A stretch of DNA of 64,000 nt from NCBI GenBank assembly GCA_963819655.1, contig CAWFXA010000001.1, positions 192,001 through 256,000 of the forward strand, written 5' to 3'. A program made the position numbers and the translations under genes. Positions 1 through 64,000 of this stretch are shown piece after piece (positions within the stretch are counted from its first letter, which is position 1; each line of letters opens with the position of its first letter). Origin of the DNA: an uncultured Chloroflexia bacterium (GTDB lineage Bacteria; Chloroflexota; Limnocylindria; Limnocylindrales; CSP1-4). The notes beneath the pieces are model-generated. The model saw only the letters and a program-made list of their open reading frames with translations, had not been told where the DNA came from and made no database searches.

Positions 1-92
1 TGTCCGGGACGATGTCCGAGATCGTCGCGTACGGCACGGCGGTCATCGTCGAACCCGACAAGTCGGCCAAGGCGCCGACGGCGGTCGACTGA
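1..92 (+). CDS. C-terminal fragment of a YbjQ/UPF0145-family protein (runs off the window start)
   Basis: Frame from nt 3 reads SGTMSEIVAYGTAVIVEPDK...*. EIVAYGTAV is the typical YbjQ C-terminal motif. The stop overlaps the next ATG (TGATG). Confidence 0.7.
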   Translation, partial: SGTMSEIVAYGTAVIVEPDKSAKAPTAVD

Positions 93-436
93 TGGGTGCC
101 GATCTGGCCCGCCTCCTGGTCCTCGGCCTCGGCCTCGTGCTGACGGTCCTCGGCCTGTCGTTGATCGGCACGCAGCGCGCCGAGGGGCTGTACGCGCTGT
201 TCATCGGGCTCGCCCTGATCGTCGCTGCGGCCATCGAACGCGTGCGCTATCGCTCCGCCGAAGCCGAGCGGCAGGCGGCCGCTCCTGGGCCTGGCGGCGG
301 CGAGCCAGCCGGCACCAGCCTCGACCCGCGGTTCCGCCCGACAGAGGAGCGTTTCGAGGATCCGACGACGGGCGTGCGGATGCGGGTCTGGCTCGATCCG
401 GTGGCCGGTGAACGGCGGTACGTCGCCGAGGAATGA
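92..436 (+). CDS. Small hypothetical membrane protein (2 TM helices plus C-terminal FRPTEERFEDPTTG..RVW motif)
   Basis: 114-aa ORF with two hydrophobic segments, translationally coupled to the upstream gene. Confidence 0.7.
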   Translation: MGADLARLLVLGLGLVLTVLGLSLIGTQRAEGLYALFIGLALIVAAAIERVRYRSAEAERQAAAPGPGGGEPAGTSLDPRFRPTEERFEDPTTGVRMRVWLDPVAGERRYVAEE

Positions 437-517
437 CCCTTTCGGCCCATCCGGCGCCTTCACTGGGCCGTGCTATCCTCGCCGGCCAGCCCGCAGCACA
501 GGAGCCGCCCGCTCGAG

Positions 518-2698
518 ATGGCCGCCGTCGACCCCGGACCGCCCGCCTCCACCACGGTCGCGGCACGTCCACGGCGCGTCGCCAAGCGGGAAGCGCCCCA
601 GTTCCCCTACCTCAATCGCGAGCTGTCCTGGCTGGAGTTCAACGCGCGGGTCCTGTACGAGGCGCGCGACGCGCGCAATCCGCTCCTCGAGCGGGTCAAG
701 TTCGCGGCGATCTTCGCCGGCAACCTCGACGAGTTCTTCCAGGTCCGCATCGCCGGTCTGCGTCAGCAGGTCGACGCGGGAACTGGCACCCGGGCGCCCG
801 ATGGTCGCACCCCGGCCGAGCAGCTGGCGAACGCCCGTGAGCGCGTCCTCGAACTCGTCGCGGAGCATTCGGCGATCTTCCTGGAGCTGCGCCAGAGCCT
901 GTCGGCCGAGGGCGTGTCGATGCTCGACTACGCGGCGATCCCCGAGCACCACGAGACGCTCCGCCAGCGATTCCTGGATGAGATCTTCCCGGTCCTGACG
1001 CCCCTCGCCGTCGATCCCGGTCATCCGTTCCCGTACATCTCGACGCTCAGCCTGTCGATCGCGGTCGGACTGCGCGATCCGGAGACCAACGAGCGCGTGT
1101 TCGCCCGGGTGAAAGTGCCGCAGATCCTGCCACGACTGCTCGAAGTCGAGCCGAACAAGTTCATCCCCATCGACCAGGTGATCGAGGCCAACCTCGAATT
1201 CCTGTTCACGGGCATGGAGGTCGTCGATTCGCACCTGTTCCGGGTGACCCGCAATGCCGACTTCACGGTCGAGGAGGACGAGGCGGACGACCTCCTGATG
1301 GCGATCGAGGAGGAGCTCCGTCGCCGGCGGTTCGGCGAGGCGGTGCGCCTCGAGGTCGAGCGCACGATGCCCGCGGCCACCCGCAACCTGCTGTTGCGCG
1401 GTCTCGGCCTCGAGGCCGACGATTGCTACGAGATCACCGGCATGCTCGACCTCACGGCGCTGTACCGGATCGCCGATCTCGACATCCCCGAGCTCCGGGC
1501 GGCGCCGTGGACGCCGGTCACGCCGCCGCGCCTGGTGCCCCCCGACGATGACGAGCCCGCGGACGTGTTCGCGGCGGTCCGCGCTGGCGACATCCTCGTG
1601 CACCACCCGTACGAGTCGTTCGCCGCCACGGTGGAGCGGTTCATCGCACAGGCCGCCGACGACCCGGACGTCCTCACGATCAAGATGACGCTGTACCGGA
1701 CGTCGGGCGATTCGCCGATCGTCCAGTCGCTCATCCGCGCGGCGGAACGCGGCAAGCAGGTTGTCGTCCTCGTCGAGATCAAGGCTCGCTTCGATGAGGA
1801 GGCGAACATCATCTGGGCGCGCAAGCTGGAGCGCGCCGGCGCGCACGTCGTGTACGGCCTGGTCGGGCTCAAGACCCATTCGAAGACCGCGCTCGTCGTG
1901 CGGCGCGAGGGCTCGGGTCTCCGACGTTACGTCCATATCGGGACCGGCAACTACAACCCGAAGACGGCGCGGCTTTACGTCGACCTGGGCCTGCTGACCG
2001 TCCGGCCGGAGATCGGCGCGGACGTCACTGACCTGTTCAATGTCCTGACCGGGCTGTCGCGTCAGCGAACGTTCCGCCGCTTGCTCGTCGCACCACACAG
2101 CCTGCGGTCCGGGTTCCTCGCCCTCGTGGAGCGGGAGATCGCCCACGCCGCAGCCGGCCGGCCCGCGCACATCACTTTGAAGCTCAACGCGATCGTCGAC
2201 ACCCCGGTGATCGAGGCCCTGTATCGGGCGTCGAGCGCGGGCGTCGATATCGATCTCATCGTCCGCGCGGCCTGCTCGCTCCAGCCCGGCATCGCCGGCG
2301 TCTCTGAGCGCGTCCGCGTCCGCTCGATCATCGGCGAGTTCCTCGAGCATTCGCGGATCTGGGGCTTCGCCAACGGCGGCAACCAGGAGTGGTACATCGG
2401 CTCGGCCGACCTGATGGATCGCAATCTCGACCGTCGGGTGGAGGCGGTCGTGCCCGTCGAGGACTCCGACGCAAAGGCGCGCATCGCGGAGATCATCGAG
2501 CTGATGCTGGTCGACGACCGGCGGTCGTGGCAGCTCCAGCCGGACGCTAGCTGGGTGCGCACAGAGACCCTCGATGGCAAGCCCGGGACCATCGACACCT
2601 TCGAGACGCTCAAGGAATGGGCGGTGATGTCGGGTCATGTCGCGTCGGTGCCGCGCCGGCCGGGTTCGGGTGCAGGTTCCCTGGATCCACGGGCGTGA
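518..2698 (+). CDS. ppk1: Polyphosphate kinase 1
   Basis: YLNRELSWLEFNARVL, NLDEFFQVR, HHPYESF, ARFDEEANI, KTHSK, GTGNYN, FLEHSR, GSADLMDRNLDRRVE. ATG 518 chosen as start. Confidence 0.97.
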   Translation: MAAVDPGPPASTTVAARPRRVAKREAPQFPYLNRELSWLEFNARVLYEARDARNPLLERVKFAAIFAGNLDEFFQVRIAGLRQQVDAGTGTRAPDGRTPAEQLANARERVLELVAEHSAIFLELRQSLSAEGVSMLDYAAIPEHHETLRQRFLDEIFPVLTPLAVDPGHPFPYISTLSLSIAVGLRDPETNERVFARVKVPQILPRLLEVEPNKFIPIDQVIEANLEFLFTGMEVVDSHLFRVTRNADFTVEEDEADDLLMAIEEELRRRRFGEAVRLEVERTMPAATRNLLLRGLGLEADDCYEITGMLDLTALYRIADLDIPELRAAPWTPVTPPRLVPPDDDEPADVFAAVRAGDILVHHPYESFAATVERFIAQAADDPDVLTIKMTLYRTSGDSPIVQSLIRAAERGKQVVVLVEIKARFDEEANIIWARKLERAGAHVVYGLVGLKTHSKTALVVRREGSGLRRYVHIGTGNYNPKTARLYVDLGLLTVRPEIGADVTDLFNVLTGLSRQRTFRRLLVAPHSLRSGFLALVEREIAHAAAGRPAHITLKLNAIVDTPVIEALYRASSAGVDIDLIVRAACSLQPGIAGVSERVRVRSIIGEFLEHSRIWGFANGGNQEWYIGSADLMDRNLDRRVEAVVPVEDSDAKARIAEIIELMLVDDRRSWQLQPDASWVRTETLDGKPGTIDTFETLKEWAVMSGHVASVPRRPGSGAGSLDPRA

Positions 2699-4365
2699 CG
2701 GAGGTCGAGCTCAAGTACCGCGTCGGAGACCTGGCCGCCGCCGAACGATTGCTCGCGGCCGACCGGCTGGGCCCGTTCACCGCCGGCGCCGGCCGCGCAC
2801 GAGCCACGCAGCTCGAGGACCGTTATGTCGACACCGCCGATGGTGCCCTGGCACGTGCCGGTTTCGCGGTCCGCCTCCGCCAGAGTGGTGGTGAGACGAT
2901 CGTGTCCGTCAAGGCGCTGGCCCATGCCGAAGGGTCGAACGGCGCCATGCACCGCGAAGAGCTCGAGGGGCCGGCGGATCGCGTCGCCCCGCCGGTCGAC
3001 TGGCCGGCATCCGATGCCAGGTCGCTCGTCGTCGAGCACGCCGGCGACGCGCCACTGGTCGAGCGCGTCACGATCCGCCAGCTCCGACGCAAGCGCCAGT
3101 TGCGGTCAGCCGCGACGCGTGTCGAGCTGAGCCTCGACGAGGTCGATGTCGTCGAGCGTGGCCGCGTCGTCGAGCGGTTCGTCGAGCTCGAGGCCGAGCT
3201 GACCAAGGGCGATGAGTCCGAGCTGGCCGCGCTCGGCGCCGCGATCGAAACGGAGTCCGGGCTGCAGCGCGCGCGCACCAGCAAGCTCGAGGCCGCTCTC
3301 GCCGCGATCAATGGCTCGAGCGCTGGCGCTGACGCGCCGGTCGCCGGATCGACACCGGCGCCGGGGGCTGATCCCGCACCCGCGGCCCCGCCCGAGATCC
3401 CGTCGAGCGCGCAGGATGCTCCTCGCCTGGTCGTCGGCAAGTCCCCTGGCGTCCTGGCCGAGGACCACATCGCCGAGGCCGGCCGCAAGGTCATGCGCTT
3501 CCACCTCGCGCGGATGCTCGACCGGGAGCCGGGCGTCCGGAGCGGCATCGACATCGAGGATGTCCACAAGATGCGGGTCGCGACGCGCCGGCAGCGGGCG
3601 GCCTGGCGCGTCTTCGGCGAGGCCTACCGGCATGGTCGCACGAAGGCCTATCGCCAAGGGCTCCGCGACATCGCCCGCCGGCTCGGGGCGGTCCGCGATC
3701 TCGATGTCCAGCTCGAGGCGACCGATCATTACCGCGAGGACCTGCCGCGCACCGAGCAGCGAGCGCTCGAGCCGCTGATCGCCGCCTGGCGCCTGCATCG
3801 CGACGACGCGCGGGCCTTGCTCACGCGGGAGCTCGACTCGCCTCACTACGGCCGGTTCATCGACGACTACCTCGACTTCGTCCGGACGGACGGCGCGGCC
3901 GTGGCTTCCATCGGAGCGACCCAGCCACATCGCGTGCGCGACACCGCGCCATCACGCATCTGGACGGCTTACGAGCAAGTCCGCAGCTATGAGCCGGTCC
4001 TGCGCTGGGCCGACGTCCCGACCCTCCATGAGCTGCGGATCGCCGGGAAGTGGCTGCGCTACTCGATGGAGTTCGTCGCGGAGCCGCTCGGGGACAACGC
4101 ATTGCCGCTGATCGCCAAGGTCACTGCCCTGCAGGACCACCTCGGTCTGATGAACGACGCGGACGTCAGCGCATCGATGGCGCGCACCTTCCTCGTCGAG
4201 CACGCCGGGCAACTGAGCCAGGCCGAGGGTGCCGCGATCGGGCGCTATCTGGTCGATCGTGAGCGCGAAGTGGCGCGACTCCGACGAGCGATCGGGGCGC
4301 CGTGGCGCGGCATCGCCGGCCCCGGCTTCCGACGCTCGCTCGGACGGGTGGTCGCGGGCCTCTAG
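2695..4365 (+). CDS. CYTH (triphosphate tunnel) plus CHAD domain protein
   Basis: N-terminal EVELKY and ELEAEL (CYTH ExExK); C-terminal VHKMRVATRR, LGAVRDLDV, LHELRIAGKWLRY, LQDHLG (CHAD). GTGA overlap with the ppk1 stop. Confidence 0.9.
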   Translation: MTEVELKYRVGDLAAAERLLAADRLGPFTAGAGRARATQLEDRYVDTADGALARAGFAVRLRQSGGETIVSVKALAHAEGSNGAMHREELEGPADRVAPPVDWPASDARSLVVEHAGDAPLVERVTIRQLRRKRQLRSAATRVELSLDEVDVVERGRVVERFVELEAELTKGDESELAALGAAIETESGLQRARTSKLEAALAAINGSSAGADAPVAGSTPAPGADPAPAAPPEIPSSAQDAPRLVVGKSPGVLAEDHIAEAGRKVMRFHLARMLDREPGVRSGIDIEDVHKMRVATRRQRAAWRVFGEAYRHGRTKAYRQGLRDIARRLGAVRDLDVQLEATDHYREDLPRTEQRALEPLIAAWRLHRDDARALLTRELDSPHYGRFIDDYLDFVRTDGAAVASIGATQPHRVRDTAPSRIWTAYEQVRSYEPVLRWADVPTLHELRIAGKWLRYSMEFVAEPLGDNALPLIAKVTALQDHLGLMNDADVSASMARTFLVEHAGQLSQAEGAAIGRYLVDREREVARLRRAIGAPWRGIAGPGFRRSLGRVVAGL

Positions 4366-4367
4366 AC

Positions 4368-4388
4368 GGCTTCGCCTCGGGCGGAGCC
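4368..4388. terminator. Hairpin between the convergent CHAD and ppx genes
   Basis: GGCTTCGCC-TCG-GGCGGAGCC stem-loop, no U tract. Confidence 0.4.
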
Positions 4389-4401
4389 TCGGCGGCGTCC
4401 G

Positions 4402-5349
4402 TCAGTGACGCCAGCCGTGCGCGAGCTCCGGCAAGCGATCCCGCCACGCCCGACCGGCGTGGTCGGCGACGAGGATGGCGCCTTCGCGCAGGCTCGCCTC
4501 CGAGACGCGCACATGATCGACGCCATACCTGCGCATCAGCCCATCGATGATCACCGCACCCGCCGGCAGCAGCGGCCCGCGCTTCGGGTTGATGCCGAAT
4601 CGCTCCGTGATGTCCGCCGCCGGGGAGGCGGTCAGGGTGGCCAGCGCCTCGGCCACCCGGTCGCGCGTCAGGATCTCGTCCTTCGACCCGGCCGCGGTGA
4701 CCTTCAGGAGGTTCGAGGCCGTCCCGCCCACAGCGACCAGGTCCGTCGGGTCCGCATCGAGGGCACCCCGCAGGATCTCCTCGGCCGCGGCCTGCATGGC
4801 CTGGATCGCGTCGATGTCGACCGGATCGGATGTCGCGAACCGGGCGGTCAGCCGGCGTGAGCCGAGTCGCAGACCCGCGGCGCGCGGGATGCCTCCGGCC
4901 GTCACGGCACAGAACTCGGAGCTGCCGCCGCCGATGTCGACGACGAGGGTCTCATGGACCACCGGGCGCCCGGCCGTGACCCCGATCAGCGTGAGATATG
5001 CCTCTTCCTCGTGGGTCAGGACGTGGAGCGGGACGCCCGTCGCTGCCTCGACGTCGGCGACGATGCGCATCGCGTCGGCCGCGCGCCTGATCGGCTCTGT
5101 GCCCACGAACGTGATCTCTGCTGCGCCGAGGCCGCGAGCTGTCGCGGCGTAGCGGGTGAGCGCGCCGGCCAGCTCGTCGCGAGCGGTCGCACCGAGATGG
5201 GCGTGGTCGTCGACCGCTGCGCCGAGGCCGAGGAAGACGGATTCGTCCGTCAGGGGCCGGAGCTGGTGGCCCGCGATGGCGGCGACGAGGAGATGGACTG
5301 AATTCGAACCGAGGTCGACCGATGCGCCGATGGGCGGTCGGGGTGTCAC
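4402..5349 (-). CDS. ppx: Ppx/GppA-family exopolyphosphatase (short form)
   Basis: VDLGSNSVHL, EEEAYL, VDIGGGSSE, GGTASNL, SLREG. True start is probably GTG 5349, overlapping the upstream stop, not 6060. Confidence 0.9.
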   Translation of the reverse strand: MTPRPPIGASVDLGSNSVHLLVAAIAGHQLRPLTDESVFLGLGAAVDDHAHLGATARDELAGALTRYAATARGLGAAEITFVGTEPIRRAADAMRIVADVEAATGVPLHVLTHEEEAYLTLIGVTAGRPVVHETLVVDIGGGSSEFCAVTAGGIPRAAGLRLGSRRLTARFATSDPVDIDAIQAMQAAAEEILRGALDADPTDLVAVGGTASNLLKVTAAGSKDEILTRDRVAEALATLTASPAADITERFGINPKRGPLLPAGAVIIDGLMRRYGVDHVRVSEASLREGAILVADHAGRAWRDRLPELAHGWRH

Positions 5350-5996
5350 GCGGTCGGCTTGGGTTTCGTCGTGCGAGTCGATGCCGCGCGACGCCGGGTC
5401 GCGGGCCTGGGTCGTGTGGCCGTCGTGCTGCGACGTCGGGTCGGCGCCTTTGCGGCGGTCGCCGGCCTGGCGGCTCCGGCTGGCTTCGCGGCTGTGGCCT
5501 TGGCCGCGGGCTTGGCGGCTGTGGCCTTGGCCGCGGGCTTGGCCGGTGTGGCCCTGGCCGGCGCCTTGGCCGCCGCGGGCTTGCTGGCACCGGCGGGCTT
5601 GGCGGCAGCCTTCCTCGCCGGCGTCTTGGTGGCGGTCGCCGTTCGGCCCGGCGTCGAACCGGTCTGCGCCCCGCTCACGCCGCTGGCCGCCTCCCGGATC
5701 GAGGCCACGATCGAGGCCATCTGGGCAGCCGCGTCGGCCGCCTGCCGCTCGCGTTTCGCGAGCTCCTCCCGCAGCCTCGCCGACTGGCGCAGGCGCTTCG
5801 CCTCGGTGGCACGGGCCGCATCGAGCTGCCGCCCGAGCCTTTCGATCCGGCGGCGAGTCGCCTTGGGCACCTCCGCGGCCGCCGCCTGGGACGCGGCCAC
5901 GATATCCCCGACCGCGGCGATGACGTCGGCGGGCATCGAGGACCCCGATACCCTTCCGTCCGCCTTCGTGGCGGATCCTCTCTGCTTGACTGCCAT
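5346..5996 (-). CDS. Coiled-coil plus histone H1-like Ala/Lys/Pro-repeat protein
   Basis: AGGAGG SD before ATG; N-terminal helical/coiled-coil segment; AAKPAAKATAAKPAAKATAAKPA repeats and a basic tail; coupled to ppx. Confidence 0.8.
   Translation of the reverse strand: MAVKQRGSATKADGRVSGSSMPADVIAAVGDIVAASQAAAAEVPKATRRRIERLGRQLDAARATEAKRLRQSARLREELAKRERQAADAAAQMASIVASIREAASGVSGAQTGSTPGRTATATKTPARKAAAKPAGASKPAAAKAPARATPAKPAAKATAAKPAAKATAAKPAGAARPATAAKAPTRRRSTTATRPRPATRRRAASTRTTKPKPTA
5488..5560. repeat. 27-nt coding tandem repeat (2 full copies plus 1 partial) encoding KPAAKATAA units
   Basis: GCGGCTGTGGCCTTGGCCGCGGGCTTG at 5488 and 5515; degenerate copy from 5542. Confidence 0.85.
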
Positions 5997-6096
5997 CCCT
6001 GCCTCCTGCTCTTGAAATGTCGAATCTGTCGCGGCGGGAACGGTAGCACCCGAAGATCAACCCGGAGCGAGTCGCTCCGCATCGTCGGTCCCTGGT

Positions 6097-6140
6097 GCGA
6101 ACAGGACGTTAACGACCCGTCGACGGTCGGTTAGCGACTG
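6097..6140. promoter_or_regulatory. Putative PHO box (11-bp direct-repeat array) in the divergent promoter region
   Basis: GCGAAC (6097), GTTAAC (6108), GTCGAC (6119), GTTAGC (6130) at exact 11-nt spacing. Confidence 0.6.
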
Positions 6141-6157
6141 TACGCCATCGTCTCGCC

Positions 6158-6850
6158 ATGTCGACGCCGTCGCTGCCATCGTGGGTCGCCATCGCCGACG
6201 GCGGGCCGGTCATGCACCTCATCGACGTCGTGGGGATGCGGACGATCCATGCCACAGCGGATCCCGCCGAGTTCGCCGAGATGCTGCGGTCGACCCGCCC
6301 GCGCATCGCGATCATCGGCACGCCTCCGGCCGGCGCCGATGAGGTCGCCGCCGCGCTCCGCGAACGCCGCCGCCGACCTGCGTTGCGGATCGTGGTGGTC
6401 AGCCCGTCGGAGGCCATCGCCGAGCGGCTCGAGGCGCTGCGTGCGGGCGCCGACGAAGCCCACCCCGACACCATCGACCCGGCCGAGCTCGGCGCACGAC
6501 TCGCCCTCCTCGAGGAGCGCACGCGTCCGCGCCACGATGCTGTGCTCATCGTGACCGACGACACCGAGCTCGACCTGGTCGCCCATGAGGTCCGTCGCGC
6601 TGGCTCGCTGATCCATCTGCGCCCGAAGGAGTTCCAGCTGCTGGCCATGCTGGCGGCGCATCCCGGCCGGGCCTACTCGCGACGGCAATTGCTCGACCGC
6701 GTGTGGGGTCCGAACCACGACGGCGACCCACGCACCGTCGACGTCCATATCCGCTGGCTTCGAAGCAAGATCGAGCCACAGCCGGATGTGCCGACCCACC
6801 TCGTCACGGTGCGGGGCGTCGGCTATCGGCTGGATCCCAGCCCGCGTTGA
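6158..6850 (+). CDS. OmpR/PhoB-family regulator with a degenerate receiver domain
   Basis: Winged helix LRPKEFQLL...RTVDVHIRWLRSKIE...TVRGVGYR. The receiver lacks the acidic pocket, phospho-Asp and KP motif. Confidence 0.85.
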   Translation: MSTPSLPSWVAIADGGPVMHLIDVVGMRTIHATADPAEFAEMLRSTRPRIAIIGTPPAGADEVAAALRERRRRPALRIVVVSPSEAIAERLEALRAGADEAHPDTIDPAELGARLALLEERTRPRHDAVLIVTDDTELDLVAHEVRRAGSLIHLRPKEFQLLAMLAAHPGRAYSRRQLLDRVWGPNHDGDPRTVDVHIRWLRSKIEPQPDVPTHLVTVRGVGYRLDPSPR

Positions 6851-6893
6851 TCGCCCAGGGTCACCGACGCCGGGACACGACCGCCATCCGTCG

Positions 6894-7112
6894 CTAGCGG
6901 CGCGGTCGCTTTGTGTCCCGTCGCAGGAGGCCCTCGACTTCCCGTGTGACCGAGTCGTGCGCGTCCAGGTACCGGTCGAACAGGCGCTCGACGGTGCGCA
7001 TCTCGCGTGCCGCGAGTGGGCTACCGGAGGGACGCTCATCGAAGAATTGTCGAAGCCCGACGATGGCGTCCAGCAGGTCGTCGACCTGCCTGGACCAGCT
7101 CACGATGTCCAC
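6894..7112 (-). CDS. Small hypothetical helical protein (~72 aa)
   Basis: GAGGAGG SD before GTG 7112; amphipathic helical sequence; divergent from pstS. Confidence 0.6.
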   Translation of the reverse strand: MDIVSWSRQVDDLLDAIVGLRQFFDERPSGSPLAAREMRTVERLFDRYLDAHDSVTREVEGLLRRDTKRPRR

Positions 7113-7231
7113 GACCCCTCCTCGATCCCCGCGAGCCGGCACCTGTTCGGGCGCGGCAGGCGAACGATAGCGACAACGTGCTAAACGCGCCCGAGCGTGG
7201 ACCGGCCACCCCCCGTTCGGTTCGGGTCGGC

Positions 7232-7253
7232 GTTAACGGTCCCTTAACCGCTC
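7232..7253 (+). promoter_or_regulatory. Putative PHO box upstream of pstS
   Basis: GTTAACGGTCC-CTTAACCGCTC, two 11-nt units. Confidence 0.6.
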
Positions 7254-7365
7254 GAAAAGCGACCGTTGATGCCCTCTCTCCATCGTCGTGGCGTCAGACA
7301 GGAAGGAAATCGTCCGAGCACGTCCGCGCCCACACGGCTATGGCCGACCTAGGAGGAACCATCGA

Positions 7366-8386
7366 GTGACCATCACGAGTCCCAAGCGCCTCGGGGCATT
7401 GGCCCTGGTGGCAGCATTCATGCTCGGCGCATGTTCGGGCGGCGGCGGAGCCACCACCGCCCCCAGCACCGCTCCGGGATCGGCGGCGCCGGAAAGCGTC
7501 GCGCCCGAGAGCTCGGCACCTGCCCTGTCGGGCTCGGTGACGATCGATGGCTCGAGCACCGTGTTCCCGATCACCGCGGCCGTCGCTGAGGACTTCCAGA
7601 TCGCCAATCCCGGCGTCCAGGCGTCAGTCGCGCTGTCGGGCACCGGCGGCGGGTTCAAGAAGTTCTGCGTCGGCGAGACCGACATCAACGATGCCTCGCG
7701 CCCGATCAAGGCCGAGGATGAGGGTGAGGGCCTGGCCTGCACGGCGAACAACATCGAGTTCGTCGAGCTCCAGATCGCCATCGACGGCCTGACTGTCGTG
7801 GTGAACCCCGCGAACACCTTCGCGACATGCCTGACCGTGGAAGAGCTGGCCAAGATCTACGGGCCGGACTCCCCGCAGGACCTCAAGTGGAGCGACGTTC
7901 GCGCCGACTTCCCGGCCGATGCGGTCAACCGGTTCATGCCGGGCGCCGACTCGGGGACGTTCGACTACTTCACCGAGGTCATCAACGGTGAGGTCGACGC
8001 TGCGACGCAGCACGCGACCGTAGTCCGAGGATGACAACGTGCTCGTGACCGGCGTCGCCAACGATACGAATGCGATCTCGTTCTTCGGCTACGCCTACTA
8101 CGTCGAGAACACCGACAAGCTCAAGGCGGTCGAGGTCGACGGCGGCTCCGGCTGCGTCGCTCCGACCGAGGCGACGATCAACGACAACAGCTACGCCCCG
8201 CTCAGCCGCCCGCTGTTCATCTACCCGGATGTCGGCAAGGCGAAGGCGCGCCCGGAGCTGAAGGGGTTCGTCGACTTCTACTTCGAGAATGGCTCGGCGC
8301 TCGCCGCCGAGGTCGGCTACGTCCAGTTGCCTGACGACCTCCTCCAGAAGGAGAAGGACGAGTGGGCGGCCGCCGTCGGCGGCTGA
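7366..8386 (+). pseudogene. pstS: Phosphate ABC substrate-binding lipoprotein PstS, frameshifted near 8020 (likely sequencing error)
   Basis: AGGAGG SD, lipobox LGAC, DGSSTVFP, SGTGGGFKKFC, ADSGTFDYF; the other frame continues SEDDNVLV...FGYAYY...LSRPLFIY. Confidence 0.88.
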
Positions 8387-8410
8387 TCAAGCGAGCACAT
8401 CCCTCCTCCA

Positions 8411-8449
8411 CGCGGATGCCGGCCCAGCTCGGATGGGCCGGCATCCGCG
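8411..8449 (+). terminator. 16-bp perfect stem-loop between pstS and pstC (terminator or mRNA stabiliser)
   Basis: CGCGGATGCCGGCCCA-gctcgga-TGGGCCGGCATCCGCG. Confidence 0.7.
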
Positions 8450-8527
8450 CGCTCCTCAGCCCCTGTCCCATCCCGTTTTCGTGACGTACGCTACGGCCCC
8501 CGATCCTGACGAGGAGCGTCACATCGC

Positions 8528-9442
8528 ATGACTGCCGCTGCCAGACCCCTGACGCGACGACGGCCGGTGTCCGAACGGATCATCGAGACCCTGCTGTTCC
8601 TGGCAGCGACCCTCGGGGTCGTCACGACCGGCGGCATCGTCCTCGTCCTCGCCTTCCAGACGATCCAGTTCTTCCTCGAGATCAGCCCGCTCGAATTCTT
8701 CACGGGCACCACGTGGTCGGCCGGCATCCGGCCCTACGCGTGGGGCGTCCTCCCGCTCGTGTCGGGCACCCTCCTCGTGGCCGGGATCGCCATGCTGATC
8801 GCGGTCCCGCTCGGGCTCCTATCCGCGATCCTGCTGGCCGACTATGCGTCCCCCCGCGTCCGGACCATCGTCAAGCCCGTTCTGGAGACGATCGCCGGCA
8901 TCCCGACCATCGTCTTCGGCTTCTTCGCTATCAACTTCCTCGCACCGCAGATCCTCATCCCGATCATCGGCCGGGGCAACATCGGGGGTTTCTCCGCGCT
9001 GTCAGGGGGCATCGTGGTCGGCTTGCTGATCACGCCGCTGATCGCCTCGATCTCGGAGGATTCGATGCGTGCGGTCCCGCGCGGCATGCGCGAAGGCGCC
9101 TACGCGATGGGCGCCACGAAGTTCGAAGTCGTCCGGAAGGTCGTCTTCCCCGCCGCCCTCTCGGGGATCATGGCGTCGATCATCCTGGCGGCGAGCCGGG
9201 CGATCGGTGAGACGATGGCGGTCTCGCTGGCGGTCGGTGACAAGCCCCAACTCACCTTCGACCCGACGGAGAGCGTGCAGACGATGACGGCGTTCATCGC
9301 CCAGATCGCGATCGGGGAGACCGCCCAGGGGTCGATCCAGTTCAAGTCGTTGTTCGCCGTCGCCGCGACGCTGTTCGCGATCACGTTGGTCCTCAACCTG
9401 CTGAGCGGCTGGGTCGTTCGCAGGTTCCGGACGGTCTACTGA
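8528..9442 (+). CDS. pstC: Phosphate ABC permease PstC
   Basis: Multi-TM; AGIPTIVFG, REGAYAMGAT, SRAIGETMAV. Confidence 0.95.
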   Translation: MTAAARPLTRRRPVSERIIETLLFLAATLGVVTTGGIVLVLAFQTIQFFLEISPLEFFTGTTWSAGIRPYAWGVLPLVSGTLLVAGIAMLIAVPLGLLSAILLADYASPRVRTIVKPVLETIAGIPTIVFGFFAINFLAPQILIPIIGRGNIGGFSALSGGIVVGLLITPLIASISEDSMRAVPRGMREGAYAMGATKFEVVRKVVFPAALSGIMASIILAASRAIGETMAVSLAVGDKPQLTFDPTESVQTMTAFIAQIAIGETAQGSIQFKSLFAVAATLFAITLVLNLLSGWVVRRFRTVY

Positions 9443-10347
9443 TGGCCACCAGCGCACCCACCGCGGTCCCCGCACCGGAGATCAGGTTCGAGCCTGCCCT
9501 CATGCGCCGCAAGCTGACCGGCTCGCTGTTCTACGGCGCATGCCTGTTCGCGATCGGCATCCTGCTCCTCTCGCTCGTCATGCTGCTCTACGACGTGCTC
9601 GTCCGCGGTCTGCCGTGGCTCGATCCCCAGTTCATCACGGGTGTGCCGTCAAGACGTCCAGAGAATGCCGGGATCCTGCCGGCCCTCGTCGGTTCCCTCC
9701 AGATCGGCATCATCGTCGGGGCCATCACGTTCCCGGTCGGCGTCGCAGCGGCCATCTACCTGACGGAATACGCGTCCGATAGCTGGGTCAACCGACTGCT
9801 GCAGACCAACATCAGCAACCTGGCCGGTGTGCCCTCGATCATCTACGGCATCCTGGGCCTCGCCGTCTTCGTCCGCATCTTTTCCCTCGGCCCCACGATC
9901 CTTTCCGCGGGATTGACCCTGACGCTGCTCATCCTGCCTGTCGTGATCATCGCGTCCATCGAGGCGATCAGGGCCGTCCCGGGGGCGCAGCGCGAGGGCG
10001 CCTATGCGCTCGGGGCGACGCGCTGGCAGATGGTCCGCGGCTCGGTCCTCCCCGCCGCGGCGCCGGGGATCATGACCGGCATCATCCTCGCGATGGCACG
10101 CGCCATCGGAGAGGCGGCACCGCTCATCCTGATCGGGGCCTTCGCGTTCGTGACGTTCATCCCGAACCCGATCTCGGGTGGCTACACCGTCCTGCCGATC
10201 CAGATCTTCGACTGGGCACGCCGGCCGCAGGCCGACTTCGCCGCGATCGCCTCCGCGGCGATCATCGTGATCCTGATCCTGATGCTCGTCCTCAATGCCC
10301 TCGCGCTCATCGTTCGCGTGCGGCTGTCGAGGCATATCCAGTGGTAG
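9442..10347 (+). CDS. pstA: Phosphate ABC permease PstA
   Basis: [30 protein letters not shown]. Confidence 0.95.
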
Positions 10348-11237
10348 AGGAGAACCCCGTGCAAGCCCAGGTCTCGGAGACGCCCGTGCGCGAATCGTCC
10401 ACGGACGGTACCGGGCGCACGATCAGCATCGCAGCGACAGCCCGCGACGCATCGGCCGAACCCCAGGCCGAGCCGGAATACATCGTCGAGCTCCAGGACG
10501 TGTCCTGCTACTACGGTTCGTTCAGGGCCGTGCGCAACGTCGACATCAAGGTCGCCAAGAACGCGATCACGGCGTTGATCGGGCCGTCCGGCTGCGGCAA
10601 GTCGACGCTGCTCCGCACGGTCAATCGCATGAACGACCTGATCCCGTCGTATCGCTCCGAGGGGCGCATCCTGCTCGACCAGCAGGACCTGTTCGGGAAG
10701 AACGTCGACCCGGTCGCGGTCCGCCGTCGGGTCGGGATGGTCTTCCAGAAGCCCAACCCGTTCCCCAAGACCGTCTGGGAGAACGTCGCCTTCGGGCCCA
10801 AGATCAACGGCTACAAGGGCGACCTCAACGAATTGGTCGAGCGCAGCCTCCGCCGCGCGGCCTTGTGGGACGACGTCAAGGACAAGCTCAAGCAGTCGGG
10901 CATGGCTCTATCCGGCGGGCAGCAGCAGCGCCTGTGCATCGCCCGGACGATCGCCGTGGACCCGGAGGTCATCCTGATGGACGAGCCGTGCTCGTCTCTG
11001 GACCCCCGCTCCACCCTGCAGATCGAGGAGCTGATGGTCGAGCTCAAGCGCGAGTACACGATCGTCATCGTGACCCACAACATGCAGCAGGCCGCTCGGG
11101 CGTCGGACACCACGGTATTCATGACGATGGGCGACGATCGGGCCGGCTACGTCGTCGAGCAGGCGCCCACGGTTGAAATCTTCACGAATCCGAAGAACCA
11201 GCTGACCGAAGACTACGTGTCCGGTCGGTTCGGATAG
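10341..11237 (+). CDS. pstB: Phosphate ABC ATPase PstB
   Basis: [42 protein letters not shown]. Start may be 10359. Confidence 0.96.
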
Positions 11238-11248
11238 GGTTGGATGAG

Positions 11249-12004
11249 ATGACTGAACCGCGAAACCGACCTGAGACGCCCACCGTCGACCAGCAGGTCG
11301 AACGACTCTTGCAGGAGGGCCGGCCCGAGGAGCCGACCGACGGGCCGGCGCGACGTGACACGCTCGATGTCCAGGAACAGGAGATCAAGGACGCCGTCCT
11401 GCGCATGGGGGCGCTCGTCGAGGAGGCCATCCGACGCGCCGCGCAGTCGCTGGTCGACCATGACGCCGAGCTCGCGCTGGACGTCATCAAGGGCGACGTT
11501 CGGATCAACGATGCCCAGCGCGAGGTCTCGCGCATGATCAGCGTCGCCATCGCGACGCAACAGCCCGTGGCCCGCGACCTGCGCTACTTGCTCACGCTGG
11601 ATCACGTGACCTACGAGCTCGAACGCATCGGTGACCATGCCGGATCCCTTGCCAAACAGGTCCGCAAGCTCGCCCCCGAGCCGCCCCTTGCCGACTACGT
11701 CAAGCTGCCGGAGATGGCCGAGCGGTCAGCGGTCCTCGTCCACGGTGTCCTGCGCGCGCTGGTCGACGCCGATGCGGTCGCCGCGCGCGAGGTCGCGGTG
11801 CTCGACGACGACATCGACCGGCTGTACCACGCGACCTTCGAGGAGGTCGTGGAGCTGATGCGAGCCGATCCGGCGAACGTGGAGCGCGGGACCCGGATCA
11901 TCATCGCGTCGCACTACATCGAGCGGATCGGTGACCGCTCGACGAACATCGCCGAGGACATCGTCTATCTGGTCACCGGCGACGTCGAGGACCTGAACCC
12001 GTGA
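11249..12004 (+). CDS. phoU: Phosphate signalling protein PhoU
   Basis: [31 protein letters not shown]. Confidence 0.95.
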
Positions 12005-12477
12005 CCGACCCGTCCGGCGACCGGGCGGGCGGGGCGATTCGCGTCCTGTTCGTCTGCACCGGGAATTCGGCGCGGAGCATCATGGCCGAGACCCTCTTGC
12101 GCCATCACGGCGGCGACCGGTTCGAGGTGTACAGCGCCGGCACCCACCCGCGCGGCATCAACCCGCTCACCCTGCGCGTGCTCGACGAGGCCGGCATCGA
12201 CACGACAGGAGTGCGCTCGAAGTCGGTCAACGAGTATCTCGGTCAGGAGTTCGATCACGTCGTCACCGTCTGTGACGAGGCGCGCCAGGTCTGTCCCGTG
12301 TTCCCCGGCGTCCACGAGTCGCTGCACTGGGGCTACGAGGATCCTGCGGAGGCCGTGGGCACCGAGGAGGAGCGCCTGGCCGTGTTCCGGCGGGTGTTCA
12401 TCCAGATCGGCGAGCGTGTCCGCCAGTTCGCGACGGTGACGACCCGCGCGGCCCGGGAGGCAGGGCGGCCCGCCTGA
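12001..12477 (+). CDS. arsC: Arsenate reductase, LMW-PTP/thioredoxin type
   Basis: CTGNSARS P-loop, VTVCDEARQVCP, HWGYEDP. Confidence 0.88.
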   Translation: MTDPSGDRAGGAIRVLFVCTGNSARSIMAETLLRHHGGDRFEVYSAGTHPRGINPLTLRVLDEAGIDTTGVRSKSVNEYLGQEFDHVVTVCDEARQVCPVFPGVHESLHWGYEDPAEAVGTEEERLAVFRRVFIQIGERVRQFATVTTRAAREAGRPA

Positions 12478-12956
12478 TGCTGCTCGACCTGCTGCGTCAC
12501 GCCGACGCGGGTGACCCGATGGCGTGGGAGGGCCCGGACGCCGCACGGCCGATCAGCGACAAGGGCAGGAAGCAGGCCAAGCGGTTGGGCGACCATCTGC
12601 GGTCGATCGGGTTCGAGACCGAGGCGGTGATCACGTCGCCGAGGCTGCGTGCGGCGCAGACTGCCGAGATCGTTGCGGATCGCATCGATATGACGGTGAT
12701 CGAGGACGAGCGCGTCGCCGGTCCCCTCGATCTCGAGACCGTGGAGGAGATCCTGCACGATGCAGGCGACCCCGACCGGGCCGTGCTGGTCGGTCACGAT
12801 CCGGACTTCAGCGAGCTCCTCTCGGTCCTGTGCGCTGCCGCCGGCGTCACGATGCGCAAGGGTGCGCTGGCGCGTATCGAGATCGATCGGCCGCTGCACG
12901 CCGGTGGCGGCACGCTCCGCTGGCTGCTCCCGCCCGACGCCCTGAAGGAACGCTAG
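12477..12956 (+). CDS. sixA: SixA-type phosphohistidine phosphatase
   Basis: LLRHA, TSPRLRAAQTA, LVGHDP. Confidence 0.85.
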   Translation: MLLDLLRHADAGDPMAWEGPDAARPISDKGRKQAKRLGDHLRSIGFETEAVITSPRLRAAQTAEIVADRIDMTVIEDERVAGPLDLETVEEILHDAGDPDRAVLVGHDPDFSELLSVLCAAAGVTMRKGALARIEIDRPLHAGGGTLRWLLPPDALKER

Positions 12957-12963
12957 GCGTCGT

Positions 12964-13332
12964 TCAGGCGGTCGCGGGCGCGATCGGGAGCGGCCGCCGA
13001 CCGCGGCGTGCAACGAGGTCGTCGGCACGGATCAGACCAGTCGGGACCAGGTCGCGGGCGATCCCGCTCAGCCGCTCGGCGGCGTCCGGCGCGAGGCGGT
13101 AGAAGATCCACTGCCCGCGCCGCTCCGAGGTCACCACACCGGCCTCGCGCAGCACCCGCAGGTGGTGGGAGACGGTCGGCTGGCCGACGTCGCAGCAACT
13201 CGTGAAATCGCACGCGCAGGTCTCGGTCTCCGCAGCCAGCTGACGGACGATCGCCAGGCGCGTCGGATCGGCGAGGGCCGCGAGCAGCCGCACGTCGGGA
13301 TCGAGCGGCGTCGTTTTCGTGGTTCGTGCCAT
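12964..13332 (-). CDS. arsR: ArsR/SmtB metalloregulator
   Basis: ALADPTRLAI, TCACDFTSCC, QPTVSHHLRVLREAG. Start at ATG 13332. Confidence 0.92.
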   Translation of the reverse strand: MARTTKTTPLDPDVRLLAALADPTRLAIVRQLAAETETCACDFTSCCDVGQPTVSHHLRVLREAGVVTSERRGQWIFYRLAPDAAERLSGIARDLVPTGLIRADDLVARRGRRPLPIAPATA

Positions 13333-13341
13333 GAGGGCAAT

Positions 13342-13410
13342 ATATCGATGGGTTTCTATATTGACAAGTATCGATACGGCGGCCAGCATATCGACACACC
13401 GTGTCGCTAC
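13342..13410. promoter_or_regulatory. ArsR-type operator inverted repeats in the arsR/arsM divergent promoter
   Basis: ATATCGA-N6-TCTATAT (13342), overlapping ATATTGA-N6-TCGATAC (13358, contains TTGACA), and a third ATATCGA half-site at 13388. AT-rich island in a GC-rich background. Confidence 0.7.
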
Positions 13411-13440
13411 CCCGACGATCCCGCACCCGAGGAGACCGCC

Positions 13441-14304
13441 ATGAACGTCGAGTCGATCACCGACGAGGTCCGCGCCCGGTACGCGGACACGGCCCGAGCG
13501 CTCCTGCGCCGAGAGGCCGTCCCACGGGACGTCGCCGGTTCGTGCTGCGGGCCCACGGGCGAGGCGGCCTGGGGTGACGCCCTGTACGACGCGACCCAAC
13601 GGGCCTCGCTGCCCGAAACGGCCGTCCTGGCGAGCCTCGGCTGCGGCAACCCGACCGCGGTGGCCGAGCTGAGGGAGGGCGAGGTCGTCCTTGACCTCGG
13701 GTCGGGCGGTGGCATCGATGTGCTGCTGTCGGCGACGCGGGTCGGTCCGACCGGCTTCGTGTACGGGCTCGACATGACCGACGAGATGCTCGAGCTCGCG
13801 CGCCACAACGCGGCCGAGGCGGGCGCCACGAACGTCGAGTTCCGCAGGGGCCGGATCGAATCGATCCCGCTCGGTGACGCGTCGGTCGACGTGGTGATCA
13901 GCAACTGTGTCGTGAACCTGTCGGCGGACAAGGCCGCCGTGCTGGCTGAGGTCGCGCGCGTCCTCCGGCCCGGCGGGCGCGTGGGTATCAGCGACGTCGT
14001 CGCGGACGACGCCCTGACTCCCGAGCAGCGCGCAGAGCGTGGCTCGTTCGTCGGGTGTATCGCGGGTGCCCTGTCGTTCGGCGAGTACCGTGCGGGCCTC
14101 GAAGCCGTGGGCCTCGTGGACATCTCGGTCACCCCGACACACAGCGTCGGCGACGGGCTCCATGGCGCGATCGTCAAGGCCACGAAACCGGCGAGCTGGA
14201 CGCTCGCCTCCGTCCGCTCCGTCGAGCTGCCGCGGCCCACCACGATCGGTCTGCCCGTCCTGGCCGATGGCTCCGGCTGTTGTGGTGCGGGCGGCTGCTG
14301 CTGA
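13441..14304 (+). CDS. arsM: Arsenite S-adenosylmethionine methyltransferase
   Basis: SLGCGNP, VLDLGSGGGID, ISNCVVNL, GCIAGA, C-terminal CCGAGGCC; GAGGAG SD. Confidence 0.92.
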   Translation: MNVESITDEVRARYADTARALLRREAVPRDVAGSCCGPTGEAAWGDALYDATQRASLPETAVLASLGCGNPTAVAELREGEVVLDLGSGGGIDVLLSATRVGPTGFVYGLDMTDEMLELARHNAAEAGATNVEFRRGRIESIPLGDASVDVVISNCVVNLSADKAAVLAEVARVLRPGGRVGISDVVADDALTPEQRAERGSFVGCIAGALSFGEYRAGLEAVGLVDISVTPTHSVGDGLHGAIVKATKPASWTLASVRSVELPRPTTIGLPVLADGSGCCGAGGCC

Positions 14305-14311
14305 CCCTGCC

Positions 14312-15517
14312 TTAGTCGCCCGCCGCGGTCGGGAACGGCAGGGCGATCGGATCGGTCGCGAGCCGGCTCCGCCCCTCCGCGTCGAACCGGTCGAGGCCCA
14401 GATCCGCCACGTCGATGAGGTCGCTGCCACCGTGGAGGACGATGTCCGCGGCGACCCGCGCGACGCCCGGGCCCCACATCATCCCGTGACCGGCCGCGGA
14501 TGCGATGGTGACCCCACCGATCCGTGAGCCATCGGGCCGGATCGCCGGGCCGAGGATCGGCAGGTGGTCGGGCGTGTAGTCGATGGTCGCCGCCCAGATC
14601 TTGCGCAGGCCGAGGTCGCGGGTGATCGGCACGTAGTCTGCGAGCCGCGCGCGGTACCGCTCGTACGCCGCCCAGTCGACCTCGCGCGCCTCGCCGGGCT
14701 GCTCGTCCGGGTCGCTCCAGCCGAACAGCAGGCCACCCTCCTCGAGCCGCCAGTAGAGCCCGGCGCCGATGTCGAACACCATCGGCATCCGATCGACCGC
14801 GAACGCCTGGTGCGGCTCCAGGACCGCGACCGTGTGGCGCGCGGCGCCGGCAGGGATCCGCAGCCCGGCAAGCGCACCGACCGCCCGCAGCGACGGCCCA
14901 CCGGTCAGCAGCACGCGATCGGTCTCGATGACGCCGGCGTCGGTCTCGACCCCGACGACACGCGACAAGTCGTCGCTCAGGTGCAGCCCGATGAACGCGG
15001 TCCGCTCGCGCAGCTCGACGCCGGTCCCCTGCATGGCCAGCGAGTACGCGCGGACGTTGCGTGGCGGATCGATGTGGCCGTCGCCGTCGCGGTAGCTCCC
15101 GCCGCGGTGACCGTCGGGTGACAGCGTGCCGACGACCGTCACGGCTTCCCCCGCCGACAGCCACCGGACGTCGGTCAGGCCGGCGGCCCTCTGCATCGCC
15201 ACCCGCTCACGGCCGGCCCGCTCGTCCTCCTCGGTGACAGCCAGGATCAGGTAGCCGAGCTCGCGGAAGCCGGAATCCGTGCCGTAGGCCGCGGTCTGGC
15301 CCCGGTAGAAGTCGATCGACCAGCGTCCGAGGGCGACCGTGGCGGGCGTGCCGCCCTGGGCACGGACGATACCGGCCGCCCGCGACGAGGCGCCCATCCC
15401 CGCCAGTCCGCGCTCGATAACGACGACCCGGCCGATGCCGTCCGCGGCCGCGAACACCGACGCCCAGCCGCCGACCGTGCCTGCGCCGATCACCACGAGA
15501 TCCGCCCGCTCCGTCAT
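14312..15517 (-). CDS. FAD-dependent oxidoreductase (DAO/sarcosine oxidase beta-like)
   Basis: VVIGAGTVG, GASSRAAG, DYTPDHLPILG, GHGMMWGP. Confidence 0.85.
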   Translation of the reverse strand: MTERADLVVIGAGTVGGWASVFAAADGIGRVVVIERGLAGMGASSRAAGIVRAQGGTPATVALGRWSIDFYRGQTAAYGTDSGFRELGYLILAVTEEDERAGRERVAMQRAAGLTDVRWLSAGEAVTVVGTLSPDGHRGGSYRDGDGHIDPPRNVRAYSLAMQGTGVELRERTAFIGLHLSDDLSRVVGVETDAGVIETDRVLLTGGPSLRAVGALAGLRIPAGAARHTVAVLEPHQAFAVDRMPMVFDIGAGLYWRLEEGGLLFGWSDPDEQPGEAREVDWAAYERYRARLADYVPITRDLGLRKIWAATIDYTPDHLPILGPAIRPDGSRIGGVTIASAAGHGMMWGPGVARVAADIVLHGGSDLIDVADLGLDRFDAEGRSRLATDPIALPFPTAAGD

Positions 15518-15538
15518 CGACTTCCTCCCGGTTCTGCC

Positions 15539-16192
15539 TCAGCCGTCGAGCGCGGCGGCCTCGACGCACGCCGCGATCACCCCGAGGCGCTGCAACCGAC
15601 CGTACGTCGTCCGGCGCCGGACCGTCCACGCGGCCACCTCGAGACCCGCGCCGCGGGCCGCCGCGAGGGCACCGTGATCGATCACATGGAAGTCGACCGA
15701 GATCGCCTGGCATCCCAGCTCGACCGCCTGGCGGATCGTCGCGGCCGACAGATCCCACGCATTCAGCCAGCGCGGCCACGCCGGGGCGAGCCCGCCGACG
15801 CGCTCGAGCGTCACCGGCTCGAACGACGACACGACCGCGTTGACCAGCCCCGGGCCACGTCCCGATGCCAGGATCTCCACGACCGTCCGATCGTGCAGCC
15901 CCTTCAGGTCGATGTTCACGGTCGCCCGATGCGGGATCGGGAGAAGGGCGTCGGCCAGGGACGGGACGCCGATCTCCTCGAGATCGCGGGCGCTGACCGC
16001 GTCCACGCGGTCCGGTCGCCCGTGGACGCGCTGCAGTGACTCGTCGTGGTACAGGACCGGGACGCCGTCGGCCGACAGGCGCACGTCGAACTCGACGCCG
16101 TCGCAGCCGGGCACCGCCAGCGCGGCCTGGAGCGCGGCGAGCGTGTTCTCGGGTGCGTGCCGCCAGTCGCCGCGGTGCGCGAGCCGGAGCAT
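15539..16192 (-). CDS. Glycerophosphodiester phosphodiesterase (GDPD)
   Basis: AHRG, PENTLAA, EFDVRLSADGVPVLYHD, AWTV. Confidence 0.9.
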   Translation of the reverse strand: MLRLAHRGDWRHAPENTLAALQAALAVPGCDGVEFDVRLSADGVPVLYHDESLQRVHGRPDRVDAVSARDLEEIGVPSLADALLPIPHRATVNIDLKGLHDRTVVEILASGRGPGLVNAVVSSFEPVTLERVGGLAPAWPRWLNAWDLSAATIRQAVELGCQAISVDFHVIDHGALAAARGAGLEVAAWTVRRRTTYGRLQRLGVIAACVEAAALDG

Positions 16193-16195
16193 CGT

Positions 16196-16957
16196 CTAGC
16201 CGACCTCGAGCCGGGCCGACACCCCGAGGTGATCGCTCGGGTACAGGGTCGGGTCATCCGGGTGGGGCCGGTCGAACGCGAGCCGAGCCTCGGTCGCGCG
16301 GATCGCGCCACGGAGCCAGATGTAGTCGAGGCAATCGGGCTCGCCGTCGGTGTCCATGGCCGGCGCCTGCAGCCCGGACGGCCAGGTCACCACCGGCTCC
16401 TTTCCGTGGACCTCGGCGTATGCCGAGCGGAAGCCCGCCGCGACCATCCGCGCATACGCCGGTTCGGCCGGGTCCGCATTGAAATCGCCCATCGCGATCG
16501 TCGCGTCGGCGTCTGGAGCTTCCGCCAGCCAGTCGAGCAACATCGTGGCCTGCCCGTCACGCTCCGCGGCGTCGGGCACCGCGTGGTGGAGGTGGGTCAC
16601 CGCCACGAGGACGGCCGAGCCGTTCGGCAGGTCGATGAGCGCCCGGTGGGCCGAGCGCTGGGATCCGAGGTCGATCCGGTCGACGTCCCTGGCGACCAGC
16701 GGCTCCCGGACGAGCAGGCTGTTGCCGTATTCCGGCCGACCCGCCCACCCGCGGATCGCGGCGTACTGCCCCTCCCCGGCCGCCCCGATCAGGCGGTCCT
16801 GCTGCATCACGTAGACGACCTCCTGGAGGGCGAGCAGGTCGGGCTGGAGAGCCGCCATGTCGGCCAGGATGAGCGGCAGCCGCTCGGCCCAGCGATCGGC
16901 GAGGTTGAGGATGTTCAGGGTCGCGACGTGCAGTCGATCCATGACAGTCCCGATCAC
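16196..16957 (-). CDS. Endonuclease/exonuclease/phosphatase (EEP) family protein
   Basis: ATLNI, DLLALQEV, THLH, MGDFNA, LDYIW, YPSDH. Confidence 0.9.
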   Translation of the reverse strand: MIGTVMDRLHVATLNILNLADRWAERLPLILADMAALQPDLLALQEVVYVMQQDRLIGAAGEGQYAAIRGWAGRPEYGNSLLVREPLVARDVDRIDLGSQRSAHRALIDLPNGSAVLVAVTHLHHAVPDAAERDGQATMLLDWLAEAPDADATIAMGDFNADPAEPAYARMVAAGFRSAYAEVHGKEPVVTWPSGLQAPAMDTDGEPDCLDYIWLRGAIRATEARLAFDRPHPDDPTLYPSDHLGVSARLEVG

Positions 16958-18165
16958 CCGGCCCGACCCGGATCGCCGCCGTCCTGGATCGGCAGGGCGA
17001 ACGAGAAGGTCGATCCGACGCCTTCCTCCGACTCGACCCAGATGCGCCCGCCGTGCTGCTCGACGACGTGCCGCGCGATCGCCAGACCCAGCCCGGTCCC
17101 GCCGCCGGCCTCCGCGCGCAGGCGCGCTCGATCGACTTTGTAGAAGCGCTCGAACACCCGGTCGCGGGCGCCGCGCGGGACGCCGATGCCGTGATCTTCG
17201 ACCGAGGTGATCACGTCTTCCCCATCGGCGACCGTGCTGATCGTGATCTCGCCGCCGTCCGGGCTGAACTTCACGGCGTTGTGGACCAGGTTGACGACGA
17301 CCTGCCCGAGCCGGGCGGCGTCCCCACGCACCCGCGGCAGGCCGGGTGGGGTGTCGATGCGGAGGATCACGCCCTGGCGCTCAGCGAACAATCGCAAGCG
17401 TTCGGCCGAGTCTGCGGCCAGGCTGGACATGTCCACGCCGTCGGACAGCTGGAGTGTCCCGCCGCCCTCGATCCGGCTGAGGTCCAGGAGCTCGTTGACC
17501 ATCTGGACGAGGTGGCCCGTCTCCACTTCGATCTTGGCGATGCGGTCGCGCATCTTGGCCGGGATCGCGTCGCCGACGGCCTCGGCCTCGCGCTCGAGGG
17601 TCTCGGCCAGCAGGCTGACGGTCGTCAGCGGCGTCCGGAGCTCGTGCGACAGGTTGTCGATGAACTCGGCGCGGATGCGCTGCAGGCGTCGCAGCTCGGA
17701 GACGTCGTCCAGCACGAGCCACACGTCCCCACCCGACAACCGACGGGCGCGGATCGCGAGGACCGGGCCATCGGCACCCGCCGAGCGGATCTCGCCGGAC
17801 GCCGACCCGGACTCGATGGCCTGCCGCGCCAGGCGCTCGACGGTCGGGTCGAGGAAGGCCTCTATGATCGACCGCCCGACGAGGCCCCCCGGTTGGTGTG
17901 CCAGCATCGCGTGAGCCCGGCCGTTGGCGTCCCGGATGTGCAGGCCGGCGTCGACCCGGACGACCCCGGCATCGACGGTCTCGTGCAGGGTCGCGTCGTC
18001 GGCCGATCGATCGCCGACGACCCGTTCACGCTCGGCATCCGCATCCCGCAGGCGATGGATCGTCGCCAGCGCTCGGTCGAGCGCTCGGCGGCGCCGGACC
18101 GCCGTGATCGTGGCGACTGCGCTCACAACGGCCAGTGCCACGATGATCAGGACTCCGAGTTCCAC
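16954..18165 (-). CDS. phoR: PhoR-like sensor histidine kinase (TM-PAS-HisKA-HATPase)
   Basis: EFIDNLSHELRTPLT, NLVHNAVKF, DHGIG, FERFYKVDRAR, GTGLGLAIA. Confidence 0.85.
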   Translation of the reverse strand: MELGVLIIVALAVVSAVATITAVRRRRALDRALATIHRLRDADAERERVVGDRSADDATLHETVDAGVVRVDAGLHIRDANGRAHAMLAHQPGGLVGRSIIEAFLDPTVERLARQAIESGSASGEIRSAGADGPVLAIRARRLSGGDVWLVLDDVSELRRLQRIRAEFIDNLSHELRTPLTTVSLLAETLEREAEAVGDAIPAKMRDRIAKIEVETGHLVQMVNELLDLSRIEGGGTLQLSDGVDMSSLAADSAERLRLFAERQGVILRIDTPPGLPRVRGDAARLGQVVVNLVHNAVKFSPDGGEITISTVADGEDVITSVEDHGIGVPRGARDRVFERFYKVDRARLRAEAGGGTGLGLAIARHVVEQHGGRIWVESEEGVGSTFSFALPIQDGGDPGRAG

Positions 18166-18252
18166 GCGGCGAGCATCGCATACCTGCAGACGCCGACGTG
18201 GGGCTGGTCCGGCACTCGCGGCGGAAGGCCATCGTCGAGCCGCGGAGCGGTG

Positions 18253-19311
18253 TCAGCTGTCTCTGGCGCGGGCTCCCCACGGCGCGCTCCGCTCGATCAG
18301 GCCACCCAGCCACGGGGCCGCGTGGCGCCCGAACGCGGCGGTCGTGAAGGCGTGCCGCAGGACCAGGAGGTGGGCCACCCGGCCAACCGCCCGTCGAGCC
18401 GCCGCGGCCGTGCGCGGGCCGATCGTCCCGTCGCACGCGGCCACCGCCGCGTCGATCGCGTCGGCGGCGTCGGCGGCCGCCAGCTCGCTCGAGACACGCA
18501 GCGTGTCGTCCTCCTCCGGCGAGGTCCCATCGGCCCACGGCGCGTCGCCCAACCGTTCCAGCGTGCCCGACGTGGCGAGTCGCCGAAGCTCATCGGCGTC
18601 GAGCCCGCGGGCCCGCTCCAGCATCGCCGCGACGGCGGTCGTCGCGGGTCCGTAACGGGGCTGCCCGACCGCCGAGTCCCAGCCACGGGTCAGGCGTTCG
18701 CGCGCCCACAACGCGGCAGGGTCGCCCAGGATCTCCTCGAGGACGTCGCCGATGATGACGTCGGCCAGGCGCCCGACGACCGCGTCGCGGATCGGGACCA
18801 TCCGCCGTGCGGCGGCAGGCAAGGCAGCGATGGCCTCACCTTCCGCGGCCTGCAGCGTCCGCTCGAGGTCCGTCTCGACGAACTGGCGCAGCGTGGCGAG
18901 GAAGGCGATCGGTGCCGGTTCGGCCAGCGCCAGCCGATCGAGCTCGTCGGCGGTCAGCCGGCCGACACGTTCGACGACGAACGCGACCCGCTCGGCGGTC
19001 GTCGGTGGGCGTCGGACGGTCCGCCGGGGCGGCGCGGTCGACCAGTCGGGGCCTGCCCGCGGTGGACGCCCGCCGCGGATACCGATGGAGTGCTCGCGGT
19101 CGTAGCGTCCCCGGAGATCGGGATCGCTGAGCCAGTCGTGGGCGACGTTGATGCGCTTGGCCAGCTCCAGGCCGGCCGGTCCCGCGACGTCCGGGTGGTG
19201 CTTGCGCAGCAACGCCCGCCAGGCCAGCTCGATCGCCTCAGGGCTGGCATCGCGTGGCACGCCGAGGCGGGCGTACAGGTCATCGGCGGGGAGGGTCGGT
19301 CGGGCGGGCAT
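18253..19311 (-). CDS. J-domain (class C DnaJ) protein with a helical C-terminal region
   Basis: LYARLGV...KHHPD...INVAHDWLSDPDLRGRYD. Confidence 0.8.
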   Translation of the reverse strand: MPARPTLPADDLYARLGVPRDASPEAIELAWRALLRKHHPDVAGPAGLELAKRINVAHDWLSDPDLRGRYDREHSIGIRGGRPPRAGPDWSTAPPRRTVRRPPTTAERVAFVVERVGRLTADELDRLALAEPAPIAFLATLRQFVETDLERTLQAAEGEAIAALPAAARRMVPIRDAVVGRLADVIIGDVLEEILGDPAALWARERLTRGWDSAVGQPRYGPATTAVAAMLERARGLDADELRRLATSGTLERLGDAPWADGTSPEEDDTLRVSSELAAADAADAIDAAVAACDGTIGPRTAAAARRAVGRVAHLLVLRHAFTTAAFGRHAAPWLGGLIERSAPWGARARDS

Positions 19312-19403
19312 CGGTGGCGACGATCGTACTGGCGCGCCGACCGGCGCTCGCTATCCTGCAGGTGTCCGACGGGCGCCGTGCCCGGCCGAGGAAGGGCAGT
19401 CCG

Positions 19404-19911
19404 ATGAGCTTCATCAAGAGGGCCCAGGAGGCGGCCGCGCAGGCAGCCGCCATGGCGAACAGGACGGCCGCCGACCCGGCCACCGCCGAGGCGGTCTCAC
19501 GCAGCGCACGAGAGGCCGTGGGAATGGCCCGCCGCGGGGTCACGACCGTGATCGAGAGGATCGATCCGGGCACGCTCGCCGAGCTGATCGTGCGGGCCAC
19601 AGCGTTGCAGGAGATGACGAACGCGTCCCTCCGCCAGAAAGGTTCGCCCTATCGGATCGCAGAGATCTCGATCTCGGCGTCTATCCCGCCGGCCGTCAGC
19701 TTCGCTATCGGCCGGCTCGGCGATGAGCCCGAGGAGGCCATCGTCGGCGAGGTGGTGTCCTCCGCGGAGCTGGTCGAGCAGGCAGCCGATGCCGGTGAGC
19801 TGGTGCTGGCGCTCGACGGGACCACGGTCGATGACGCCGCGATTAGCGGCGGCACCGTTGACCGACCTGCCGCCGGACACGATGCCCCCGACCTCGGCCC
19901 CGTCCGGCTAG
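19404..19911 (+). CDS. Hypothetical protein with an apparent +1 frameshift near 19843
   Basis: MSFIKRAQEAAAQ... after an AGGAAGG SD. As given, the frame runs antisense into proS; removing one T in GATTAGC gives DDAAIAAAPLTDLPP...SG* ending at 19911. Confidence 0.6.
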
Positions 19912-19946
19912 CGGCCCCTCGGGCCGCCGTCGTCAGGCTCCCGCGG

Positions 19947-21674
19947 TCAGGCCGCCGTGGCGGCGGCCGCGAACCCGTCGACGAGAAGGGACTCGACCTC
20001 CTCGATCGGGCGCGTCGACCGCTCGCCGGTCGCGCGCTCCGTCACTTCGATCCCACCGGCGGCCAACGAGCGCGGCGACACCGTCAGGATCCAGGGCATG
20101 CCGAGCAGCTCGGCGTCGGTGAACTTGACCCCTGGCGACTCGTCGCGGTCGTCCCACAGGATCTCGTGTCGGGCGCCGGACTCGGCGGCGAGGGAGTGCA
20201 GCCGCTCGGCGACCTCGAGGACGCGCGGATCCTTGGCCGTCCCGATCGACACGAGGTGCGCGGCGTAGGGCGCCACCTCGGCCGGCCACACGATGCCCTT
20301 GTCGTCGTGATGCTCCTCGACGATGCAGGCGACGTTCCGTCCCACCCCGATGCCATACGAGCCCATGACGATGGGGTGTGGCTGGCCATCCTCGCCGAGG
20401 TAGGTCGCGCCGAAGGCATCGGCGAACCTGGTGCCGAGCTTGAAGATGTTGCCGACCTCGATGCCGTTGCGCAGGATGACGGGGCGCCCGCAGTTCGGGC
20501 ACGGATCGCCCTCCTGCGCGTTGGTGATGTCGGCGGTCACGTCGGCCGTGTAGTCGCGACCGGCGTTGACGTTGCGGTAGTGGAAGCCCACCCGGTTCGC
20601 GCCGGCGACGAGGTTCGGGGATCGCGCGACCAGGTCGTCGATGACGACGAACGTCCCGCGTGCGCCGATCGGTGAGCCGTAGCCAGGCTCCATGCCCGCG
20701 GCCTTGATCTCCTCGACCTGCGCCGGCCGGATGCCGCCGACCGCAGCCGCGGCATTCGCGAGCTTCGTCTCGTTGACCTCGTAGTCGCCGCGGACGATGG
20801 CCGTGACGAGCCGCCCGTCGCCGGTCACGAAGAAAGCCGCCTTGGCCGTGCGATCGGCGCCGACCCCGAGGAATGCGGCGAGCGTCGCGATCGTGGTCGT
20901 GCCGGGTGTGGCGACCTCCTCGAGCGGCAGGGGCTCCTCCGCAGGAGGCTCGGGCTTGGGCGACCTGGCAACCTGGCGGTTCGCCGCGTAATCACCGTTC
21001 TCGCACAGCACGAGGACGTCTTCGCCGGCGGGGTTGAGGACCATGAACTCGTGCGCCTGGCTCCCACCCATGATCCCGACATCGGAGCTCACGGCGATGG
21101 TCTTGAGCCCCAGTCGCTCGAAGATCCGGACGTACGCTGCGTGCTGGGCCGCGTAGCTCTCATCGAGCCCGGCCTGGTCCCGGTCGCAGCTGTAGGCATC
21201 CTTCATCACGAACTCGCGGACCCGGATCAGGCCGCCGCGTGCGCGCGGCTCGTCGCGCCATTTGGTCTGGAAGTGATAGACCTGCATCGGCAACTGCCGA
21301 TACGACCGGACGATGTCGGCGAGCAGGAGTCCGACGACCTCTTCGTGGGTCATCGCGAGGACCATCTCGCGACCGTTCCGATCCTTGAACCGCGTCAGCT
21401 CCGCGCCGATGGCCTGGTAGCGTCCGCTCGCCTTCCAGATGTCGGCGGGATGGACGACCGGCATCTCCATCTCCTGGGCGCCGATCCGGTCCTGCTCCTC
21501 GCGGATGACCTGCTCGACACGGTCGTTGACGCGCTTCCCGAGCGGCAGCAGCGAATAGATCCCGGAGCCCAGCTGGCGGACGTAGCCGGCCCGCAGCAGC
21601 AACCTGTGGGATGCCATCTCGGCGTCCGCTGGGTCGTCGCGGAGCGTCGTGAAGAAGAGGTGGGACAGGCGCAT
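19947..21674 (-). CDS. proS: Proline--tRNA ligase (long form with editing domain)
   Basis: SHRLLLRAGY, MTHEE, RDEPRARGGLIRVREF, GIEVGNIFKLG, MGSYGIG. Confidence 0.97.
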   Translation of the reverse strand: MRLSHLFFTTLRDDPADAEMASHRLLLRAGYVRQLGSGIYSLLPLGKRVNDRVEQVIREEQDRIGAQEMEMPVVHPADIWKASGRYQAIGAELTRFKDRNGREMVLAMTHEEVVGLLLADIVRSYRQLPMQVYHFQTKWRDEPRARGGLIRVREFVMKDAYSCDRDQAGLDESYAAQHAAYVRIFERLGLKTIAVSSDVGIMGGSQAHEFMVLNPAGEDVLVLCENGDYAANRQVARSPKPEPPAEEPLPLEEVATPGTTTIATLAAFLGVGADRTAKAAFFVTGDGRLVTAIVRGDYEVNETKLANAAAAVGGIRPAQVEEIKAAGMEPGYGSPIGARGTFVVIDDLVARSPNLVAGANRVGFHYRNVNAGRDYTADVTADITNAQEGDPCPNCGRPVILRNGIEVGNIFKLGTRFADAFGATYLGEDGQPHPIVMGSYGIGVGRNVACIVEEHHDDKGIVWPAEVAPYAAHLVSIGTAKDPRVLEVAERLHSLAAESGARHEILWDDRDESPGVKFTDAELLGMPWILTVSPRSLAAGGIEVTERATGERSTRPIEEVESLLVDGFAAAATAA

Positions 21675-21739
21675 GGCCGCGTAAGGATAGCGGCGGGCGA
21701 CGTGTCGAGAGGGTCAGGCGACCGACGTGTCGCCCGGGC

Positions 21740-22201
21740 TCAGGCCAGCAGTGATTGCCAGGAGGGTCCCGTGGCGCCGTCGCGCAACTCCATCCAGCGC
21801 AGCGCGTAGGCCAGGCGGATCGGGCTCGGGTCGTCGCGCTCTGCGCGGCTCAGGACGAGATGGAACGCCTCGCGGCCGTACGAGGCGGCGAGCATCTGGC
21901 GGCTGCGGACCGGAGCGAGATGGCGCCTGACCAGCTCGACTTCGGCCGCGAACGCCGGCTGTGCCCAGCGTTCCGGGCGCCTGGTCGGATCGCGCAGCGC
22001 GCGGGTGACGCGGAGCGCGTCCAGCGCCAGCGCCCGAGCGGGCGCCGGCACCGGAGCAGGAGGGAAGAGAGCACCCGGAGAGAGGAGGGCTCCGGGGCTC
22101 ATTGCAGGTATGCCGTCGTTGACGCCGCCGGGACGCATCGCCTCGACGGGGTGCATCGTCACGAGATCGATGGCCTCGGGCTGGCGCTGTCGGATCGGCA
22201 T
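21740..22201 (-). CDS. Hypothetical protein downstream of the phoB-like gene (start 22201 or 22102)
   Basis: Open frame with a protein-like C-terminal half (EVELVRRHLAPVRSRQMLAASYGREAFH...AYALRW); preceded by a PHO-box-like array. Confidence 0.55.
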   Translation of the reverse strand: MPIRQRQPEAIDLVTMHPVEAMRPGGVNDGIPAMSPGALLSPGALFPPAPVPAPARALALDALRVTRALRDPTRRPERWAQPAFAAEVELVRRHLAPVRSRQMLAASYGREAFHLVLSRAERDDPSPIRLAYALRWMELRDGATGPSWQSLLA

Positions 22202-22218
22202 GGTCGTAGCGTCCGATC

Positions 22219-22251
22219 GATGTATGAACGCGGCATCAGCGCCGGGTGAAC
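22219..22251 (-). promoter_or_regulatory. Putative PHO box
   Basis: Minus strand GTTCACCCGGC-GCTGATGCCGC-GTTCATACATC; the first unit matches the Streptomyces PhoP GTTCACC consensus. Confidence 0.6.
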
Positions 22252-22272
22252 GTTGAAAGGGCGCCATCCACC

Positions 22273-22968
22273 TCATGTCGGACGGCGGAAGACGTACCCG
22301 ACGCCACGCACGGTGTGGATGAACGCAGGCTGGCCAGGGTCCTCCTCGATCTGGCTGCGCAGCCAGTGGACGTGGACGTCGACCGTGCGCGTCTCGCCTG
22401 CGTAGTCGTAGCCCCACACCTTCTCGAGCAGCTGGTCTCGTGTGAAGACCTGGCCGGGGTTCCGGATCAGGAACGCGAGCAGTTCGAAGGCCTTGGGCTT
22501 GATCGGCAGGACCTCGCCGTCGCGGAGCAGGCGATGGCCGCCGAGGTCCGCCTGGACGCGGCCTAGATCGACGATCGTCGGCGCGGATCCGGTTGCCACG
22601 GACGCTTCCGACCGGCGAAACAATGCCCGGATCCGGGCCGTCAGCTCGCGCAGCGAGAACGGCTTGGTGACGTAATCATCGGCCCCGAGCTCGAGCCCGA
22701 CGACTTTGTCGAGCTCGGAGTCCTTGGCCGTCAGCATCACGATCGGCACGCCGGATTCGGCGCGGATGATGCGGGTCACCTCGATGCCGGACAACTCGGG
22801 AAGCATCAGGTCGAGGAGCACGAGGTCGGGGCGTTCTCCGCGGAACTGCGTCAGGGCCTCGCGCCCATCCGCGGCGGCGATGACCCGGAATCCCTCGGTC
22901 TCGAGCGCGTCGACGATCGTCTCGCGCAAGGTCGGTTCGTCTTCGACGACCAAGATCGTGCGTGCCAT
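22273..22968 (-). CDS. phoB: PhoB/PhoP-like OmpR response regulator (canonical receiver)
   Basis: ILVVEDE, DLVLLDLMLP, GADDYVTKPF, RTVDVHVHWLR, TVRGVGY. The gene symbol is inferred from context. Confidence 0.8.
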   Translation of the reverse strand: MARTILVVEDEPTLRETIVDALETEGFRVIAAADGREALTQFRGERPDLVLLDLMLPELSGIEVTRIIRAESGVPIVMLTAKDSELDKVVGLELGADDYVTKPFSLRELTARIRALFRRSEASVATGSAPTIVDLGRVQADLGGHRLLRDGEVLPIKPKAFELLAFLIRNPGQVFTRDQLLEKVWGYDYAGETRTVDVHVHWLRSQIEEDPGQPAFIHTVRGVGYVFRRPT

Positions 22969-22992
22969 CCACGGCTGAGCATACCGACCGTT

Positions 22993-23025
22993 GTTAACGA
23001 CGCGTTCATGGAAGGTCAATCGTCC
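22993..23025. promoter_or_regulatory. Putative PHO box upstream of the phoB-like gene (autoregulation)
   Basis: GTTAACGACGC-GTTCATGGAAG-GTCAATCGTCC, 11-nt period, next to a minus-strand TATGCT -10 element. Confidence 0.6.
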
Positions 23026-23029
23026 GGAA

Positions 23030-23066
23030 CACACCAGACCGGGTCACACCGGACCGGGTCACACCG
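23030..23066. repeat. 15-nt tandem repeat, 2.5 copies
   Basis: CACACCAGACCGGGT / CACACCGGACCGGGT / CACACCG. Confidence 0.75.
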
Positions 23067-23078
23067 CACGCCCGGGAG

Positions 23079-23468
23079 TCAGCTGCGGTTGCGCAACTCC
23101 TCGGGCAGCTCGCGCCAGTACTCGACGAAGTCGGCGCACCGGCCGTCCCCGTCGAAGCGCAGCAGCCAGACGTTGTAGAAGATCGTCCGCAGCGAGCCGT
23201 CGTCCTCGAGGTAGCGGCTCTGGCCCACGGCCACGGCGCGGTCGCCATCGACCGCATACGGCTCGTAGTGCGCCTCCCAGGATCCCGCCGCATCCGGGTC
23301 GTCGAGCCAGTCGGCGACGATCGCGTCGCGGCCCACGACCGGATCGCGGTACGGCTGGTAGCGGTATCTGGCGTCCTCGGCGAACAGGGCGCCGATCGCG
23401 TCGCGGTCATTGGTCCGCCAGGCATCGACGTAGGCGTCGAGCCAGCGCTGGACGTCATCTCGGGTCAC
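23079..23468 (-). CDS. SnoaL/NTF2-like protein
   Basis: WLDAYVDAW...LFAEDARYR...GRDAIV...FDGDGRCADFVEYW; GAGGAGG SD. Confidence 0.85.
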   Translation of the reverse strand: MTRDDVQRWLDAYVDAWRTNDRDAIGALFAEDARYRYQPYRDPVVGRDAIVADWLDDPDAAGSWEAHYEPYAVDGDRAVAVGQSRYLEDDGSLRTIFYNVWLLRFDGDGRCADFVEYWRELPEELRNRS

Positions 23469-23478
23469 GTGGTCCTCC

Positions 23479-23883
23479 TCAGACGCGATCCGTCGGCCGC
23501 TCGACGTAGAACTCGGTGAACGAGCGGCACCGACCATCCTCGTCGAACTCCAGCAGGTAGGCGTTGTCGAAGGCGGACGTGACGATGGTCTTCGACGTGT
23601 CCGTGTAGTAGCGGCTCCAGCCCACCGCGACGGCACGCGCGTCACCGACGACGAATGGCTCGTAGTGGGCATCCCAGGTGCCCGGCTCGTCGCGGGTCGA
23701 CGCGTCGCCGTCGGGATCGAGCCATGCGCGCACGATCGCGTCTCGCCCGACGAAGCCCGCATCAGACGGGTGGAAGCGATAGCGCGCGTCCGTGCTGAAG
23801 AGCTCGCCGATGGCCTCCGGATCGTCGGCCGCCCAGGCAGCGATGTAGCGGTCGAGCCAGCGTTGCACGTCGTCACGCGTCAT
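23479..23883 (-). CDS. SnoaL/NTF2-like protein (tandem paralog)
   Basis: MTRDDVQRWLDRY...FDEDGRCRSFTEFY; GGAGG SD. Confidence 0.85.
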   Translation of the reverse strand: MTRDDVQRWLDRYIAAWAADDPEAIGELFSTDARYRFHPSDAGFVGRDAIVRAWLDPDGDASTRDEPGTWDAHYEPFVVGDARAVAVGWSRYYTDTSKTIVTSAFDNAYLLEFDEDGRCRSFTEFYVERPTDRV

Positions 23884-23896
23884 CGCCGCACCTCCC

Positions 23897-25384
23897 TCAC
23901 GCGCCATCGAGCACCGCGAGGGCCCGATCGAGACGCGCCAGCACGCGGTCCCGGCCGAGGGCGACGAGCGTGTCGAACAGAGGCGGGGTCGCGGTCCGGC
24001 CCGTGACGGCGACGCGGATCGTCATGAACAGATCGCCGGCCTTCCAGCCGCGCAGTTCTGCCAGGGCGCGCAGCGGCGGTTCGAGCTCGTCCGCCTCGAA
24101 CGACACGGCGCCGACGTCCGCGATCGTTTCGCGGGCCGCCGCCAGTGCGTCCTTCGCCGTCGGGGCGTCCCAGCGCTTGGGGACGAGCATGGCCGGATCG
24201 GCGTCGAGCTCGCCGACCCACAGGAACCCGACGAGGTCGCCGACGGCGCCCAGCGTCGGCAGGCGCTCCTGGATGACAGGCAGCAGGGCACGCAGCTCCT
24301 CATCGCTCGGCATCCACTCGATGCGGCCGGCCGCGAGCTCAGCCTCGATGAACGGACGCAAGCGATCGATCAGGTCGTCCGCCTCGAGGCGGCGGATCCA
24401 TTGCCCGTTCATCCACTCGAGCCGCTCGCGGTCGAAGACCGCCCCGCCCCTGTGGACCTCCTTGATGTCGAAGCGTTTCACCAGCTCGTCGAGCGGCAGG
24501 ATCTCCTCCTCCGTGCCGGTCGACCAGCCGAGCAGGGCGAGGTAGTTGACGAGCGCCTCCTTGATGAAGCCCTGCGCGATGTAGTCGTCGATCGCGGTCT
24601 GGCTCTTGCGCTTGCTCATCTTGGTCCGGTCCGCGTTGAGGATCAGCGGCAGGTGCGCGAACCGCGGCACGTCGTGGCCGAGCGCCCGGAACAGCAGGAT
24701 GTGCTTGGGCGTGTTGGACAGGTGGTCCTCGCCGCGGATCACCTCGCTGATGTCCATCGCCGCGTCGTCGACGACGACCGTGAAGTGGTACAGCGGCGTG
24801 CCATCGGCTCGAACGATGACGAAGTCGCCGCCGAGGTTCGACACGTCGATCTCGACCCGGCCGCGGACGATGTCATCGAAGGCCACGACTCCCTCACCCA
24901 CCCGGAAACGGAGCGCGCCGCGTCGGCCCTCCGCCTCACGGGCGCGACGCTCGTCGGGCGTGAGATGGGCGCACCGGCCGACGTACCTGGGCGCCTGCTT
25001 GGCTGCCTCCTGCGCACGACGGTCGGCCTCGAGCTCTTCCAGCGTGCAGTAGCACGGATAGGCCAGATCGTCTGCCAGCAACCGCTGCGCGGCGGCCGCG
25101 TACGTCGGCAGACGCTCCATCTGGCGGTACGGCGCGTGCGGCCCACGGGCAGGTTCGCCGGCGACCTCCGGCCCCTCATCCCACTCGAGGCCGAGCCAGT
25201 GCAGGCCATCGAGGATGTCCTTCTCGAACTCGACGGTGCTGCGAACCTGGTCGGTGTCCTCGAGTCGCAGGATGAACGTCCCGTCGACGTGCCGCGCGTG
25301 CAGGAAGTTGTAGAGCGCAGTCCGAGCGGTCCCGATGTGGAGCGGCCCGGTCGGGCTCGGCGCGATACGGACCCGCGTGGTCAC
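23897..25384 (-). CDS. gltX: Glutamate--tRNA ligase
   Basis: RIAPSPTG, HIGT, RLEDTD, IRGEDH, KMSKR. Confidence 0.97.
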   Translation of the reverse strand: MTTRVRIAPSPTGPLHIGTARTALYNFLHARHVDGTFILRLEDTDQVRSTVEFEKDILDGLHWLGLEWDEGPEVAGEPARGPHAPYRQMERLPTYAAAAQRLLADDLAYPCYCTLEELEADRRAQEAAKQAPRYVGRCAHLTPDERRAREAEGRRGALRFRVGEGVVAFDDIVRGRVEIDVSNLGGDFVIVRADGTPLYHFTVVVDDAAMDISEVIRGEDHLSNTPKHILLFRALGHDVPRFAHLPLILNADRTKMSKRKSQTAIDDYIAQGFIKEALVNYLALLGWSTGTEEEILPLDELVKRFDIKEVHRGGAVFDRERLEWMNGQWIRRLEADDLIDRLRPFIEAELAAGRIEWMPSDEELRALLPVIQERLPTLGAVGDLVGFLWVGELDADPAMLVPKRWDAPTAKDALAAARETIADVGAVSFEADELEPPLRALAELRGWKAGDLFMTIRVAVTGRTATPPLFDTLVALGRDRVLARLDRALAVLDGA

Positions 25385-26109
25385 GCGCCCGGCACCCGAT
25401 GGAAAAGCGCCGGATCGGCGTCACCGGGCAGGACCCGGACGAGCGCGGCGGGTCGCAGACCGAGGGTCGCGCGACCCAGTGGCCCGTCGAGCGTCAGCGA
25501 ATCCAGCGATTCCGAACGAGCCAGGATCGTGATCGGGGCGCCCGGCTTGAGGGCGCGCGCCTCGAGGTACGAGAGCAGGCCGGCGTCCTCCTCGGCCTCC
25601 TCTGTGATCCGATAGATCGTCGCGTGCGCGCCCGCATCGACCTCAGACAGCCGGATGCCGGCCGGTCGACGACTCGCGGTCGCCGCGTCGATCGGGTTGC
25701 CGTGCGGGCAGATCTCCGGGTGGCCGAGCATCTCGTCGAGACGGGCCTCGACCCGCGGTGAGATGGCGCCCTGGAGCCGCATCGCCTCCTCGTCCGATTC
25801 CGCCCAACCGAGACCGACAACGCTGGTCAACAGCCACTCGAGCAGCGCGTGGCGTCGGAAGATCGCGTCGGCAGCGGCGCGACCTGGGGTCGTGAGTCGC
25901 AGCTCCCGGCCGCCGTCGTGCTCGACGAGGCCGTCGGCACCGAGACGCCGGAACATCTCGCTCGCCGCCTGGGTCGTCACCCCGAGATGGCGGGCGATCT
26001 GAGCCGCGGTGACCCGCGCCCCGTCCTCGGCGCCCGCGCTGACGCGCAATGCCAGCAGGTATTCCTGGGCGGCCGTCGACAGGTCGCGTGGGTCGTTCTT
26101 GCGGGGCAT
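25381..26109 (-). CDS. DtxR/IdeR/MntR-family metal-dependent regulator with a FeoA-like domain
   Basis: QEYLLAL, HTH, RRHALLEWLL, CPHGNPI. Confidence 0.9.
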   Translation of the reverse strand: MPRKNDPRDLSTAAQEYLLALRVSAGAEDGARVTAAQIARHLGVTTQAASEMFRRLGADGLVEHDGGRELRLTTPGRAAADAIFRRHALLEWLLTSVVGLGWAESDEEAMRLQGAISPRVEARLDEMLGHPEICPHGNPIDAATASRRPAGIRLSEVDAGAHATIYRITEEAEEDAGLLSYLEARALKPGAPITILARSESLDSLTLDGPLGRATLGLRPAALVRVLPGDADPALFHRVPGA

Positions 26110-26115
26110 GGTCTT

Positions 26116-27450
26116 TTAGGATACCGGGCGGGCTCTCCGGCGAAACTCGCGCGCAGCGCCGTACGCGAGGCCGGCGACCCAGCCGATGACCATCAGCGCG
26201 CCGAGGATGGTCCGGGCCGTCTGCGTCCCCGCCGGATCGCTTGCGAACAGGAGGACCGCCGTCGGGAACACCATCGCCAGCACGCCGAGCGTGGCATAGG
26301 TCCCCACCCGGGCGAAGCGGGGGACGAGAACGAGCAGCGCGAGCGCCGCCAGCTGCAGTGTCCACGAGACGGGCGCGGCGGCCGGATCGCAGGTCGCCGC
26401 GAAGCGCCCGCAGCCGCTGATCTCGCCGGCACCCCAGCCGATGCCGAGGGCGATCGGTGTCCACGCGATGAACGCCCGCCCGACCCGTGCCGCGATCGAG
26501 GGCCGATCATCGTCGAGCCAGGCCCGGATCGAGGCGACGGCCGCGTCGACGGACAGGTCGTCGACGCCCGGGGGCGCGGTGGCGAGTGGTTGCTGCTGAG
26601 CCCGGGGTGCGGGTCGGGCCGGCGGCCCGTCCGTTCGGGAGCGCGGCGTCGCGGTCGTCTCCCCGGTCGTCGCCTCCCACCACGACGAGGTCGTGTGGGT
26701 CGGTGGGGTGGGCGGGGTCGTCTCGGGCTCGGCCGCCGCGGCGGACGCGGCGGCGTCGACGCCGATCGTGCCCGGGGCATCGGGGGTCTCCGAGGCGGCC
26801 TCGAGCGGCGGCCCCGGACGCCCTTGATCGGGAGGCCGAGCGCCCGCACGTCGTGCCCGTGCCTGGTACTCCGGTCCGTGCTTCCGCGGGTCCGCGTATT
26901 CCTTGGGGTTCAGCGTCCAGTACGTGCCGGAGGTGGTGCCGTACCACGACGCGCCGCCCCAGTCCGGGTCGAACGCCTCGCCCTCGACGCCGTCATATGA
27001 CGTGGATCCAAGCGTGGCCTTCTTCGGCGGGCGTTCCGGGCGGCCCGCGGGGCCGGGCCCGGGCGCTTGGTCAGCTCCCGCGGACTGGTCCGGGCGGGGC
27101 CCCGGTCGGGGTCGTGATCCGGGAGTCGCGCCCGGCCGCGAACGTGGTCGGCCGCCGTATGCACGACGGGTGGCGCCGGCGCGGTCCGGATCGGCATCCC
27201 ACGCTCGTCGTGGCGCGCCTCCCGGGCCGCGGCCGTTCGACCCGCGGTTGCCCCCGTCGGGCCCCGCGATCTGGTCATACGCCGCCTGGATCGCGAGGAA
27301 GCGTGGCAGCGCCGCTTCGCCCGCGGCGTCCGGATGGTTGGCCTTGGCGAGTCGCCGGTACGCCTTCTTGACGTCGTCGAGCGTGGCCCCACGCTCGAGG
27401 CCGAGGGTGCGATAGGGATCGTCGTCGGGGGGCATCAGGTCGGCGGTCAC
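26116..27450 (-). CDS. J-domain protein with a low-complexity linker and C-terminal TM helices
   Basis: DPYRTLGL...KANHPD; WTLNPKEYADPRKHGPEY island; 4 hydrophobic segments. Confidence 0.8.
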   Translation of the reverse strand: MTADLMPPDDDPYRTLGLERGATLDDVKKAYRRLAKANHPDAAGEAALPRFLAIQAAYDQIAGPDGGNRGSNGRGPGGAPRRAWDADPDRAGATRRAYGGRPRSRPGATPGSRPRPGPRPDQSAGADQAPGPGPAGRPERPPKKATLGSTSYDGVEGEAFDPDWGGASWYGTTSGTYWTLNPKEYADPRKHGPEYQARARRAGARPPDQGRPGPPLEAASETPDAPGTIGVDAAASAAAAEPETTPPTPPTHTTSSWWEATTGETTATPRSRTDGPPARPAPRAQQQPLATAPPGVDDLSVDAAVASIRAWLDDDRPSIAARVGRAFIAWTPIALGIGWGAGEISGCGRFAATCDPAAAPVSWTLQLAALALLVLVPRFARVGTYATLGVLAMVFPTAVLLFASDPAGTQTARTILGALMVIGWVAGLAYGAAREFRRRARPVS

Positions 27451-27504
27451 TCCTGGCTCGGCTCGTCGGACATGCTCGACGGTCCCGGGTGAACCGTCCG
27501 ACCG

Positions 27505-28650
27505 TCAGCCGATCAGTTCGCCGACGGGCGCGAGCTCGAATTCCGCGACCGATTCTGCGCCGACGCGCCCGTGCGGGTCGAGGACCGTCGGCCGGTGGTA
27601 GCGGGCGAGCATGCGCAGCTCCTGCCCATCGAGCACGCCGACCTGGCGGAGCGCCTCGACGGACGCCGCCCACGTCCCGCGATCGTAGCCGTCGCCGTCC
27701 TCGATCTTGATGGCCAGGCCCGACGGCGTCTCGAGCTGCGTCCCGGTCCGCGGTCCGGGCAGGATCGCGATCGCGCGGAGGGCCTCCATGCCCGCCTTGC
27801 TGATCAAGCGACCCTCGGCCGCCTTCATCAGCGACGTATCGAGGCGGTCGTGACGACCGGCCACCATCTCGGGGCTCGCGACCATCGCGTCGCGGACGAT
27901 CGTCAACGCGGGAGCCAGCGAGGCACGGCCGTCGCGCTGTCCCACGCTCGATGGGTCGGCCAGGAGTGCGTACGCCTGGGCGACCTCGCGCAGCCGGAAA
28001 CCGAAGGTCTCCACGCCACAGCCGTCGATCGCGGTCTCCAGCCGATCCGGCGACGTGCCGTAGGCCCGCGCCACAGCCGACCGAAAGGCGACCTGGGATG
28101 GATGCTCCGGCTGCCAGTACGTGTCCAGATCCCAGCCCTTGAGTCTCGACAGCAGCAAGGACACCGCGTGCTGTCCGGAGCACATGTGGCGGATCGCGCC
28201 GGCCTTCTCTCCGTCCCGCGCCAGGCGGGCGGCGGTCAGCGAATCGAGCGGCATACCCTCGTTCCCACAGGCCAGGGTGGCCTGCGTGACGCCGGCCCGG
28301 CGGAAGACGCCCTGCAGCGTCCGCACATGGAAGTCCTCGCCCGAATGCGAGCTGGCCATGATCGCGATCTCGGCAGGCTCGAGGTCGAACTCCTCGATCC
28401 CGCCGGCCTCGATAAGCGCCACGACGCCGAAGGGCTTGACGGTCGACCGGAGGGTGACCACCCGCTCGGGATCGCCGAGAGACCGGATGAGGCGGCCGCT
28501 GACGTCAGCTTCGACGATGTCGCCGCGGTGGACGCTCTCCTCGATGCCGTTTCGCAGCTGCCGGACGAGCACGGGGGTATCGGGTCGCACGCGGGCTCGG
28601 CTGCGTGCCCGACCGTTCCGAGGGGTCGCGCGCTCTGCGGCGAGGGTCAC
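27505..28650 (-). CDS. Asparaginase II (Rhizobium-type, class 3) family protein
   Basis: ESVHRG, RSTVKP, SSHSGE, CSGQH, DGCG, SKAGME, KIEDG. Confidence 0.85.
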   Translation of the reverse strand: MTLAAERATPRNGRARSRARVRPDTPVLVRQLRNGIEESVHRGDIVEADVSGRLIRSLGDPERVVTLRSTVKPFGVVALIEAGGIEEFDLEPAEIAIMASSHSGEDFHVRTLQGVFRRAGVTQATLACGNEGMPLDSLTAARLARDGEKAGAIRHMCSGQHAVSLLLSRLKGWDLDTYWQPEHPSQVAFRSAVARAYGTSPDRLETAIDGCGVETFGFRLREVAQAYALLADPSSVGQRDGRASLAPALTIVRDAMVASPEMVAGRHDRLDTSLMKAAEGRLISKAGMEALRAIAILPGPRTGTQLETPSGLAIKIEDGDGYDRGTWAASVEALRQVGVLDGQELRMLARYHRPTVLDPHGRVGAESVAEFELAPVGELIG

Positions 28651-28784
28651 GCACCGAGGATACCGCGCAGCCACCTCGGCGGAGGTGTCGGATGCGTGAC
28701 TTTTCGGTGGGTCGATGGTCCGGCCCGTCGCTGGGCGGTCCGTGCCCCGGACCAGGCACGGGTCTCGCTGGTACCGTCACTGCC

Positions 28785-29567
28785 ATGTCCGGGCTCCGCG
28801 CCTCCCTCTCGCACGTCGTCAGTGCGACCGTGATCGTTGTCGTCGTCGTCGCCGGCTGCCTGCCGTCGCCGCGGGCGGCGAGCGAGGACGCCGCGTCGTC
28901 GGCCGGCTCCGGCGTGCCGAGTGCCCGCCCATCCCCGATCCCGAAAGCCCACCTCGCGGCCATCGCCGCGTTCGCCGAGCGCGTCACCAGCGGGAAGTTG
29001 ACCTACCGGGTCACGCTCAAGGGAAGTGTCCGCGCCTCGGCCGACAACCTCCCGATCGCCGGAACGATGGACGTGTCAGGAGCCGACTTCTCGAGTTCGT
29101 TCACGTACGACTTCAGCCGCGACTATGAGACTCTCGGCAAGGAACGGGTCCAGGTCCGCGGCGTGAAGGGCAAGGGCTATATCAAGCGCGGATCGAAGGC
29201 GTGGCAGGCCATCAAGGGTTTCGGCGTCGCCCACTCGTATGTCCCGTTCAAGACCGTGGATGCGGTCGAGGACGTGCGCTACCTAGGGGCGGTCAGGGTC
29301 GGGGGCGCGACGTTCCACAAGGTCGGGATCGCGGGCGCCATGCTCCTCCACCCGAACACGATCCCCTACCGGATCCAGAAGGAGAAGATCGACCTGACCG
29401 AGCTCGAGGTCGCGATCGACGATGCCGGCAAGCCGCGCTCGGGGACGTGGAGGCTGTGGGGCCAGGCGCGCATCGGTCCGGGCAACGGCCAGCTGCAGCG
29501 GGTCGTGTACGAGGTAAACCTGACGTTCTCGAAGGTCGGCGCCAAGATCACCGTCAAGCGCCCCTAG
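28785..29567 (+). CDS. Putative lipoprotein (beta-rich, possibly LppX/LolA-like fold)
   Basis: Hydrophobic signal ending VAGC (lipobox); beta-strand-rich basic body. The fold assignment is a guess. Confidence 0.65.
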   Translation: MSGLRASLSHVVSATVIVVVVVAGCLPSPRAASEDAASSAGSGVPSARPSPIPKAHLAAIAAFAERVTSGKLTYRVTLKGSVRASADNLPIAGTMDVSGADFSSSFTYDFSRDYETLGKERVQVRGVKGKGYIKRGSKAWQAIKGFGVAHSYVPFKTVDAVEDVRYLGAVRVGGATFHKVGIAGAMLLHPNTIPYRIQKEKIDLTELEVAIDDAGKPRSGTWRLWGQARIGPGNGQLQRVVYEVNLTFSKVGAKITVKRP

Positions 29568-29906
29568 CGGGTCCGTCGACCGTTCCGCCCCTCCGCGAGG
29601 ATCGACACGCTCGGTCGGCAGCGGTTCAGCGAATTCCTCGCGACTGCCGCAGCCTCGGTAGCAATGCGACGATTGCGGCGTGTTGACCGACCGACAGCGG
29701 GTGCACACCCAGCTGTTCTCGGGGAGATCGCGGGCGTCGAGGAGCGCGCGGCCGGCCGCCTTACCGGCGCCAGGGATCATGTGCCCGACCTCCGAGGTCG
29801 ATGCCATGAGGAACCGGAGCAGGACGAGCCCGACCGCCACCAGGACGCCCGCGACAACGACCGCGACGGCCCAGTCGATCCCGAGGATGTAGTCGGCGAA
29901 GTCCAC
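29564..29906 (-). CDS. Small membrane protein with a RanBP2-like zinc finger; probable +1 frameshift near 29607
   Basis: TM helix followed by WVCTRCRSVNTPQSSHCYRGCG. Shifting frame after PTER gives SILAEGRNGRRTR*, whose stop shares CTAG with the convergent gene. Confidence 0.6.
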
Positions 29907-29922
29907 GATTCGATGATGCGAC

Positions 29923-30020
29923 CGCTTCCGCGTCATCGGTGCCGGGGCGCAACGCTTCCGCGCCATCGGTGCCGGTGCGCACCGGAGAATCCGTCGGGGG
30001 CAGGTCCGTCGGGGGCAGGC
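29923..30020. repeat. 30-nt x2 and 15-nt x2 tandem repeats
   Basis: CGCTTCCGCG(T/C)CATCGGTGCCGG(G/T)GCGCA(A/C) x2; CCGTCGGGGGCAGG(T/C) x2. Confidence 0.75.
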
Positions 30021-30021
30021 C

Positions 30022-30675
30022 TCAGTCGCGGTTGCCGGTCCCGAACTGGCGGTCGCCGGCGTCACCGAGCCCGGGCATGATGTAGCCCTTCTCGTTCAGC
30101 CCTCGGTCGAGCGCTGCGCAGTGGATCTCGACGTCCGGATGGGCCTCCTGGACCGCCGCCACGCCCTCCGGGGCCGCGATCAGGTTGACGAGCTTGATCC
30201 GGACCGGCTTGACGGCGCCCCATCGTTTGAGGACGTCGATGGCGGCCGTCGCACTGCCGCCGGTCGCCAGCATCGGATCGAGGATGAGACACAGATCGAC
30301 GGTCGCCGAGTCGGGCAGCTTGTTGTAGTACTCGACCGGGCGGAGCGTGCGCTCGTCGCGGAACAGGCCGAGGTGCCAGACCTGGGCCGTCGGCATGAGC
30401 TCGAGCATCGCGTCGACCATGCCCAGACCGGCGCGCAGGATCGGGATGAGGCCGATCCTTTCGCCGAGCTCGCTGGCGTCCATCTCCTCCATCGGAGTCG
30501 TGATGCGGCGGGGCCGGGTCTTGGCGTCCTGGAGGGCCTCGTAGCCGAGCAGCCACGACAGCTCGCGCACGACCTCGCGGAACTTCTTGGGTTCGGTTTC
30601 GCGGTCGCGCAGGACGCCGAGCTTGTGCAGCACCGCCGGGTGGGTCGAGACGTGCAACGTGTCGGCATTCGTCAC
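30022..30675 (-). CDS. upp: Uracil phosphoribosyltransferase
   Basis: [35 protein letters not shown]. Confidence 0.97.
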
Positions 30676-31421
30676 GCGGCGATGGTAGCGCGGCGCCGCT
30701 CCGTCAATCGTCGCGTGCCGGAGTCGTACCAGACCAGACCCGGCTCTTTCGGCGGAGCCGTGCCCTCCGTCAGCGCTCGAACCCAGGCTCGGCTGGACCC
30801 TGGGAAGGCGGCATCGATGATGTTCGGGTAGCGAGCGATGAGTTCACGATTCGCGGCGGTCGCGCGAACGATCCAGACGCTCGCGACCCGGTCTTCGGGC
30901 CACGTCGCGTTGGCCTCGGCCTCCTTCCGTCGCGTCGCGCGAACGGCCGCACCGAGGTCGCCGAAGCTGTTCCAGCACTCCGCCAGGATCCGCGCGCGGA
31001 CGGATGCGTCGCGGATGCCGACGTCGGTGGATCTGCTTGGGTCCGCGGGTCGGGTCGGGACCTCAATGGTGGCAAGGCGACCGGTCGCCCGAGCAAGGTG
31101 CAGGACGAACTCCTGGATCTCCAGGTGTCCGGCGTCGTTGACCGCGGAAGGTGTGCCGATCGGCCGTGTGAGGGTGACGGCCAGCGGACGATCCAGCGCG
31201 ATCCCGAGCGCGACCCAGGTTTCCAACGGAGCGCGGGTGCCACCACCGCGCTCGATCTCGCTGAGCCGCGCGACGCTGAGACCGGAGCGTCGGGCGAGCT
31301 CGGCGATCGACCACCGCTTGGCTCGTCGCGCCGCTCGCAGCTGGCCGCCCAGTGTCGCGGCGATCGCCATTGCCTCGCGGCGGCCGTTGATGATGTCACT
31401 CGTTGGAACCCGTCGCACCAT
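30672..31421 (-). CDS. XRE HTH protein fused to a putative PD-(D/E)XK-like domain
   Basis: [32 protein letters not shown], then HLEIQE...IEVP...STDVG...LAECWN. Start uncertain (31421-31541). Confidence 0.7.
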
Positions 31422-31597
31422 GGTGACCTCGATAGGCGGCGGGATTTCTGATGGGAGCATACGAATCGGGGCTTCACGGGCCATTAGCGAGTCCTGCGGG
31501 GCGGTCGACCGCGTGCCCCGTGCGTGTCTCGGAAGGCACAACGCGCGTTAAGCCCGGCGAACCTGCGAAACGTCTGGTGGCAGCAGAATCAAGGCTC

Positions 31598-31655
31598 GGA
31601 ACGGACGGTTCGCGCTCCGGGTTCGCGGAACGGAGGGTTCGCGCTCCGGGTTCGC
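31598..31655. repeat. 29-nt tandem repeat x2
   Basis: GGAACGGA(C/G)GGTTCGCGCTCCGGGTTCGC x2. Confidence 0.8.
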
Positions 31656-31675
31656 GTTTGGCGGGCGCCGCTCGC

Positions 31676-32977
31676 CTACGGGGCCTCAGGCGTGATCTCG
31701 ACCGTGCCCTTCACGAAAGCCGCGCCCCTCGTGTCGAGCACCTCGAGCGTCGCGAGTGCCGCCTGCGCGAGGTCCGTGCGATAGGCATCGCCCGACGGTG
31801 GCGCCGCGATGACGCCGGCCGCTAGGCAGACATCGATCGTGCGCTGCCATTCGGCTGGGTCCAGTACGCCGATCCCCCCGGGTGCCGGCCAGATGAGCGG
31901 GTTGACCTCGTTCATCGCCCATGCCTCGTGGCCGGCCTGCAACCTCGACGCCGGAGGGCTCGCACCGGGCGCCGCCGCTGACGTCCCAGGTGAAGCGACC
32001 GGCGCCGATGCGCTCGGGCTCGCCGACGCGTCGGGCGCCACGGTCTCTCCCGCCCTCACGACCGCCTCGACGCATTCCGCCGGATGGTCGCGGCAGAACA
32101 TCCAGCCCTGGAACGACGCCTTCAGGAATCGGGAGGCGAGCTCCTCGTTGCCGTCCTGGTCGAGCCAGGACGCCCGGGCGAAGATCGCGTCCTGGAGCAT
32201 GGCCGTGCCCTCATCGTTGTAATTGATCACGTTGAAGTCGGTCGGTTGGTACGGCGAATTGGTCGTCGGATCTGTCGCCTCGAGGACCTGCGCGTAGCCG
32301 TCGTAGATCGTGGCCTGGGCGACGTCGATCCCGCCTCGCAGGAACTCGCGCATCTCCGTGTCCTGCTTGACGAGGCTGACGTCCTGCTCGAGATCCAGGC
32401 CGGCGGCCTTGGCAGCGGCCGTCACCTCGAATTCGTTGCCCGCGCCGAGGAAACCCACCCGGTGTCCCTTCAGGTCGGCGGGTCGCGTGATGGCCATGTC
32501 GCGGAATGAGATCGACAGCGTCGCCGATCGGCGGAAGACCTGGCCGATATCGACGAGATCGGACGAGCCGGCTGCCCGGGCCTTCAACACGCGCGGCACC
32601 CAGCTGATCGTGAACTCGGGGCCCGACGATTCTGAGCCGACGACCTCTGGAAAGACGTCCGGCCCGCCCTCGACGATGGTCAGGTCGATGCCGGCGGCCT
32701 CGTAGAACCCCTGATCGATCGCGGCGATGTAGCCCGCGAACGCGGCGCCCATGGTCCAGCGCAGGAGGAGCCGCACAGGCGTGAGTGTTGGAGCGTCACT
32801 CGAGACGGCGGTGGGTACCGGCGCGAGCGCGGATGCTGACGCGGAGGTGGCGTCGCTGATCGTTGGCGAGCTCGATCCCCCGACGCAGCCAGTGACGAGG
32901 AGGCACGCGATCAGGGTCGCGGCGCGGGTCGCGGCGCCGGGCAGACGAGAGGCCGGCCGATGGCGGCCGGCCTCCAT
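31676..32977 (-). CDS. NMT1/THI5-like ABC substrate-binding lipoprotein (paralog 2)
   Basis: Lipobox VTGC, FAGYIAAIDQGFY, ISWVPR, MLQDAIFA, EVNPLIWPAP. Confidence 0.85.
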   Translation of the reverse strand: MEAGRHRPASRLPGAATRAATLIACLLVTGCVGGSSSPTISDATSASASALAPVPTAVSSDAPTLTPVRLLLRWTMGAAFAGYIAAIDQGFYEAAGIDLTIVEGGPDVFPEVVGSESSGPEFTISWVPRVLKARAAGSSDLVDIGQVFRRSATLSISFRDMAITRPADLKGHRVGFLGAGNEFEVTAAAKAAGLDLEQDVSLVKQDTEMREFLRGGIDVAQATIYDGYAQVLEATDPTTNSPYQPTDFNVINYNDEGTAMLQDAIFARASWLDQDGNEELASRFLKASFQGWMFCRDHPAECVEAVVRAGETVAPDASASPSASAPVASPGTSAAAPGASPPASRLQAGHEAWAMNEVNPLIWPAPGGIGVLDPAEWQRTIDVCLAAGVIAAPPSGDAYRTDLAQAALATLEVLDTRGAAFVKGTVEITPEAP

Positions 32978-33003
32978 CCGTTGCGTGGATCCGGGGGGTG
33001 CCG

Positions 33004-34167
33004 TTACTGGCCACCCTCCGTGAGGGTCACAGTGGCCTTCGTCCACGACGTGCCCTTGGTGTCGAGGTCCGTGAGCTCGGCGAGAGCCTTCTCCGCCAGA
33101 TCGTTCCGCCAGGCCGTCCCTTCGACTGGCTTGGTCAGGATCTTGCCGGAGAGAGCCACCTCGACCGTCCGGTCGAACGCCGCTGCGTCGGTGATACCGA
33201 TGCCGTTCGGCGCGGGCCAGATGATGCCGCTCACCTCGTTGAGCTGCCACGTCTGGTGCCCCTTGGGCAGCGCGGCATCTGACTTGATGACGATGTCGAC
33301 ACACTCTTCGGGGTTGTCGCGACAGAAGATCCAGCCCCTGAAGGAAGCCTTCAGGAACTTGACCGCGTCGTCCTCGTTGCCGGCCTGCGCCAGCCATGCC
33401 TCGGACGCGAAGATCGCGTCCTGGAGCATCGAGGTGCCGTACTCCTCCCAGGAGATGACGTTGAGGTCCTCGGCCTTATACAGCTCGCCCGTGGCTGGAT
33501 TCTTCTTCTCGAGGACCTGCGCGTACTCGTTGTAGATCATGGCCTGGGCGGCATCGATGTCGCCCTCCGCGAAGGCCACCATGTCGAACTGCTGCGCGAC
33601 GATCGACACGTCCGCGGGGTTGTCCGGGTCCAGGCCGGCCTTGCGCAGGCCGGCGTAGAGCTCGGCCTCGTTGCCGAAGCCCCACGCTCCGACCTTCTTG
33701 CCCTTGAGGTCCTCGGGCTTCGTGATGTTCTTGTCCTTGAACGAGACCTGCAGCGTCGGCGATCGCTGGAAGATCTGCGCGATCACGACGCCGTCGGCGC
33801 CACTCTCGCGCGGGGCCAGCATGCGCGGCACCCAGCTGATGCCGAATTCCGCCTGGCCGCCGGCCACGACGGTGGCGGGCACGATCTCCACCGCACCCGG
33901 CAGGATCTCGACGTCGAAGCCTTCCTCCGCGTAATAGCCCTTGTCCTTGGCCGCGAAATAGCCGGCGAACTGGGCCTGCGGGAACCACTGCAGCTGGAGC
34001 CGGATCGGCTTCAGCTCCGCGGGGGCGCTGGGGGCCTCCGAGGCAACGGAGGCACCAGGCGCCTCGCTCGCCGTTGACGGGGCCACCGTGGCGGCCCCAC
34101 CGCCCGTGCACGCAGCCAGCGCCATGCTGGCGGCAGCGAACAGCACGGTCATGCGCCGAAGTCGCAT
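33004..34167 (-). CDS. NMT1/THI5-like ABC substrate-binding lipoprotein (pyrimidine uptake)
   Basis: Lipobox LAAC, LQLQWFPQAQFAGYFAAKDKGYY, AMIYNEY; AAGGAG SD. Confidence 0.9.
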   Translation of the reverse strand: MRLRRMTVLFAAASMALAACTGGGAATVAPSTASEAPGASVASEAPSAPAELKPIRLQLQWFPQAQFAGYFAAKDKGYYAEEGFDVEILPGAVEIVPATVVAGGQAEFGISWVPRMLAPRESGADGVVIAQIFQRSPTLQVSFKDKNITKPEDLKGKKVGAWGFGNEAELYAGLRKAGLDPDNPADVSIVAQQFDMVAFAEGDIDAAQAMIYNEYAQVLEKKNPATGELYKAEDLNVISWEEYGTSMLQDAIFASEAWLAQAGNEDDAVKFLKASFRGWIFCRDNPEECVDIVIKSDAALPKGHQTWQLNEVSGIIWPAPNGIGITDAAAFDRTVEVALSGKILTKPVEGTAWRNDLAEKALAELTDLDTKGTSWTKATVTLTEGGQ

Positions 34168-34295
34168 AGGACACCTCTCCTTTGGCCGGACCGCGAGAGC
34201 GGCCCGCCTCCTCACGGCGCAGTCTAGCGAACGACGCCCGAAGGTATACGTCGGCCCTCTCGACGGGGCCTCGCCGGCCTACCGGACAGGCCCGC

Positions 34296-35123
34296 TCAGG
34301 ACCAGGCGGCCTGCCGGCCGTACCAGGGCATCGCGATCCGCTCGATGACGGCGACCACGAGGTACAGGCCGATCCCGATGGCGCACGCGAACACGATCGC
34401 GGCCCACGACCGCTCGAAGTTCAGGAACGCGGAATAGGTCGCGATGTACTGGCCGAGGCTCGCTCGCGGTGCAGCGAAATACTCGCCGACGACGGCGCCG
34501 ATGGTTGCCAGCGTCACCGCCAGCCGAAGCGACGTGAAGATGTACGGGAGTGCGTTCGGGACCCGCAGCTTGCGGAACACGGCGGATTCCGGGGTCGCGT
34601 ACGAACGCAGCAATTCGAGGGCGCGCGGGTCGACGGTGGTCAGGCCGCGGACCGTGTTGATCAGCACCGGGAAGAAGCACAGGACGGCCGCGACCATCGC
34701 CTTCGACAGCTGCTGATCAAGCCCGAACCAGTTGTTGAACAGCGGCGCGAACGCGAGGATCGGCACGGAGCTCGCGGCGACCGCGAACGGCATCAGCGAG
34801 TCCTGCATGAACCGGAATCGCGCCGTGACGGTGCCGACGACGATGCCGGCCGTCGCACCGATCAGCAATCCCGCCAGGATCTCAAGGAACGTGTACCGTG
34901 CGGCCGCATACAGCTCCGGGAGATACGTCTGCCACGCTGTCGCGATCGCAAGTGGACTCGGCAGGATGAACTGCTTGATCCCAAAGACCCGGACGATGAC
35001 CTCCCAGGCGGTCAGCAGTCCGACGAGCAGGAGTGCCGGTGGGCCCCAGTCGCGCAACCGACGGGCGATGCCCGCAGTCACCCCCTGTGACCGCGCCGGC
35101 CGGGCGATCTCGCCGGCGGTCAT
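34296..35123 (-). CDS. NitT/TauT ABC permease
   Basis: ILPSP, FFPVLINTVRGL, KLRVPNALP, GAVVGEY. Confidence 0.9.
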   Translation of the reverse strand: MTAGEIARPARSQGVTAGIARRLRDWGPPALLLVGLLTAWEVIVRVFGIKQFILPSPLAIATAWQTYLPELYAAARYTFLEILAGLLIGATAGIVVGTVTARFRFMQDSLMPFAVAASSVPILAFAPLFNNWFGLDQQLSKAMVAAVLCFFPVLINTVRGLTTVDPRALELLRSYATPESAVFRKLRVPNALPYIFTSLRLAVTLATIGAVVGEYFAAPRASLGQYIATYSAFLNFERSWAAIVFACAIGIGLYLVVAVIERIAMPWYGRQAAWS

Positions 35124-35986
35124 CCCGACAGGCCCTCGGCCGCGACCCGCCGGGTGGCTAGCTCGTCGGGGTCACCCTCGTCCCCGGTCCCGCTGCCTCG
35201 CCGCTCGTCGCCTCGCAGGGCTTCGCGCACCGCGGTCACGAGGTGGAAATACTGCTCCAGCTCGCGCGTATCGGCGGATCGCTGGCGGGGCAGGTCGATA
35301 TCGATCACGGCGCTGATCCTGCCCGGCCGCGGCGACATGACCACGACGCGGGTGGACAGGAACACGGCCTCCGCGATCGAGTGCGTGACGAACACGATGG
35401 TCGTCTCGGTGCGCTCCCAGATCTTGAGCAGCTCGAGATTCATCCGCTCACGGGTCATCTCGTCGAGAGCCCCGAACGGCTCGTCCATGAGGAGGATCGC
35501 GGGGTCGACGGCGAGTGCGCGGGCGATGGCGACACGCTGCTGCATCCCGCCCGACAACTGCCACGGGTAGTGCCCGCCGAAGTCGGACAGCTCGACGAGA
35601 CGGAGATGCTCGAGCGCGCGCTCCGTCCGCTGGCGCTTCGGGGTGCCGCTCACCTCGAGCGGCAGCTCGACGTTGCCCTGGACAGTCCGCCAGTCGAACA
35701 GCACGGGCGCCTGGAAGACCATCCCGTAGTCGCGATCGAGACGCGCCCGAGGCGCGGGCTTGCCGTTGACCGTCACCGTGCCCGAGGTCGGGGAGGTGAG
35801 ATCGCCGATGATGCGCAGGAGCGTCGACTTGCCGCAGCCCGACGGGCCGATCAGCGACACGAACTCCCCGGCCGCCACGGTCAGGTCGATATCGAGCAGG
35901 GCCTCGACCCGGCCTGCACCCTGGCCGCGCTGGGCGAAGACCTTCGACACCCCGGCGATCGCGACGACGGGCCTCGTTTCGGCCAT
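35120..35986 (-). CDS. NitT/TauT ABC ATPase
   Basis: [38 protein letters not shown]. Confidence 0.92.
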   Translation of the reverse strand: MAETRPVVAIAGVSKVFAQRGQGAGRVEALLDIDLTVAAGEFVSLIGPSGCGKSTLLRIIGDLTSPTSGTVTVNGKPAPRARLDRDYGMVFQAPVLFDWRTVQGNVELPLEVSGTPKRQRTERALEHLRLVELSDFGGHYPWQLSGGMQQRVAIARALAVDPAILLMDEPFGALDEMTRERMNLELLKIWERTETTIVFVTHSIAEAVFLSTRVVVMSPRPGRISAVIDIDLPRQRSADTRELEQYFHLVTAVREALRGDERRGSGTGDEGDPDELATRRVAAEGLSG

Positions 35987-36879
35987 CAGGCGACGGCCTG
36001 GTCGACACGACGCTCGTGGCGGAGCACCCAGCCTTCGACGCCGGCGACCAGCAGGTACACGCCGATGCCCAGAACCGATGAGACCACGATCGTGGCCCAC
36101 AGGTATTCGGCGTTGAGGGAGTAGTACTGCATCCCGGTGATGATCTGGCGGGCCAGCCCGTCCTGGATGAGCGACGGCAGCTCCCCGACGATCGCGCCGA
36201 CGACCGCGGCCGGCGCCGCGATCCGGAACCCCGTGAACAGGTAGGGCCTCGCGGCCGGTAGACGGAGCTTGCGCAGGATCGCCCAGCTCGACGCGGCATA
36301 CGAGCGCATCAGCTCGAGGGCGCGTGGGTCGTACGCGCGCAGGCCGCGCAGGGCGGCGATCGTGACCGGGAAGAACGTCAGATAGGTCGAGACGATCGCC
36401 ACGCCGAACCAGTCGGCCTTGAGACCGATCACGATGAGCGGCGCGATCGCGATGATCGGGATGGTCTGGCTGGCCACGATCAGCGGCACGAGTGCGCGTT
36501 CGAGCACCCGAACGTGGACGAGCACGATCGCCAGCCCGAGCCCGAATAGCGTCCCCAGCGCGAACCCGATCGCCGCGTTCCGCAGCGTGAACAGGGCCGC
36601 GCGCACGAGTCGCGTGACCGTCGTCGCGCCGACCGCATCCTCGCGCCCGAACTCGGCCGCGATATCCCAGAAATGGGGCAGCTTGGTATCGGTCGCGAAC
36701 GGGAATGTCAGCGGCGGATCATGGTCGAACACGATCCCGGTGCCCAGGAACGAATCGTAGTGCCAGCGATCGCCGCCGATGAACTTGGCCGTTTCCCAGA
36801 CGACGAGGAGCGCGATGAGGACCGTGAAGAACCCCACGACCGGGCGGAGTCGCCGGCGGATCGTCGTGCGGGCCGCCAT
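35986..36879 (-). CDS. NitT/TauT ABC permease
   Basis: SQTIPIIAIAP, FFPVT, KLRLPAARP, GAIVGE. Confidence 0.9.
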   Translation of the reverse strand: MAARTTIRRRLRPVVGFFTVLIALLVVWETAKFIGGDRWHYDSFLGTGIVFDHDPPLTFPFATDTKLPHFWDIAAEFGREDAVGATTVTRLVRAALFTLRNAAIGFALGTLFGLGLAIVLVHVRVLERALVPLIVASQTIPIIAIAPLIVIGLKADWFGVAIVSTYLTFFPVTIAALRGLRAYDPRALELMRSYAASSWAILRKLRLPAARPYLFTGFRIAAPAAVVGAIVGELPSLIQDGLARQIITGMQYYSLNAEYLWATIVVSSVLGIGVYLLVAGVEGWVLRHERRVDQAVA

Positions 36880-36882
36880 CGA

Positions 36883-38220
36883 TCAGCCGGTGACCGCCTG
36901 ATCGGAGATGTCGAGCGCCGCGTCGATGACCTCGAAGCCGTGCGCCAGCTCCTCTTCGTTGATGCACAGCGGCGGGTTCGTGTGGATCGAGTTGTTGGCG
37001 ATCATCGCGTACACCCCGTTGTCGCGGAGGTGCTTGCCGATCGCCTTCATCTCGTCGGACGTGCCGTTGAACGGCGTGAGCGGCGTCCACGGATCCTGCG
37101 TCCGGACGAGATCGAGGATCCCGAACAGGCCCAGGTTTCGCGTCGCTCCGACTGACGGATGCTTCGCTGCGAGTCGCTCGTGATGCTCACGCATCCGGGC
37201 GCCCATACGCGTCGCGTTGTCCATGAGGCCGTCCTCCTCGTAGACGCGGATCGTCGCAAGCGAGGCGGCAAGGGAGACGGGATGCGAGGAGTAGGTCAGC
37301 CCGCCGTAGAACATCCTGTCCTCGAACGCCTCGGCGATGTGGTGGCGCATCCCGACGGCCCCGAGCGGCAGGTACGACGACGTCAGGCCCTTGGCCACCG
37401 TCATGAGGTCCGGGACGACGCCCCAGTGGTCGACGGCGAACCAGCGCCCGGTCCGACCGAAACCGGCCATGACTTCGTCGCAGACCATGAGGATCCCGTT
37501 CCGGTCGCAGATCTCGCGGACGCCCTGGAGGTACCCGTCGGGCGGGATGAGGATGCCGTTCGTGCCCACGATCGTCTCGAGGAACACCGCAGCGATCGTG
37601 TGGGCGCCCTCGTAGCGGATGACGTCCTCGAGGCCCTGCAGGCTCTCCTCGACCGGCCGGGGCTCCTTCTCACCCCAGCGGTGGGTATCGGGATAGCGCA
37701 CGACCCCGACGAGACCGGGCTCGTTGGCCCAGCGGCGCGGGTCACCGGTCAGCGTCATCGCCCCGAGCGTGGCCCCGTGGTAGGCGCGATAGCGCGCCAA
37801 CAGCTTGTACCGGCCCGTGAAGGCGCGCGCGAGCTTGATCGCGTTCTCGATCGCCTCGGCGCCGCCCAGCGTGAAGAACACCTTGTCGATGTCGCCGGGC
37901 AGGATCTCGGCGAGCTTCTGCCCCAGGCGGGCGCGGATCTCGGTCGCGAATGCCGGCTGGACGTATTGCAGCTTGGTCGCCTGTTCGGTGATCGCGTCGA
38001 TGACGCGGCGGTCGCCGTGGCCGATGTTGACGGACATCAGCTGACTGTTGAAGTCGAGGATCCGTCGCCCCTCGGGCGTGTACAGCCAGACGCCCTCGGC
38101 GTGGTCGATGGCGATCGGGTCGACGGCGCCCTGGACCGACCAGGAAAAGAAGGTATGCGCTCGATTGAGGGCGACGATCTCCTCGGACGTCATCGCCCCC
38201 TGAGCGGTGCCGATGCCCAT
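36883..38220 (-). CDS. Class III (omega) aminotransferase, likely beta-alanine:pyruvate type
   Basis: DFNSQLMSVNIGHG, GAEAIENA, YHGAT, DEVMAGFGRTG, AKGLTS; pyrimidine-catabolic context. Confidence 0.85.
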   Translation of the reverse strand: MGIGTAQGAMTSEEIVALNRAHTFFSWSVQGAVDPIAIDHAEGVWLYTPEGRRILDFNSQLMSVNIGHGDRRVIDAITEQATKLQYVQPAFATEIRARLGQKLAEILPGDIDKVFFTLGGAEAIENAIKLARAFTGRYKLLARYRAYHGATLGAMTLTGDPRRWANEPGLVGVVRYPDTHRWGEKEPRPVEESLQGLEDVIRYEGAHTIAAVFLETIVGTNGILIPPDGYLQGVREICDRNGILMVCDEVMAGFGRTGRWFAVDHWGVVPDLMTVAKGLTSSYLPLGAVGMRHHIAEAFEDRMFYGGLTYSSHPVSLAASLATIRVYEEDGLMDNATRMGARMREHHERLAAKHPSVGATRNLGLFGILDLVRTQDPWTPLTPFNGTSDEMKAIGKHLRDNGVYAMIANNSIHTNPPLCINEEELAHGFEVIDAALDISDQAVTG

Positions 38221-38307
38221 GGGTCCTCCTCTGCGCCCTCGGGCGCGAGACCGGATTACAGCACATCTGCCGCGCGTCGACGGGCGGGTTCGCCAGGTAG
38301 GCCGGCG

Positions 38308-39270
38308 TTACGAGTCTCGATGCGTCGAACTCGACGGGCCCACCAACACCCTGATGGCCGCAGGGACGACGCGGGCGGTCAGCCATCCCGCAGCGTGCGG
38401 GTCGCCGTCCGTCTGGACGTGCTGGGGTGGTTCGGCATCGATGTGGACCTCGCGGACCGTTCGGCGGATGACTGCCCCACGGAGCTCGCCCTTGCGCACC
38501 AGTAGCTCGGCGGCGCTGCGCAAGCCGGCCACGACTCCGCGACCGCCGACGAAGAGGAGGTCCAGTCGACCGTCGCCCGGGTCGATGGACTCGCGCGGGC
38601 CGACCCGACCCGGGATGATCTCCCCGGCGTTGGCCACGAGCGCCAGATGGCCGTGCAGATGCAGCAGTTCGCCGTCGGCGGTGATGGTGAATTCGCCCGC
38701 CGCCAGTCGGGTCAGCTCTCGGAGCGTCGCGCCAATGTAGGCCCCGAAGCGCAAACGACGCTTCCATTCATCACTCGCCGCGGCCATGATCCTGGCGTCA
38801 AGCCCGACCCCGGCTGCCACAAGGAACGGGCCATGGCCGTCCGGTCGGCTCACGCCGGGCCGACCCCATTCCGCCGCTCCGAGGTCGATGGTCCGTGGGA
38901 CGCCCCGCCGAATGGCATCCAGCGCCGGGCCGATGCCACGGATGCCCAGGCTGGCGGCGAGGACGTTGCCCGTCCCGCGCGGGACGATCGCCAGGGGGAT
39001 CGGCCGGCCCGACAGGCTCGCTGCGACCTCCCGGACGGTCCCGTCACCACCGATCGCCACGACCAGGGGTGGATCCGTGAGACGCTCGAGGGCCGCCCGA
39101 GCATCCGCCTGTCCGCCGGCAACCAACAGGGGCTTCCGCTCCGTCCGGGTGAGCACCGCCCGAGCGACCCGCTCGACGAGCGCGTTCCGATCGGTCGGAT
39201 CGCTCAGCCGCGAGGCGCGCGGATTGATCACGAGCAGTGGCGCGGACGGATCTCCGGCGATCGATCCCAT
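38308..39270 (-). CDS. Diacylglycerol kinase catalytic-family (YegS/DgkB-like) lipid kinase
   Basis: VINPRAS, GGDGT, PRGTGNVLA, GVGLDA, TDGD. Confidence 0.88.
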   Translation of the reverse strand: MGSIAGDPSAPLLVINPRASRLSDPTDRNALVERVARAVLTRTERKPLLVAGGQADARAALERLTDPPLVVAIGGDGTVREVAASLSGRPIPLAIVPRGTGNVLAASLGIRGIGPALDAIRRGVPRTIDLGAAEWGRPGVSRPDGHGPFLVAAGVGLDARIMAAASDEWKRRLRFGAYIGATLRELTRLAAGEFTITADGELLHLHGHLALVANAGEIIPGRVGPRESIDPGDGRLDLLFVGGRGVVAGLRSAAELLVRKGELRGAVIRRTVREVHIDAEPPQHVQTDGDPHAAGWLTARVVPAAIRVLVGPSSSTHRDS

Positions 39271-39372
39271 GCCCACCGATCGTACGTCAGCCGGACGCGC
39301 CGTCAGGGCGGTCTCGTCGCCCTCCCGGTGCTACCGTTTCGGCACGAACCCGCCCCGACCCGGAGGAGGTCC

Positions 39373-39780
39373 ATGGATCGCGCCGGCTTCCGCGCCTGGC
39401 TCCAGCGCTATGTCGATGCCTGGCGGCTGAACGATCCGGTGGCGGTCGGCGACCTGTTCAGCCCGGATGTGCGCTATGCCTTCGATCCGTTCGGCGAGGC
39501 GGTCGCGGGCCGGAACGCGGTCGTGGAGGCGTGGCTCGACGACCCGGACGACCCGGGTTCGTGGCAGGCCGACTACGACGTCCTCGCGGTCGACGGCGAC
39601 GTGTTCGTCGCGCACGGCCGAACGCGCTATCTGACCGACGACCGCAAATCGGTCGACCGCGAGTTCGCGAACGTGTTCGTGTGCCGTTTCGACGAGGACG
39701 GGCGCTGCCGCGAGTTCACCGAGTACTACATGCGCCGCCGGCCGGACGCTGAGCCGGACGAGGAGCCGGTGGCCGGTTAG
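39373..39780 (+). CDS. SnoaL/NTF2-like protein (third paralog)
   Basis: WLQRYVDAW...WLDDPDDPGSWQADY...FDEDGRCREFTEYY; GGAGGAGG SD. Confidence 0.85.
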   Translation: MDRAGFRAWLQRYVDAWRLNDPVAVGDLFSPDVRYAFDPFGEAVAGRNAVVEAWLDDPDDPGSWQADYDVLAVDGDVFVAHGRTRYLTDDRKSVDREFANVFVCRFDEDGRCREFTEYYMRRRPDAEPDEEPVAG

Positions 39781-39851
39781 GTCCGCGGCGCGGGTGTACC
39801 CTCCCCTCTCTCCATCACGCCACGTCATGCCGCGACACGAGGGTGAGGACC

Positions 39852-40703
39852 ATGCCGCGTATCGTCCGAGGGGCGCTCGTCCAGGCTAGCTGGACCGGCG
39901 ACAAGGAATCGATGATCCAGAAGCACGAGCAACGCGCCCACCAGGCGGCGAAGGATGGCGCCCAGGTCATCCTGTTCCAGGAGCTGTTCTACGGGCCGTA
40001 CTTCTGCCAGGTCCAGGACGCCCAGTACTACAGCTATACCGAGCTCATCCCGGACGGTCCGACGACCAAGCGGATGCAGGATCTCGCCAAGCAGACGGGC
40101 ATGGTCGTCGTCGCCCCGATGTACGAGGAAGACCAGCAGGCGTCCGGGATCTACTACAACACCGCGGCAGTCATCGACGCGGATGGCACGTACCTGGGGA
40201 AGTACCGCAAGACGCACATCCCGCACGTCAAGGGGTTCTGGGAGAAGTTCTACTTCCGGCCCGGGAACATGGGCTATCCCGTGTTCGAGACGGCGGTCGG
40301 CAAGGTCGGCGTGTACATCTGCTACGACCGCCACTTCCCGGAGGGCGCGCGCGCGCTCGGGCTGAACGGCGCGGAGATCGTGTTCATCCCGTCGGCCACC
40401 TCGCGCGGCCTGTCCGAGTACCTGTGGCGCATCGAGCAGCCCAGCCACGCGGTCGCCAACGGCTACTACGTCGGGACGATCAACCGCGTCGGTATCGAGA
40501 AGGAATACGGGGACGACGACTTCTATGGGCAGAGCTACTTCGTCGATCCGCGCGGTCAGTTCGTCGGGGACGTCGGCTCGGCGCACGACGAGGAGCTCAT
40601 CGTCCGCGATCTCGATCTGGACCGGATCGCCGAGGTCCGCAACACGTGGCAGTTCTTCCGGGATCGACGTCCGGACGCCTACGCAGACTTGACGCGCCCG
40701 TAG
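39852..40703 (+). CDS. Nitrilase-superfamily amidohydrolase, beta-ureidopropionase-like
   Basis: FQELFYGPYFC, YRKTHIP, WEKFYFRPG, ICYDRHFPE (E-K-C triad). Confidence 0.9.
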   Translation: MPRIVRGALVQASWTGDKESMIQKHEQRAHQAAKDGAQVILFQELFYGPYFCQVQDAQYYSYTELIPDGPTTKRMQDLAKQTGMVVVAPMYEEDQQASGIYYNTAAVIDADGTYLGKYRKTHIPHVKGFWEKFYFRPGNMGYPVFETAVGKVGVYICYDRHFPEGARALGLNGAEIVFIPSATSRGLSEYLWRIEQPSHAVANGYYVGTINRVGIEKEYGDDDFYGQSYFVDPRGQFVGDVGSAHDEELIVRDLDLDRIAEVRNTWQFFRDRRPDAYADLTRP

Positions 40704-40830
40704 GCGCTATCATCCGCGCCGGCTCGGCTGTCAGGAGGAGGACAGCCGAGTCCTCACAGCAATGGCTAGCGGAGCGTCGCCTTGCTGTTCGGATGGCGGG
40801 CGGCGGATCCCCGTTGAGGGTGCCAGATCC

Positions 40831-41820
40831 ATGAAGTTCGGTTTCACGCTCAAGCCCGACCACACGATCGAGCGCACCCTCGCGCTGACGCGCCAGGCCG
40901 AGGCGGCCGGCTTCGAGTACGGCTGGCTGTTCGACAGCCACGTGCTGTGGCGCGATCCGTATCCGTTGCTGACGCTCATGGCAGGCGTGAGCGAGCGCAT
41001 GCGGCTGGGGACCTGCGTCACCAATCCGGGCACGCGCGAGCCGTCGGTCACGGCGTCCTCGCTGGCCACGCTGGACGAGATCAGCGACGGACGGATGGAC
41101 CTAGGCATCGGTCGCGGCGACTCGGCCCGACGCGTGCTGGGCAAGCCGCCGATCACCCTCGCGCACACCGAGGAGGCGATCAACGTCATCCGGACCCTGG
41201 TGAGCGGCGGATCGATCACCTACGAAGGAACGGAATTGACGTTCCCGTGGACCCGCGGCTGGACGCTGCCCGTGTGGGTCGCGGGTTACGGGCCGATGGC
41301 CATCGCGATGACCGGCCGCGTCGCGGACGGGATCATCCTGCAGCTCGCCGACCCGGACCTCATCCGCTGGTTCGTGGGCCAGCTGCGCGAGGCCGCCGCG
41401 GCCGCCGGACGCGAACCGGGCTCTCTCAAGGTCCAGGCCGCGGCGCCTGCCCATGTCGGGCCGCGCGACGTCGGGCGGGAGCGGACCCGCTGGTTCCCGG
41501 CGCTCGTGTCGAACCACGTCGTGGATCTCGTCAACAAGTACCCGCGCGAGGAGCTGCCCGAGTCGCTGACCGGCTATGTCACCGACCGAACGGGCTACGA
41601 CTACCGCCACCACGCCGAGGTCGGATCGTCCAATGCGGCATTCGTCGGCGACGAGGTGACCGATCGGTTCTGCCTGCTCGGTGGGGCCGACGAACAGATC
41701 GCCAAGCTCCGCGAGCTGGCCGACGTCGGTGTCGACCAGTTCAACTTCTACCTCATGAACGGCGACGAGGAAGCCCAGCTCGAGGCCTACGGACGGGACG
41801 TGATCCCCGCCTTCCGCTGA
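40831..41820 (+). CDS. LLM-class, probably F420-dependent oxidoreductase (TIGR03842-like)
   Basis: FDSHVLW, GTCVTNPGTR, GIGRGDSARR, AGYGP, ADGIILQLADP. Confidence 0.85.
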   Translation: MKFGFTLKPDHTIERTLALTRQAEAAGFEYGWLFDSHVLWRDPYPLLTLMAGVSERMRLGTCVTNPGTREPSVTASSLATLDEISDGRMDLGIGRGDSARRVLGKPPITLAHTEEAINVIRTLVSGGSITYEGTELTFPWTRGWTLPVWVAGYGPMAIAMTGRVADGIILQLADPDLIRWFVGQLREAAAAAGREPGSLKVQAAAPAHVGPRDVGRERTRWFPALVSNHVVDLVNKYPREELPESLTGYVTDRTGYDYRHHAEVGSSNAAFVGDEVTDRFCLLGGADEQIAKLRELADVGVDQFNFYLMNGDEEAQLEAYGRDVIPAFR

Positions 41821-41833
41821 GTTCGTGCCAGTA

Positions 41834-42073
41834 GGCCCGAGTCCCTTGCATTCGATGCAAGCATCGACGTGGACCGGGCCGTCGCGGACGACCCAACGCG
41901 CGAGAAGCGGCATCCAAGGACGGATCTGGTGGTGGATATGGCTCCACCACCACCGCTCGTCGATGGCACCCAGCATCTGATGCCGATTCGGCTCCCGGCG
42001 AACCGCACGGACACGCGAGTGCTTGCATCTGATGCAACCCGCGTCGCCGACCCGGCATGTGATGCGCGGGATC
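41834..42073. other. Non-coding region with four GCAT-N3-ATGC palindromes in extended hairpins (operator array or structured RNA)
   Basis: TTGCATTCGATGCAA 41846, GCATCTGATGC 41973, TTGCATCTGATGCAA 42023, GCATGTGATGC 42055; 10-bp stem 41927-41952. Confidence 0.55.
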
Positions 42074-42190
42074 CGGCGCTGGGGCCCTCGTCATTCCGGC
42101 CTTCTGCTGAGGTACTGGCCGGTATGTCAGGGTGTTCAGCGGTACCGAGCGTGCGCCACCATGTCCTCCCCAATCCGCACGGAGGACACC

Positions 42191-42370
42191 ATGATCGCCA
42201 GACTCGGTCGTCGTGATCCGTTCTGGGACGATGGCAAGGGTGCGCGCCGACGACAGCTCCGATTGCGCGTCGAAGGCCTGCTCGCGATCGCCCTCGCCAT
42301 CGCCGCTTGCGGCCTGACCGCCGCTATGTGGCTGCGCCAGATCCTGCCCGTGGTTGGCATCCAGATCTGA
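42191..42370 (+). CDS. Small (59 aa) single-TM protein
   Basis: GGAGG SD before ATG; MIARLGRRDPFWDDGKG...EGLLAIALAIAACGLTAAMWL. Confidence 0.7.
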   Translation: MIARLGRRDPFWDDGKGARRRQLRLRVEGLLAIALAIAACGLTAAMWLRQILPVVGIQI

Positions 42371-42556
42371 CCCCCCGGCGTCCGCCGCCGGTGCCGCACC
42401 ACACCGCAAAAACGATCGCCGCGCAACGCCATGGCTGCCCTTTGCTGGCGTCGAGTGGGATTGAGGGTCGACACCATGGGACCCCTTCGCTACTCGACAA
42501 CGTGACCCGTCCTCGGTGGAGACTCGCTCCCTCATCCGAACCGGAGAGGGAACGCC

Positions 42557-43597
42557 GTGCAGGGACGCCACAGGCTGCCGCCGCCCGTCATCGTCGCGAC
42601 CATCGGCATGGTCCTCGGGCTTGTGCTGCCGGGGACGGCGCTCGCGGCGGCATCCGTCGACCTCGATCAGTGGGCCAGCAGTGACGCGGCCTGGCAGAAC
42701 GGCAACCTCAACGGCAACAACAGCCGCTATCCCGAAGGTGGGATCGTGCCGTTCCGACTGGCCCTCGAAGGACTGAAGCCGGGCGCCCACTCGATCCACA
42801 TCAACTACGACTTCACCGCCGGCGGTCACAAGGCCTACGACTTCCTCGCGACGTGGAACGTGACCAACGCCAAGGGCAAGGTCTGCATCCCGAGCGGCGG
42901 GGCGATCTCGTCGATGTGTCCGGGCCTGCCCGGATCGACGAGCGCGGCGTTCCCGTCCGACCCATTCAAAGCGAACGGCCTATCAGTCAAGGGCGCCGAG
43001 GCCTATTCGGGTGCGCCGCGCCGGCTCACGATCTGGGGCGGGACGATCACCTCGATCAGTGCCCCCGCGCACGCCGGGTCCGTGAACGGCAACAGCACTG
43101 CGGACATCGTGGTGCGTTTCCGCTCGACGAGCCCGGCGGTCCTATTCGCATGGGGCGGGCACCTCGCCCAGTCTCGCTACTGGGATACGGCCGGCGGCGG
43201 CGCGCGTGATGGCGCGTCGCTCGTGTCCGGTGCGCCGTGGCACATGCGGACGCTGCAACTCGATGGCGCGGGCAACCGGAACCAGGATCGCAGCATCCAG
43301 CCGAGCGCGATCGTCGGCGAGCTGCCGCCCCAGGCGCTCGCACCGACCCCGCCGGGAGCGCCGGCAACGCCTCGGCCGCCGGCGACGCCGCGACCGCCGT
43401 CCGCCCCGAACGATCCGAATTCGCCCGCGGCGCCTCGCGGACCCCTCGCCACCGTCCCACCGACGAGCACGGTGGAACCGCGCGTTGTCACAGGCTCGCC
43501 CACCCCGGCGCTCATCCTGGCCGTTTTGCTCGGCACCACGCTCGTGGGCCTGTCGATCGCGAGCGGCTGGCGCCGCCGGACCCGGCCACAAGACTGA
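42557..43597 (+). CDS. Secreted, C-terminally anchored surface protein
   Basis: Signal peptide (ALA-A), G/N/W-rich domain, Pro-rich stalk, VPPTST plus TM helix and WRRRTR tail. Confidence 0.8.
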   Translation: MQGRHRLPPPVIVATIGMVLGLVLPGTALAAASVDLDQWASSDAAWQNGNLNGNNSRYPEGGIVPFRLALEGLKPGAHSIHINYDFTAGGHKAYDFLATWNVTNAKGKVCIPSGGAISSMCPGLPGSTSAAFPSDPFKANGLSVKGAEAYSGAPRRLTIWGGTITSISAPAHAGSVNGNSTADIVVRFRSTSPAVLFAWGGHLAQSRYWDTAGGGARDGASLVSGAPWHMRTLQLDGAGNRNQDRSIQPSAIVGELPPQALAPTPPGAPATPRPPATPRPPSAPNDPNSPAAPRGPLATVPPTSTVEPRVVTGSPTPALILAVLLGTTLVGLSIASGWRRRTRPQD

Positions 43598-43691
43598 CCC
43601 GTCGACCGAGGTCGTCCGCCGACCCGCTCATCACCTACCATCTGCCTCCTGACCGACTCGACGCCGTGGTCGCCCAGGAGGGACAGCCTCG

Positions 43692-45089
43692 ATGCGCACG
43701 CTCATCACCAACGGGACCATCGTCACCGGGGAGGGATCGCAGTCCGCGGACGTGCTCATCGACGGCGAGACCATCGCCGCGATCGGCGGCGATCTGGCGG
43801 GCGCCGGCATGACGGCAGACGACACGATCGACGCCTCCGGGAAGTACGTCATCCCGGGTGCGATCGACGTCCATACCCACATGGAGCTGCCATTCGGCGG
43901 CACGTTCGCGAAGGACACCTTCGAGACCGGCACGCGGGCCGCCGCCTTCGGCGGGACCACCACGATCGTCGACTTCGCGGTCCAGACCCGCGGCCAGTCG
44001 CTGCGCGAAGGGCTCGACGCGTGGCACGCCAAGGCCGAGGGCAACGCCGTCGCCGACTACGGCTTCCACATGATCATGAGCGACGTCACCGACGACACGC
44101 TCAAGGAGATGGACACGCTGGTCGCCGAGGGTGTGCCCGACTTCAAGCTGTTCACGGCCTACCCGGGCGTGTTCTACAGCGACGACGGTGCGATCTTCCG
44201 GGCGATGCAGCAGACGGAGAAGAACGGCGGGCTGATCATGATGCACGCCGAGAACGGCATGGCCATCGACGTCGTCGCCGAGCAGACCTTCGAGAGCGGG
44301 ACGACCGACCCGATCGGTCACGGGCTGGCGCGGAAGGCCGTCTTCGAGGGTGAGGCGACCAACCGGGTCATCCGCCTTGCCGAGGCCGCCGGGGTCCCCG
44401 TGTACATCGTCCACCTGTCCGCCAGCGATGCGTTGGCCGAGGTCCGCGCCGCCCGGGACCGCGGCTCCAGGGTCTTCGCCGAGACGTGCCCGCAGTACCT
44501 GTTCCTGTCGCTCGACGACCTCCGCAACGGGTTCGAGGGTGCCAAGTTCATCTGCTCGCCACCGCTCCGCCCGAAGAGCCACTGGGACGACCTGTGGTCG
44601 GGTCTTGTGAAGGACGACCTTCAGCTGGTCTCGACCGACCATTGCCCGTTCGACTTCCACGGCCAGAAGGAGCTCGGGCGGGGCGACTTCCGGAAGGTGC
44701 CCAACGGCCTGCCGGGCGTCGAGGACCGTGTCGACCTGATGCACGACGGCGGGGTCGTGGGCGGACGGATCTCGAAGGAACGGTGGGTCGAGATCCTGTC
44801 GACGGCGCCCGCCAAGCTGTTCGGGATGTATCCACGCAAGGGCTCGGTCAGCGTCGGCGCCGACGCCGATCTCGTCGTCTACGACCCGAACCGGAAGCGG
44901 ACGATCTCCGCCACCAGCCACCACATGGATGTCGACTACTCGTGCTACGAGGGCCGCCAGGTGCAGGGCGCGAGCGACGTCGTCCTGTCGCGTGGGTCGG
45001 TCATCGTCCGCGACGGCACGTTTACCGGACGCAAAGGCCACGGCCGGTTCGTGAAGCGATCGACCGCCGACCACGCCAGGATCTCCTGA
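43692..45089 (+). CDS. hydA: Dihydropyrimidinase / D-hydantoinase
   Basis: PGAIDVHTH, AAAFGGTTT, FKLFTAY, MHAENG, ETCPQY, SPPLR, STDHCPF, PNGLPG. Confidence 0.95.
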   Translation: MRTLITNGTIVTGEGSQSADVLIDGETIAAIGGDLAGAGMTADDTIDASGKYVIPGAIDVHTHMELPFGGTFAKDTFETGTRAAAFGGTTTIVDFAVQTRGQSLREGLDAWHAKAEGNAVADYGFHMIMSDVTDDTLKEMDTLVAEGVPDFKLFTAYPGVFYSDDGAIFRAMQQTEKNGGLIMMHAENGMAIDVVAEQTFESGTTDPIGHGLARKAVFEGEATNRVIRLAEAAGVPVYIVHLSASDALAEVRAARDRGSRVFAETCPQYLFLSLDDLRNGFEGAKFICSPPLRPKSHWDDLWSGLVKDDLQLVSTDHCPFDFHGQKELGRGDFRKVPNGLPGVEDRVDLMHDGGVVGGRISKERWVEILSTAPAKLFGMYPRKGSVSVGADADLVVYDPNRKRTISATSHHMDVDYSCYEGRQVQGASDVVLSRGSVIVRDGTFTGRKGHGRFVKRSTADHARIS

Positions 45090-45091
45090 CG

Positions 45092-45565
45092 ATGAGCCAG
45101 ATCGAGGGCGTGCGCTTCGGCCACGTGAATGTCACCACATCCGACTGGCGCCGGCTGGTCGCGTTCTACACCGACGTGTTCGGGTGCGAGTTCGTGCCAC
45201 CGGAGCGGGACATCCAGGGCGAGCACCTAGATAGGGCGACGGGCCTGCGCGATGCGCACCTGACCGGTGCCCATCTCCGTCTGCCGGGCCACGGTCCGGA
45301 CGGGCCGACGATCGAGATCTTCTCGTACGACGAGCTCGAGAAGCACCCCGGGGCGAACGTCGCCCGCGCCGGATGGGGCCACGTCGCGTTCCAGGTGCCC
45401 TACGTTCCCACAGCGGTCGAGGCCGTCATCGCGGCCGGCGGCGGGCGGCTCGGCGAGGTCATCACGACGCGCACTTCCGATGGCCGGCAGGTGACCTGGG
45501 GCTACGTGACGGACCCGGACGGCAACATCGTCGAGCTCCAGGCCTGGTCGGTCGCGGCGGACTGA
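45092..45565 (+). CDS. VOC/glyoxalase-family protein
   Basis: GHVNV, FYTDVFG, IEIF, GHVAFQV, DPDGNIVEL. Confidence 0.85.
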   Translation: MSQIEGVRFGHVNVTTSDWRRLVAFYTDVFGCEFVPPERDIQGEHLDRATGLRDAHLTGAHLRLPGHGPDGPTIEIFSYDELEKHPGANVARAGWGHVAFQVPYVPTAVEAVIAAGGGRLGEVITTRTSDGRQVTWGYVTDPDGNIVELQAWSVAAD

Positions 45566-45570
45566 ACCGG

Positions 45571-46008
45571 GTGGTCGAGGTCCGCCGACGCGTCACGATC
45601 CCCGCCGAGCTCGACCGGCTCGCCGAGATCCGCGCGGTCGTGCGCGATGTCGCGCATGGCTGCGAGGCGCCGGCGGACTGCATCGACGACCTCGTCCAGG
45701 CGGTCGACGAGGCGGCCACGAACATCATCGTGCATGGCTACCGGGGCGCCCAAGGCACCATCGAGCTGACCGCGGAGCTGGTATCGGGCGACATCGTCTT
45801 CACGCTCGAAGACACGGCTCCGCCCTACGATCCGACTACCGTCCCGCCACCGGACCTGACCGTCCCACCCGCCCAGCGCCGGCCCGGCGGCATGGGCGTC
45901 CACCTGATGCGCCTCGCCACCGATTCGCTTGTGCATCGACCGCGCCCGGGCGGTGGCAACATACTGACCCTCACGCGTGCGAGGGCTCGTCGATTCAAGG
46001 AGGTGTGA
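45571..46008 (+). CDS. RsbW-like anti-sigma factor / serine kinase
   Basis: AVDEAATNIIVHGY, LEDTAPPYDP, GGMGVHLM. Confidence 0.88.
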   Translation: MVEVRRRVTIPAELDRLAEIRAVVRDVAHGCEAPADCIDDLVQAVDEAATNIIVHGYRGAQGTIELTAELVSGDIVFTLEDTAPPYDPTTVPPPDLTVPPAQRRPGGMGVHLMRLATDSLVHRPRPGGGNILTLTRARARRFKEV

Positions 46009-46011
46009 TCG

Positions 46012-46431
46012 ATGGCGATGCAGACCACGATCGAGCGCGTCGACGCGCACGTCCCGATCACGGTCATGACGCTCACCGGGGAGCTCGACGCGTCCAACTA
46101 CCTGCGCCTGGTCGACGATGTGCGCCCGCTCTACGGGGCGGGTGTCCGTCACCTGTTGCTCGATCTCACCGACCTGACGTTCATCTCCAGCTCGGGTCTC
46201 GTGTCGCTGTATTCGATCGAGAAGGTCATGCAGGGCCAGGAGCCACCGGATCCGGAGTACGGCTGGGGTGCGTTGCACGAGGTCGGCCGGGCGGTCGACG
46301 ACGGCACGATCCAGAGCGCCGTCCAGCTGTGCGGCGTCCAGCCGGGCGTGCGCGAGGTGATCGAACGCACAGGGCTCGATCGTCTCTTCCAGATCCATCC
46401 CGATCGGGCGACCGCAGTCGCCGAGTTCTGA
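46012..46431 (+). CDS. STAS-domain anti-anti-sigma factor
   Basis: LTGELDA, LLDLTDLTFISSSGL, VREVIERTGL; AAGGAGG SD. Confidence 0.88.
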   Translation: MAMQTTIERVDAHVPITVMTLTGELDASNYLRLVDDVRPLYGAGVRHLLLDLTDLTFISSSGLVSLYSIEKVMQGQEPPDPEYGWGALHEVGRAVDDGTIQSAVQLCGVQPGVREVIERTGLDRLFQIHPDRATAVAEF

Positions 46432-46450
46432 CCGGATCGGGGTCGCGGGC

Positions 46451-47551
46451 GTGACCGGCCTCGACCCGTCGTTCCCGGTCGACCGCGCGACGCTCGAGCG
46501 GATCCTGGCTCCGTTCAAACGAGTTCCGGACGGCCTGACAGTCACCCTCCAGGACGCGTTGGGTCAGACGATCGACGGATCGCCGGCCGACGCCGCGTCT
46601 TCCGCGAACGCCCGTCTCACGCGCGACCTGCTGGTCGGTGGGTCGGTGTTCGGGCGGCTCGTCGCCGAGGGTCCCGGGGTCACCGACAGGACGATCGCGG
46701 CATCGCTCGACGCGCTGGCAGCTGCGCTGGAGCAGCTCGCCGAGGCCGGGCAGCGGTCGCCGGCCGCCTCCGCCACCGAGGTGGGGACCGCCGTGACGGA
46801 CCGACGATCCGGCATCGCGGCCGAGCTGGCCGTGGGTCGCCTGCATCAGCGCAGCATCGTGTCGCTGGTGGCTCCGGAGGTCGCCGGCTACGACCTCGCG
46901 AGCCATTACGAGCCGGCCCGCGAGCTCGGGGGCGACTTCTTCGAGCTGTTCCGCCTGCGCCGGCGCGGGCAACCGCTGGGCATCGTCATCGCGGACGTCG
47001 CCGGCAAGGGCATCGCCGCGGCGCTCCTGATGGCATTCGCGCGGCCGATCATCCACTCGGCGCTGCACGCCGCGAGCGGGCCGGCCGACGCGCTCGAGCG
47101 GACCAATCGGATCCTCGTGGACGAGGTCCATACCTCGCTGTTCATCACCGCGCTCGTCGGCCGGCTCGACCCCCGCTCGGGCCACGTTCGGCTGGCCAAC
47201 GCGGGGCACGAGCCCGCGCTTCTCGTCCCGGGCGACGGCGGAGCCATCGAGAGCATCGAAGGTGGCGGTCCGCTGCTGGGTGCCTTCGCGCCTCTCGACC
47301 TGACCGAGATCGACCTGACCCTGCGACCCGGTGACCGGCTCGTGCTGTACACGGACGGCGTGACCGATTCTCGGTCCCCATCCGGGGAACGGTTCGGCAT
47401 GCCCCGCTTGCTCGAGACCATCGAGAGGGCGCGCGCAGGCTCTGCCAACGACTTGGTGGCTGCCATCCGATCAGCCGAGGCGAATTTCCGGAACGGCGCC
47501 GAATGCGTCGACGATGTGACGATCGTGGCCGTCGGACGGCACGCGTCATGA
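46451..47551 (+). CDS. PP2C/SpoIIE (RsbU-like) serine phosphatase
   Basis: LGGDFF, IADVAGKG, NAGH, LYTDGVTD, DDVTIV. Confidence 0.9.
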   Translation: MTGLDPSFPVDRATLERILAPFKRVPDGLTVTLQDALGQTIDGSPADAASSANARLTRDLLVGGSVFGRLVAEGPGVTDRTIAASLDALAAALEQLAEAGQRSPAASATEVGTAVTDRRSGIAAELAVGRLHQRSIVSLVAPEVAGYDLASHYEPARELGGDFFELFRLRRRGQPLGIVIADVAGKGIAAALLMAFARPIIHSALHAASGPADALERTNRILVDEVHTSLFITALVGRLDPRSGHVRLANAGHEPALLVPGDGGAIESIEGGGPLLGAFAPLDLTEIDLTLRPGDRLVLYTDGVTDSRSPSGERFGMPRLLETIERARAGSANDLVAAIRSAEANFRNGAECVDDVTIVAVGRHAS

Positions 47552-48474
47552 CGTCCGGCGCGCCGACCATGGCGGCTCCGACGATCCTCGACGGCGGGCT
47601 CGCGACCGAGCTCGAGGCGCGTGGCAACGACCTGAGCGACAGGCTGTGGTCGGCGCGCCTCCTCCTCGACGATCCGGACGCGATCGAGGACATCCACCTC
47701 GCCTACTTCCGCGCAGGTGCGCAGGTCGCGACGACGGCGAGCTACCAGGCGACCGTGCAGGGCTTTGCGGCGGCGGGGCTGGATCGCGACACGGCTCTCG
47801 GCGCCATCCGGCGCTCGGTCGAGCTGGCCCAGCGGGCGAGGGACCGGTTCGCGGCAGAGTCCGGCGGCGGTGACGGGCTGCGTGTGGCGGGCTCCGTCGG
47901 GCCGTACGGCGCGATGCTCGCCGACGGGTCCGAATATCGGGGCGACTACGATCCCGGCGAGGTGGCCCTCCGCGACCTGCACGGCCCGCGGATCGAGGCG
48001 TTGCTGGACGCGGGCGCCGACATCCTCGCGATCGAGACGATCCCCGCGTTGCGCGAGGCCCGGGTGCTGGTGGATCTCGTCGCGGAATCGGGCGCCACGG
48101 CGTGGCTGTCGTACCAGTGCCGCGACGCGTCCACGACGGCGGCGGGTGAACCGATCGAGGAGGCGGTGGCGCTGGCAGCGGGGGCCTCGGGCGTCGTTGC
48201 GGTCGGCGTGAACTGCACGGCCCCGCGTCATGTCCCGGCATTGCTGGCTGCCGCCCGCACCGCGACGACGAAGCCGCTCATCGCCTACCCGAACGCAGGC
48301 GACGCGTGGGACGCACGGGACCGCCGCTGGATCAGTACCGACAGCACTGGGGGCTTTGACCCGACGGCGGTCGCATCGTGGGCCGCGATGGGCGCGGCCT
48401 GGCTCGGCGGCTGCTGCGGGACGGGGCCCGCGGACATCGCTGCCCTGGCAGCCGCCGCTATGGTGTCGAGCTGA
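47548..48474 (+). CDS. mmuM: Homocysteine S-methyltransferase
   Basis: LDGGLATELE, LWSARLL, GSVGPYGA..ADGSEYRG, GVNC, GGCCGT. Confidence 0.93.
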   Translation: MTSGAPTMAAPTILDGGLATELEARGNDLSDRLWSARLLLDDPDAIEDIHLAYFRAGAQVATTASYQATVQGFAAAGLDRDTALGAIRRSVELAQRARDRFAAESGGGDGLRVAGSVGPYGAMLADGSEYRGDYDPGEVALRDLHGPRIEALLDAGADILAIETIPALREARVLVDLVAESGATAWLSYQCRDASTTAAGEPIEEAVALAAGASGVVAVGVNCTAPRHVPALLAAARTATTKPLIAYPNAGDAWDARDRRWISTDSTGGFDPTAVASWAAMGAAWLGGCCGTGPADIAALAAAAMVSS

Positions 48475-48915
48475 TCAGATCTCGGTGACCGACCGACGGT
48501 CGAAGACCCGGAGCAGGGCCAGGATCAGCAGTTCGACGAGAGTCCAACCGATCAGCGCGACGATGGCCGCGATGTCAAGGACCTGTCGACCGGCTGTCAC
48601 GCGATCGAGCTGGAACATACCGCGGAACGGCTCGACGAACGGGTCGGTGATGTTGAGGATCAGCTGGACGACGTCGTTCCCGGGGTTCGCGACCAGCAGC
48701 AGCAGGATGATCCGCAGGATCAACGCGACCTGTAGCACGCCGAACAGGAACGTGACGAACCGGCCAAGGATCGCGGCGACGCCGGGGCCGGCGGGCTTGT
48801 ACGCACGCTCTGTCGTCCGGACGGCCGTCGATCGAGGCTCGGGCGCTGCGGGAACGGGCGCCACGGGATCGGGGGGCGTGGTCTCGTGCGTGGTCGTGCG
48901 CTCGTAATCGGTCAT
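48475..48915 (-). CDS. YggT-family membrane protein
   Basis: LILRIILLL...NITDPFVEPFRGMF...LDIAAIVA; AGGAGG SD. Confidence 0.8.
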   Translation of the reverse strand: MTDYERTTTHETTPPDPVAPVPAAPEPRSTAVRTTERAYKPAGPGVAAILGRFVTFLFGVLQVALILRIILLLLVANPGNDVVQLILNITDPFVEPFRGMFQLDRVTAGRQVLDIAAIVALIGWTLVELLILALLRVFDRRSVTEI

Positions 48916-49112
48916 GGGGTGGCCTCCTGGGCTTCCGAGCCGCAGGATGCCGTCGAGATCCAGCTGAGCGCACATCACGTGCCCCAGCACAGGCTTGCAG
49001 GGGCATCTCAGACCCCGTGGTGGTGCGCGGCGACCCCGCCCCGCGCACGAGCCTCAGTGGGCGAAGAGTCCCGCAGGCTCAGGCCGAATGAAGCGTGATG
49101 ACGTGGCCGACG

Positions 49113-49877
49113 TTACCCGATGACGTCGACGCGGTCGCCACCACCGGTCGGGTCGGCCTCGACCACGACGGGTCCGACGAATTGCGCGATGTATTCGAGA
49201 AACAGGACGATGAAGATCAGCACGCCGGTCATCTCGAGTGCCTCCTCGATCGTCAGGACCAGGATGTAGAGCAGCGAGCCGCCACCGAACGTCGAGGCGA
49301 GGTAGTCACCGATGGCGTCCGACCCGAGCACGCCGACCAGGTACACCAGCCCACCGATGGCGAACCAGGTCCGCCAGCGCCGGGGCAAGGCGCCGAACCA
49401 TCGGCCGAACAGCGCGACCGCGACGGCAATCGCGACCAGGCCGAGGAGCCCGAGTCCGATCAGCGGCAGCGGGCCCTCGGTCGCGTCCATGGCCCGGCGC
49501 AGCACCTTCGTCGCCTGCGAGTGGACCCCGATGACCTCTTCGAGGGAGAGCGCTGCGAAACCGATCGCGAGCAGGGTCCACTGGAGGACGAACGGGCGAC
49601 CCCTGCGACGAGCTGCGATCGCGATGACGCCGAGCATCGCACTGACCGCGAACAGCGTGATGGCCGCATACCACGTGGGGATGCTCGCCTCCGCATTGAC
49701 GTCGAACCAGTTGGTGACCCTGTCGAGGTACTCGTTCTCGACGATGACGAACTCCGAGATGAGCTGGCCGATCAGGCTCATGACACTGAGGAGCACGATG
49801 AGCCCGGCCAGCCATCTGGCCAGCCGTCCGACCGCGAGGGAGAGTTCGAGGGACTCCTCTGCCCGACCCTCCCCCAC
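49113..49877 (-). CDS. Hypothetical multi-pass membrane protein
   Basis: About 7 TM segments; FDVNAEASIPTWY, LSLEEVIGVH, IEEALEMTG. Confidence 0.75.
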   Translation of the reverse strand: MGEGRAEESLELSLAVGRLARWLAGLIVLLSVMSLIGQLISEFVIVENEYLDRVTNWFDVNAEASIPTWYAAITLFAVSAMLGVIAIAARRRGRPFVLQWTLLAIGFAALSLEEVIGVHSQATKVLRRAMDATEGPLPLIGLGLLGLVAIAVAVALFGRWFGALPRRWRTWFAIGGLVYLVGVLGSDAIGDYLASTFGGGSLLYILVLTIEEALEMTGVLIFIVLFLEYIAQFVGPVVVEADPTGGGDRVDVIG

Positions 49878-49879
49878 CT

Positions 49880-51415
49880 CTACCGCGTCCGCGGGAACCC
49901 CAGATCGACCTTGCTCGTGCCCGGATCCGGCCAGCGTGACGTGACGATCTTGGCCCGCGTGTAGAACTGGATGCCCTCGGGGCCATACATGTGCAGATCG
50001 CCGAACAGGCTCGCCTTCCAGCCACCGAAGCTGTAGTAGGCGACTGGCACGGGGATCGGCACGTTGATCCCGACCATCCCGGCGTTGACCTCGAACTGGA
50101 ACTGGCGCGCTGCTCCGCCGTCGCGCGTGAAGATCGCCGTCCCGTTGCCGTACGGGTTCTCGTTGATGAGCTTGACCGCCTCGTCGTACGTCTTGACCCG
50201 GACGACTGTCAGGACCGGGCCGAAGATCTCGTCGCGATAGGCATCCATCGAGGTGGTGACGTTGTCGATCAGCGACACCCCCAGGAAGAAGCCGTCGCTT
50301 CCGCCGTACAGCGGGTGCTCGCGGCCGTCGGTCACGACCGTCGCGCCCTGCTTCTGGGACGAGTCGATGTAGCCCGCGACCTTGTCGCGATGCTGGCGGG
50401 TGACGAGTGGCCCCATCTCGGCGGTCGGGTCGGAACCGGGACCGACCTTCACCTCGGGGAGCCGCTTGGAGATCGCGTCGACCAGGGGGTCGGCCACATC
50501 GCCGACCGCCACGACAGTCGCGATCGCCATGCACCGCTCACCGGCCGAGCCGTACCCGGCCGACACGGCCGCATCGGCAGCCATGTCGATGTCCGCGTCC
50601 GGCAGCACGATCATGTGATTCTTCGCGCCGCCGAGCGCCTGCACGCGCTTGCCGTTCCTGGTGCCGGTCTCGTAGATGTAGCGCGCGATCGGCGTCGAGC
50701 CCACGAAGCTGACGGCGGCGATGTCCGGATGCTCGAGGATTGCGTCGACGGCCACCTTGTCGCCGTGGACCACGTTGAACACGCCGTCGGGGACGCCCGC
50801 TTCGTGGAGCAGCTCGGCCAGGAAGATCGACGCCGACGGGTCCTTCTCGGACGGCTTGAGGATGAACGTGTTGCCGGTCGCGATGGCGGTCGCGAACATC
50901 CACATCGGGACCATCGCCGGGAAGTTGAAGGGCGTTATGCCCGCGACGACACCGAGCGGCTGGCGGATCTGGTAGACGTCGACGCCGGTGCTCGCCTGCT
51001 CGGTGAACCCGCCCTTAAGCAGATTCGGGATGCCGCACGCGAATTCGAGGTTCTCAAGGCCACGCGCGATCTCACCCAGCGCATCCGACGGCACCTTGCC
51101 GTGCTCGGCGGTGAGGTGGGCCGCCAGCTCATGTCGGCGCTGGTCGACCAGGTTGCGGATCTTGAACAGGATGTCGGTGCGCTTGCTCAGCGACGTGGCG
51201 CGCCAGCCGGGGAAGGCGGCGCGGGCGGCGGCGACGGCTGCCGCGACCTCGTCGGCCGACGCAAAGTCGACGTGCTTCGTGACGACGCCCGTCGCAGGGT
51301 CGTAGACATCGCCCTGGCGGCCCGACGTGCCGGCCGTGGAGCTCCCGCCGATCCAATGGCTGATGCGCCCCGGAGAGGCGGCGCTTGTGATCTCGGGTTC
51401 GGCGACCTGGGTCAT
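49880..51415 (-). CDS. mmsA: CoA-acylating (methyl)malonate-semialdehyde dehydrogenase
   Basis: GITPFNFPAMVPMW, KPSEKDP, SFVGST, GGAKNH, GERCMA, GINVPIPVP. Confidence 0.95.
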   Translation of the reverse strand: MTQVAEPEITSAASPGRISHWIGGSSTAGTSGRQGDVYDPATGVVTKHVDFASADEVAAAVAAARAAFPGWRATSLSKRTDILFKIRNLVDQRRHELAAHLTAEHGKVPSDALGEIARGLENLEFACGIPNLLKGGFTEQASTGVDVYQIRQPLGVVAGITPFNFPAMVPMWMFATAIATGNTFILKPSEKDPSASIFLAELLHEAGVPDGVFNVVHGDKVAVDAILEHPDIAAVSFVGSTPIARYIYETGTRNGKRVQALGGAKNHMIVLPDADIDMAADAAVSAGYGSAGERCMAIATVVAVGDVADPLVDAISKRLPEVKVGPGSDPTAEMGPLVTRQHRDKVAGYIDSSQKQGATVVTDGREHPLYGGSDGFFLGVSLIDNVTTSMDAYRDEIFGPVLTVVRVKTYDEAVKLINENPYGNGTAIFTRDGGAARQFQFEVNAGMVGINVPIPVPVAYYSFGGWKASLFGDLHMYGPEGIQFYTRAKIVTSRWPDPGTSKVDLGFPRTR

Positions 51416-51539
51416 CGGAAGGTCCTCGTGGCACGCGTCGTCATCCGCGCCACGATACCCGGTCCGCCACGAGTTGCCATCCCGCCTCATGTCGGCAGCG
51501 GCTTGCGCACGGAGCCACGGCCGGACGGCGGGACGCCCG

Positions 51540-52403
51540 TCAGAACGGTCGGCGGGTCTCGGGATCCGGCCAGTTCGGCTGGGCGGCCGCGGCCCGAGCC
51601 TGCTCCCGACGAGGCCACCACACCGACAGCGCGACGGCACTGGCAGCAGCCGCGACACCGACGACGATCGCGATCAGACCGCCCGCTGGGAGGCTGCCGA
51701 TGACAGCGGGATCCCGCCACGTCACAGAGACCACGGCGCGTGCGGCGCACCAGCCCGCGAGCGCGACCAGCAGCCGTCGTCCGTCAGCCGATCGGAAGAG
51801 TCCGAGGGAGCTCGCCACGAGGACCAGGAGCCCGACGAGGACCGTGCCAATCGCCTCGTAGACCTGAGACGGATGCGACGGCATGGCCGGGGCCGCGGCA
51901 ACCCAGGGCCCGGGACCGAGATAGGCGGTCGCCCAGTCCCCATCGAACGGACGCCCCTGCCCGCTGCCGCCCAAGACCATGGTCAGCTTCCCGCCCGCGA
52001 TCGCCGCGAGCAGCGGGATCGTCGTGACGTGGGCCCATCGCCCCACGGGCGTCCCGAGCAGCGCCGCGACGATCGCCGCCGTACCGAGGCCGCCGACGAC
52101 GGCGAGGCTGAGCTCGAGGCCGCCGATCGAGGGATCGAACAAGCTCAGCGGACCCGTCGCGAATGCCTCCGGGACCGTCAGCGCGTAGCCGATACGGCCG
52201 CCGATGACCGCACCGGGCGCCGCGCCGATCGCGATGTACAGGAGATCGTCCCCCCGCAGGCCTCGCCTGCGTCCGAGGACCGCGGCGGCGGCCAGGCACA
52301 CGAGCACGACCGTCGCCAGCGCGAGCGTCTGCCAGCGCACGCTGATATCGGTGCCAAGGTGGAGCAGGGGGTCGAAGTCGAACGCGATGACGGCGATCGG
52401 CAC
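51540..52403 (-). CDS. Prolipoprotein diacylglyceryl transferase-like protein (divergent)
   Basis: FDFDP, IGGRIGY, HPSQVYE; several canonical Lgt residues are altered. Confidence 0.75.
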   Translation of the reverse strand: MPIAVIAFDFDPLLHLGTDISVRWQTLALATVVLVCLAAAAVLGRRRGLRGDDLLYIAIGAAPGAVIGGRIGYALTVPEAFATGPLSLFDPSIGGLELSLAVVGGLGTAAIVAALLGTPVGRWAHVTTIPLLAAIAGGKLTMVLGGSGQGRPFDGDWATAYLGPGPWVAAAPAMPSHPSQVYEAIGTVLVGLLVLVASSLGLFRSADGRRLLVALAGWCAARAVVSVTWRDPAVIGSLPAGGLIAIVVGVAAAASAVALSVWWPRREQARAAAAQPNWPDPETRRPF

Positions 52404-52642
52404 GGTCGCCGAAGTGTACCCGCGGCGGAGGTGTCGGCTGGCCGACACTCGGCGTGTCGCCTACCCGGTCCCGTCCGCGTGTCGCGCGCGACACGATGCC
52501 AGTCATCGGGCCGACGGCCTGGGGGGCCTCGGTCGCGATGAGGGGGAACGAATCGGAGGGGTCTGGGGGCCCGCCGATCAAGTCCCGGCGTCCGGCCCAC
52601 GGGGGGACGGGCCGGACGTCGTGATCCACCGAGAGGGACGCC

Positions 52643-53449
52643 GTGACCGCACGTCAAGGCGCGTTATCGGGATTGGATGTCACGCTGCTCGGTCGATTCG
52701 TGATTCGGACGACCGATGGGCGTGAGATCCGCATCGTCGGCCGCCACGCGCAGGCGCTCTTCACCTTGCTCGCGCTGACCTGCCGGCCGCGCACGCGTGA
52801 GGCGATCGCCACCGACCTCTGGCCGGAATCGCTCGGCGCCGCCACCGGCCCGCTCCGCCAGGCGCTCTATCAGCTGCGGACCGCGCTGGCCGCAGCGGGC
52901 CAGGAGCTGGATGCCGTCCTGGAAGCGGACTCCGAGACGCTCGGGCTTCGGCCGGAGGCGCTCCGCTCGCTCGACGTCGCGCGCTTCGAGGCGTGCACAG
53001 ACGACCCGTTCTGCGCCCCCGAGGCAGCCGTTGCGCAATACGGCGGGGATCTCGCCGAAGGACTCGGGCACGACTGTTTCGCCGGGGAGCGAGAGCGACT
53101 CGCGGATCGCTTCGAGGACGCCCTGGCCGTTGTCGCGCGACAGCGGCTCGAGGCCGGGGACGATGAAGGCGCGCGTCTCGCGGCGGAGCGCCTGATCGGG
53201 CGCGATCCGTTGCGCGAGGAGGCGCACGAGGTTCTGATCGCGGTGCACGGCCAGACCGGCACGCGATCGCAGGTCGTGCGCCAGTACCGGCGACTCTGCG
53301 ATGTCCTGGCGCGCGAGCTAGCCGAGGCGCCGCTACCCGAGACCGATGCCACCTACCGGGTCGCGCTCGCACGCACCATCGCACGATCCCGCGAGCGGGC
53401 CGCACAGCTGGAGCGCCCGTCCGGCACGAACCTCGCGGTCGTCGGCTAG
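52643..53449 (+). CDS. Stand-alone SARP/BTAD transcriptional activator
   Basis: LLGRF, REAIATDLWPE, LDVARFE, YGGDLAEG, DPLREEAH, ELAEAP.PET. Confidence 0.85.
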   Translation: MTARQGALSGLDVTLLGRFVIRTTDGREIRIVGRHAQALFTLLALTCRPRTREAIATDLWPESLGAATGPLRQALYQLRTALAAAGQELDAVLEADSETLGLRPEALRSLDVARFEACTDDPFCAPEAAVAQYGGDLAEGLGHDCFAGERERLADRFEDALAVVARQRLEAGDDEGARLAAERLIGRDPLREEAHEVLIAVHGQTGTRSQVVRQYRRLCDVLARELAEAPLPETDATYRVALARTIARSRERAAQLERPSGTNLAVVG

Positions 53450-53467
53450 GCCGGCCGCCGCGGGCGA

Positions 53468-53514
53468 GCCGCGGCGGCCATCGGGGCCGCGGCGCCCATC
53501 CGGGCCGCGGCGCC
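53468..53514. repeat. 18-nt tandem repeat, ~2.6 copies, between convergent stops
   Basis: GCCGCGGCG(G/C)CCATC(G/C)GG units. Confidence 0.7.
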
Positions 53515-53517
53515 TCT

Positions 53518-54501
<984 letters not shown>

Positions 54502-54559
54502 TCATTCTAGGCGGCGAGGGATGTCGAGGCCGGGCATCATCGCCCCGAGTGAGGCGCGC

Positions 54560-56224
54560 TCAGCCGGCGCCGGGATCGCTGCGGACGTCCGGCAGCGGTG
54601 TCGACGGGTCGACGATCGGACCAGCGTTACGCACGTCATCCGCCACGCCGTCGGCGTAGGCCGCGAAGTTCGCCGCGAACATCGATGCGAGCCGCTGTGC
54701 CTGCCGGTCATATGCGTCGGTGTCGGCCCACGTCGCGCGCGGATCGAGGATGCGCGCCGGCACATCCGGGCACTCCAGCGGGACCTCGAAGCCGAAGGTG
54801 GGATCCGTCCTGGTCGCCACGGATCCGAGCCGGCCGTCGAGAGCGGCGCGGACCGTCGACCGTGTGTGCGCGATGTTCATCCGCTCGCCGCTGCCATACG
54901 GACCGCCGGTCCAGCCGGTGTTGACGAGCCAGACCTGGGCGTCCTGCGCAGCGAGGCGCTCCGTCAGCATCCGTGCGTACAACCCGGGATGGCGCGGCAT
55001 GAACGGCGCCCCGAAGCACGCCGAGAACGTGGCGTTCGGCTCCTTGACGCCGACCTCGGTCCCGGCCAGCTTGGCCGTGTAGCCGCTGATGAAGTGGTAG
55101 GCGGCCTGGGCGTGGGTCAGGCGGGCGATCGGCGGCAGGACACCGAATGCGTCGGCCGTGAGCAGGACGACGGTCGACGGCTGTCCGGTCATCCCGGTCG
55201 GGTCGGCGTTGCCGATGAAATGCAGCGGATACGCGCCGCGGGTGTTCTCGGTGAAGCGCTCGGAATCGAGGTCGAGCTCGCGGGTCGTCGGATCGACGTC
55301 GACGTTCTCGAGCACTGTGCCGAACCGGCGGGTCGTCTGGAAGATATCCGGCTCGTACATCGGCGAGAGGCGGATCGTCTTCGCGTAGCAGCCGCCCTCG
55401 AAGTTGAACAGGCCGGAATCGCCCCAGCCGTGCTCGTCGTCGCCGATGAGCCGACGCTCCGGATCCGCGGAGAGCGTCGTTTTGCCCGTGCCCGACAGGC
55501 CGAAGAAGACCGCGCTGTCGCCCTCCGCGCCGACGTTGACCGATGAATGCATCGGGAGGACACCCTCGTCCGGCATCAGGTAGTTCATGACGGTGAAGGC
55601 CGACTTCTTGATCTCGCCCGCGTACTCGGTGCCGACGATGATGATCTCCATCCGCTGGAGATGGAGGAGGATCGCGGTCCCTGTGCGAGTGCCCTCGGTC
55701 GCGGGGTCGGCCTGGAACGACGGCACGCAGATGATCGTGAAGTTCGGCTCGAAGCCGATGAGCTCGGTCGCCTTCGGGCGCCGGAACAGGTTGCGCGCGA
55801 AGATGCTCGCCCAGGCCGTCTCGGTGAAGACGCGCAGTCGACGCTGATGGTCCGGATCGGCACCGATCAGCATGTCCTGGCTGTACAGGTCCTTCTCGGC
55901 GCAGTACGCGACGAGGCGTGCCCGCAGGCGGTCGTAGTGGGCCTCGCCGATCGGCCGGTTGATCTCGCCCCACCAGATCTTGGCGGCGCTCGACGGCTCC
56001 TCGACGATGAACTTGTCCAGCGGCGAGCGGCCCGTGTGCTTGCCGGTGCGCACCACGAGGGGGCCTTCAGCGGCGAGCAGGCCCTCGCCGGTCCGGATCG
56101 CATCCTCGACCAGCTCCGCTGTCGGCAGGTTCGCCTGGACGCGACGACCTAGCCGTGGGCGCGTCCGGACGTTGCGGGGTGTCGGGGGATGGTCGGGGCG
56201 TGTGGGTGGTCGGCTGGTAGCCAT
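54560..56224 (-). CDS. pckA: Phosphoenolpyruvate carboxykinase (ATP)
   Basis: TGRSPLDK, YAGEIKK, GLSGTGKTTLS, LIGDDEHGW, NFEGGCYAK. Confidence 0.97.
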   Translation of the reverse strand: MATSRPPTRPDHPPTPRNVRTRPRLGRRVQANLPTAELVEDAIRTGEGLLAAEGPLVVRTGKHTGRSPLDKFIVEEPSSAAKIWWGEINRPIGEAHYDRLRARLVAYCAEKDLYSQDMLIGADPDHQRRLRVFTETAWASIFARNLFRRPKATELIGFEPNFTIICVPSFQADPATEGTRTGTAILLHLQRMEIIIVGTEYAGEIKKSAFTVMNYLMPDEGVLPMHSSVNVGAEGDSAVFFGLSGTGKTTLSADPERRLIGDDEHGWGDSGLFNFEGGCYAKTIRLSPMYEPDIFQTTRRFGTVLENVDVDPTTRELDLDSERFTENTRGAYPLHFIGNADPTGMTGQPSTVVLLTADAFGVLPPIARLTHAQAAYHFISGYTAKLAGTEVGVKEPNATFSACFGAPFMPRHPGLYARMLTERLAAQDAQVWLVNTGWTGGPYGSGERMNIAHTRSTVRAALDGRLGSVATRTDPTFGFEVPLECPDVPARILDPRATWADTDAYDRQAQRLASMFAANFAAYADGVADDVRNAGPIVDPSTPLPDVRSDPGAG

Positions 56225-56453
56225 CTGGCGGACTCCTGGACGCGGACGATCACGGTACGGATCGACCGGCCGCGCGTGCCGCGTGCGCTGGTCGGGCTCG
56301 GGCCCGAGGAGACGCTCGCGGAGTCGGCTTCCACAGTCGCGCTTCGCTCGATGCTATCACGTTGCGGCTAGGTTGCGGCTAGGTCGCGAGGACCAGACGG
56401 GCCGTACCATGGTCCCTCCATCGTCATCGATCGCGCAGGCGAGGCCTCCCGTC

Positions 56454-57971
56454 ATGACCGACACGCTGATCCCCGACCGCGATCAGGCGGCCACCGAGGT
56501 TGCCGGACTCCGCCTCCGCACCGACTTGTTCATCGCCGGCGATTTCCGACCCGCCGTGGACGGTCGCCGGTTCGTGACCGAGAACCCGGCCACGGGCCAG
56601 CCGATCACGGATGTCGCCGAGGGCGGTGTGGCCGACGTGGAGGTCGCCGTCGCGGCAGCACGATCGGCCGCCGACCGGGGCGTGTGGTCGCGGATGGACC
56701 CGGGCGCCCGCAAGCGCATCCTGCTGGCGTGGGCCGATCTGATCGAGGCCCACGCGCGCGAGCTCGGGCTGATCGAGACCATCGACGCCGGCAAACCGAT
56801 CACCGACACGGTCGGACTGGACATGCCAGAGACCGCCGCGTGCATCCGCTGGCACGCCGAGGCGATCGACAAGCTGTACGGCCAGGTGGCGCCGTCGCCG
56901 GAGGGCACGGTCGCGACCATCACCCGCGAGCCGGTGGGGGTCGTGGGGGCGGTCGTACCGTGGAACTACCCGGCGCAGATGGCGGCCTGGAAGCTCGGTC
57001 CTGCGCTCGCGACCGGCAACAGCGTGGTCATCAAGCCGGCCTCATCGACCTCGCTCAGCCTGCTGCGGATCGCCGAGCTGGGCGCCGAGGCGGGCATCCC
57101 CGACGGCGTCCTCAACGTCGTCACGGGGCCAGGCGACACGGTCGGGGCGGCGCTGGGACGCCATCCGGATATCGACTGCCTGGCGTTCACCGGCTCGACC
57201 GAGGTCGGCCGACGCTTCCTCGCCTGGTCGGCCGAGTCGAACCTCAAGCGCGTGCTCCTTGAGCTCGGCGGGAAGAGCCCGCAGATCGTCTTCGGCGACG
57301 TGACCGACATGGCGCATGTGGCAACACAGGCGGCGGTGGCGATCTTCTGGAACATGGGCGAGAACTGCAGCGCGGGCTCTCGGCTGATCGTCCACCGCTC
57401 GCGGAAGGACGCGCTGCTCGAGGCGCTGCAGGCCGAGCTCGGTGCGTGGCCCGTCGGGGACCCGCTGGATCCCGCGACCAAGATCGGCGCGCTGATCTCG
57501 ATGCCGCATCTCGAGCGGGTACTGGGGTACGTGCAGGTCGGTCGCGATGAGGGCGCACGGCTGGTGACCGGCGGTGAGCGGATCCTCGAGGAGACCGGCG
57601 GCTATTTCCTCGGCCCGACGATCTTCGACGGCGTGCGCAACGACATGCGCATCGCGCGCGAGGAGATCTTCGGACCGGTCCTGTCGGTGATCGAGTTCGA
57701 CACCGAGGCCGAGGCGGTCGCGATCGCCAACGACACGTCGTACGGGCTGGCCGCGTCGGTCTATACCGACGATCTCAACGTGGCGCATCGGGTCGCACGG
57801 GACCTGCGCGCCGGGACCGTCGCCGTCAACGCCTACGCCGAGGGCGACATGACGACGCCGTTCGGCGGGTACAAGCAGTCGGGCTTCGGCGGCCACGACA
57901 AGTCGGTCCATGCCCACGACCAGTACACCGAGATGAAGACGACCTGGATCGCGCTCAAGCCGGCGGGGTGA
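56454..57971 (+). CDS. NAD-dependent aldehyde dehydrogenase (PuuC-like)
   Basis: VPWNYP, FTGSTEVG, LELGGKSP, GENCSAGS, EEIFGPV, FGGYKQSG. Confidence 0.9.
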   Translation: MTDTLIPDRDQAATEVAGLRLRTDLFIAGDFRPAVDGRRFVTENPATGQPITDVAEGGVADVEVAVAAARSAADRGVWSRMDPGARKRILLAWADLIEAHARELGLIETIDAGKPITDTVGLDMPETAACIRWHAEAIDKLYGQVAPSPEGTVATITREPVGVVGAVVPWNYPAQMAAWKLGPALATGNSVVIKPASSTSLSLLRIAELGAEAGIPDGVLNVVTGPGDTVGAALGRHPDIDCLAFTGSTEVGRRFLAWSAESNLKRVLLELGGKSPQIVFGDVTDMAHVATQAAVAIFWNMGENCSAGSRLIVHRSRKDALLEALQAELGAWPVGDPLDPATKIGALISMPHLERVLGYVQVGRDEGARLVTGGERILEETGGYFLGPTIFDGVRNDMRIAREEIFGPVLSVIEFDTEAEAVAIANDTSYGLAASVYTDDLNVAHRVARDLRAGTVAVNAYAEGDMTTPFGGYKQSGFGGHDKSVHAHDQYTEMKTTWIALKPAG

Positions 57972-58068
57972 GAGGCGGCCGTCGCAGGCCGTGTCATCAC
58001 CGCCGCACACCTGGTGACACATTTGGCGGGAACGTGGCGACACGACACGACTCGGATCCCGCCCCACC

Positions 58069-58098
58069 TTGACGCTCCCCGCGCCCAGCCCGTAGCAT
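58069..58098 (+). promoter_or_regulatory. Sigma70-type promoter for the riboswitch-thrC-like operon
   Basis: TTGACG-N18-TAGCAT about 20 nt before the riboswitch. Confidence 0.6.
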
Positions 58099-58119
58099 CG
58101 CTTGTACAACCGAAGAGCA

Positions 58120-58223
58120 CGTATCAAGAGATGGCTGAGGGACCGGCCCGTTGAAGCCACGACAACCTACCGACGCGAGGTCGGCAAGGTGCCAAGTCCG
58201 GGCAGGTTCTCCTGCGCGATACG
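58120..58223 (+). ncRNA. SAM-I (S-box) riboswitch
   Basis: P1 CGTATC/GATACG; ATCAAGAG..GCTGAGGGACCGGCCC..GAAGCC..CAACC...AAGGTGCCAAGTCC consensus elements. Confidence 0.9.
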
Positions 58224-58311
58224 GGTCTCTCCGGAGCCCCAACCATCGACCAGGGTTCTGACCCATCCACGACCGGTCCACGCCCCCGAAGCGCGACCCT
58301 GGAGACCGATC

Positions 58312-59628
58312 GTGACCACGCCGACCCTGACGCCCCTGACATCCTCACCGACAGCGACCGCCGATACCGGGACCCCGATCTCCGGTGCGCGGATCACCGG
58401 CATGGCGTGTCGCAACTGCGGACGGACCCAGCAGCTCGAGCTCGCCTACGTCTGTCCGGCGTGTTTCGGGCCACTCGAGGTGGCCTACGACCTGTCGGTC
58501 GTCGCCGGGACTTTGACAAAGGAGGCGATCGCCGCGCGAGCCCCCGGGATCTGGCGGTACATCGAGCTGCTGCCCGTCGAGGCGGTGCCGCTGCGGTCGC
58601 TGCCGGTCGGCTCGACTCCGCTTCTCGAAGCCGACCGGCTCGGCCCCGTGCTCGACGTCGAGCGTCTGTGGATCAAGGACGACACCCGCAACCCATCGCT
58701 GTCATTCAAGGATCGTGCGGTCGCGGTCGCCGCGGCGCGGGCCGTCGAATTCGGCGTCCCGGCTCTCGCCTGCGCCTCGACCGGCAACCTCGCCGGGGCG
58801 ACGGCCGCAGCCGCCGCCGCGGTCGGTCTCCCGGCATACGTCTTCATCCCGGCGGACCTCGAGCGCGAGAAGGTCGACCACGCGCTCGCCTACGGCGCGA
58901 CCGTCGTGCCGATCGATGGGACCTACGACGACGTGAACAGGTTGTGCCTCGAGGTGGCCGACGAGACGGGCTGGGGCTTCGTCAACATCAACCTCCGGCC
59001 GTTCTACGCGGAGGGATCGAAGACGCTCGCCTACGAGATCGCCGAGGCGCTCGGCTGGCGGTCGCCCGACGTCGTCGTGGCGCCGGTCGCGTCCGGAGCG
59101 ATGTTCACCCGCGTCGCACGCGGCTTCGTGGAGCTCGCGGAGCTGGGCCTGATCGAACGTCGACCCATCCGCTTCGTCGGCGGGCAGGCGGCCGGTTGCG
59201 CACCGGTCGCCGCGGCGTTCGCGGCTGGGACCGACGTCATCGAGCCGGTCCGCGAGCCCGACACGATCGTCCGCTCACTCGCCATCGGCAATCCGGCCGA
59301 TGGGCGCTACGTGGTGGAGGTCGCGCGCGAGAGCGGCGGCTCGGTCGAGGCCGTGCCGGACACCGTCACCGCTGAGGCGATCCGTGACGTCGCGCGGCTC
59401 GAGGGGATCTACCCGGAGACGGCGGGCGGCGTGACGCTGGGCGCGGTCGCGGCTGCCCGGCGCCGAGGGGTCATCCGCGATGGCGATGAGGTCGTCGCGC
59501 TTCTGACGGGCAACGGCCTCAAGACGCCCGATGCACGGACGCTTGGGCAGGATGGCGACGTCGGGCTCGCACCGGTCATCCGGCCGAGCCTCTCTGCGTT
59601 CGAGTCGTGGCTGGAGGCTCGGGCATGA
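58312..59628 (+). CDS. Threonine synthase-like PLP enzyme (possible O-phosphohomoserine sulfhydrylase)
   Basis: N-terminal CxxC...CPACFGPL, NPSLSFKDR, CASTGNLA, EGSKT, LTGNGLK. Confidence 0.85.
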   Translation: MTTPTLTPLTSSPTATADTGTPISGARITGMACRNCGRTQQLELAYVCPACFGPLEVAYDLSVVAGTLTKEAIAARAPGIWRYIELLPVEAVPLRSLPVGSTPLLEADRLGPVLDVERLWIKDDTRNPSLSFKDRAVAVAAARAVEFGVPALACASTGNLAGATAAAAAAVGLPAYVFIPADLEREKVDHALAYGATVVPIDGTYDDVNRLCLEVADETGWGFVNINLRPFYAEGSKTLAYEIAEALGWRSPDVVVAPVASGAMFTRVARGFVELAELGLIERRPIRFVGGQAAGCAPVAAAFAAGTDVIEPVREPDTIVRSLAIGNPADGRYVVEVARESGGSVEAVPDTVTAEAIRDVARLEGIYPETAGGVTLGAVAAARRRGVIRDGDEVVALLTGNGLKTPDARTLGQDGDVGLAPVIRPSLSAFESWLEARA

Positions 59629-59897
59629 GCACGGTCCGCATCCCGCCGACGCTCCGGACCGCGACCGGCGGTGAGAAGCTGGTCGCCGTCCCGGGCGGCA
59701 CGGTCCGCGAGGTCATCGCGGGCCTCGTCGAGGCGCACCCAGGCCTCGGGTCCCAACTGCTCACCCCCGACGGCGACCTGAATCGCTTCGTCAACGCCTT
59801 CCTCAACGACACCGACGTGCGCCACCTCCAAGCGCTCGACACACCCGTCGGCGAGGCCGACACGCTCGTCCTGCTACCGGCGATGGCCGGGGGCTAG
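59625..59897 (+). CDS. MoaD/ThiS/CysO ubiquitin-like sulfur carrier
   Basis: VRIPPTLR...NRFVNAFLND.DVR...LPAMAGG* (C-terminal GG); ATGA overlap with the upstream stop. Confidence 0.92.
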   Translation: MSTVRIPPTLRTATGGEKLVAVPGGTVREVIAGLVEAHPGLGSQLLTPDGDLNRFVNAFLNDTDVRHLQALDTPVGEADTLVLLPAMAGG

Positions 59898-59934
59898 CCT
59901 CGCCCCGATCTCCGCGGAGTAGGCTGGGCGTCCG

Positions 59935-60750
59935 ATGTCGGCCGATGAGCGACCGCCGAGCGGGGACGAGGCGTTCTGGCGCGAGTTCCTGACACACGGC
60001 GACCCGAAGGAGATGCGTGCCAGGCGCGTCCTTCGCTGGCTACCACGCGGCCCGCGGTGCAAGTTGTGCGCCGCGCCGTTCGCGGGTGCCGGCTCGCATC
60101 TGATGCGAGTGATCGGCAAGCGACCAGCCTTCAAGAACGGGACCGTGTGCAACACCTGCTTCGACTTCATGGAGAAGCACCACGGCGGCGCCGAGATCGA
60201 GGGCAGCTTCCTGTTCGCCGATATCCGCGGCTCGACGACCCTCGCCGAGCGCCTGCCACCAACGGCGTTCCGCGCGCTGATCGACCGCTTCTACACGACG
60301 GCGACCCAAGCCGTGTTCGACAACGACGGTGGCGTCGACAAGTTCGTCGGTGACGAGATCGTCGCGTTCTTCTTCCCGCTGTTCTCGGGGCCGCGACACG
60401 CGGCTGCTGCGGTCGGTGCCGCGTCCGCATTGCTGCGCGCGACAGGCCACGCAGACGCGGGCGGACCGTGGGTCCCGGTGGGCGCCGGTATCGCCACAGG
60501 GATGGCGTGGGTCGGCGCCGTCGGCGACGAGAAGCGGACCGATCTGACCGCGCTCGGCGACACCGTCAACATCGCCGCTCGGTTGGGCGCGGTCGCCGCC
60601 GCCGGCGAAGTGCTGATGACCACGGAGACCGCCGTGGCGGCCGGGGTCGATCCGAGACTCCAGACGAGGACCCTCGACCTCAAGGGCAAGACCACGCCGA
60701 CCGAGGTGGTGAGCCTGACCGTGGGCCCCGTGCCAGTCGGGGTGGGCTAG
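59935..60750 (+). CDS. Class III adenylate/guanylate cyclase with an N-terminal Cys4 motif
   Basis: FADIRGST, DKFVGD, GDTVNIAARL, LKGK; CKLC...CNTC. Confidence 0.88.
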   Translation: MSADERPPSGDEAFWREFLTHGDPKEMRARRVLRWLPRGPRCKLCAAPFAGAGSHLMRVIGKRPAFKNGTVCNTCFDFMEKHHGGAEIEGSFLFADIRGSTTLAERLPPTAFRALIDRFYTTATQAVFDNDGGVDKFVGDEIVAFFFPLFSGPRHAAAAVGAASALLRATGHADAGGPWVPVGAGIATGMAWVGAVGDEKRTDLTALGDTVNIAARLGAVAAAGEVLMTTETAVAAGVDPRLQTRTLDLKGKTTPTEVVSLTVGPVPVGVG

Positions 60751-61901
60751 GATCCGTCGAGCGCCTGGCGAAGGTCGGCGATGAGGTCATCGACGCCCTC
60801 GATGCCGACGGACAGCCGGATCAGCGCCGGGTCGACCGCCAGGGCGGTCTCCGAGACCGACATGTGGGTCATCGCTGCCGGCACCTCGATGAGCGACTCG
60901 ACCCCACCGAGCGATTCGGCAAGCGTGAACAGGTGCGTGCCCTCAGCGATCGCGATGGCCCGCTCGGCCGCCGTCTCGGAGCCGCGCGCGGCCGGCTGGA
61001 ACGAGACCATGCCGCCAAACCCCGGGTAGCGCACCTCTTCGATGTCAGAGCGTGACCGGAGGAACTCGACGACCGCCCGGGCGTTGGCCTGGTGGCGCTC
61101 GACGCGGATGTGCAGCGTGCGCAGGCCGCGCAACACCAGGAAGCAGTCGAACGGCCCGGGCACCGCGCCCATCGCGTTCTGCAGGAACCGCAGGCGTTCC
61201 GCAACCACGTCGTCCGACGTGACGCCCACCCCGAGCACGACGTCGGAATGGCCGGCGAGGTACTTCGTCGCGGAGTGGAACACGATGTCGGCGCCCATCG
61301 TGAGCGGGCGCTGGATCGCGGGCGACGCGAACGTGTTATCGACGACGATCAGCGGCCGTCGCCCGCCCTCGGCCGCCCGCAGGTCGACGGTCCGCGCCAC
61401 CTCCCCGATGTCGACCGTCTTGAGCAAAGGATTGGTCGGCGATTCGAACCAGACGAGCCGGGTGCGCTCCGACAGCGCCTCCCACAGCGCGTCCATCCCC
61501 GCCGTCAGGTCGATGAAGGTGGGCGTGACGCCACCGCCCGGCCTGCGGACCCCCTCGAGATAGCGGTAGGTGCCGCCGTACACGTCGTCGCCGACGACGA
61601 TCTCCTCGCCCGGATCGGCGAGCTGCGCGATGGCGGCGGTGGCCGCCGAACCCGAGGCGAACGCGAACCCGTGGTGACCACCTTCAAGGGCGGCGACCGC
61701 CCGCTCCAGCCGTTCGCGGGTGGGGTTCTGCGAGCGCGCGTACTCGTACCCCCGGCGCGGCTGGCCGACCGCGTCCTGCTCGTAGGTCGAGGTCTGGTAG
61801 ATCGGCGGCGCGACGGCGCCGGTCTGCTCGTCGGGCTCCGCACCGGCGTGGACGGCCAGCGAATCGAAGGAGAGCCCGTCGAGATCGGCGTCACGTGGCA
61901 T
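60747..61901 (-). CDS. Cystathionine gamma-lyase/synthase (transsulfuration PLP enzyme)
   Basis: PIYQTSTY, YARSQNPTR, ESPTNP, VDNTF, HSATKYLAGHSD, AESLGGVESL. Confidence 0.92.
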   Translation of the reverse strand: MPRDADLDGLSFDSLAVHAGAEPDEQTGAVAPPIYQTSTYEQDAVGQPRRGYEYARSQNPTRERLERAVAALEGGHHGFAFASGSAATAAIAQLADPGEEIVVGDDVYGGTYRYLEGVRRPGGGVTPTFIDLTAGMDALWEALSERTRLVWFESPTNPLLKTVDIGEVARTVDLRAAEGGRRPLIVVDNTFASPAIQRPLTMGADIVFHSATKYLAGHSDVVLGVGVTSDDVVAERLRFLQNAMGAVPGPFDCFLVLRGLRTLHIRVERHQANARAVVEFLRSRSDIEEVRYPGFGGMVSFQPAARGSETAAERAIAIAEGTHLFTLAESLGGVESLIEVPAAMTHMSVSETALAVDPALIRLSVGIEGVDDLIADLRQALDGS

Positions 61902-61923
61902 GCCCGGATGATGGCACCGCGAC

Positions 61924-61965
61924 GTCAGGTCGTGGCGGTCAGGTCGTGGCGGTCAGGTCGTGGCG
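61924..61965. repeat. 14-nt tandem repeat x3 spanning the GNAT stop codon
   Basis: GTCAGGTCGTGGCG x3. Confidence 0.85.
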
Positions 61966-62514
61966 GTCCAGCCGTCCTTGTGGAAGACGACCTCGAGGCC
62001 GTCGTACTCGTCCACCTGCACGCCGACCTCGCGGAAGCCGAAACGGGCGAGGACGGCTTGCGACGCGACGTTGTCAGGAGCCGTCGCTGCGCGGAACCGC
62101 GTCACGCCGTGCTCCCGGTTCGCCCAGTCGAGCAGCGCGCGAACGACCTCGGTCGCGACGCCCCTGGCGTCGATGCTCCGGCTCGACGCGATAGCCGATC
62201 TCCACGCGCCCGTCCTCGTCGGGCGGAGCATGAAACCCGATCGAGCCGATGATCCGCCGAACGCCGGCGTCATCGAGCACGATCACCCGCCCGAGCCACG
62301 GCTGGATGTTCGGGTCCGCGGTCAGGTCGGCGATGCGGTACTCCAGGAAGTGCTGGAGGTCCTCCGACATGTCGGCCGGGACCGTCGCGCCGATCGTGGT
62401 CGCAGCATCCTCCGTATCGCCCTCGCGCAGCGCGCGCATGAACCCGAGCGACATCGAGACGAGCTCGAAACGCGGCGTCCGGATCGACGGGACCGCAGTC
62501 ATCTCGGGCATCAT
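61953..62514 (-). pseudogene. RimJ/RimL GNAT N-acetyltransferase, frameshifted at the C-run 62161-62164 (likely sequencing error)
   Basis: IRTPRFEL...IGSIGFHAPP...EIGYRVEPEHRRQG, then the other frame gives VATEVVRALLDWA...NVASQAVLARFGF. Confidence 0.82.
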
Positions 62515-62597
62515 CCCACCGGCGGATCGAGCTCCGTGAACTCGCAGGGAACGTGATACATTTGCTGAGCACGTTTTCGCGCACGCTCGAGGATCCG

Positions 62598-63677
62598 ATG
62601 GACAGCACCGCTCCGACTCCCCGGTCCCCCGCCACCGCCATTCCCATCCGCGAGCGACTGCTCGCCTGGAAGGAGATCCTCGAGACGGCCAACCCGCCTG
62701 TTGCGCGGCCGCTCGACACGATCGGCAAGTGGCTGGTCATCACCCGCGCCGCCGTCTTCCCGATGACGATCTGGTCAGGATTGATCGGTGGCCTGCTGGC
62801 GGTCGAGGCGAACCGGGTGGCCGGAGGCGCCCCGGTCGACTGGGGCTTGTTCCTCCTCGCGGTCGTCGGTCTGGTCCTGGCCCACGCCGCGAACAACATG
62901 ATCAACGACTACTTCGACACGACCAGCGGGGTCGATACCGAAGGCTACGTCCGGGCGCTCTACGCCCCCCATCCGATCCTGTCGGGCTGGGTGACGAAGC
63001 GCCAGCTCGGCAGCGCGATCGTCATCGTCAACGCGATCGGCGCCGCGATCATGCTCTACCTCGCCGCGATCCGCGGGCCGCTGATCATCGTCTTTGCCCT
63101 CGCCGGGCTGTTCATCTCGGTCTTCTACGTCGCGCCACCGATCCGCCTCAAGCACCACGGTCTCGGCGAGCCGGGCGTGTTCCTCGTCTGGGGGCCGCTG
63201 ATGATCGGCGGCACGTTCCTCGCCGCGACCGGCACGATCCCTGGGTGGGTGCTGCTCGTGTCGGTGCCGTACGCGCTGCTCGTGACGGCCGTGCTGTTCG
63301 GCAAGCACATCGACAAGATCGAGGCCGACACCGCGCTCGGCGTGCGCACGCTGCCCGTCATCCTGGGCGAAGCCCGCGCGAGGGTCGTCGGCCAGTGGCT
63401 GATGATCCTGTTCTACCCGTTGACGATCGCCGCGGTCCTCGCCGGGTGGATCGGGCCGTGGGCGCTGCTGGTGCTGCTCGCCCTGCCGCGACTGCGAGGC
63501 GTGCTCGCGGTCTTCCGCCAGCCGAAGCCGTCCGCCCCACCGCCCGGCTACCCGGATCGTGGCTGGCCGCTGTGGTTCGTGGGCTACGCGTTCGTGCACA
63601 CGCGTCGCGCGGGCGGCCTGCTGACGCTGGGCCTGCTACTCAACGCGCTGCTTCCGCTCCCGCTTCCTTGGCTGTAG
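62598..63677 (+). CDS. UbiA/MenA-family prenyltransferase
   Basis: NNMINDYFD, YVAPPIRLKHHGLGE, D...GVRTL; multi-TM. Confidence 0.85.
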   Translation: MDSTAPTPRSPATAIPIRERLLAWKEILETANPPVARPLDTIGKWLVITRAAVFPMTIWSGLIGGLLAVEANRVAGGAPVDWGLFLLAVVGLVLAHAANNMINDYFDTTSGVDTEGYVRALYAPHPILSGWVTKRQLGSAIVIVNAIGAAIMLYLAAIRGPLIIVFALAGLFISVFYVAPPIRLKHHGLGEPGVFLVWGPLMIGGTFLAATGTIPGWVLLVSVPYALLVTAVLFGKHIDKIEADTALGVRTLPVILGEARARVVGQWLMILFYPLTIAAVLAGWIGPWALLVLLALPRLRGVLAVFRQPKPSAPPPGYPDRGWPLWFVGYAFVHTRRAGGLLTLGLLLNALLPLPLPWL

Positions 63678-63717
63678 CCGGGCCGCGGACGCGACCGCGC
63701 CAAAGATGCGGCCGGTC

Positions 63718-64000
63718 CTACCCCCCGACCGGAGGGTGGTGCGCCAGGTACTCGAGCAGATCGAGCTTCGTCACGACGCCGATCGGGCGGTCGCCCCGCA
63801 CCACGACGAGCGCTGACGAGGCCCCGCTCAACTCGGCGAACGCCTGATCGAGGCTGGCCGACGCCTCCACCAGCGGCAACGGCGAGTCCATCACCTCGCC
63901 CACCGTGCGGTCGACGACCGACGGATCCCGATACGCCCGATCCAGCAGGCCCTTCTCGCTTATCGATCCGACCAGACCCGACACCTCATCGCCCTCGGGC
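63718..64000 (-). CDS. C-terminal CBS-domain pair, probably cystathionine beta-synthase (runs off the window end)
   Basis: GSISEKGLL...TVGEVMDSPLPLV...GVVTKLDLLEYL; near the cystathionine lyase gene. Confidence 0.7.
   Translation of the reverse strand, partial: PEGDEVSGLVGSISEKGLLDRAYRDPSVVDRTVGEVMDSPLPLVEASASLDQAFAELSGASSALVVVRGDRPIGVVTKLDLLEYLAHHPPVGG

Follow-up and report, generated by a model that had tools for sequence, protein, structure and literature searches.

In the Rut pathway, the first catabolic step is the oxidative cleavage of the uracil ring with O2 by RutA, an FMN-dependent pyrimidine monooxygenase of the luciferase-like (LLM) family, and RutB-G are needed. In the reductive pathway, the first position is held by dihydropyrimidine dehydrogenase, PreT/PreA (PydA; EC 1.3.1.1/1.3.1.2), in which the PreA subunit, a DHO_dh/FMN barrel, bears Fe-S clusters and PreT is an FAD/NAD(P)H subunit. 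A ferredoxin-dependent PydA variant exists, according to the available part of one report (PMC7332683). For reduction of the uracil ring by other enzymes, the available text of another (PMC10714638) describes SSGG-03002/NpsU, an F420/FMN-type oxidoreductase that is needed, on genetic evidence, to reduce C5-C6 in the uracil ring of mureidomycins and for which in vitro activity was not obtained. A putative F420 LLM has also been proposed as a PydA-like reductase substitute in Chloroflexota uricolytic clusters (PMC12507026, as far as the available text goes). Characterised F420 enzymes of the LLM fold act for the most part on alcohol/carbonyl or C=N groups as oxidoreductases, and C=C bonds are more typically reduced by the FDOR family; LxmJ, which has the LLM fold, reduces a dehydroalanine C=C with F420H2 (PMC8498797, from the portion available).

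The locus described here lies in a 64,000-nucleotide stretch (the window) of a Limnocylindria-like soil Chloroflexota genome, G000, of 3.49 Mb in 3 contigs and 91% complete. The best explanation of the region is that it encodes a reductive pathway for pyrimidine (uracil/thymine) catabolism in which PreTA/PydA is replaced by an LLM. The transporter, dihydropyrimidinase, LLM, CN-hydrolase (named there as beta-ureidopropionase), aminotransferase and (methyl)malonate-semialdehyde dehydrogenase (MMSDH) recognised in the initial annotation were all confirmed by Pfam and NCBIfam profiles.

On the minus strand lie upp, a regulator gene and the genes of an NMT1-type ABC transporter and of a class-III aminotransferase. 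The uracil phosphoribosyltransferase gene upp (30022..30675; PF14681 UPRTase, 246 bits) is the last gene of the transporter operon, and it adjoins the transporter in 4 of 80 related loci, where flanks extend far enough. The HTH_3 (XRE-type) regulator (30672..31541; PF01381, 36.7 bits), whose true start is possibly internal, had no match in an NCBIfam profile search. Two NMT1/THI5-like substrate-binding lipoproteins are encoded at 31676..32977 (PF09084, 97.9 bits), where the ATG at 32977 is followed by a lipobox-like signal peptide, and at 33004..34215 (PF09084, 150.4 bits), for which the only NCBIfam match is a weak one to the SsuA family. Homologous binding proteins adjoin the LLM in loci L141-L143 and on a Paracoccus plasmid. 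The permeases (34296-35123 and 35986-36879, both PF00528) and the ATPase (35120-36100, PF00005) are given by their ORF limits, their starts being uncertain. The aminotransferase (36883..38220; PF00202, 297.6 bits; NF004718, 529 bits) has a taurine:2-oxoglutarate aminotransferase as its nearest solved structure, followed by other omega-transaminases; it is proposed to be a beta-alanine/3-aminoisobutyrate aminotransferase.

The plus strand begins with a small SnoaL_2/NTF2-like protein gene (39373..39780; PF12680, 41.6 bits) upstream of the CN-hydrolase, with GGAGG preceding the ATG at 39373. It occurs at 60 of 80 class-level loci, while searches of distant loci and of those in Streptomyces and on plasmids did not find it; it is a lineage-specific accessory gene. 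The CN-hydrolase, an N-carbamoyl amidohydrolase of the CN-hydrolase family (39843..40703; PF00795, 223 bits), has aguB as its top NCBIfam match at 272 bits, under the 410 cut-off. Its nearest solved relatives are N-carbamoylputrescine amidohydrolase and animal beta-ureidopropionases, with 2vhh, 6ftq and 8pt4 among the beta-ureidopropionases, and the role of beta-ureidopropionase (PydC) is proposed for it. The LLM follows at 40831..41820; its ORF is open from 40762, and the homologues begin at the MKFG codon at 40831. The gene order had been given as CN-hydrolase, LLM, hydA, and this holds, but the LLM and hydA are not directly adjacent. The 1.87 kb gap between them consists of about 740 bp without clear coding signal and the gene for a secreted, proline-rich, membrane-anchored protein of 346 aa (42557-43597) that has no match in a Pfam search. 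The latter gene is inserted variably, occurring in 14 of the 80 related loci. The dihydropyrimidinase gene hydA (43692..45089; TIGR02033, 578.6 bits, cut-off 393) has the PydB role. The CoA-acylating MMSDH (49880..51415, minus strand; TIGR01722, 721 bits; ATG at 51415) is encoded 4.8 kb beyond hydA.

The LLM belongs to the TIGR03842 family, as had been surmised (416.3 bits, cut-off 295.45; PF00296, 212 bits). Its closest characterised homologue is Mer (1f07, 1z69, 1ezw, 8qpl), with which it has the fold, the predicted cofactor and the reductive direction in common, and F420 is the predicted cofactor. The closest solved structure is the F420-dependent Mer 1f07 (E 1.6e-35, full length), at 126 bits as against 44-53 bits for Adf or Fgd. 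The best six solved relatives are all F420 enzymes, and such enzymes make up 10 of 16 among the matches listed. The LLM also differs from Mer: the Mer models score it at 132-151 bits, far under their own cut-offs of 276-349, and the substrate of Mer is a C1 unit on a pterin, in the context of methanogenesis rather than pyrimidine catabolism. The histidine aligned to the Mer 'D-H' motif is a serine in both Streptomyces LLM sequences. With RutA, which works directly on the uracil ring, the LLM has the broad superfamily in common; no Rut-type model is among the best 25 of its 31 NCBIfam matches, which are mostly of F420-type families, including the thirteen best. Unlike the Rut pathway, the window cluster holds enzymes of the reductive pathway.

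Related loci were scored by tblastn (E<=1e-20, >=60% query coverage), and many of the 80 end at contig edges. The CN-hydrolase is present in 75 of them, adjoining the LLM in the layouts printed, hydA is downstream in 63, the aminotransferase is found in 50, and MMSDH in 38, at most 10 kb away from the LLM. Of 301 Chloroflexota genomes sampled, 42 carry TIGR03842. A hydA above cut-off is present in all 42, compared with 106 of the 301 in the background, and in 37 of them the LLM and hydA are on one contig, at most 5.4 kb apart (36 from match coordinates and one, G074, established separately); the remaining five assemblies are fragmented at this site. The pairing spans many Chloroflexota families, and the gene arrangement around the LLM far exceeds chance. 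Compact operons have the order LLM-CN-hydrolase-hydA-MMSDH-aminotransferase (L139), aminotransferase-NCS1-LLM-CN-hydrolase-hydA (L240) or ABC transporter-LLM-hydA (L141 to L143), and the aminotransferase is in one operon with the LLM, hydA and MMSDH in L139, L141 and L240. In L141, npdG, cofE and cofD adjoin the pyrimidine cluster. Across clusters the carbamoylase (CN-hydrolase or M20) and the transporter (ABC or NCS1) vary, while the LLM-hydA pair is constant. The LLM is the sole unassigned oxidoreductase of the conserved core, in operons that are otherwise complete, such as L139.

The LLM-hydA pairing is also found outside the Chloroflexota, in Streptomyces and in Proteobacteria. Two Streptomyces replicons have CN-hydrolase-aminotransferase...hydA-LLM, with LLMs scoring 583-590 bits. 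On Leisingera and Paracoccus plasmids the LLM directly follows cofG-cofH-cofD-cofC-cofE-npdG. In Leisingera this operon (LLM<-fno<-cofECDHG) is next to pntAB-aminotransferase-M20 carbamoylase-hydA-NCS1; the Paracoccus replicon has no hydA. Metagenome loci of proteobacterial type, 80 in all, encode relatives of the Leisingera LLM with 71-100% identity; cof/npdG genes are present in 59 of these, often with pyrimidine-catabolism genes around them, and 26 of the 32 loci of at least 14 kb carry hydA, a carbamoylase, NCS1 or an aminotransferase and MMSDH pair. PreTA was found in none of the 80, nor in the three plasmid records searched.

PreT/PreA is missing from the window, as had been pointed out, and, in a profile search of the 3 contigs, PreA/PydA is absent from the whole genome. 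A PyrD-like gene, at C1:367569, gives the sole DHO_dh match, and the PreA model NF006183 reaches only 123.5 bits against a cut-off of 335. The LLM itself has no PF01180 match in Pfam. While it would share with PreT/PreA the proposed reaction, the pathway position and the adjacent hydA type, the fold and cofactors of the two are unrelated, the LLM being a luciferase-like TIM barrel in which the hydride is predicted to pass directly from F420H2. With the usual first enzyme missing and the LLM in its place, with constant neighbours in three phyla, the LLM probably represents a new enzyme type for the first step of pyrimidine breakdown. The reading from the initial annotation, that the LLM is an F420H2-dependent uracil/thymine reductase, here specified as a C5=C6 reductase replacing dihydropyrimidine dehydrogenase, is independently supported by comparative genomics and is considered reasonably likely. 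However, the evidence is gene context throughout, neither enzymology nor genetics being available for members of TIGR03842, and a full-text literature search found no published description of such an F420-dependent uracil reductase.

The expected anti-correlation of the LLM with preTA did not materialise. PreA is rare (7 of 301 sampled genomes), yet four of those seven carry the LLM (G079, G221, G245, G253), and in a fifth LLM genome, G088, a PreA-like match scores 288 bits. In 38 of the 42 nothing reaches the PreA cut-off, and in 37 there is no match at E<=1e-60 either. All five exceptions belong to the window's own family, where PreA or a PreA-like gene is present in 5 of the 9 genomes with the LLM and in none of the 6 without it. 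G253, G079 and G245 have no hydA match at E<=1e-100 other than the gene next to the LLM, therefore a canonical dehydrogenase could feed that hydA. It is possible that the LLM reduces another N-heterocycle, such as a 5-substituted uracil, a pyrimidine-like ring or a hydantoin-type compound, and that the cluster is not primarily for uracil or thymine, which would explain why some genomes retain PreTA. The CN-hydrolase falling below every equivalog cut-off, the unknown specificity of the transporter binding proteins and the attached lineage-specific SnoaL-like gene also speak for this, as does the F420 LLM proposed for uric acid breakdown (PMC12507026, in its available part), which, as is proposed for the window LLM, would replace a PydA-like dearomatising reductase beside an amidohydrolase, as a prediction only. 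Its cluster differs, however, serving a uric acid pathway with SsnA/HyuA/YgeW/YgeX/YgeY. Locus L147 is such a uricolytic cluster, with a gene set unlike that of the LLM-hydA clusters, and its genome has no TIGR03842 match at E<=1e-40. The hydA homologues of LLM-less genomes are in unrelated or uricolytic contexts. In G221, hydA adjoins a fused PreT-PreA, and this PreTA-linked hydA nests inside the LLM-linked hydA clade (quick tree, SH-aLRT 99). Since the clusters also contain upp and NCS1 nucleobase permeases, and the omega-aminotransferase and MMSDH match beta-alanine or 3-aminoisobutyrate exactly, another ring as the substrate is considered unlikely.

It is quite unlikely that the LLM is an F420H2-dependent reductase of malonate/methylmalonate semialdehyde or another carbonyl compound (PydE/RutE-like), with an unknown enzyme reducing uracil. 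This would leave the first step unassigned in 38 of 42 genomes, and the semialdehyde is already consumed by MMSDH, which in L139 is in the LLM's operon. Most characterised F420 LLM-fold enzymes, including Adf, Fgd and hydroxymycolate dehydrogenase, do use alcohol or carbonyl groups (PMC8498797, in the text available), and the semialdehyde-making aminotransferase is often near (50 of 80 loci; L139, L141, L240), but the LLM is nearer to Mer than to Adf or Fgd and its invariant partner is hydA: L140, L142, L143 and L144 have LLM-hydA with no aminotransferase within their 12-19 kb. A role for the LLM that is non-catalytic in pyrimidine catabolism, or flavin-using in this lineage without FO synthase, is very unlikely; catabolism would then begin with dihydropyrimidines or N-carbamoyl compounds taken up by the cell, or rely on an unrecognised reductase elsewhere. 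The gaps in F420 supply, and the lack of any experiment, are what speak for it. The cof/fbi genes looked for are present in G000 in part: cofD, cofC and cofE were found, but there was no cofG or cofH (fbiC) profile match and no tblastn match with Paracoccus CofG/CofH or the FbiC of two class relatives, nor was an npdG/fno homologue found by tblastn. Of the 61 genomes of the class that were sampled, 2 have CofH, the other 59 being without FO synthase, although cofC/D/E are kept in them. Against this, cofD-cofC-cofE in G000 have two more LLM genes and an FDOR-like one next to them, so this genome does invest in F420; CofD is present in 42 of 42 TIGR03842 genomes (189 of 301 in the background, by hand cross-tabulation); and the conservation of LLM-hydA in three phyla, with whole cof-fno operons within pyrimidine clusters, would be difficult to account for if no functional link existed.

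If the LLM is the pyrimidine reductase, the NMT1-type ABC transporter is inferred to import uracil or thymine, part of which Upp would salvage. The LLM would reduce the pyrimidine by hydride transfer from F420H2 to its C6 while C5 is protonated, giving 5,6-dihydrouracil or 5,6-dihydrothymine. The substrate would differ from that of NpsU, which acts in mureidomycin/napsamycin biosynthesis on a uridyl-peptide antibiotic and not on free uracil (PMC10714638, in the part available). HydA, of established family membership, would open the ring, and the CN-hydrolase is inferred to remove the carbamoyl group, yielding beta-alanine or 3-aminoisobutyrate. The class-III aminotransferase would convert these to malonate or methylmalonate semialdehyde, and MMSDH, its family likewise established, would produce acetyl-CoA or propionyl-CoA. 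Because no FO synthase was found in G000, F420 supply would need FO uptake, which is unproven, with CofC/CofD/CofE building the cofactor from FO acquired externally. Its reduction may fall to an LLM of the Fgd family or to some other dehydrogenase; the candidate from that family is ambiguous, matching TIGR03557 at 308.6 bits, above cut-off, and the 'FMN-dependent' TIGR03885 at 333 bits, below its own cut-off. In the Proteobacteria the LLM closes a cofG-cofH-cofD-cofC-cofE-fno operon, so there pyrimidine reduction would be driven by electrons passing from NADPH through Fno and F420H2 to the LLM.

The reductive degradation of pyrimidines is textbook metabolism. To our knowledge, the only enzyme described to date for its first step is the FMN/FAD/Fe-S dihydropyrimidine dehydrogenase (DPD) PreTA/PydA, in NAD(P)H- or ferredoxin-linked variants. 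The initial annotation had proposed that a luciferase-like oxidoreductase (LLM), encoded at 40831-41820 (+), is a non-orthologous enzyme for this step. The route would lead from uracil or thymine to the dihydropyrimidine, with the LLM as its putative reductase, and then by way of the N-carbamoyl-beta-amino acid, beta-alanine or 3-aminoisobutyrate and the semialdehyde to the acyl-CoA. This first step is the only redox step ahead of the aminotransferase, and the LLM is the only conserved oxidoreductase without a role. Judged from gene context and in the absence of experiment, it is probable, if by no means secure, that the LLM is the F420H2-dependent reductase of the first step.

Genes were picked in the window, which has a G+C content of about 70%, by third-position G+C and were named with Pfam and NCBIfam. 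The minus-strand genes from 30022 to 38220 form a single apparent operon. It runs from a class-III aminotransferase of unestablished substrate specificity (36883-38220; NF004718, 529 bits) through an ABC permease, ATPase and permease named by Pfam/NCBIfam (34296-36879), two NMT1/THI5-like binding lipoproteins with signal peptides (33004-34215 and 31676-32977) and an HTH_3 regulator (30672-31541) to upp (30022-30675). Divergent from this operon are plus-strand genes starting at 39373. These encode a 135 aa SnoaL_2/NTF2-like protein (39373-39780), directly upstream of a CN-hydrolase (39843-40703; best equivalog aguB, 272 bits, cut-off 410), the LLM, a secreted proline-rich protein of 346 aa (42557-43597) and the dihydropyrimidinase HydA (43692-45089; TIGR02033 578.6 bits, cut-off 393). 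Within the stretch 41821-43597, about 740 bp without clear coding signal separate the LLM from the secreted protein, which has a signal peptide, a proline-rich linker and a C-terminal membrane anchor and no Pfam or NCBIfam match. The (methyl)malonate-semialdehyde dehydrogenase (MMSDH) is on the minus strand at 49880-51415 (TIGR01722, 721 bits). The gene set named in the initial annotation is present in full; its LLM-hydA order needs refinement, as an unrelated gene sits between the two.

An anti-sigma-factor module, a homocysteine methyltransferase and a YGGT protein are encoded between hydA and MMSDH. The module is of the partner-switching type (HATPase_c_2 anti-sigma kinase, STAS, SpoIIE/PP2C phosphatase; 45373-47551), directly after hydA. 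The cluster is flanked by housekeeping genes (asparaginase, GltX, Lgt, Mdh, PEPCK). No promoters or terminators were found in 38100-45300 by a scan limited to sigma-70-type promoters and intrinsic terminators, which is a weak guide to the transcription of this high-GC Chloroflexota stretch. In a search of RNA libraries no sequencing run contained half of the query words. Contigs that cover parts of the CN-hydrolase, LLM and hydA at 88-99% identity come from two libraries of rhizosphere metatranscriptomes and from a doubtful 'RNA' library. These contigs are short pieces of relatives and DNA carry-over is possible; co-transcription is not shown, and no conclusion on expression or habitat is drawn.

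The proposed family assignment of the LLM to TIGR03842 was borne out by HMM search, with 416.3 bits over model positions 1-329 against a cut-off of 295.45. Relatives in other Chloroflexota reach 408-451 bits, and those in Streptomyces 583-590 bits. NCBIfam labels the family (F420_CPS_4043) a 'hypothetical equivalog', and on plasmids the LLM annotation consists of a generic GO term only. A PreA/PydA was recognized by a DHO_dh (PF01180) FMN barrel with a C-terminal 4Fe-4S domain and at least 335 bits against NF006183. The LLM contains PF00296 alone, with no DHO_dh; it may act like DPD but belongs outside the DPD family. In an alignment of 12 members from 3 phyla, the invariant polar residues of the C-terminal insertion are N228, H229, D232, Y256, Y258 and H261 (window numbering), which by inference from the alignment alone are candidates for substrate binding or protonation.

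PydB is represented in the cluster by the dihydropyrimidinase, which exceeds its TIGR02033 cut-off, and the extended pathway, as judged by family membership, by the class-III aminotransferase and MMSDH together. The CN-hydrolase is a candidate for PydC (beta-ureidopropionase). Compared with solved relatives, it reaches 174-185 bits with beta-ureidopropionases and a higher score, 214 bits, with N-carbamoylputrescine amidohydrolase. PydA is not represented. Profile searches with DHO_dh and NF006183 identified no PreA/PydA homologue in the whole genome (G000; 3.49 Mb, 3 contigs, 91% complete), where the one DHO_dh protein is PyrD-like and scores 123.5 bits against the NF006183 cut-off of 335. The suggested absence of preTA from the genome was thus upheld, and it is this gap that the LLM is proposed to fill.

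In the genomes of species representatives, a single scan identified 80 class-level loci with an LLM 79-96% identical to that of the window. Counted by tblastn of the window proteins (E<=1e-20, at least 60% coverage), and with many loci ending at contig ends, the CN-hydrolase is found in 75, hydA in 63, the aminotransferase in 50 and MMSDH in 38 of the 80. Sixty of these Limnocylindria loci have the SnoaL-like gene, which none of the searched clusters of distant Chloroflexota, Streptomyces or Proteobacteria contains. The partner-switching module is kept after hydA in 23-25. As only 14 of the 80 have the 346 aa secreted protein, it is a variable insertion; hydA immediately follows the LLM in several loci, and larger gaps elsewhere are filled by unrelated genes.

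For the phylum, 301 evenly drawn Chloroflexota genomes were searched with four profiles and cross-tabulated by hand. Above cut-off were TIGR03842 in 42, dihydropyrimidinase in 106, PreA in 7 and CofD in 189 genomes. All 42 LLM genomes have hydA, and in 36 the two are on one contig, no more than 5.4 kb apart. A 37th (G074) has hydA starting at a contig end right behind LLM-CN-hydrolase, and in the other five (G124, G221, G115, G024, G070) the assemblies are broken at the locus. Compact operons, from diverse families, include LLM-CN-hydrolase-hydA-MMSDH-aminotransferase (locus L139), aminotransferase-NCS1-LLM-CN-hydrolase-hydA (L240), ABC transporter-LLM-hydA (L142, L143) and LLM-ABC transporter-aminotransferase-hydA followed by npdG, cofE and cofD (L141). 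An apparent CN-hydrolase-LLM fusion in G074, an 862 aa open frame, was rejected; the genes are separate, in the order aminotransferase-NCS1-LLM-CN-hydrolase-hydA. The block CN-hydrolase-LLM-hydA is kept in a genome of the same order of only about 1.1-1.2 Mb that is 93% complete (L144, G133:C7), which suggests that it is important to these cells. Where hydA occurs without LLM, its neighbours are unrelated (SulP, SecD or protein kinase), of AllG/FdrA type, those of a YgeY-carbamate kinase-YgeW-SsnA-HyuA-YgeX uricolytic cluster or, in a few genomes, PreT/PreA.

A quick maximum-likelihood tree of hydA, supported by SH-aLRT alone, left out HSPs below 400 aa (L103, L104) and L117, a duplicate of L135, and kept both L142 and L110, which are one gene. 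The PreTA-linked hydA of genome G221 is nested in the LLM-linked Limnocylindria hydA clade (SH-aLRT 99). This suggests that the LLM-linked hydA genes encode ordinary dihydropyrimidinases. In G221 a fused PreT-PreA gene is situated between hydA and MMSDH (L136, G221:C15, locus 5412-11346). Such fusions into one 878 aa protein (Fer4_20, Pyr_redox_2, DHO_dh and Fer4_21), similar to animal DPD, are found in genomes of the window's family (L136, L235-L237).

Other identities for the LLM, and other sources of the reductase, have to be weighed against this proposal. A RutA-type FMN monooxygenase with rutB-G neighbours does not fit: the neighbours are reductive-pathway enzymes and no Rut model is among the best 25 of the 31 NCBIfam matches of the LLM. 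A PreTA-like reductase could be hidden in the variable gaps of related loci, between aminotransferase and CN-hydrolase or LLM and hydA; none was found, and the gaps contain unrelated glycosyltransferase, DAG kinase, PAP2, PLP decarboxylase and pyruvyl transferase genes instead. It is also possible that the LLM has a different substrate. The anti-correlation between LLM and PreA predicted in the initial annotation was not seen: 4 of the 7 PreA genomes in the 301-genome sample also have LLM, and in a further LLM genome (G088) a PreA-like match falls below the cut-off. The window's own family contains all five, and in 3 of them hydA has no match at E<=1e-100 other than the one next to the LLM. 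Outside this family are 33 LLM genomes, and none has a PreA match at E<=1e-60. LLM and PreA can coexist as isofunctional reductases with different cofactors, but the co-occurrence is also compatible with a different LLM substrate.

First-step reduction by the LLM is favoured by the constancy of the LLM-hydA pair while carbamoylase and transporter types vary among lineages, which links the LLM with the step adjacent to that of hydA and not with the pathway end. The potential of the F420/F420H2 couple is near that of NAD(P)H, and on this general ground uracil or thymine reduction should be thermodynamically feasible. The chemistry has precedents: in mureidomycin biosynthesis a uracil C5=C6 bond is reduced by a putative F420/FMN oxidoreductase (PMC10714638), and LxmJ, an F420 enzyme of the LLM fold, carries out C=C reduction (PMC8498797). 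Against it, F420 enzymes of this fold work more often on carbonyl or alcohol groups (PMC8498797).

The nearest solved relatives of the LLM are Mer and other F420 enzymes. Together with the operonic link to cofGHDCE/fno and the presence of CofD in 42 of the 42 LLM genomes, this indicates F420 as the family cofactor, although there are no binding data. The cof/fbi genes expected in the genome are there in part: cofC, cofD and cofE are present, and FO synthase (cofG/cofH/fbiC), which makes the F420 precursor, is missing. The cofD-cofC-cofE genes (G000:C1:139264-141576) are about 51 kb before the window. They are in an F420 'island' (L154, G000:C1:132000-146000, locus 4357-10490) of an FDOR-like PNPOx-fold protein, an LLM, cofD, cofC, cofE and a second LLM, all with the same orientation; close by is a purine/uridine phosphorylase-family gene. 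No FO synthase was found in G000 by HMM, nor by tblastn with proteobacterial CofG/CofH or FbiC of two class relatives. Of 61 class genomes sampled, only 2 have CofH, and almost all families of the class have CofD. Because cofD-cofC-cofE occur without FO synthase, the lineage seems to rely on FO from outside, a dependence that is unproven, and the class has the look of FO auxotrophy with continued use of F420. Of the F420 reducers, no fno was found in G000 by tblastn, and an Fgd-family LLM is present with an ambiguous family call.

Fourteen plasmid records were matched by the LLM in tblastn, and none of the three searched for PreA has it. Two Streptomyces replicons have CN-hydrolase-aminotransferase...hydA-LLM. 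On Leisingera and Paracoccus plasmids, cofG-cofH-cofD-cofC-cofE-npdG-LLM form one gene run. Its divergent neighbour in Leisingera caerulea is pntA-pntB-class-III aminotransferase-M20 'Zn-dependent hydrolase' (NF006769, 696 bits)-hydA-NCS1 permease. Here (L123/L151; plasmid NZ_CP081074.1, 155760-171227) the proton-translocating transhydrogenase genes pntAB are between the cof-fno-LLM operon and the aminotransferase-carbamoylase-hydA-NCS1 genes, a position that hints at a dedicated supply line from NADH through NADPH to F420H2. In Paracoccus an ABC transporter homologous to that of the window is downstream of the LLM, and hydA is absent from the replicon carrying the cof-LLM operon.

Searching metagenomes with the LLM of Leisingera identified 80 loci (71-100% identity; genes counted by tblastn, E<=1e-15, at least 40% coverage), which are not independent and include near-copies such as L195/L196/L198 and L212/L217/L218. 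The cof/npdG genes are found in 59; hydA, a carbamoylase (M20 or CN-hydrolase) or NCS1 in 33, or 41 if the aminotransferase-MMSDH pair is also counted; and PreTA, by tblastn, in none. Of the 80, 32 are at least 14 kb long; such pyrimidine genes occur in 26 of these and cof genes in 28. One (L175) has cofGH..-npdG-LLM-aminotransferase-MMSDH-M20 with hydA and NCS1 after, and two (L232, L234) have upp-NCS1-hydA-LLM-M20.

It is conceivable, as a tentative extension that could well prove wrong, that TIGR03842 is a widespread, unrecognized class of F420H2-dependent dihydropyrimidine dehydrogenase, that the cofGHDCE-fno genes of many Proteobacteria mainly power this step as the first defined F420 role there, and that Limnocylindria, with cofC/D/E but no FO synthase, need FO released from neighbours to obtain nitrogen or carbon from pyrimidines. 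If the first-step reading holds, what is new is an unrelated enzyme and cofactor, the pathway and reaction being known already. A deazaflavin-dependent, structurally unrelated substitute for PreTA/PydA would fill the 'missing PydA' gap in many hydA genomes, here in 38 of the 42 LLM-bearing Chloroflexota, and a family that is annotated in three phyla as a 'hypothetical equivalog' would gain a function. Small-molecule ene-reduction, of interest in biocatalysis, would be added to the known F420 chemistry of the LLM fold, and a dependency on the cofactor precursor FO would be indicated in an abundant soil class. For Alphaproteobacteria, a concrete physiological role of F420 would be defined for the first time; a 2021 review gives that role as unknown, minor or niche-specific (PMC8498797).

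A full-text search, which does not reach subscription journals or supplementary files, found no literature linking F420 to dihydropyrimidine dehydrogenase, dihydropyrimidinase, ureidopropionase or dihydrouracil catabolism. It likewise found none on an F420-dependent dihydropyrimidine dehydrogenase, the supplementary tables of F420-enzyme surveys (e.g. behind PMC8498797) not being covered. The nearest precedent is a putative F420 luciferase-family reductase in Chloroflexota uricolytic clusters (PMC12507026).

A complete-looking reductive uric-acid cluster is present in another Chloroflexota genome (L147, G129:C18, locus 3275-10910), with genes for an M20 (YgeY-like) protein, carbamate kinase, a YgeW-like carbamoyltransferase, an SsnA-like amidohydrolase, HyuA and a PALP enzyme (YgeX-like). 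It is of the same type as the published cluster (PMC12507026). Elsewhere, tblastn queries found no further pyrimidine genes within about 8 kb of PreTA in three genomes (G253, G079, G245), and in G245 a second PreA-like gene adjoins an NCS1 permease. The genome of the window has a second dihydropyrimidinase/HyuA-like gene (423 bits; L153, G000:C2:1481000-1500000), near a xanthine-dehydrogenase-type molybdoenzyme, an amidohydrolase and malate synthase, which may represent a purine-related context apart from the LLM cluster.
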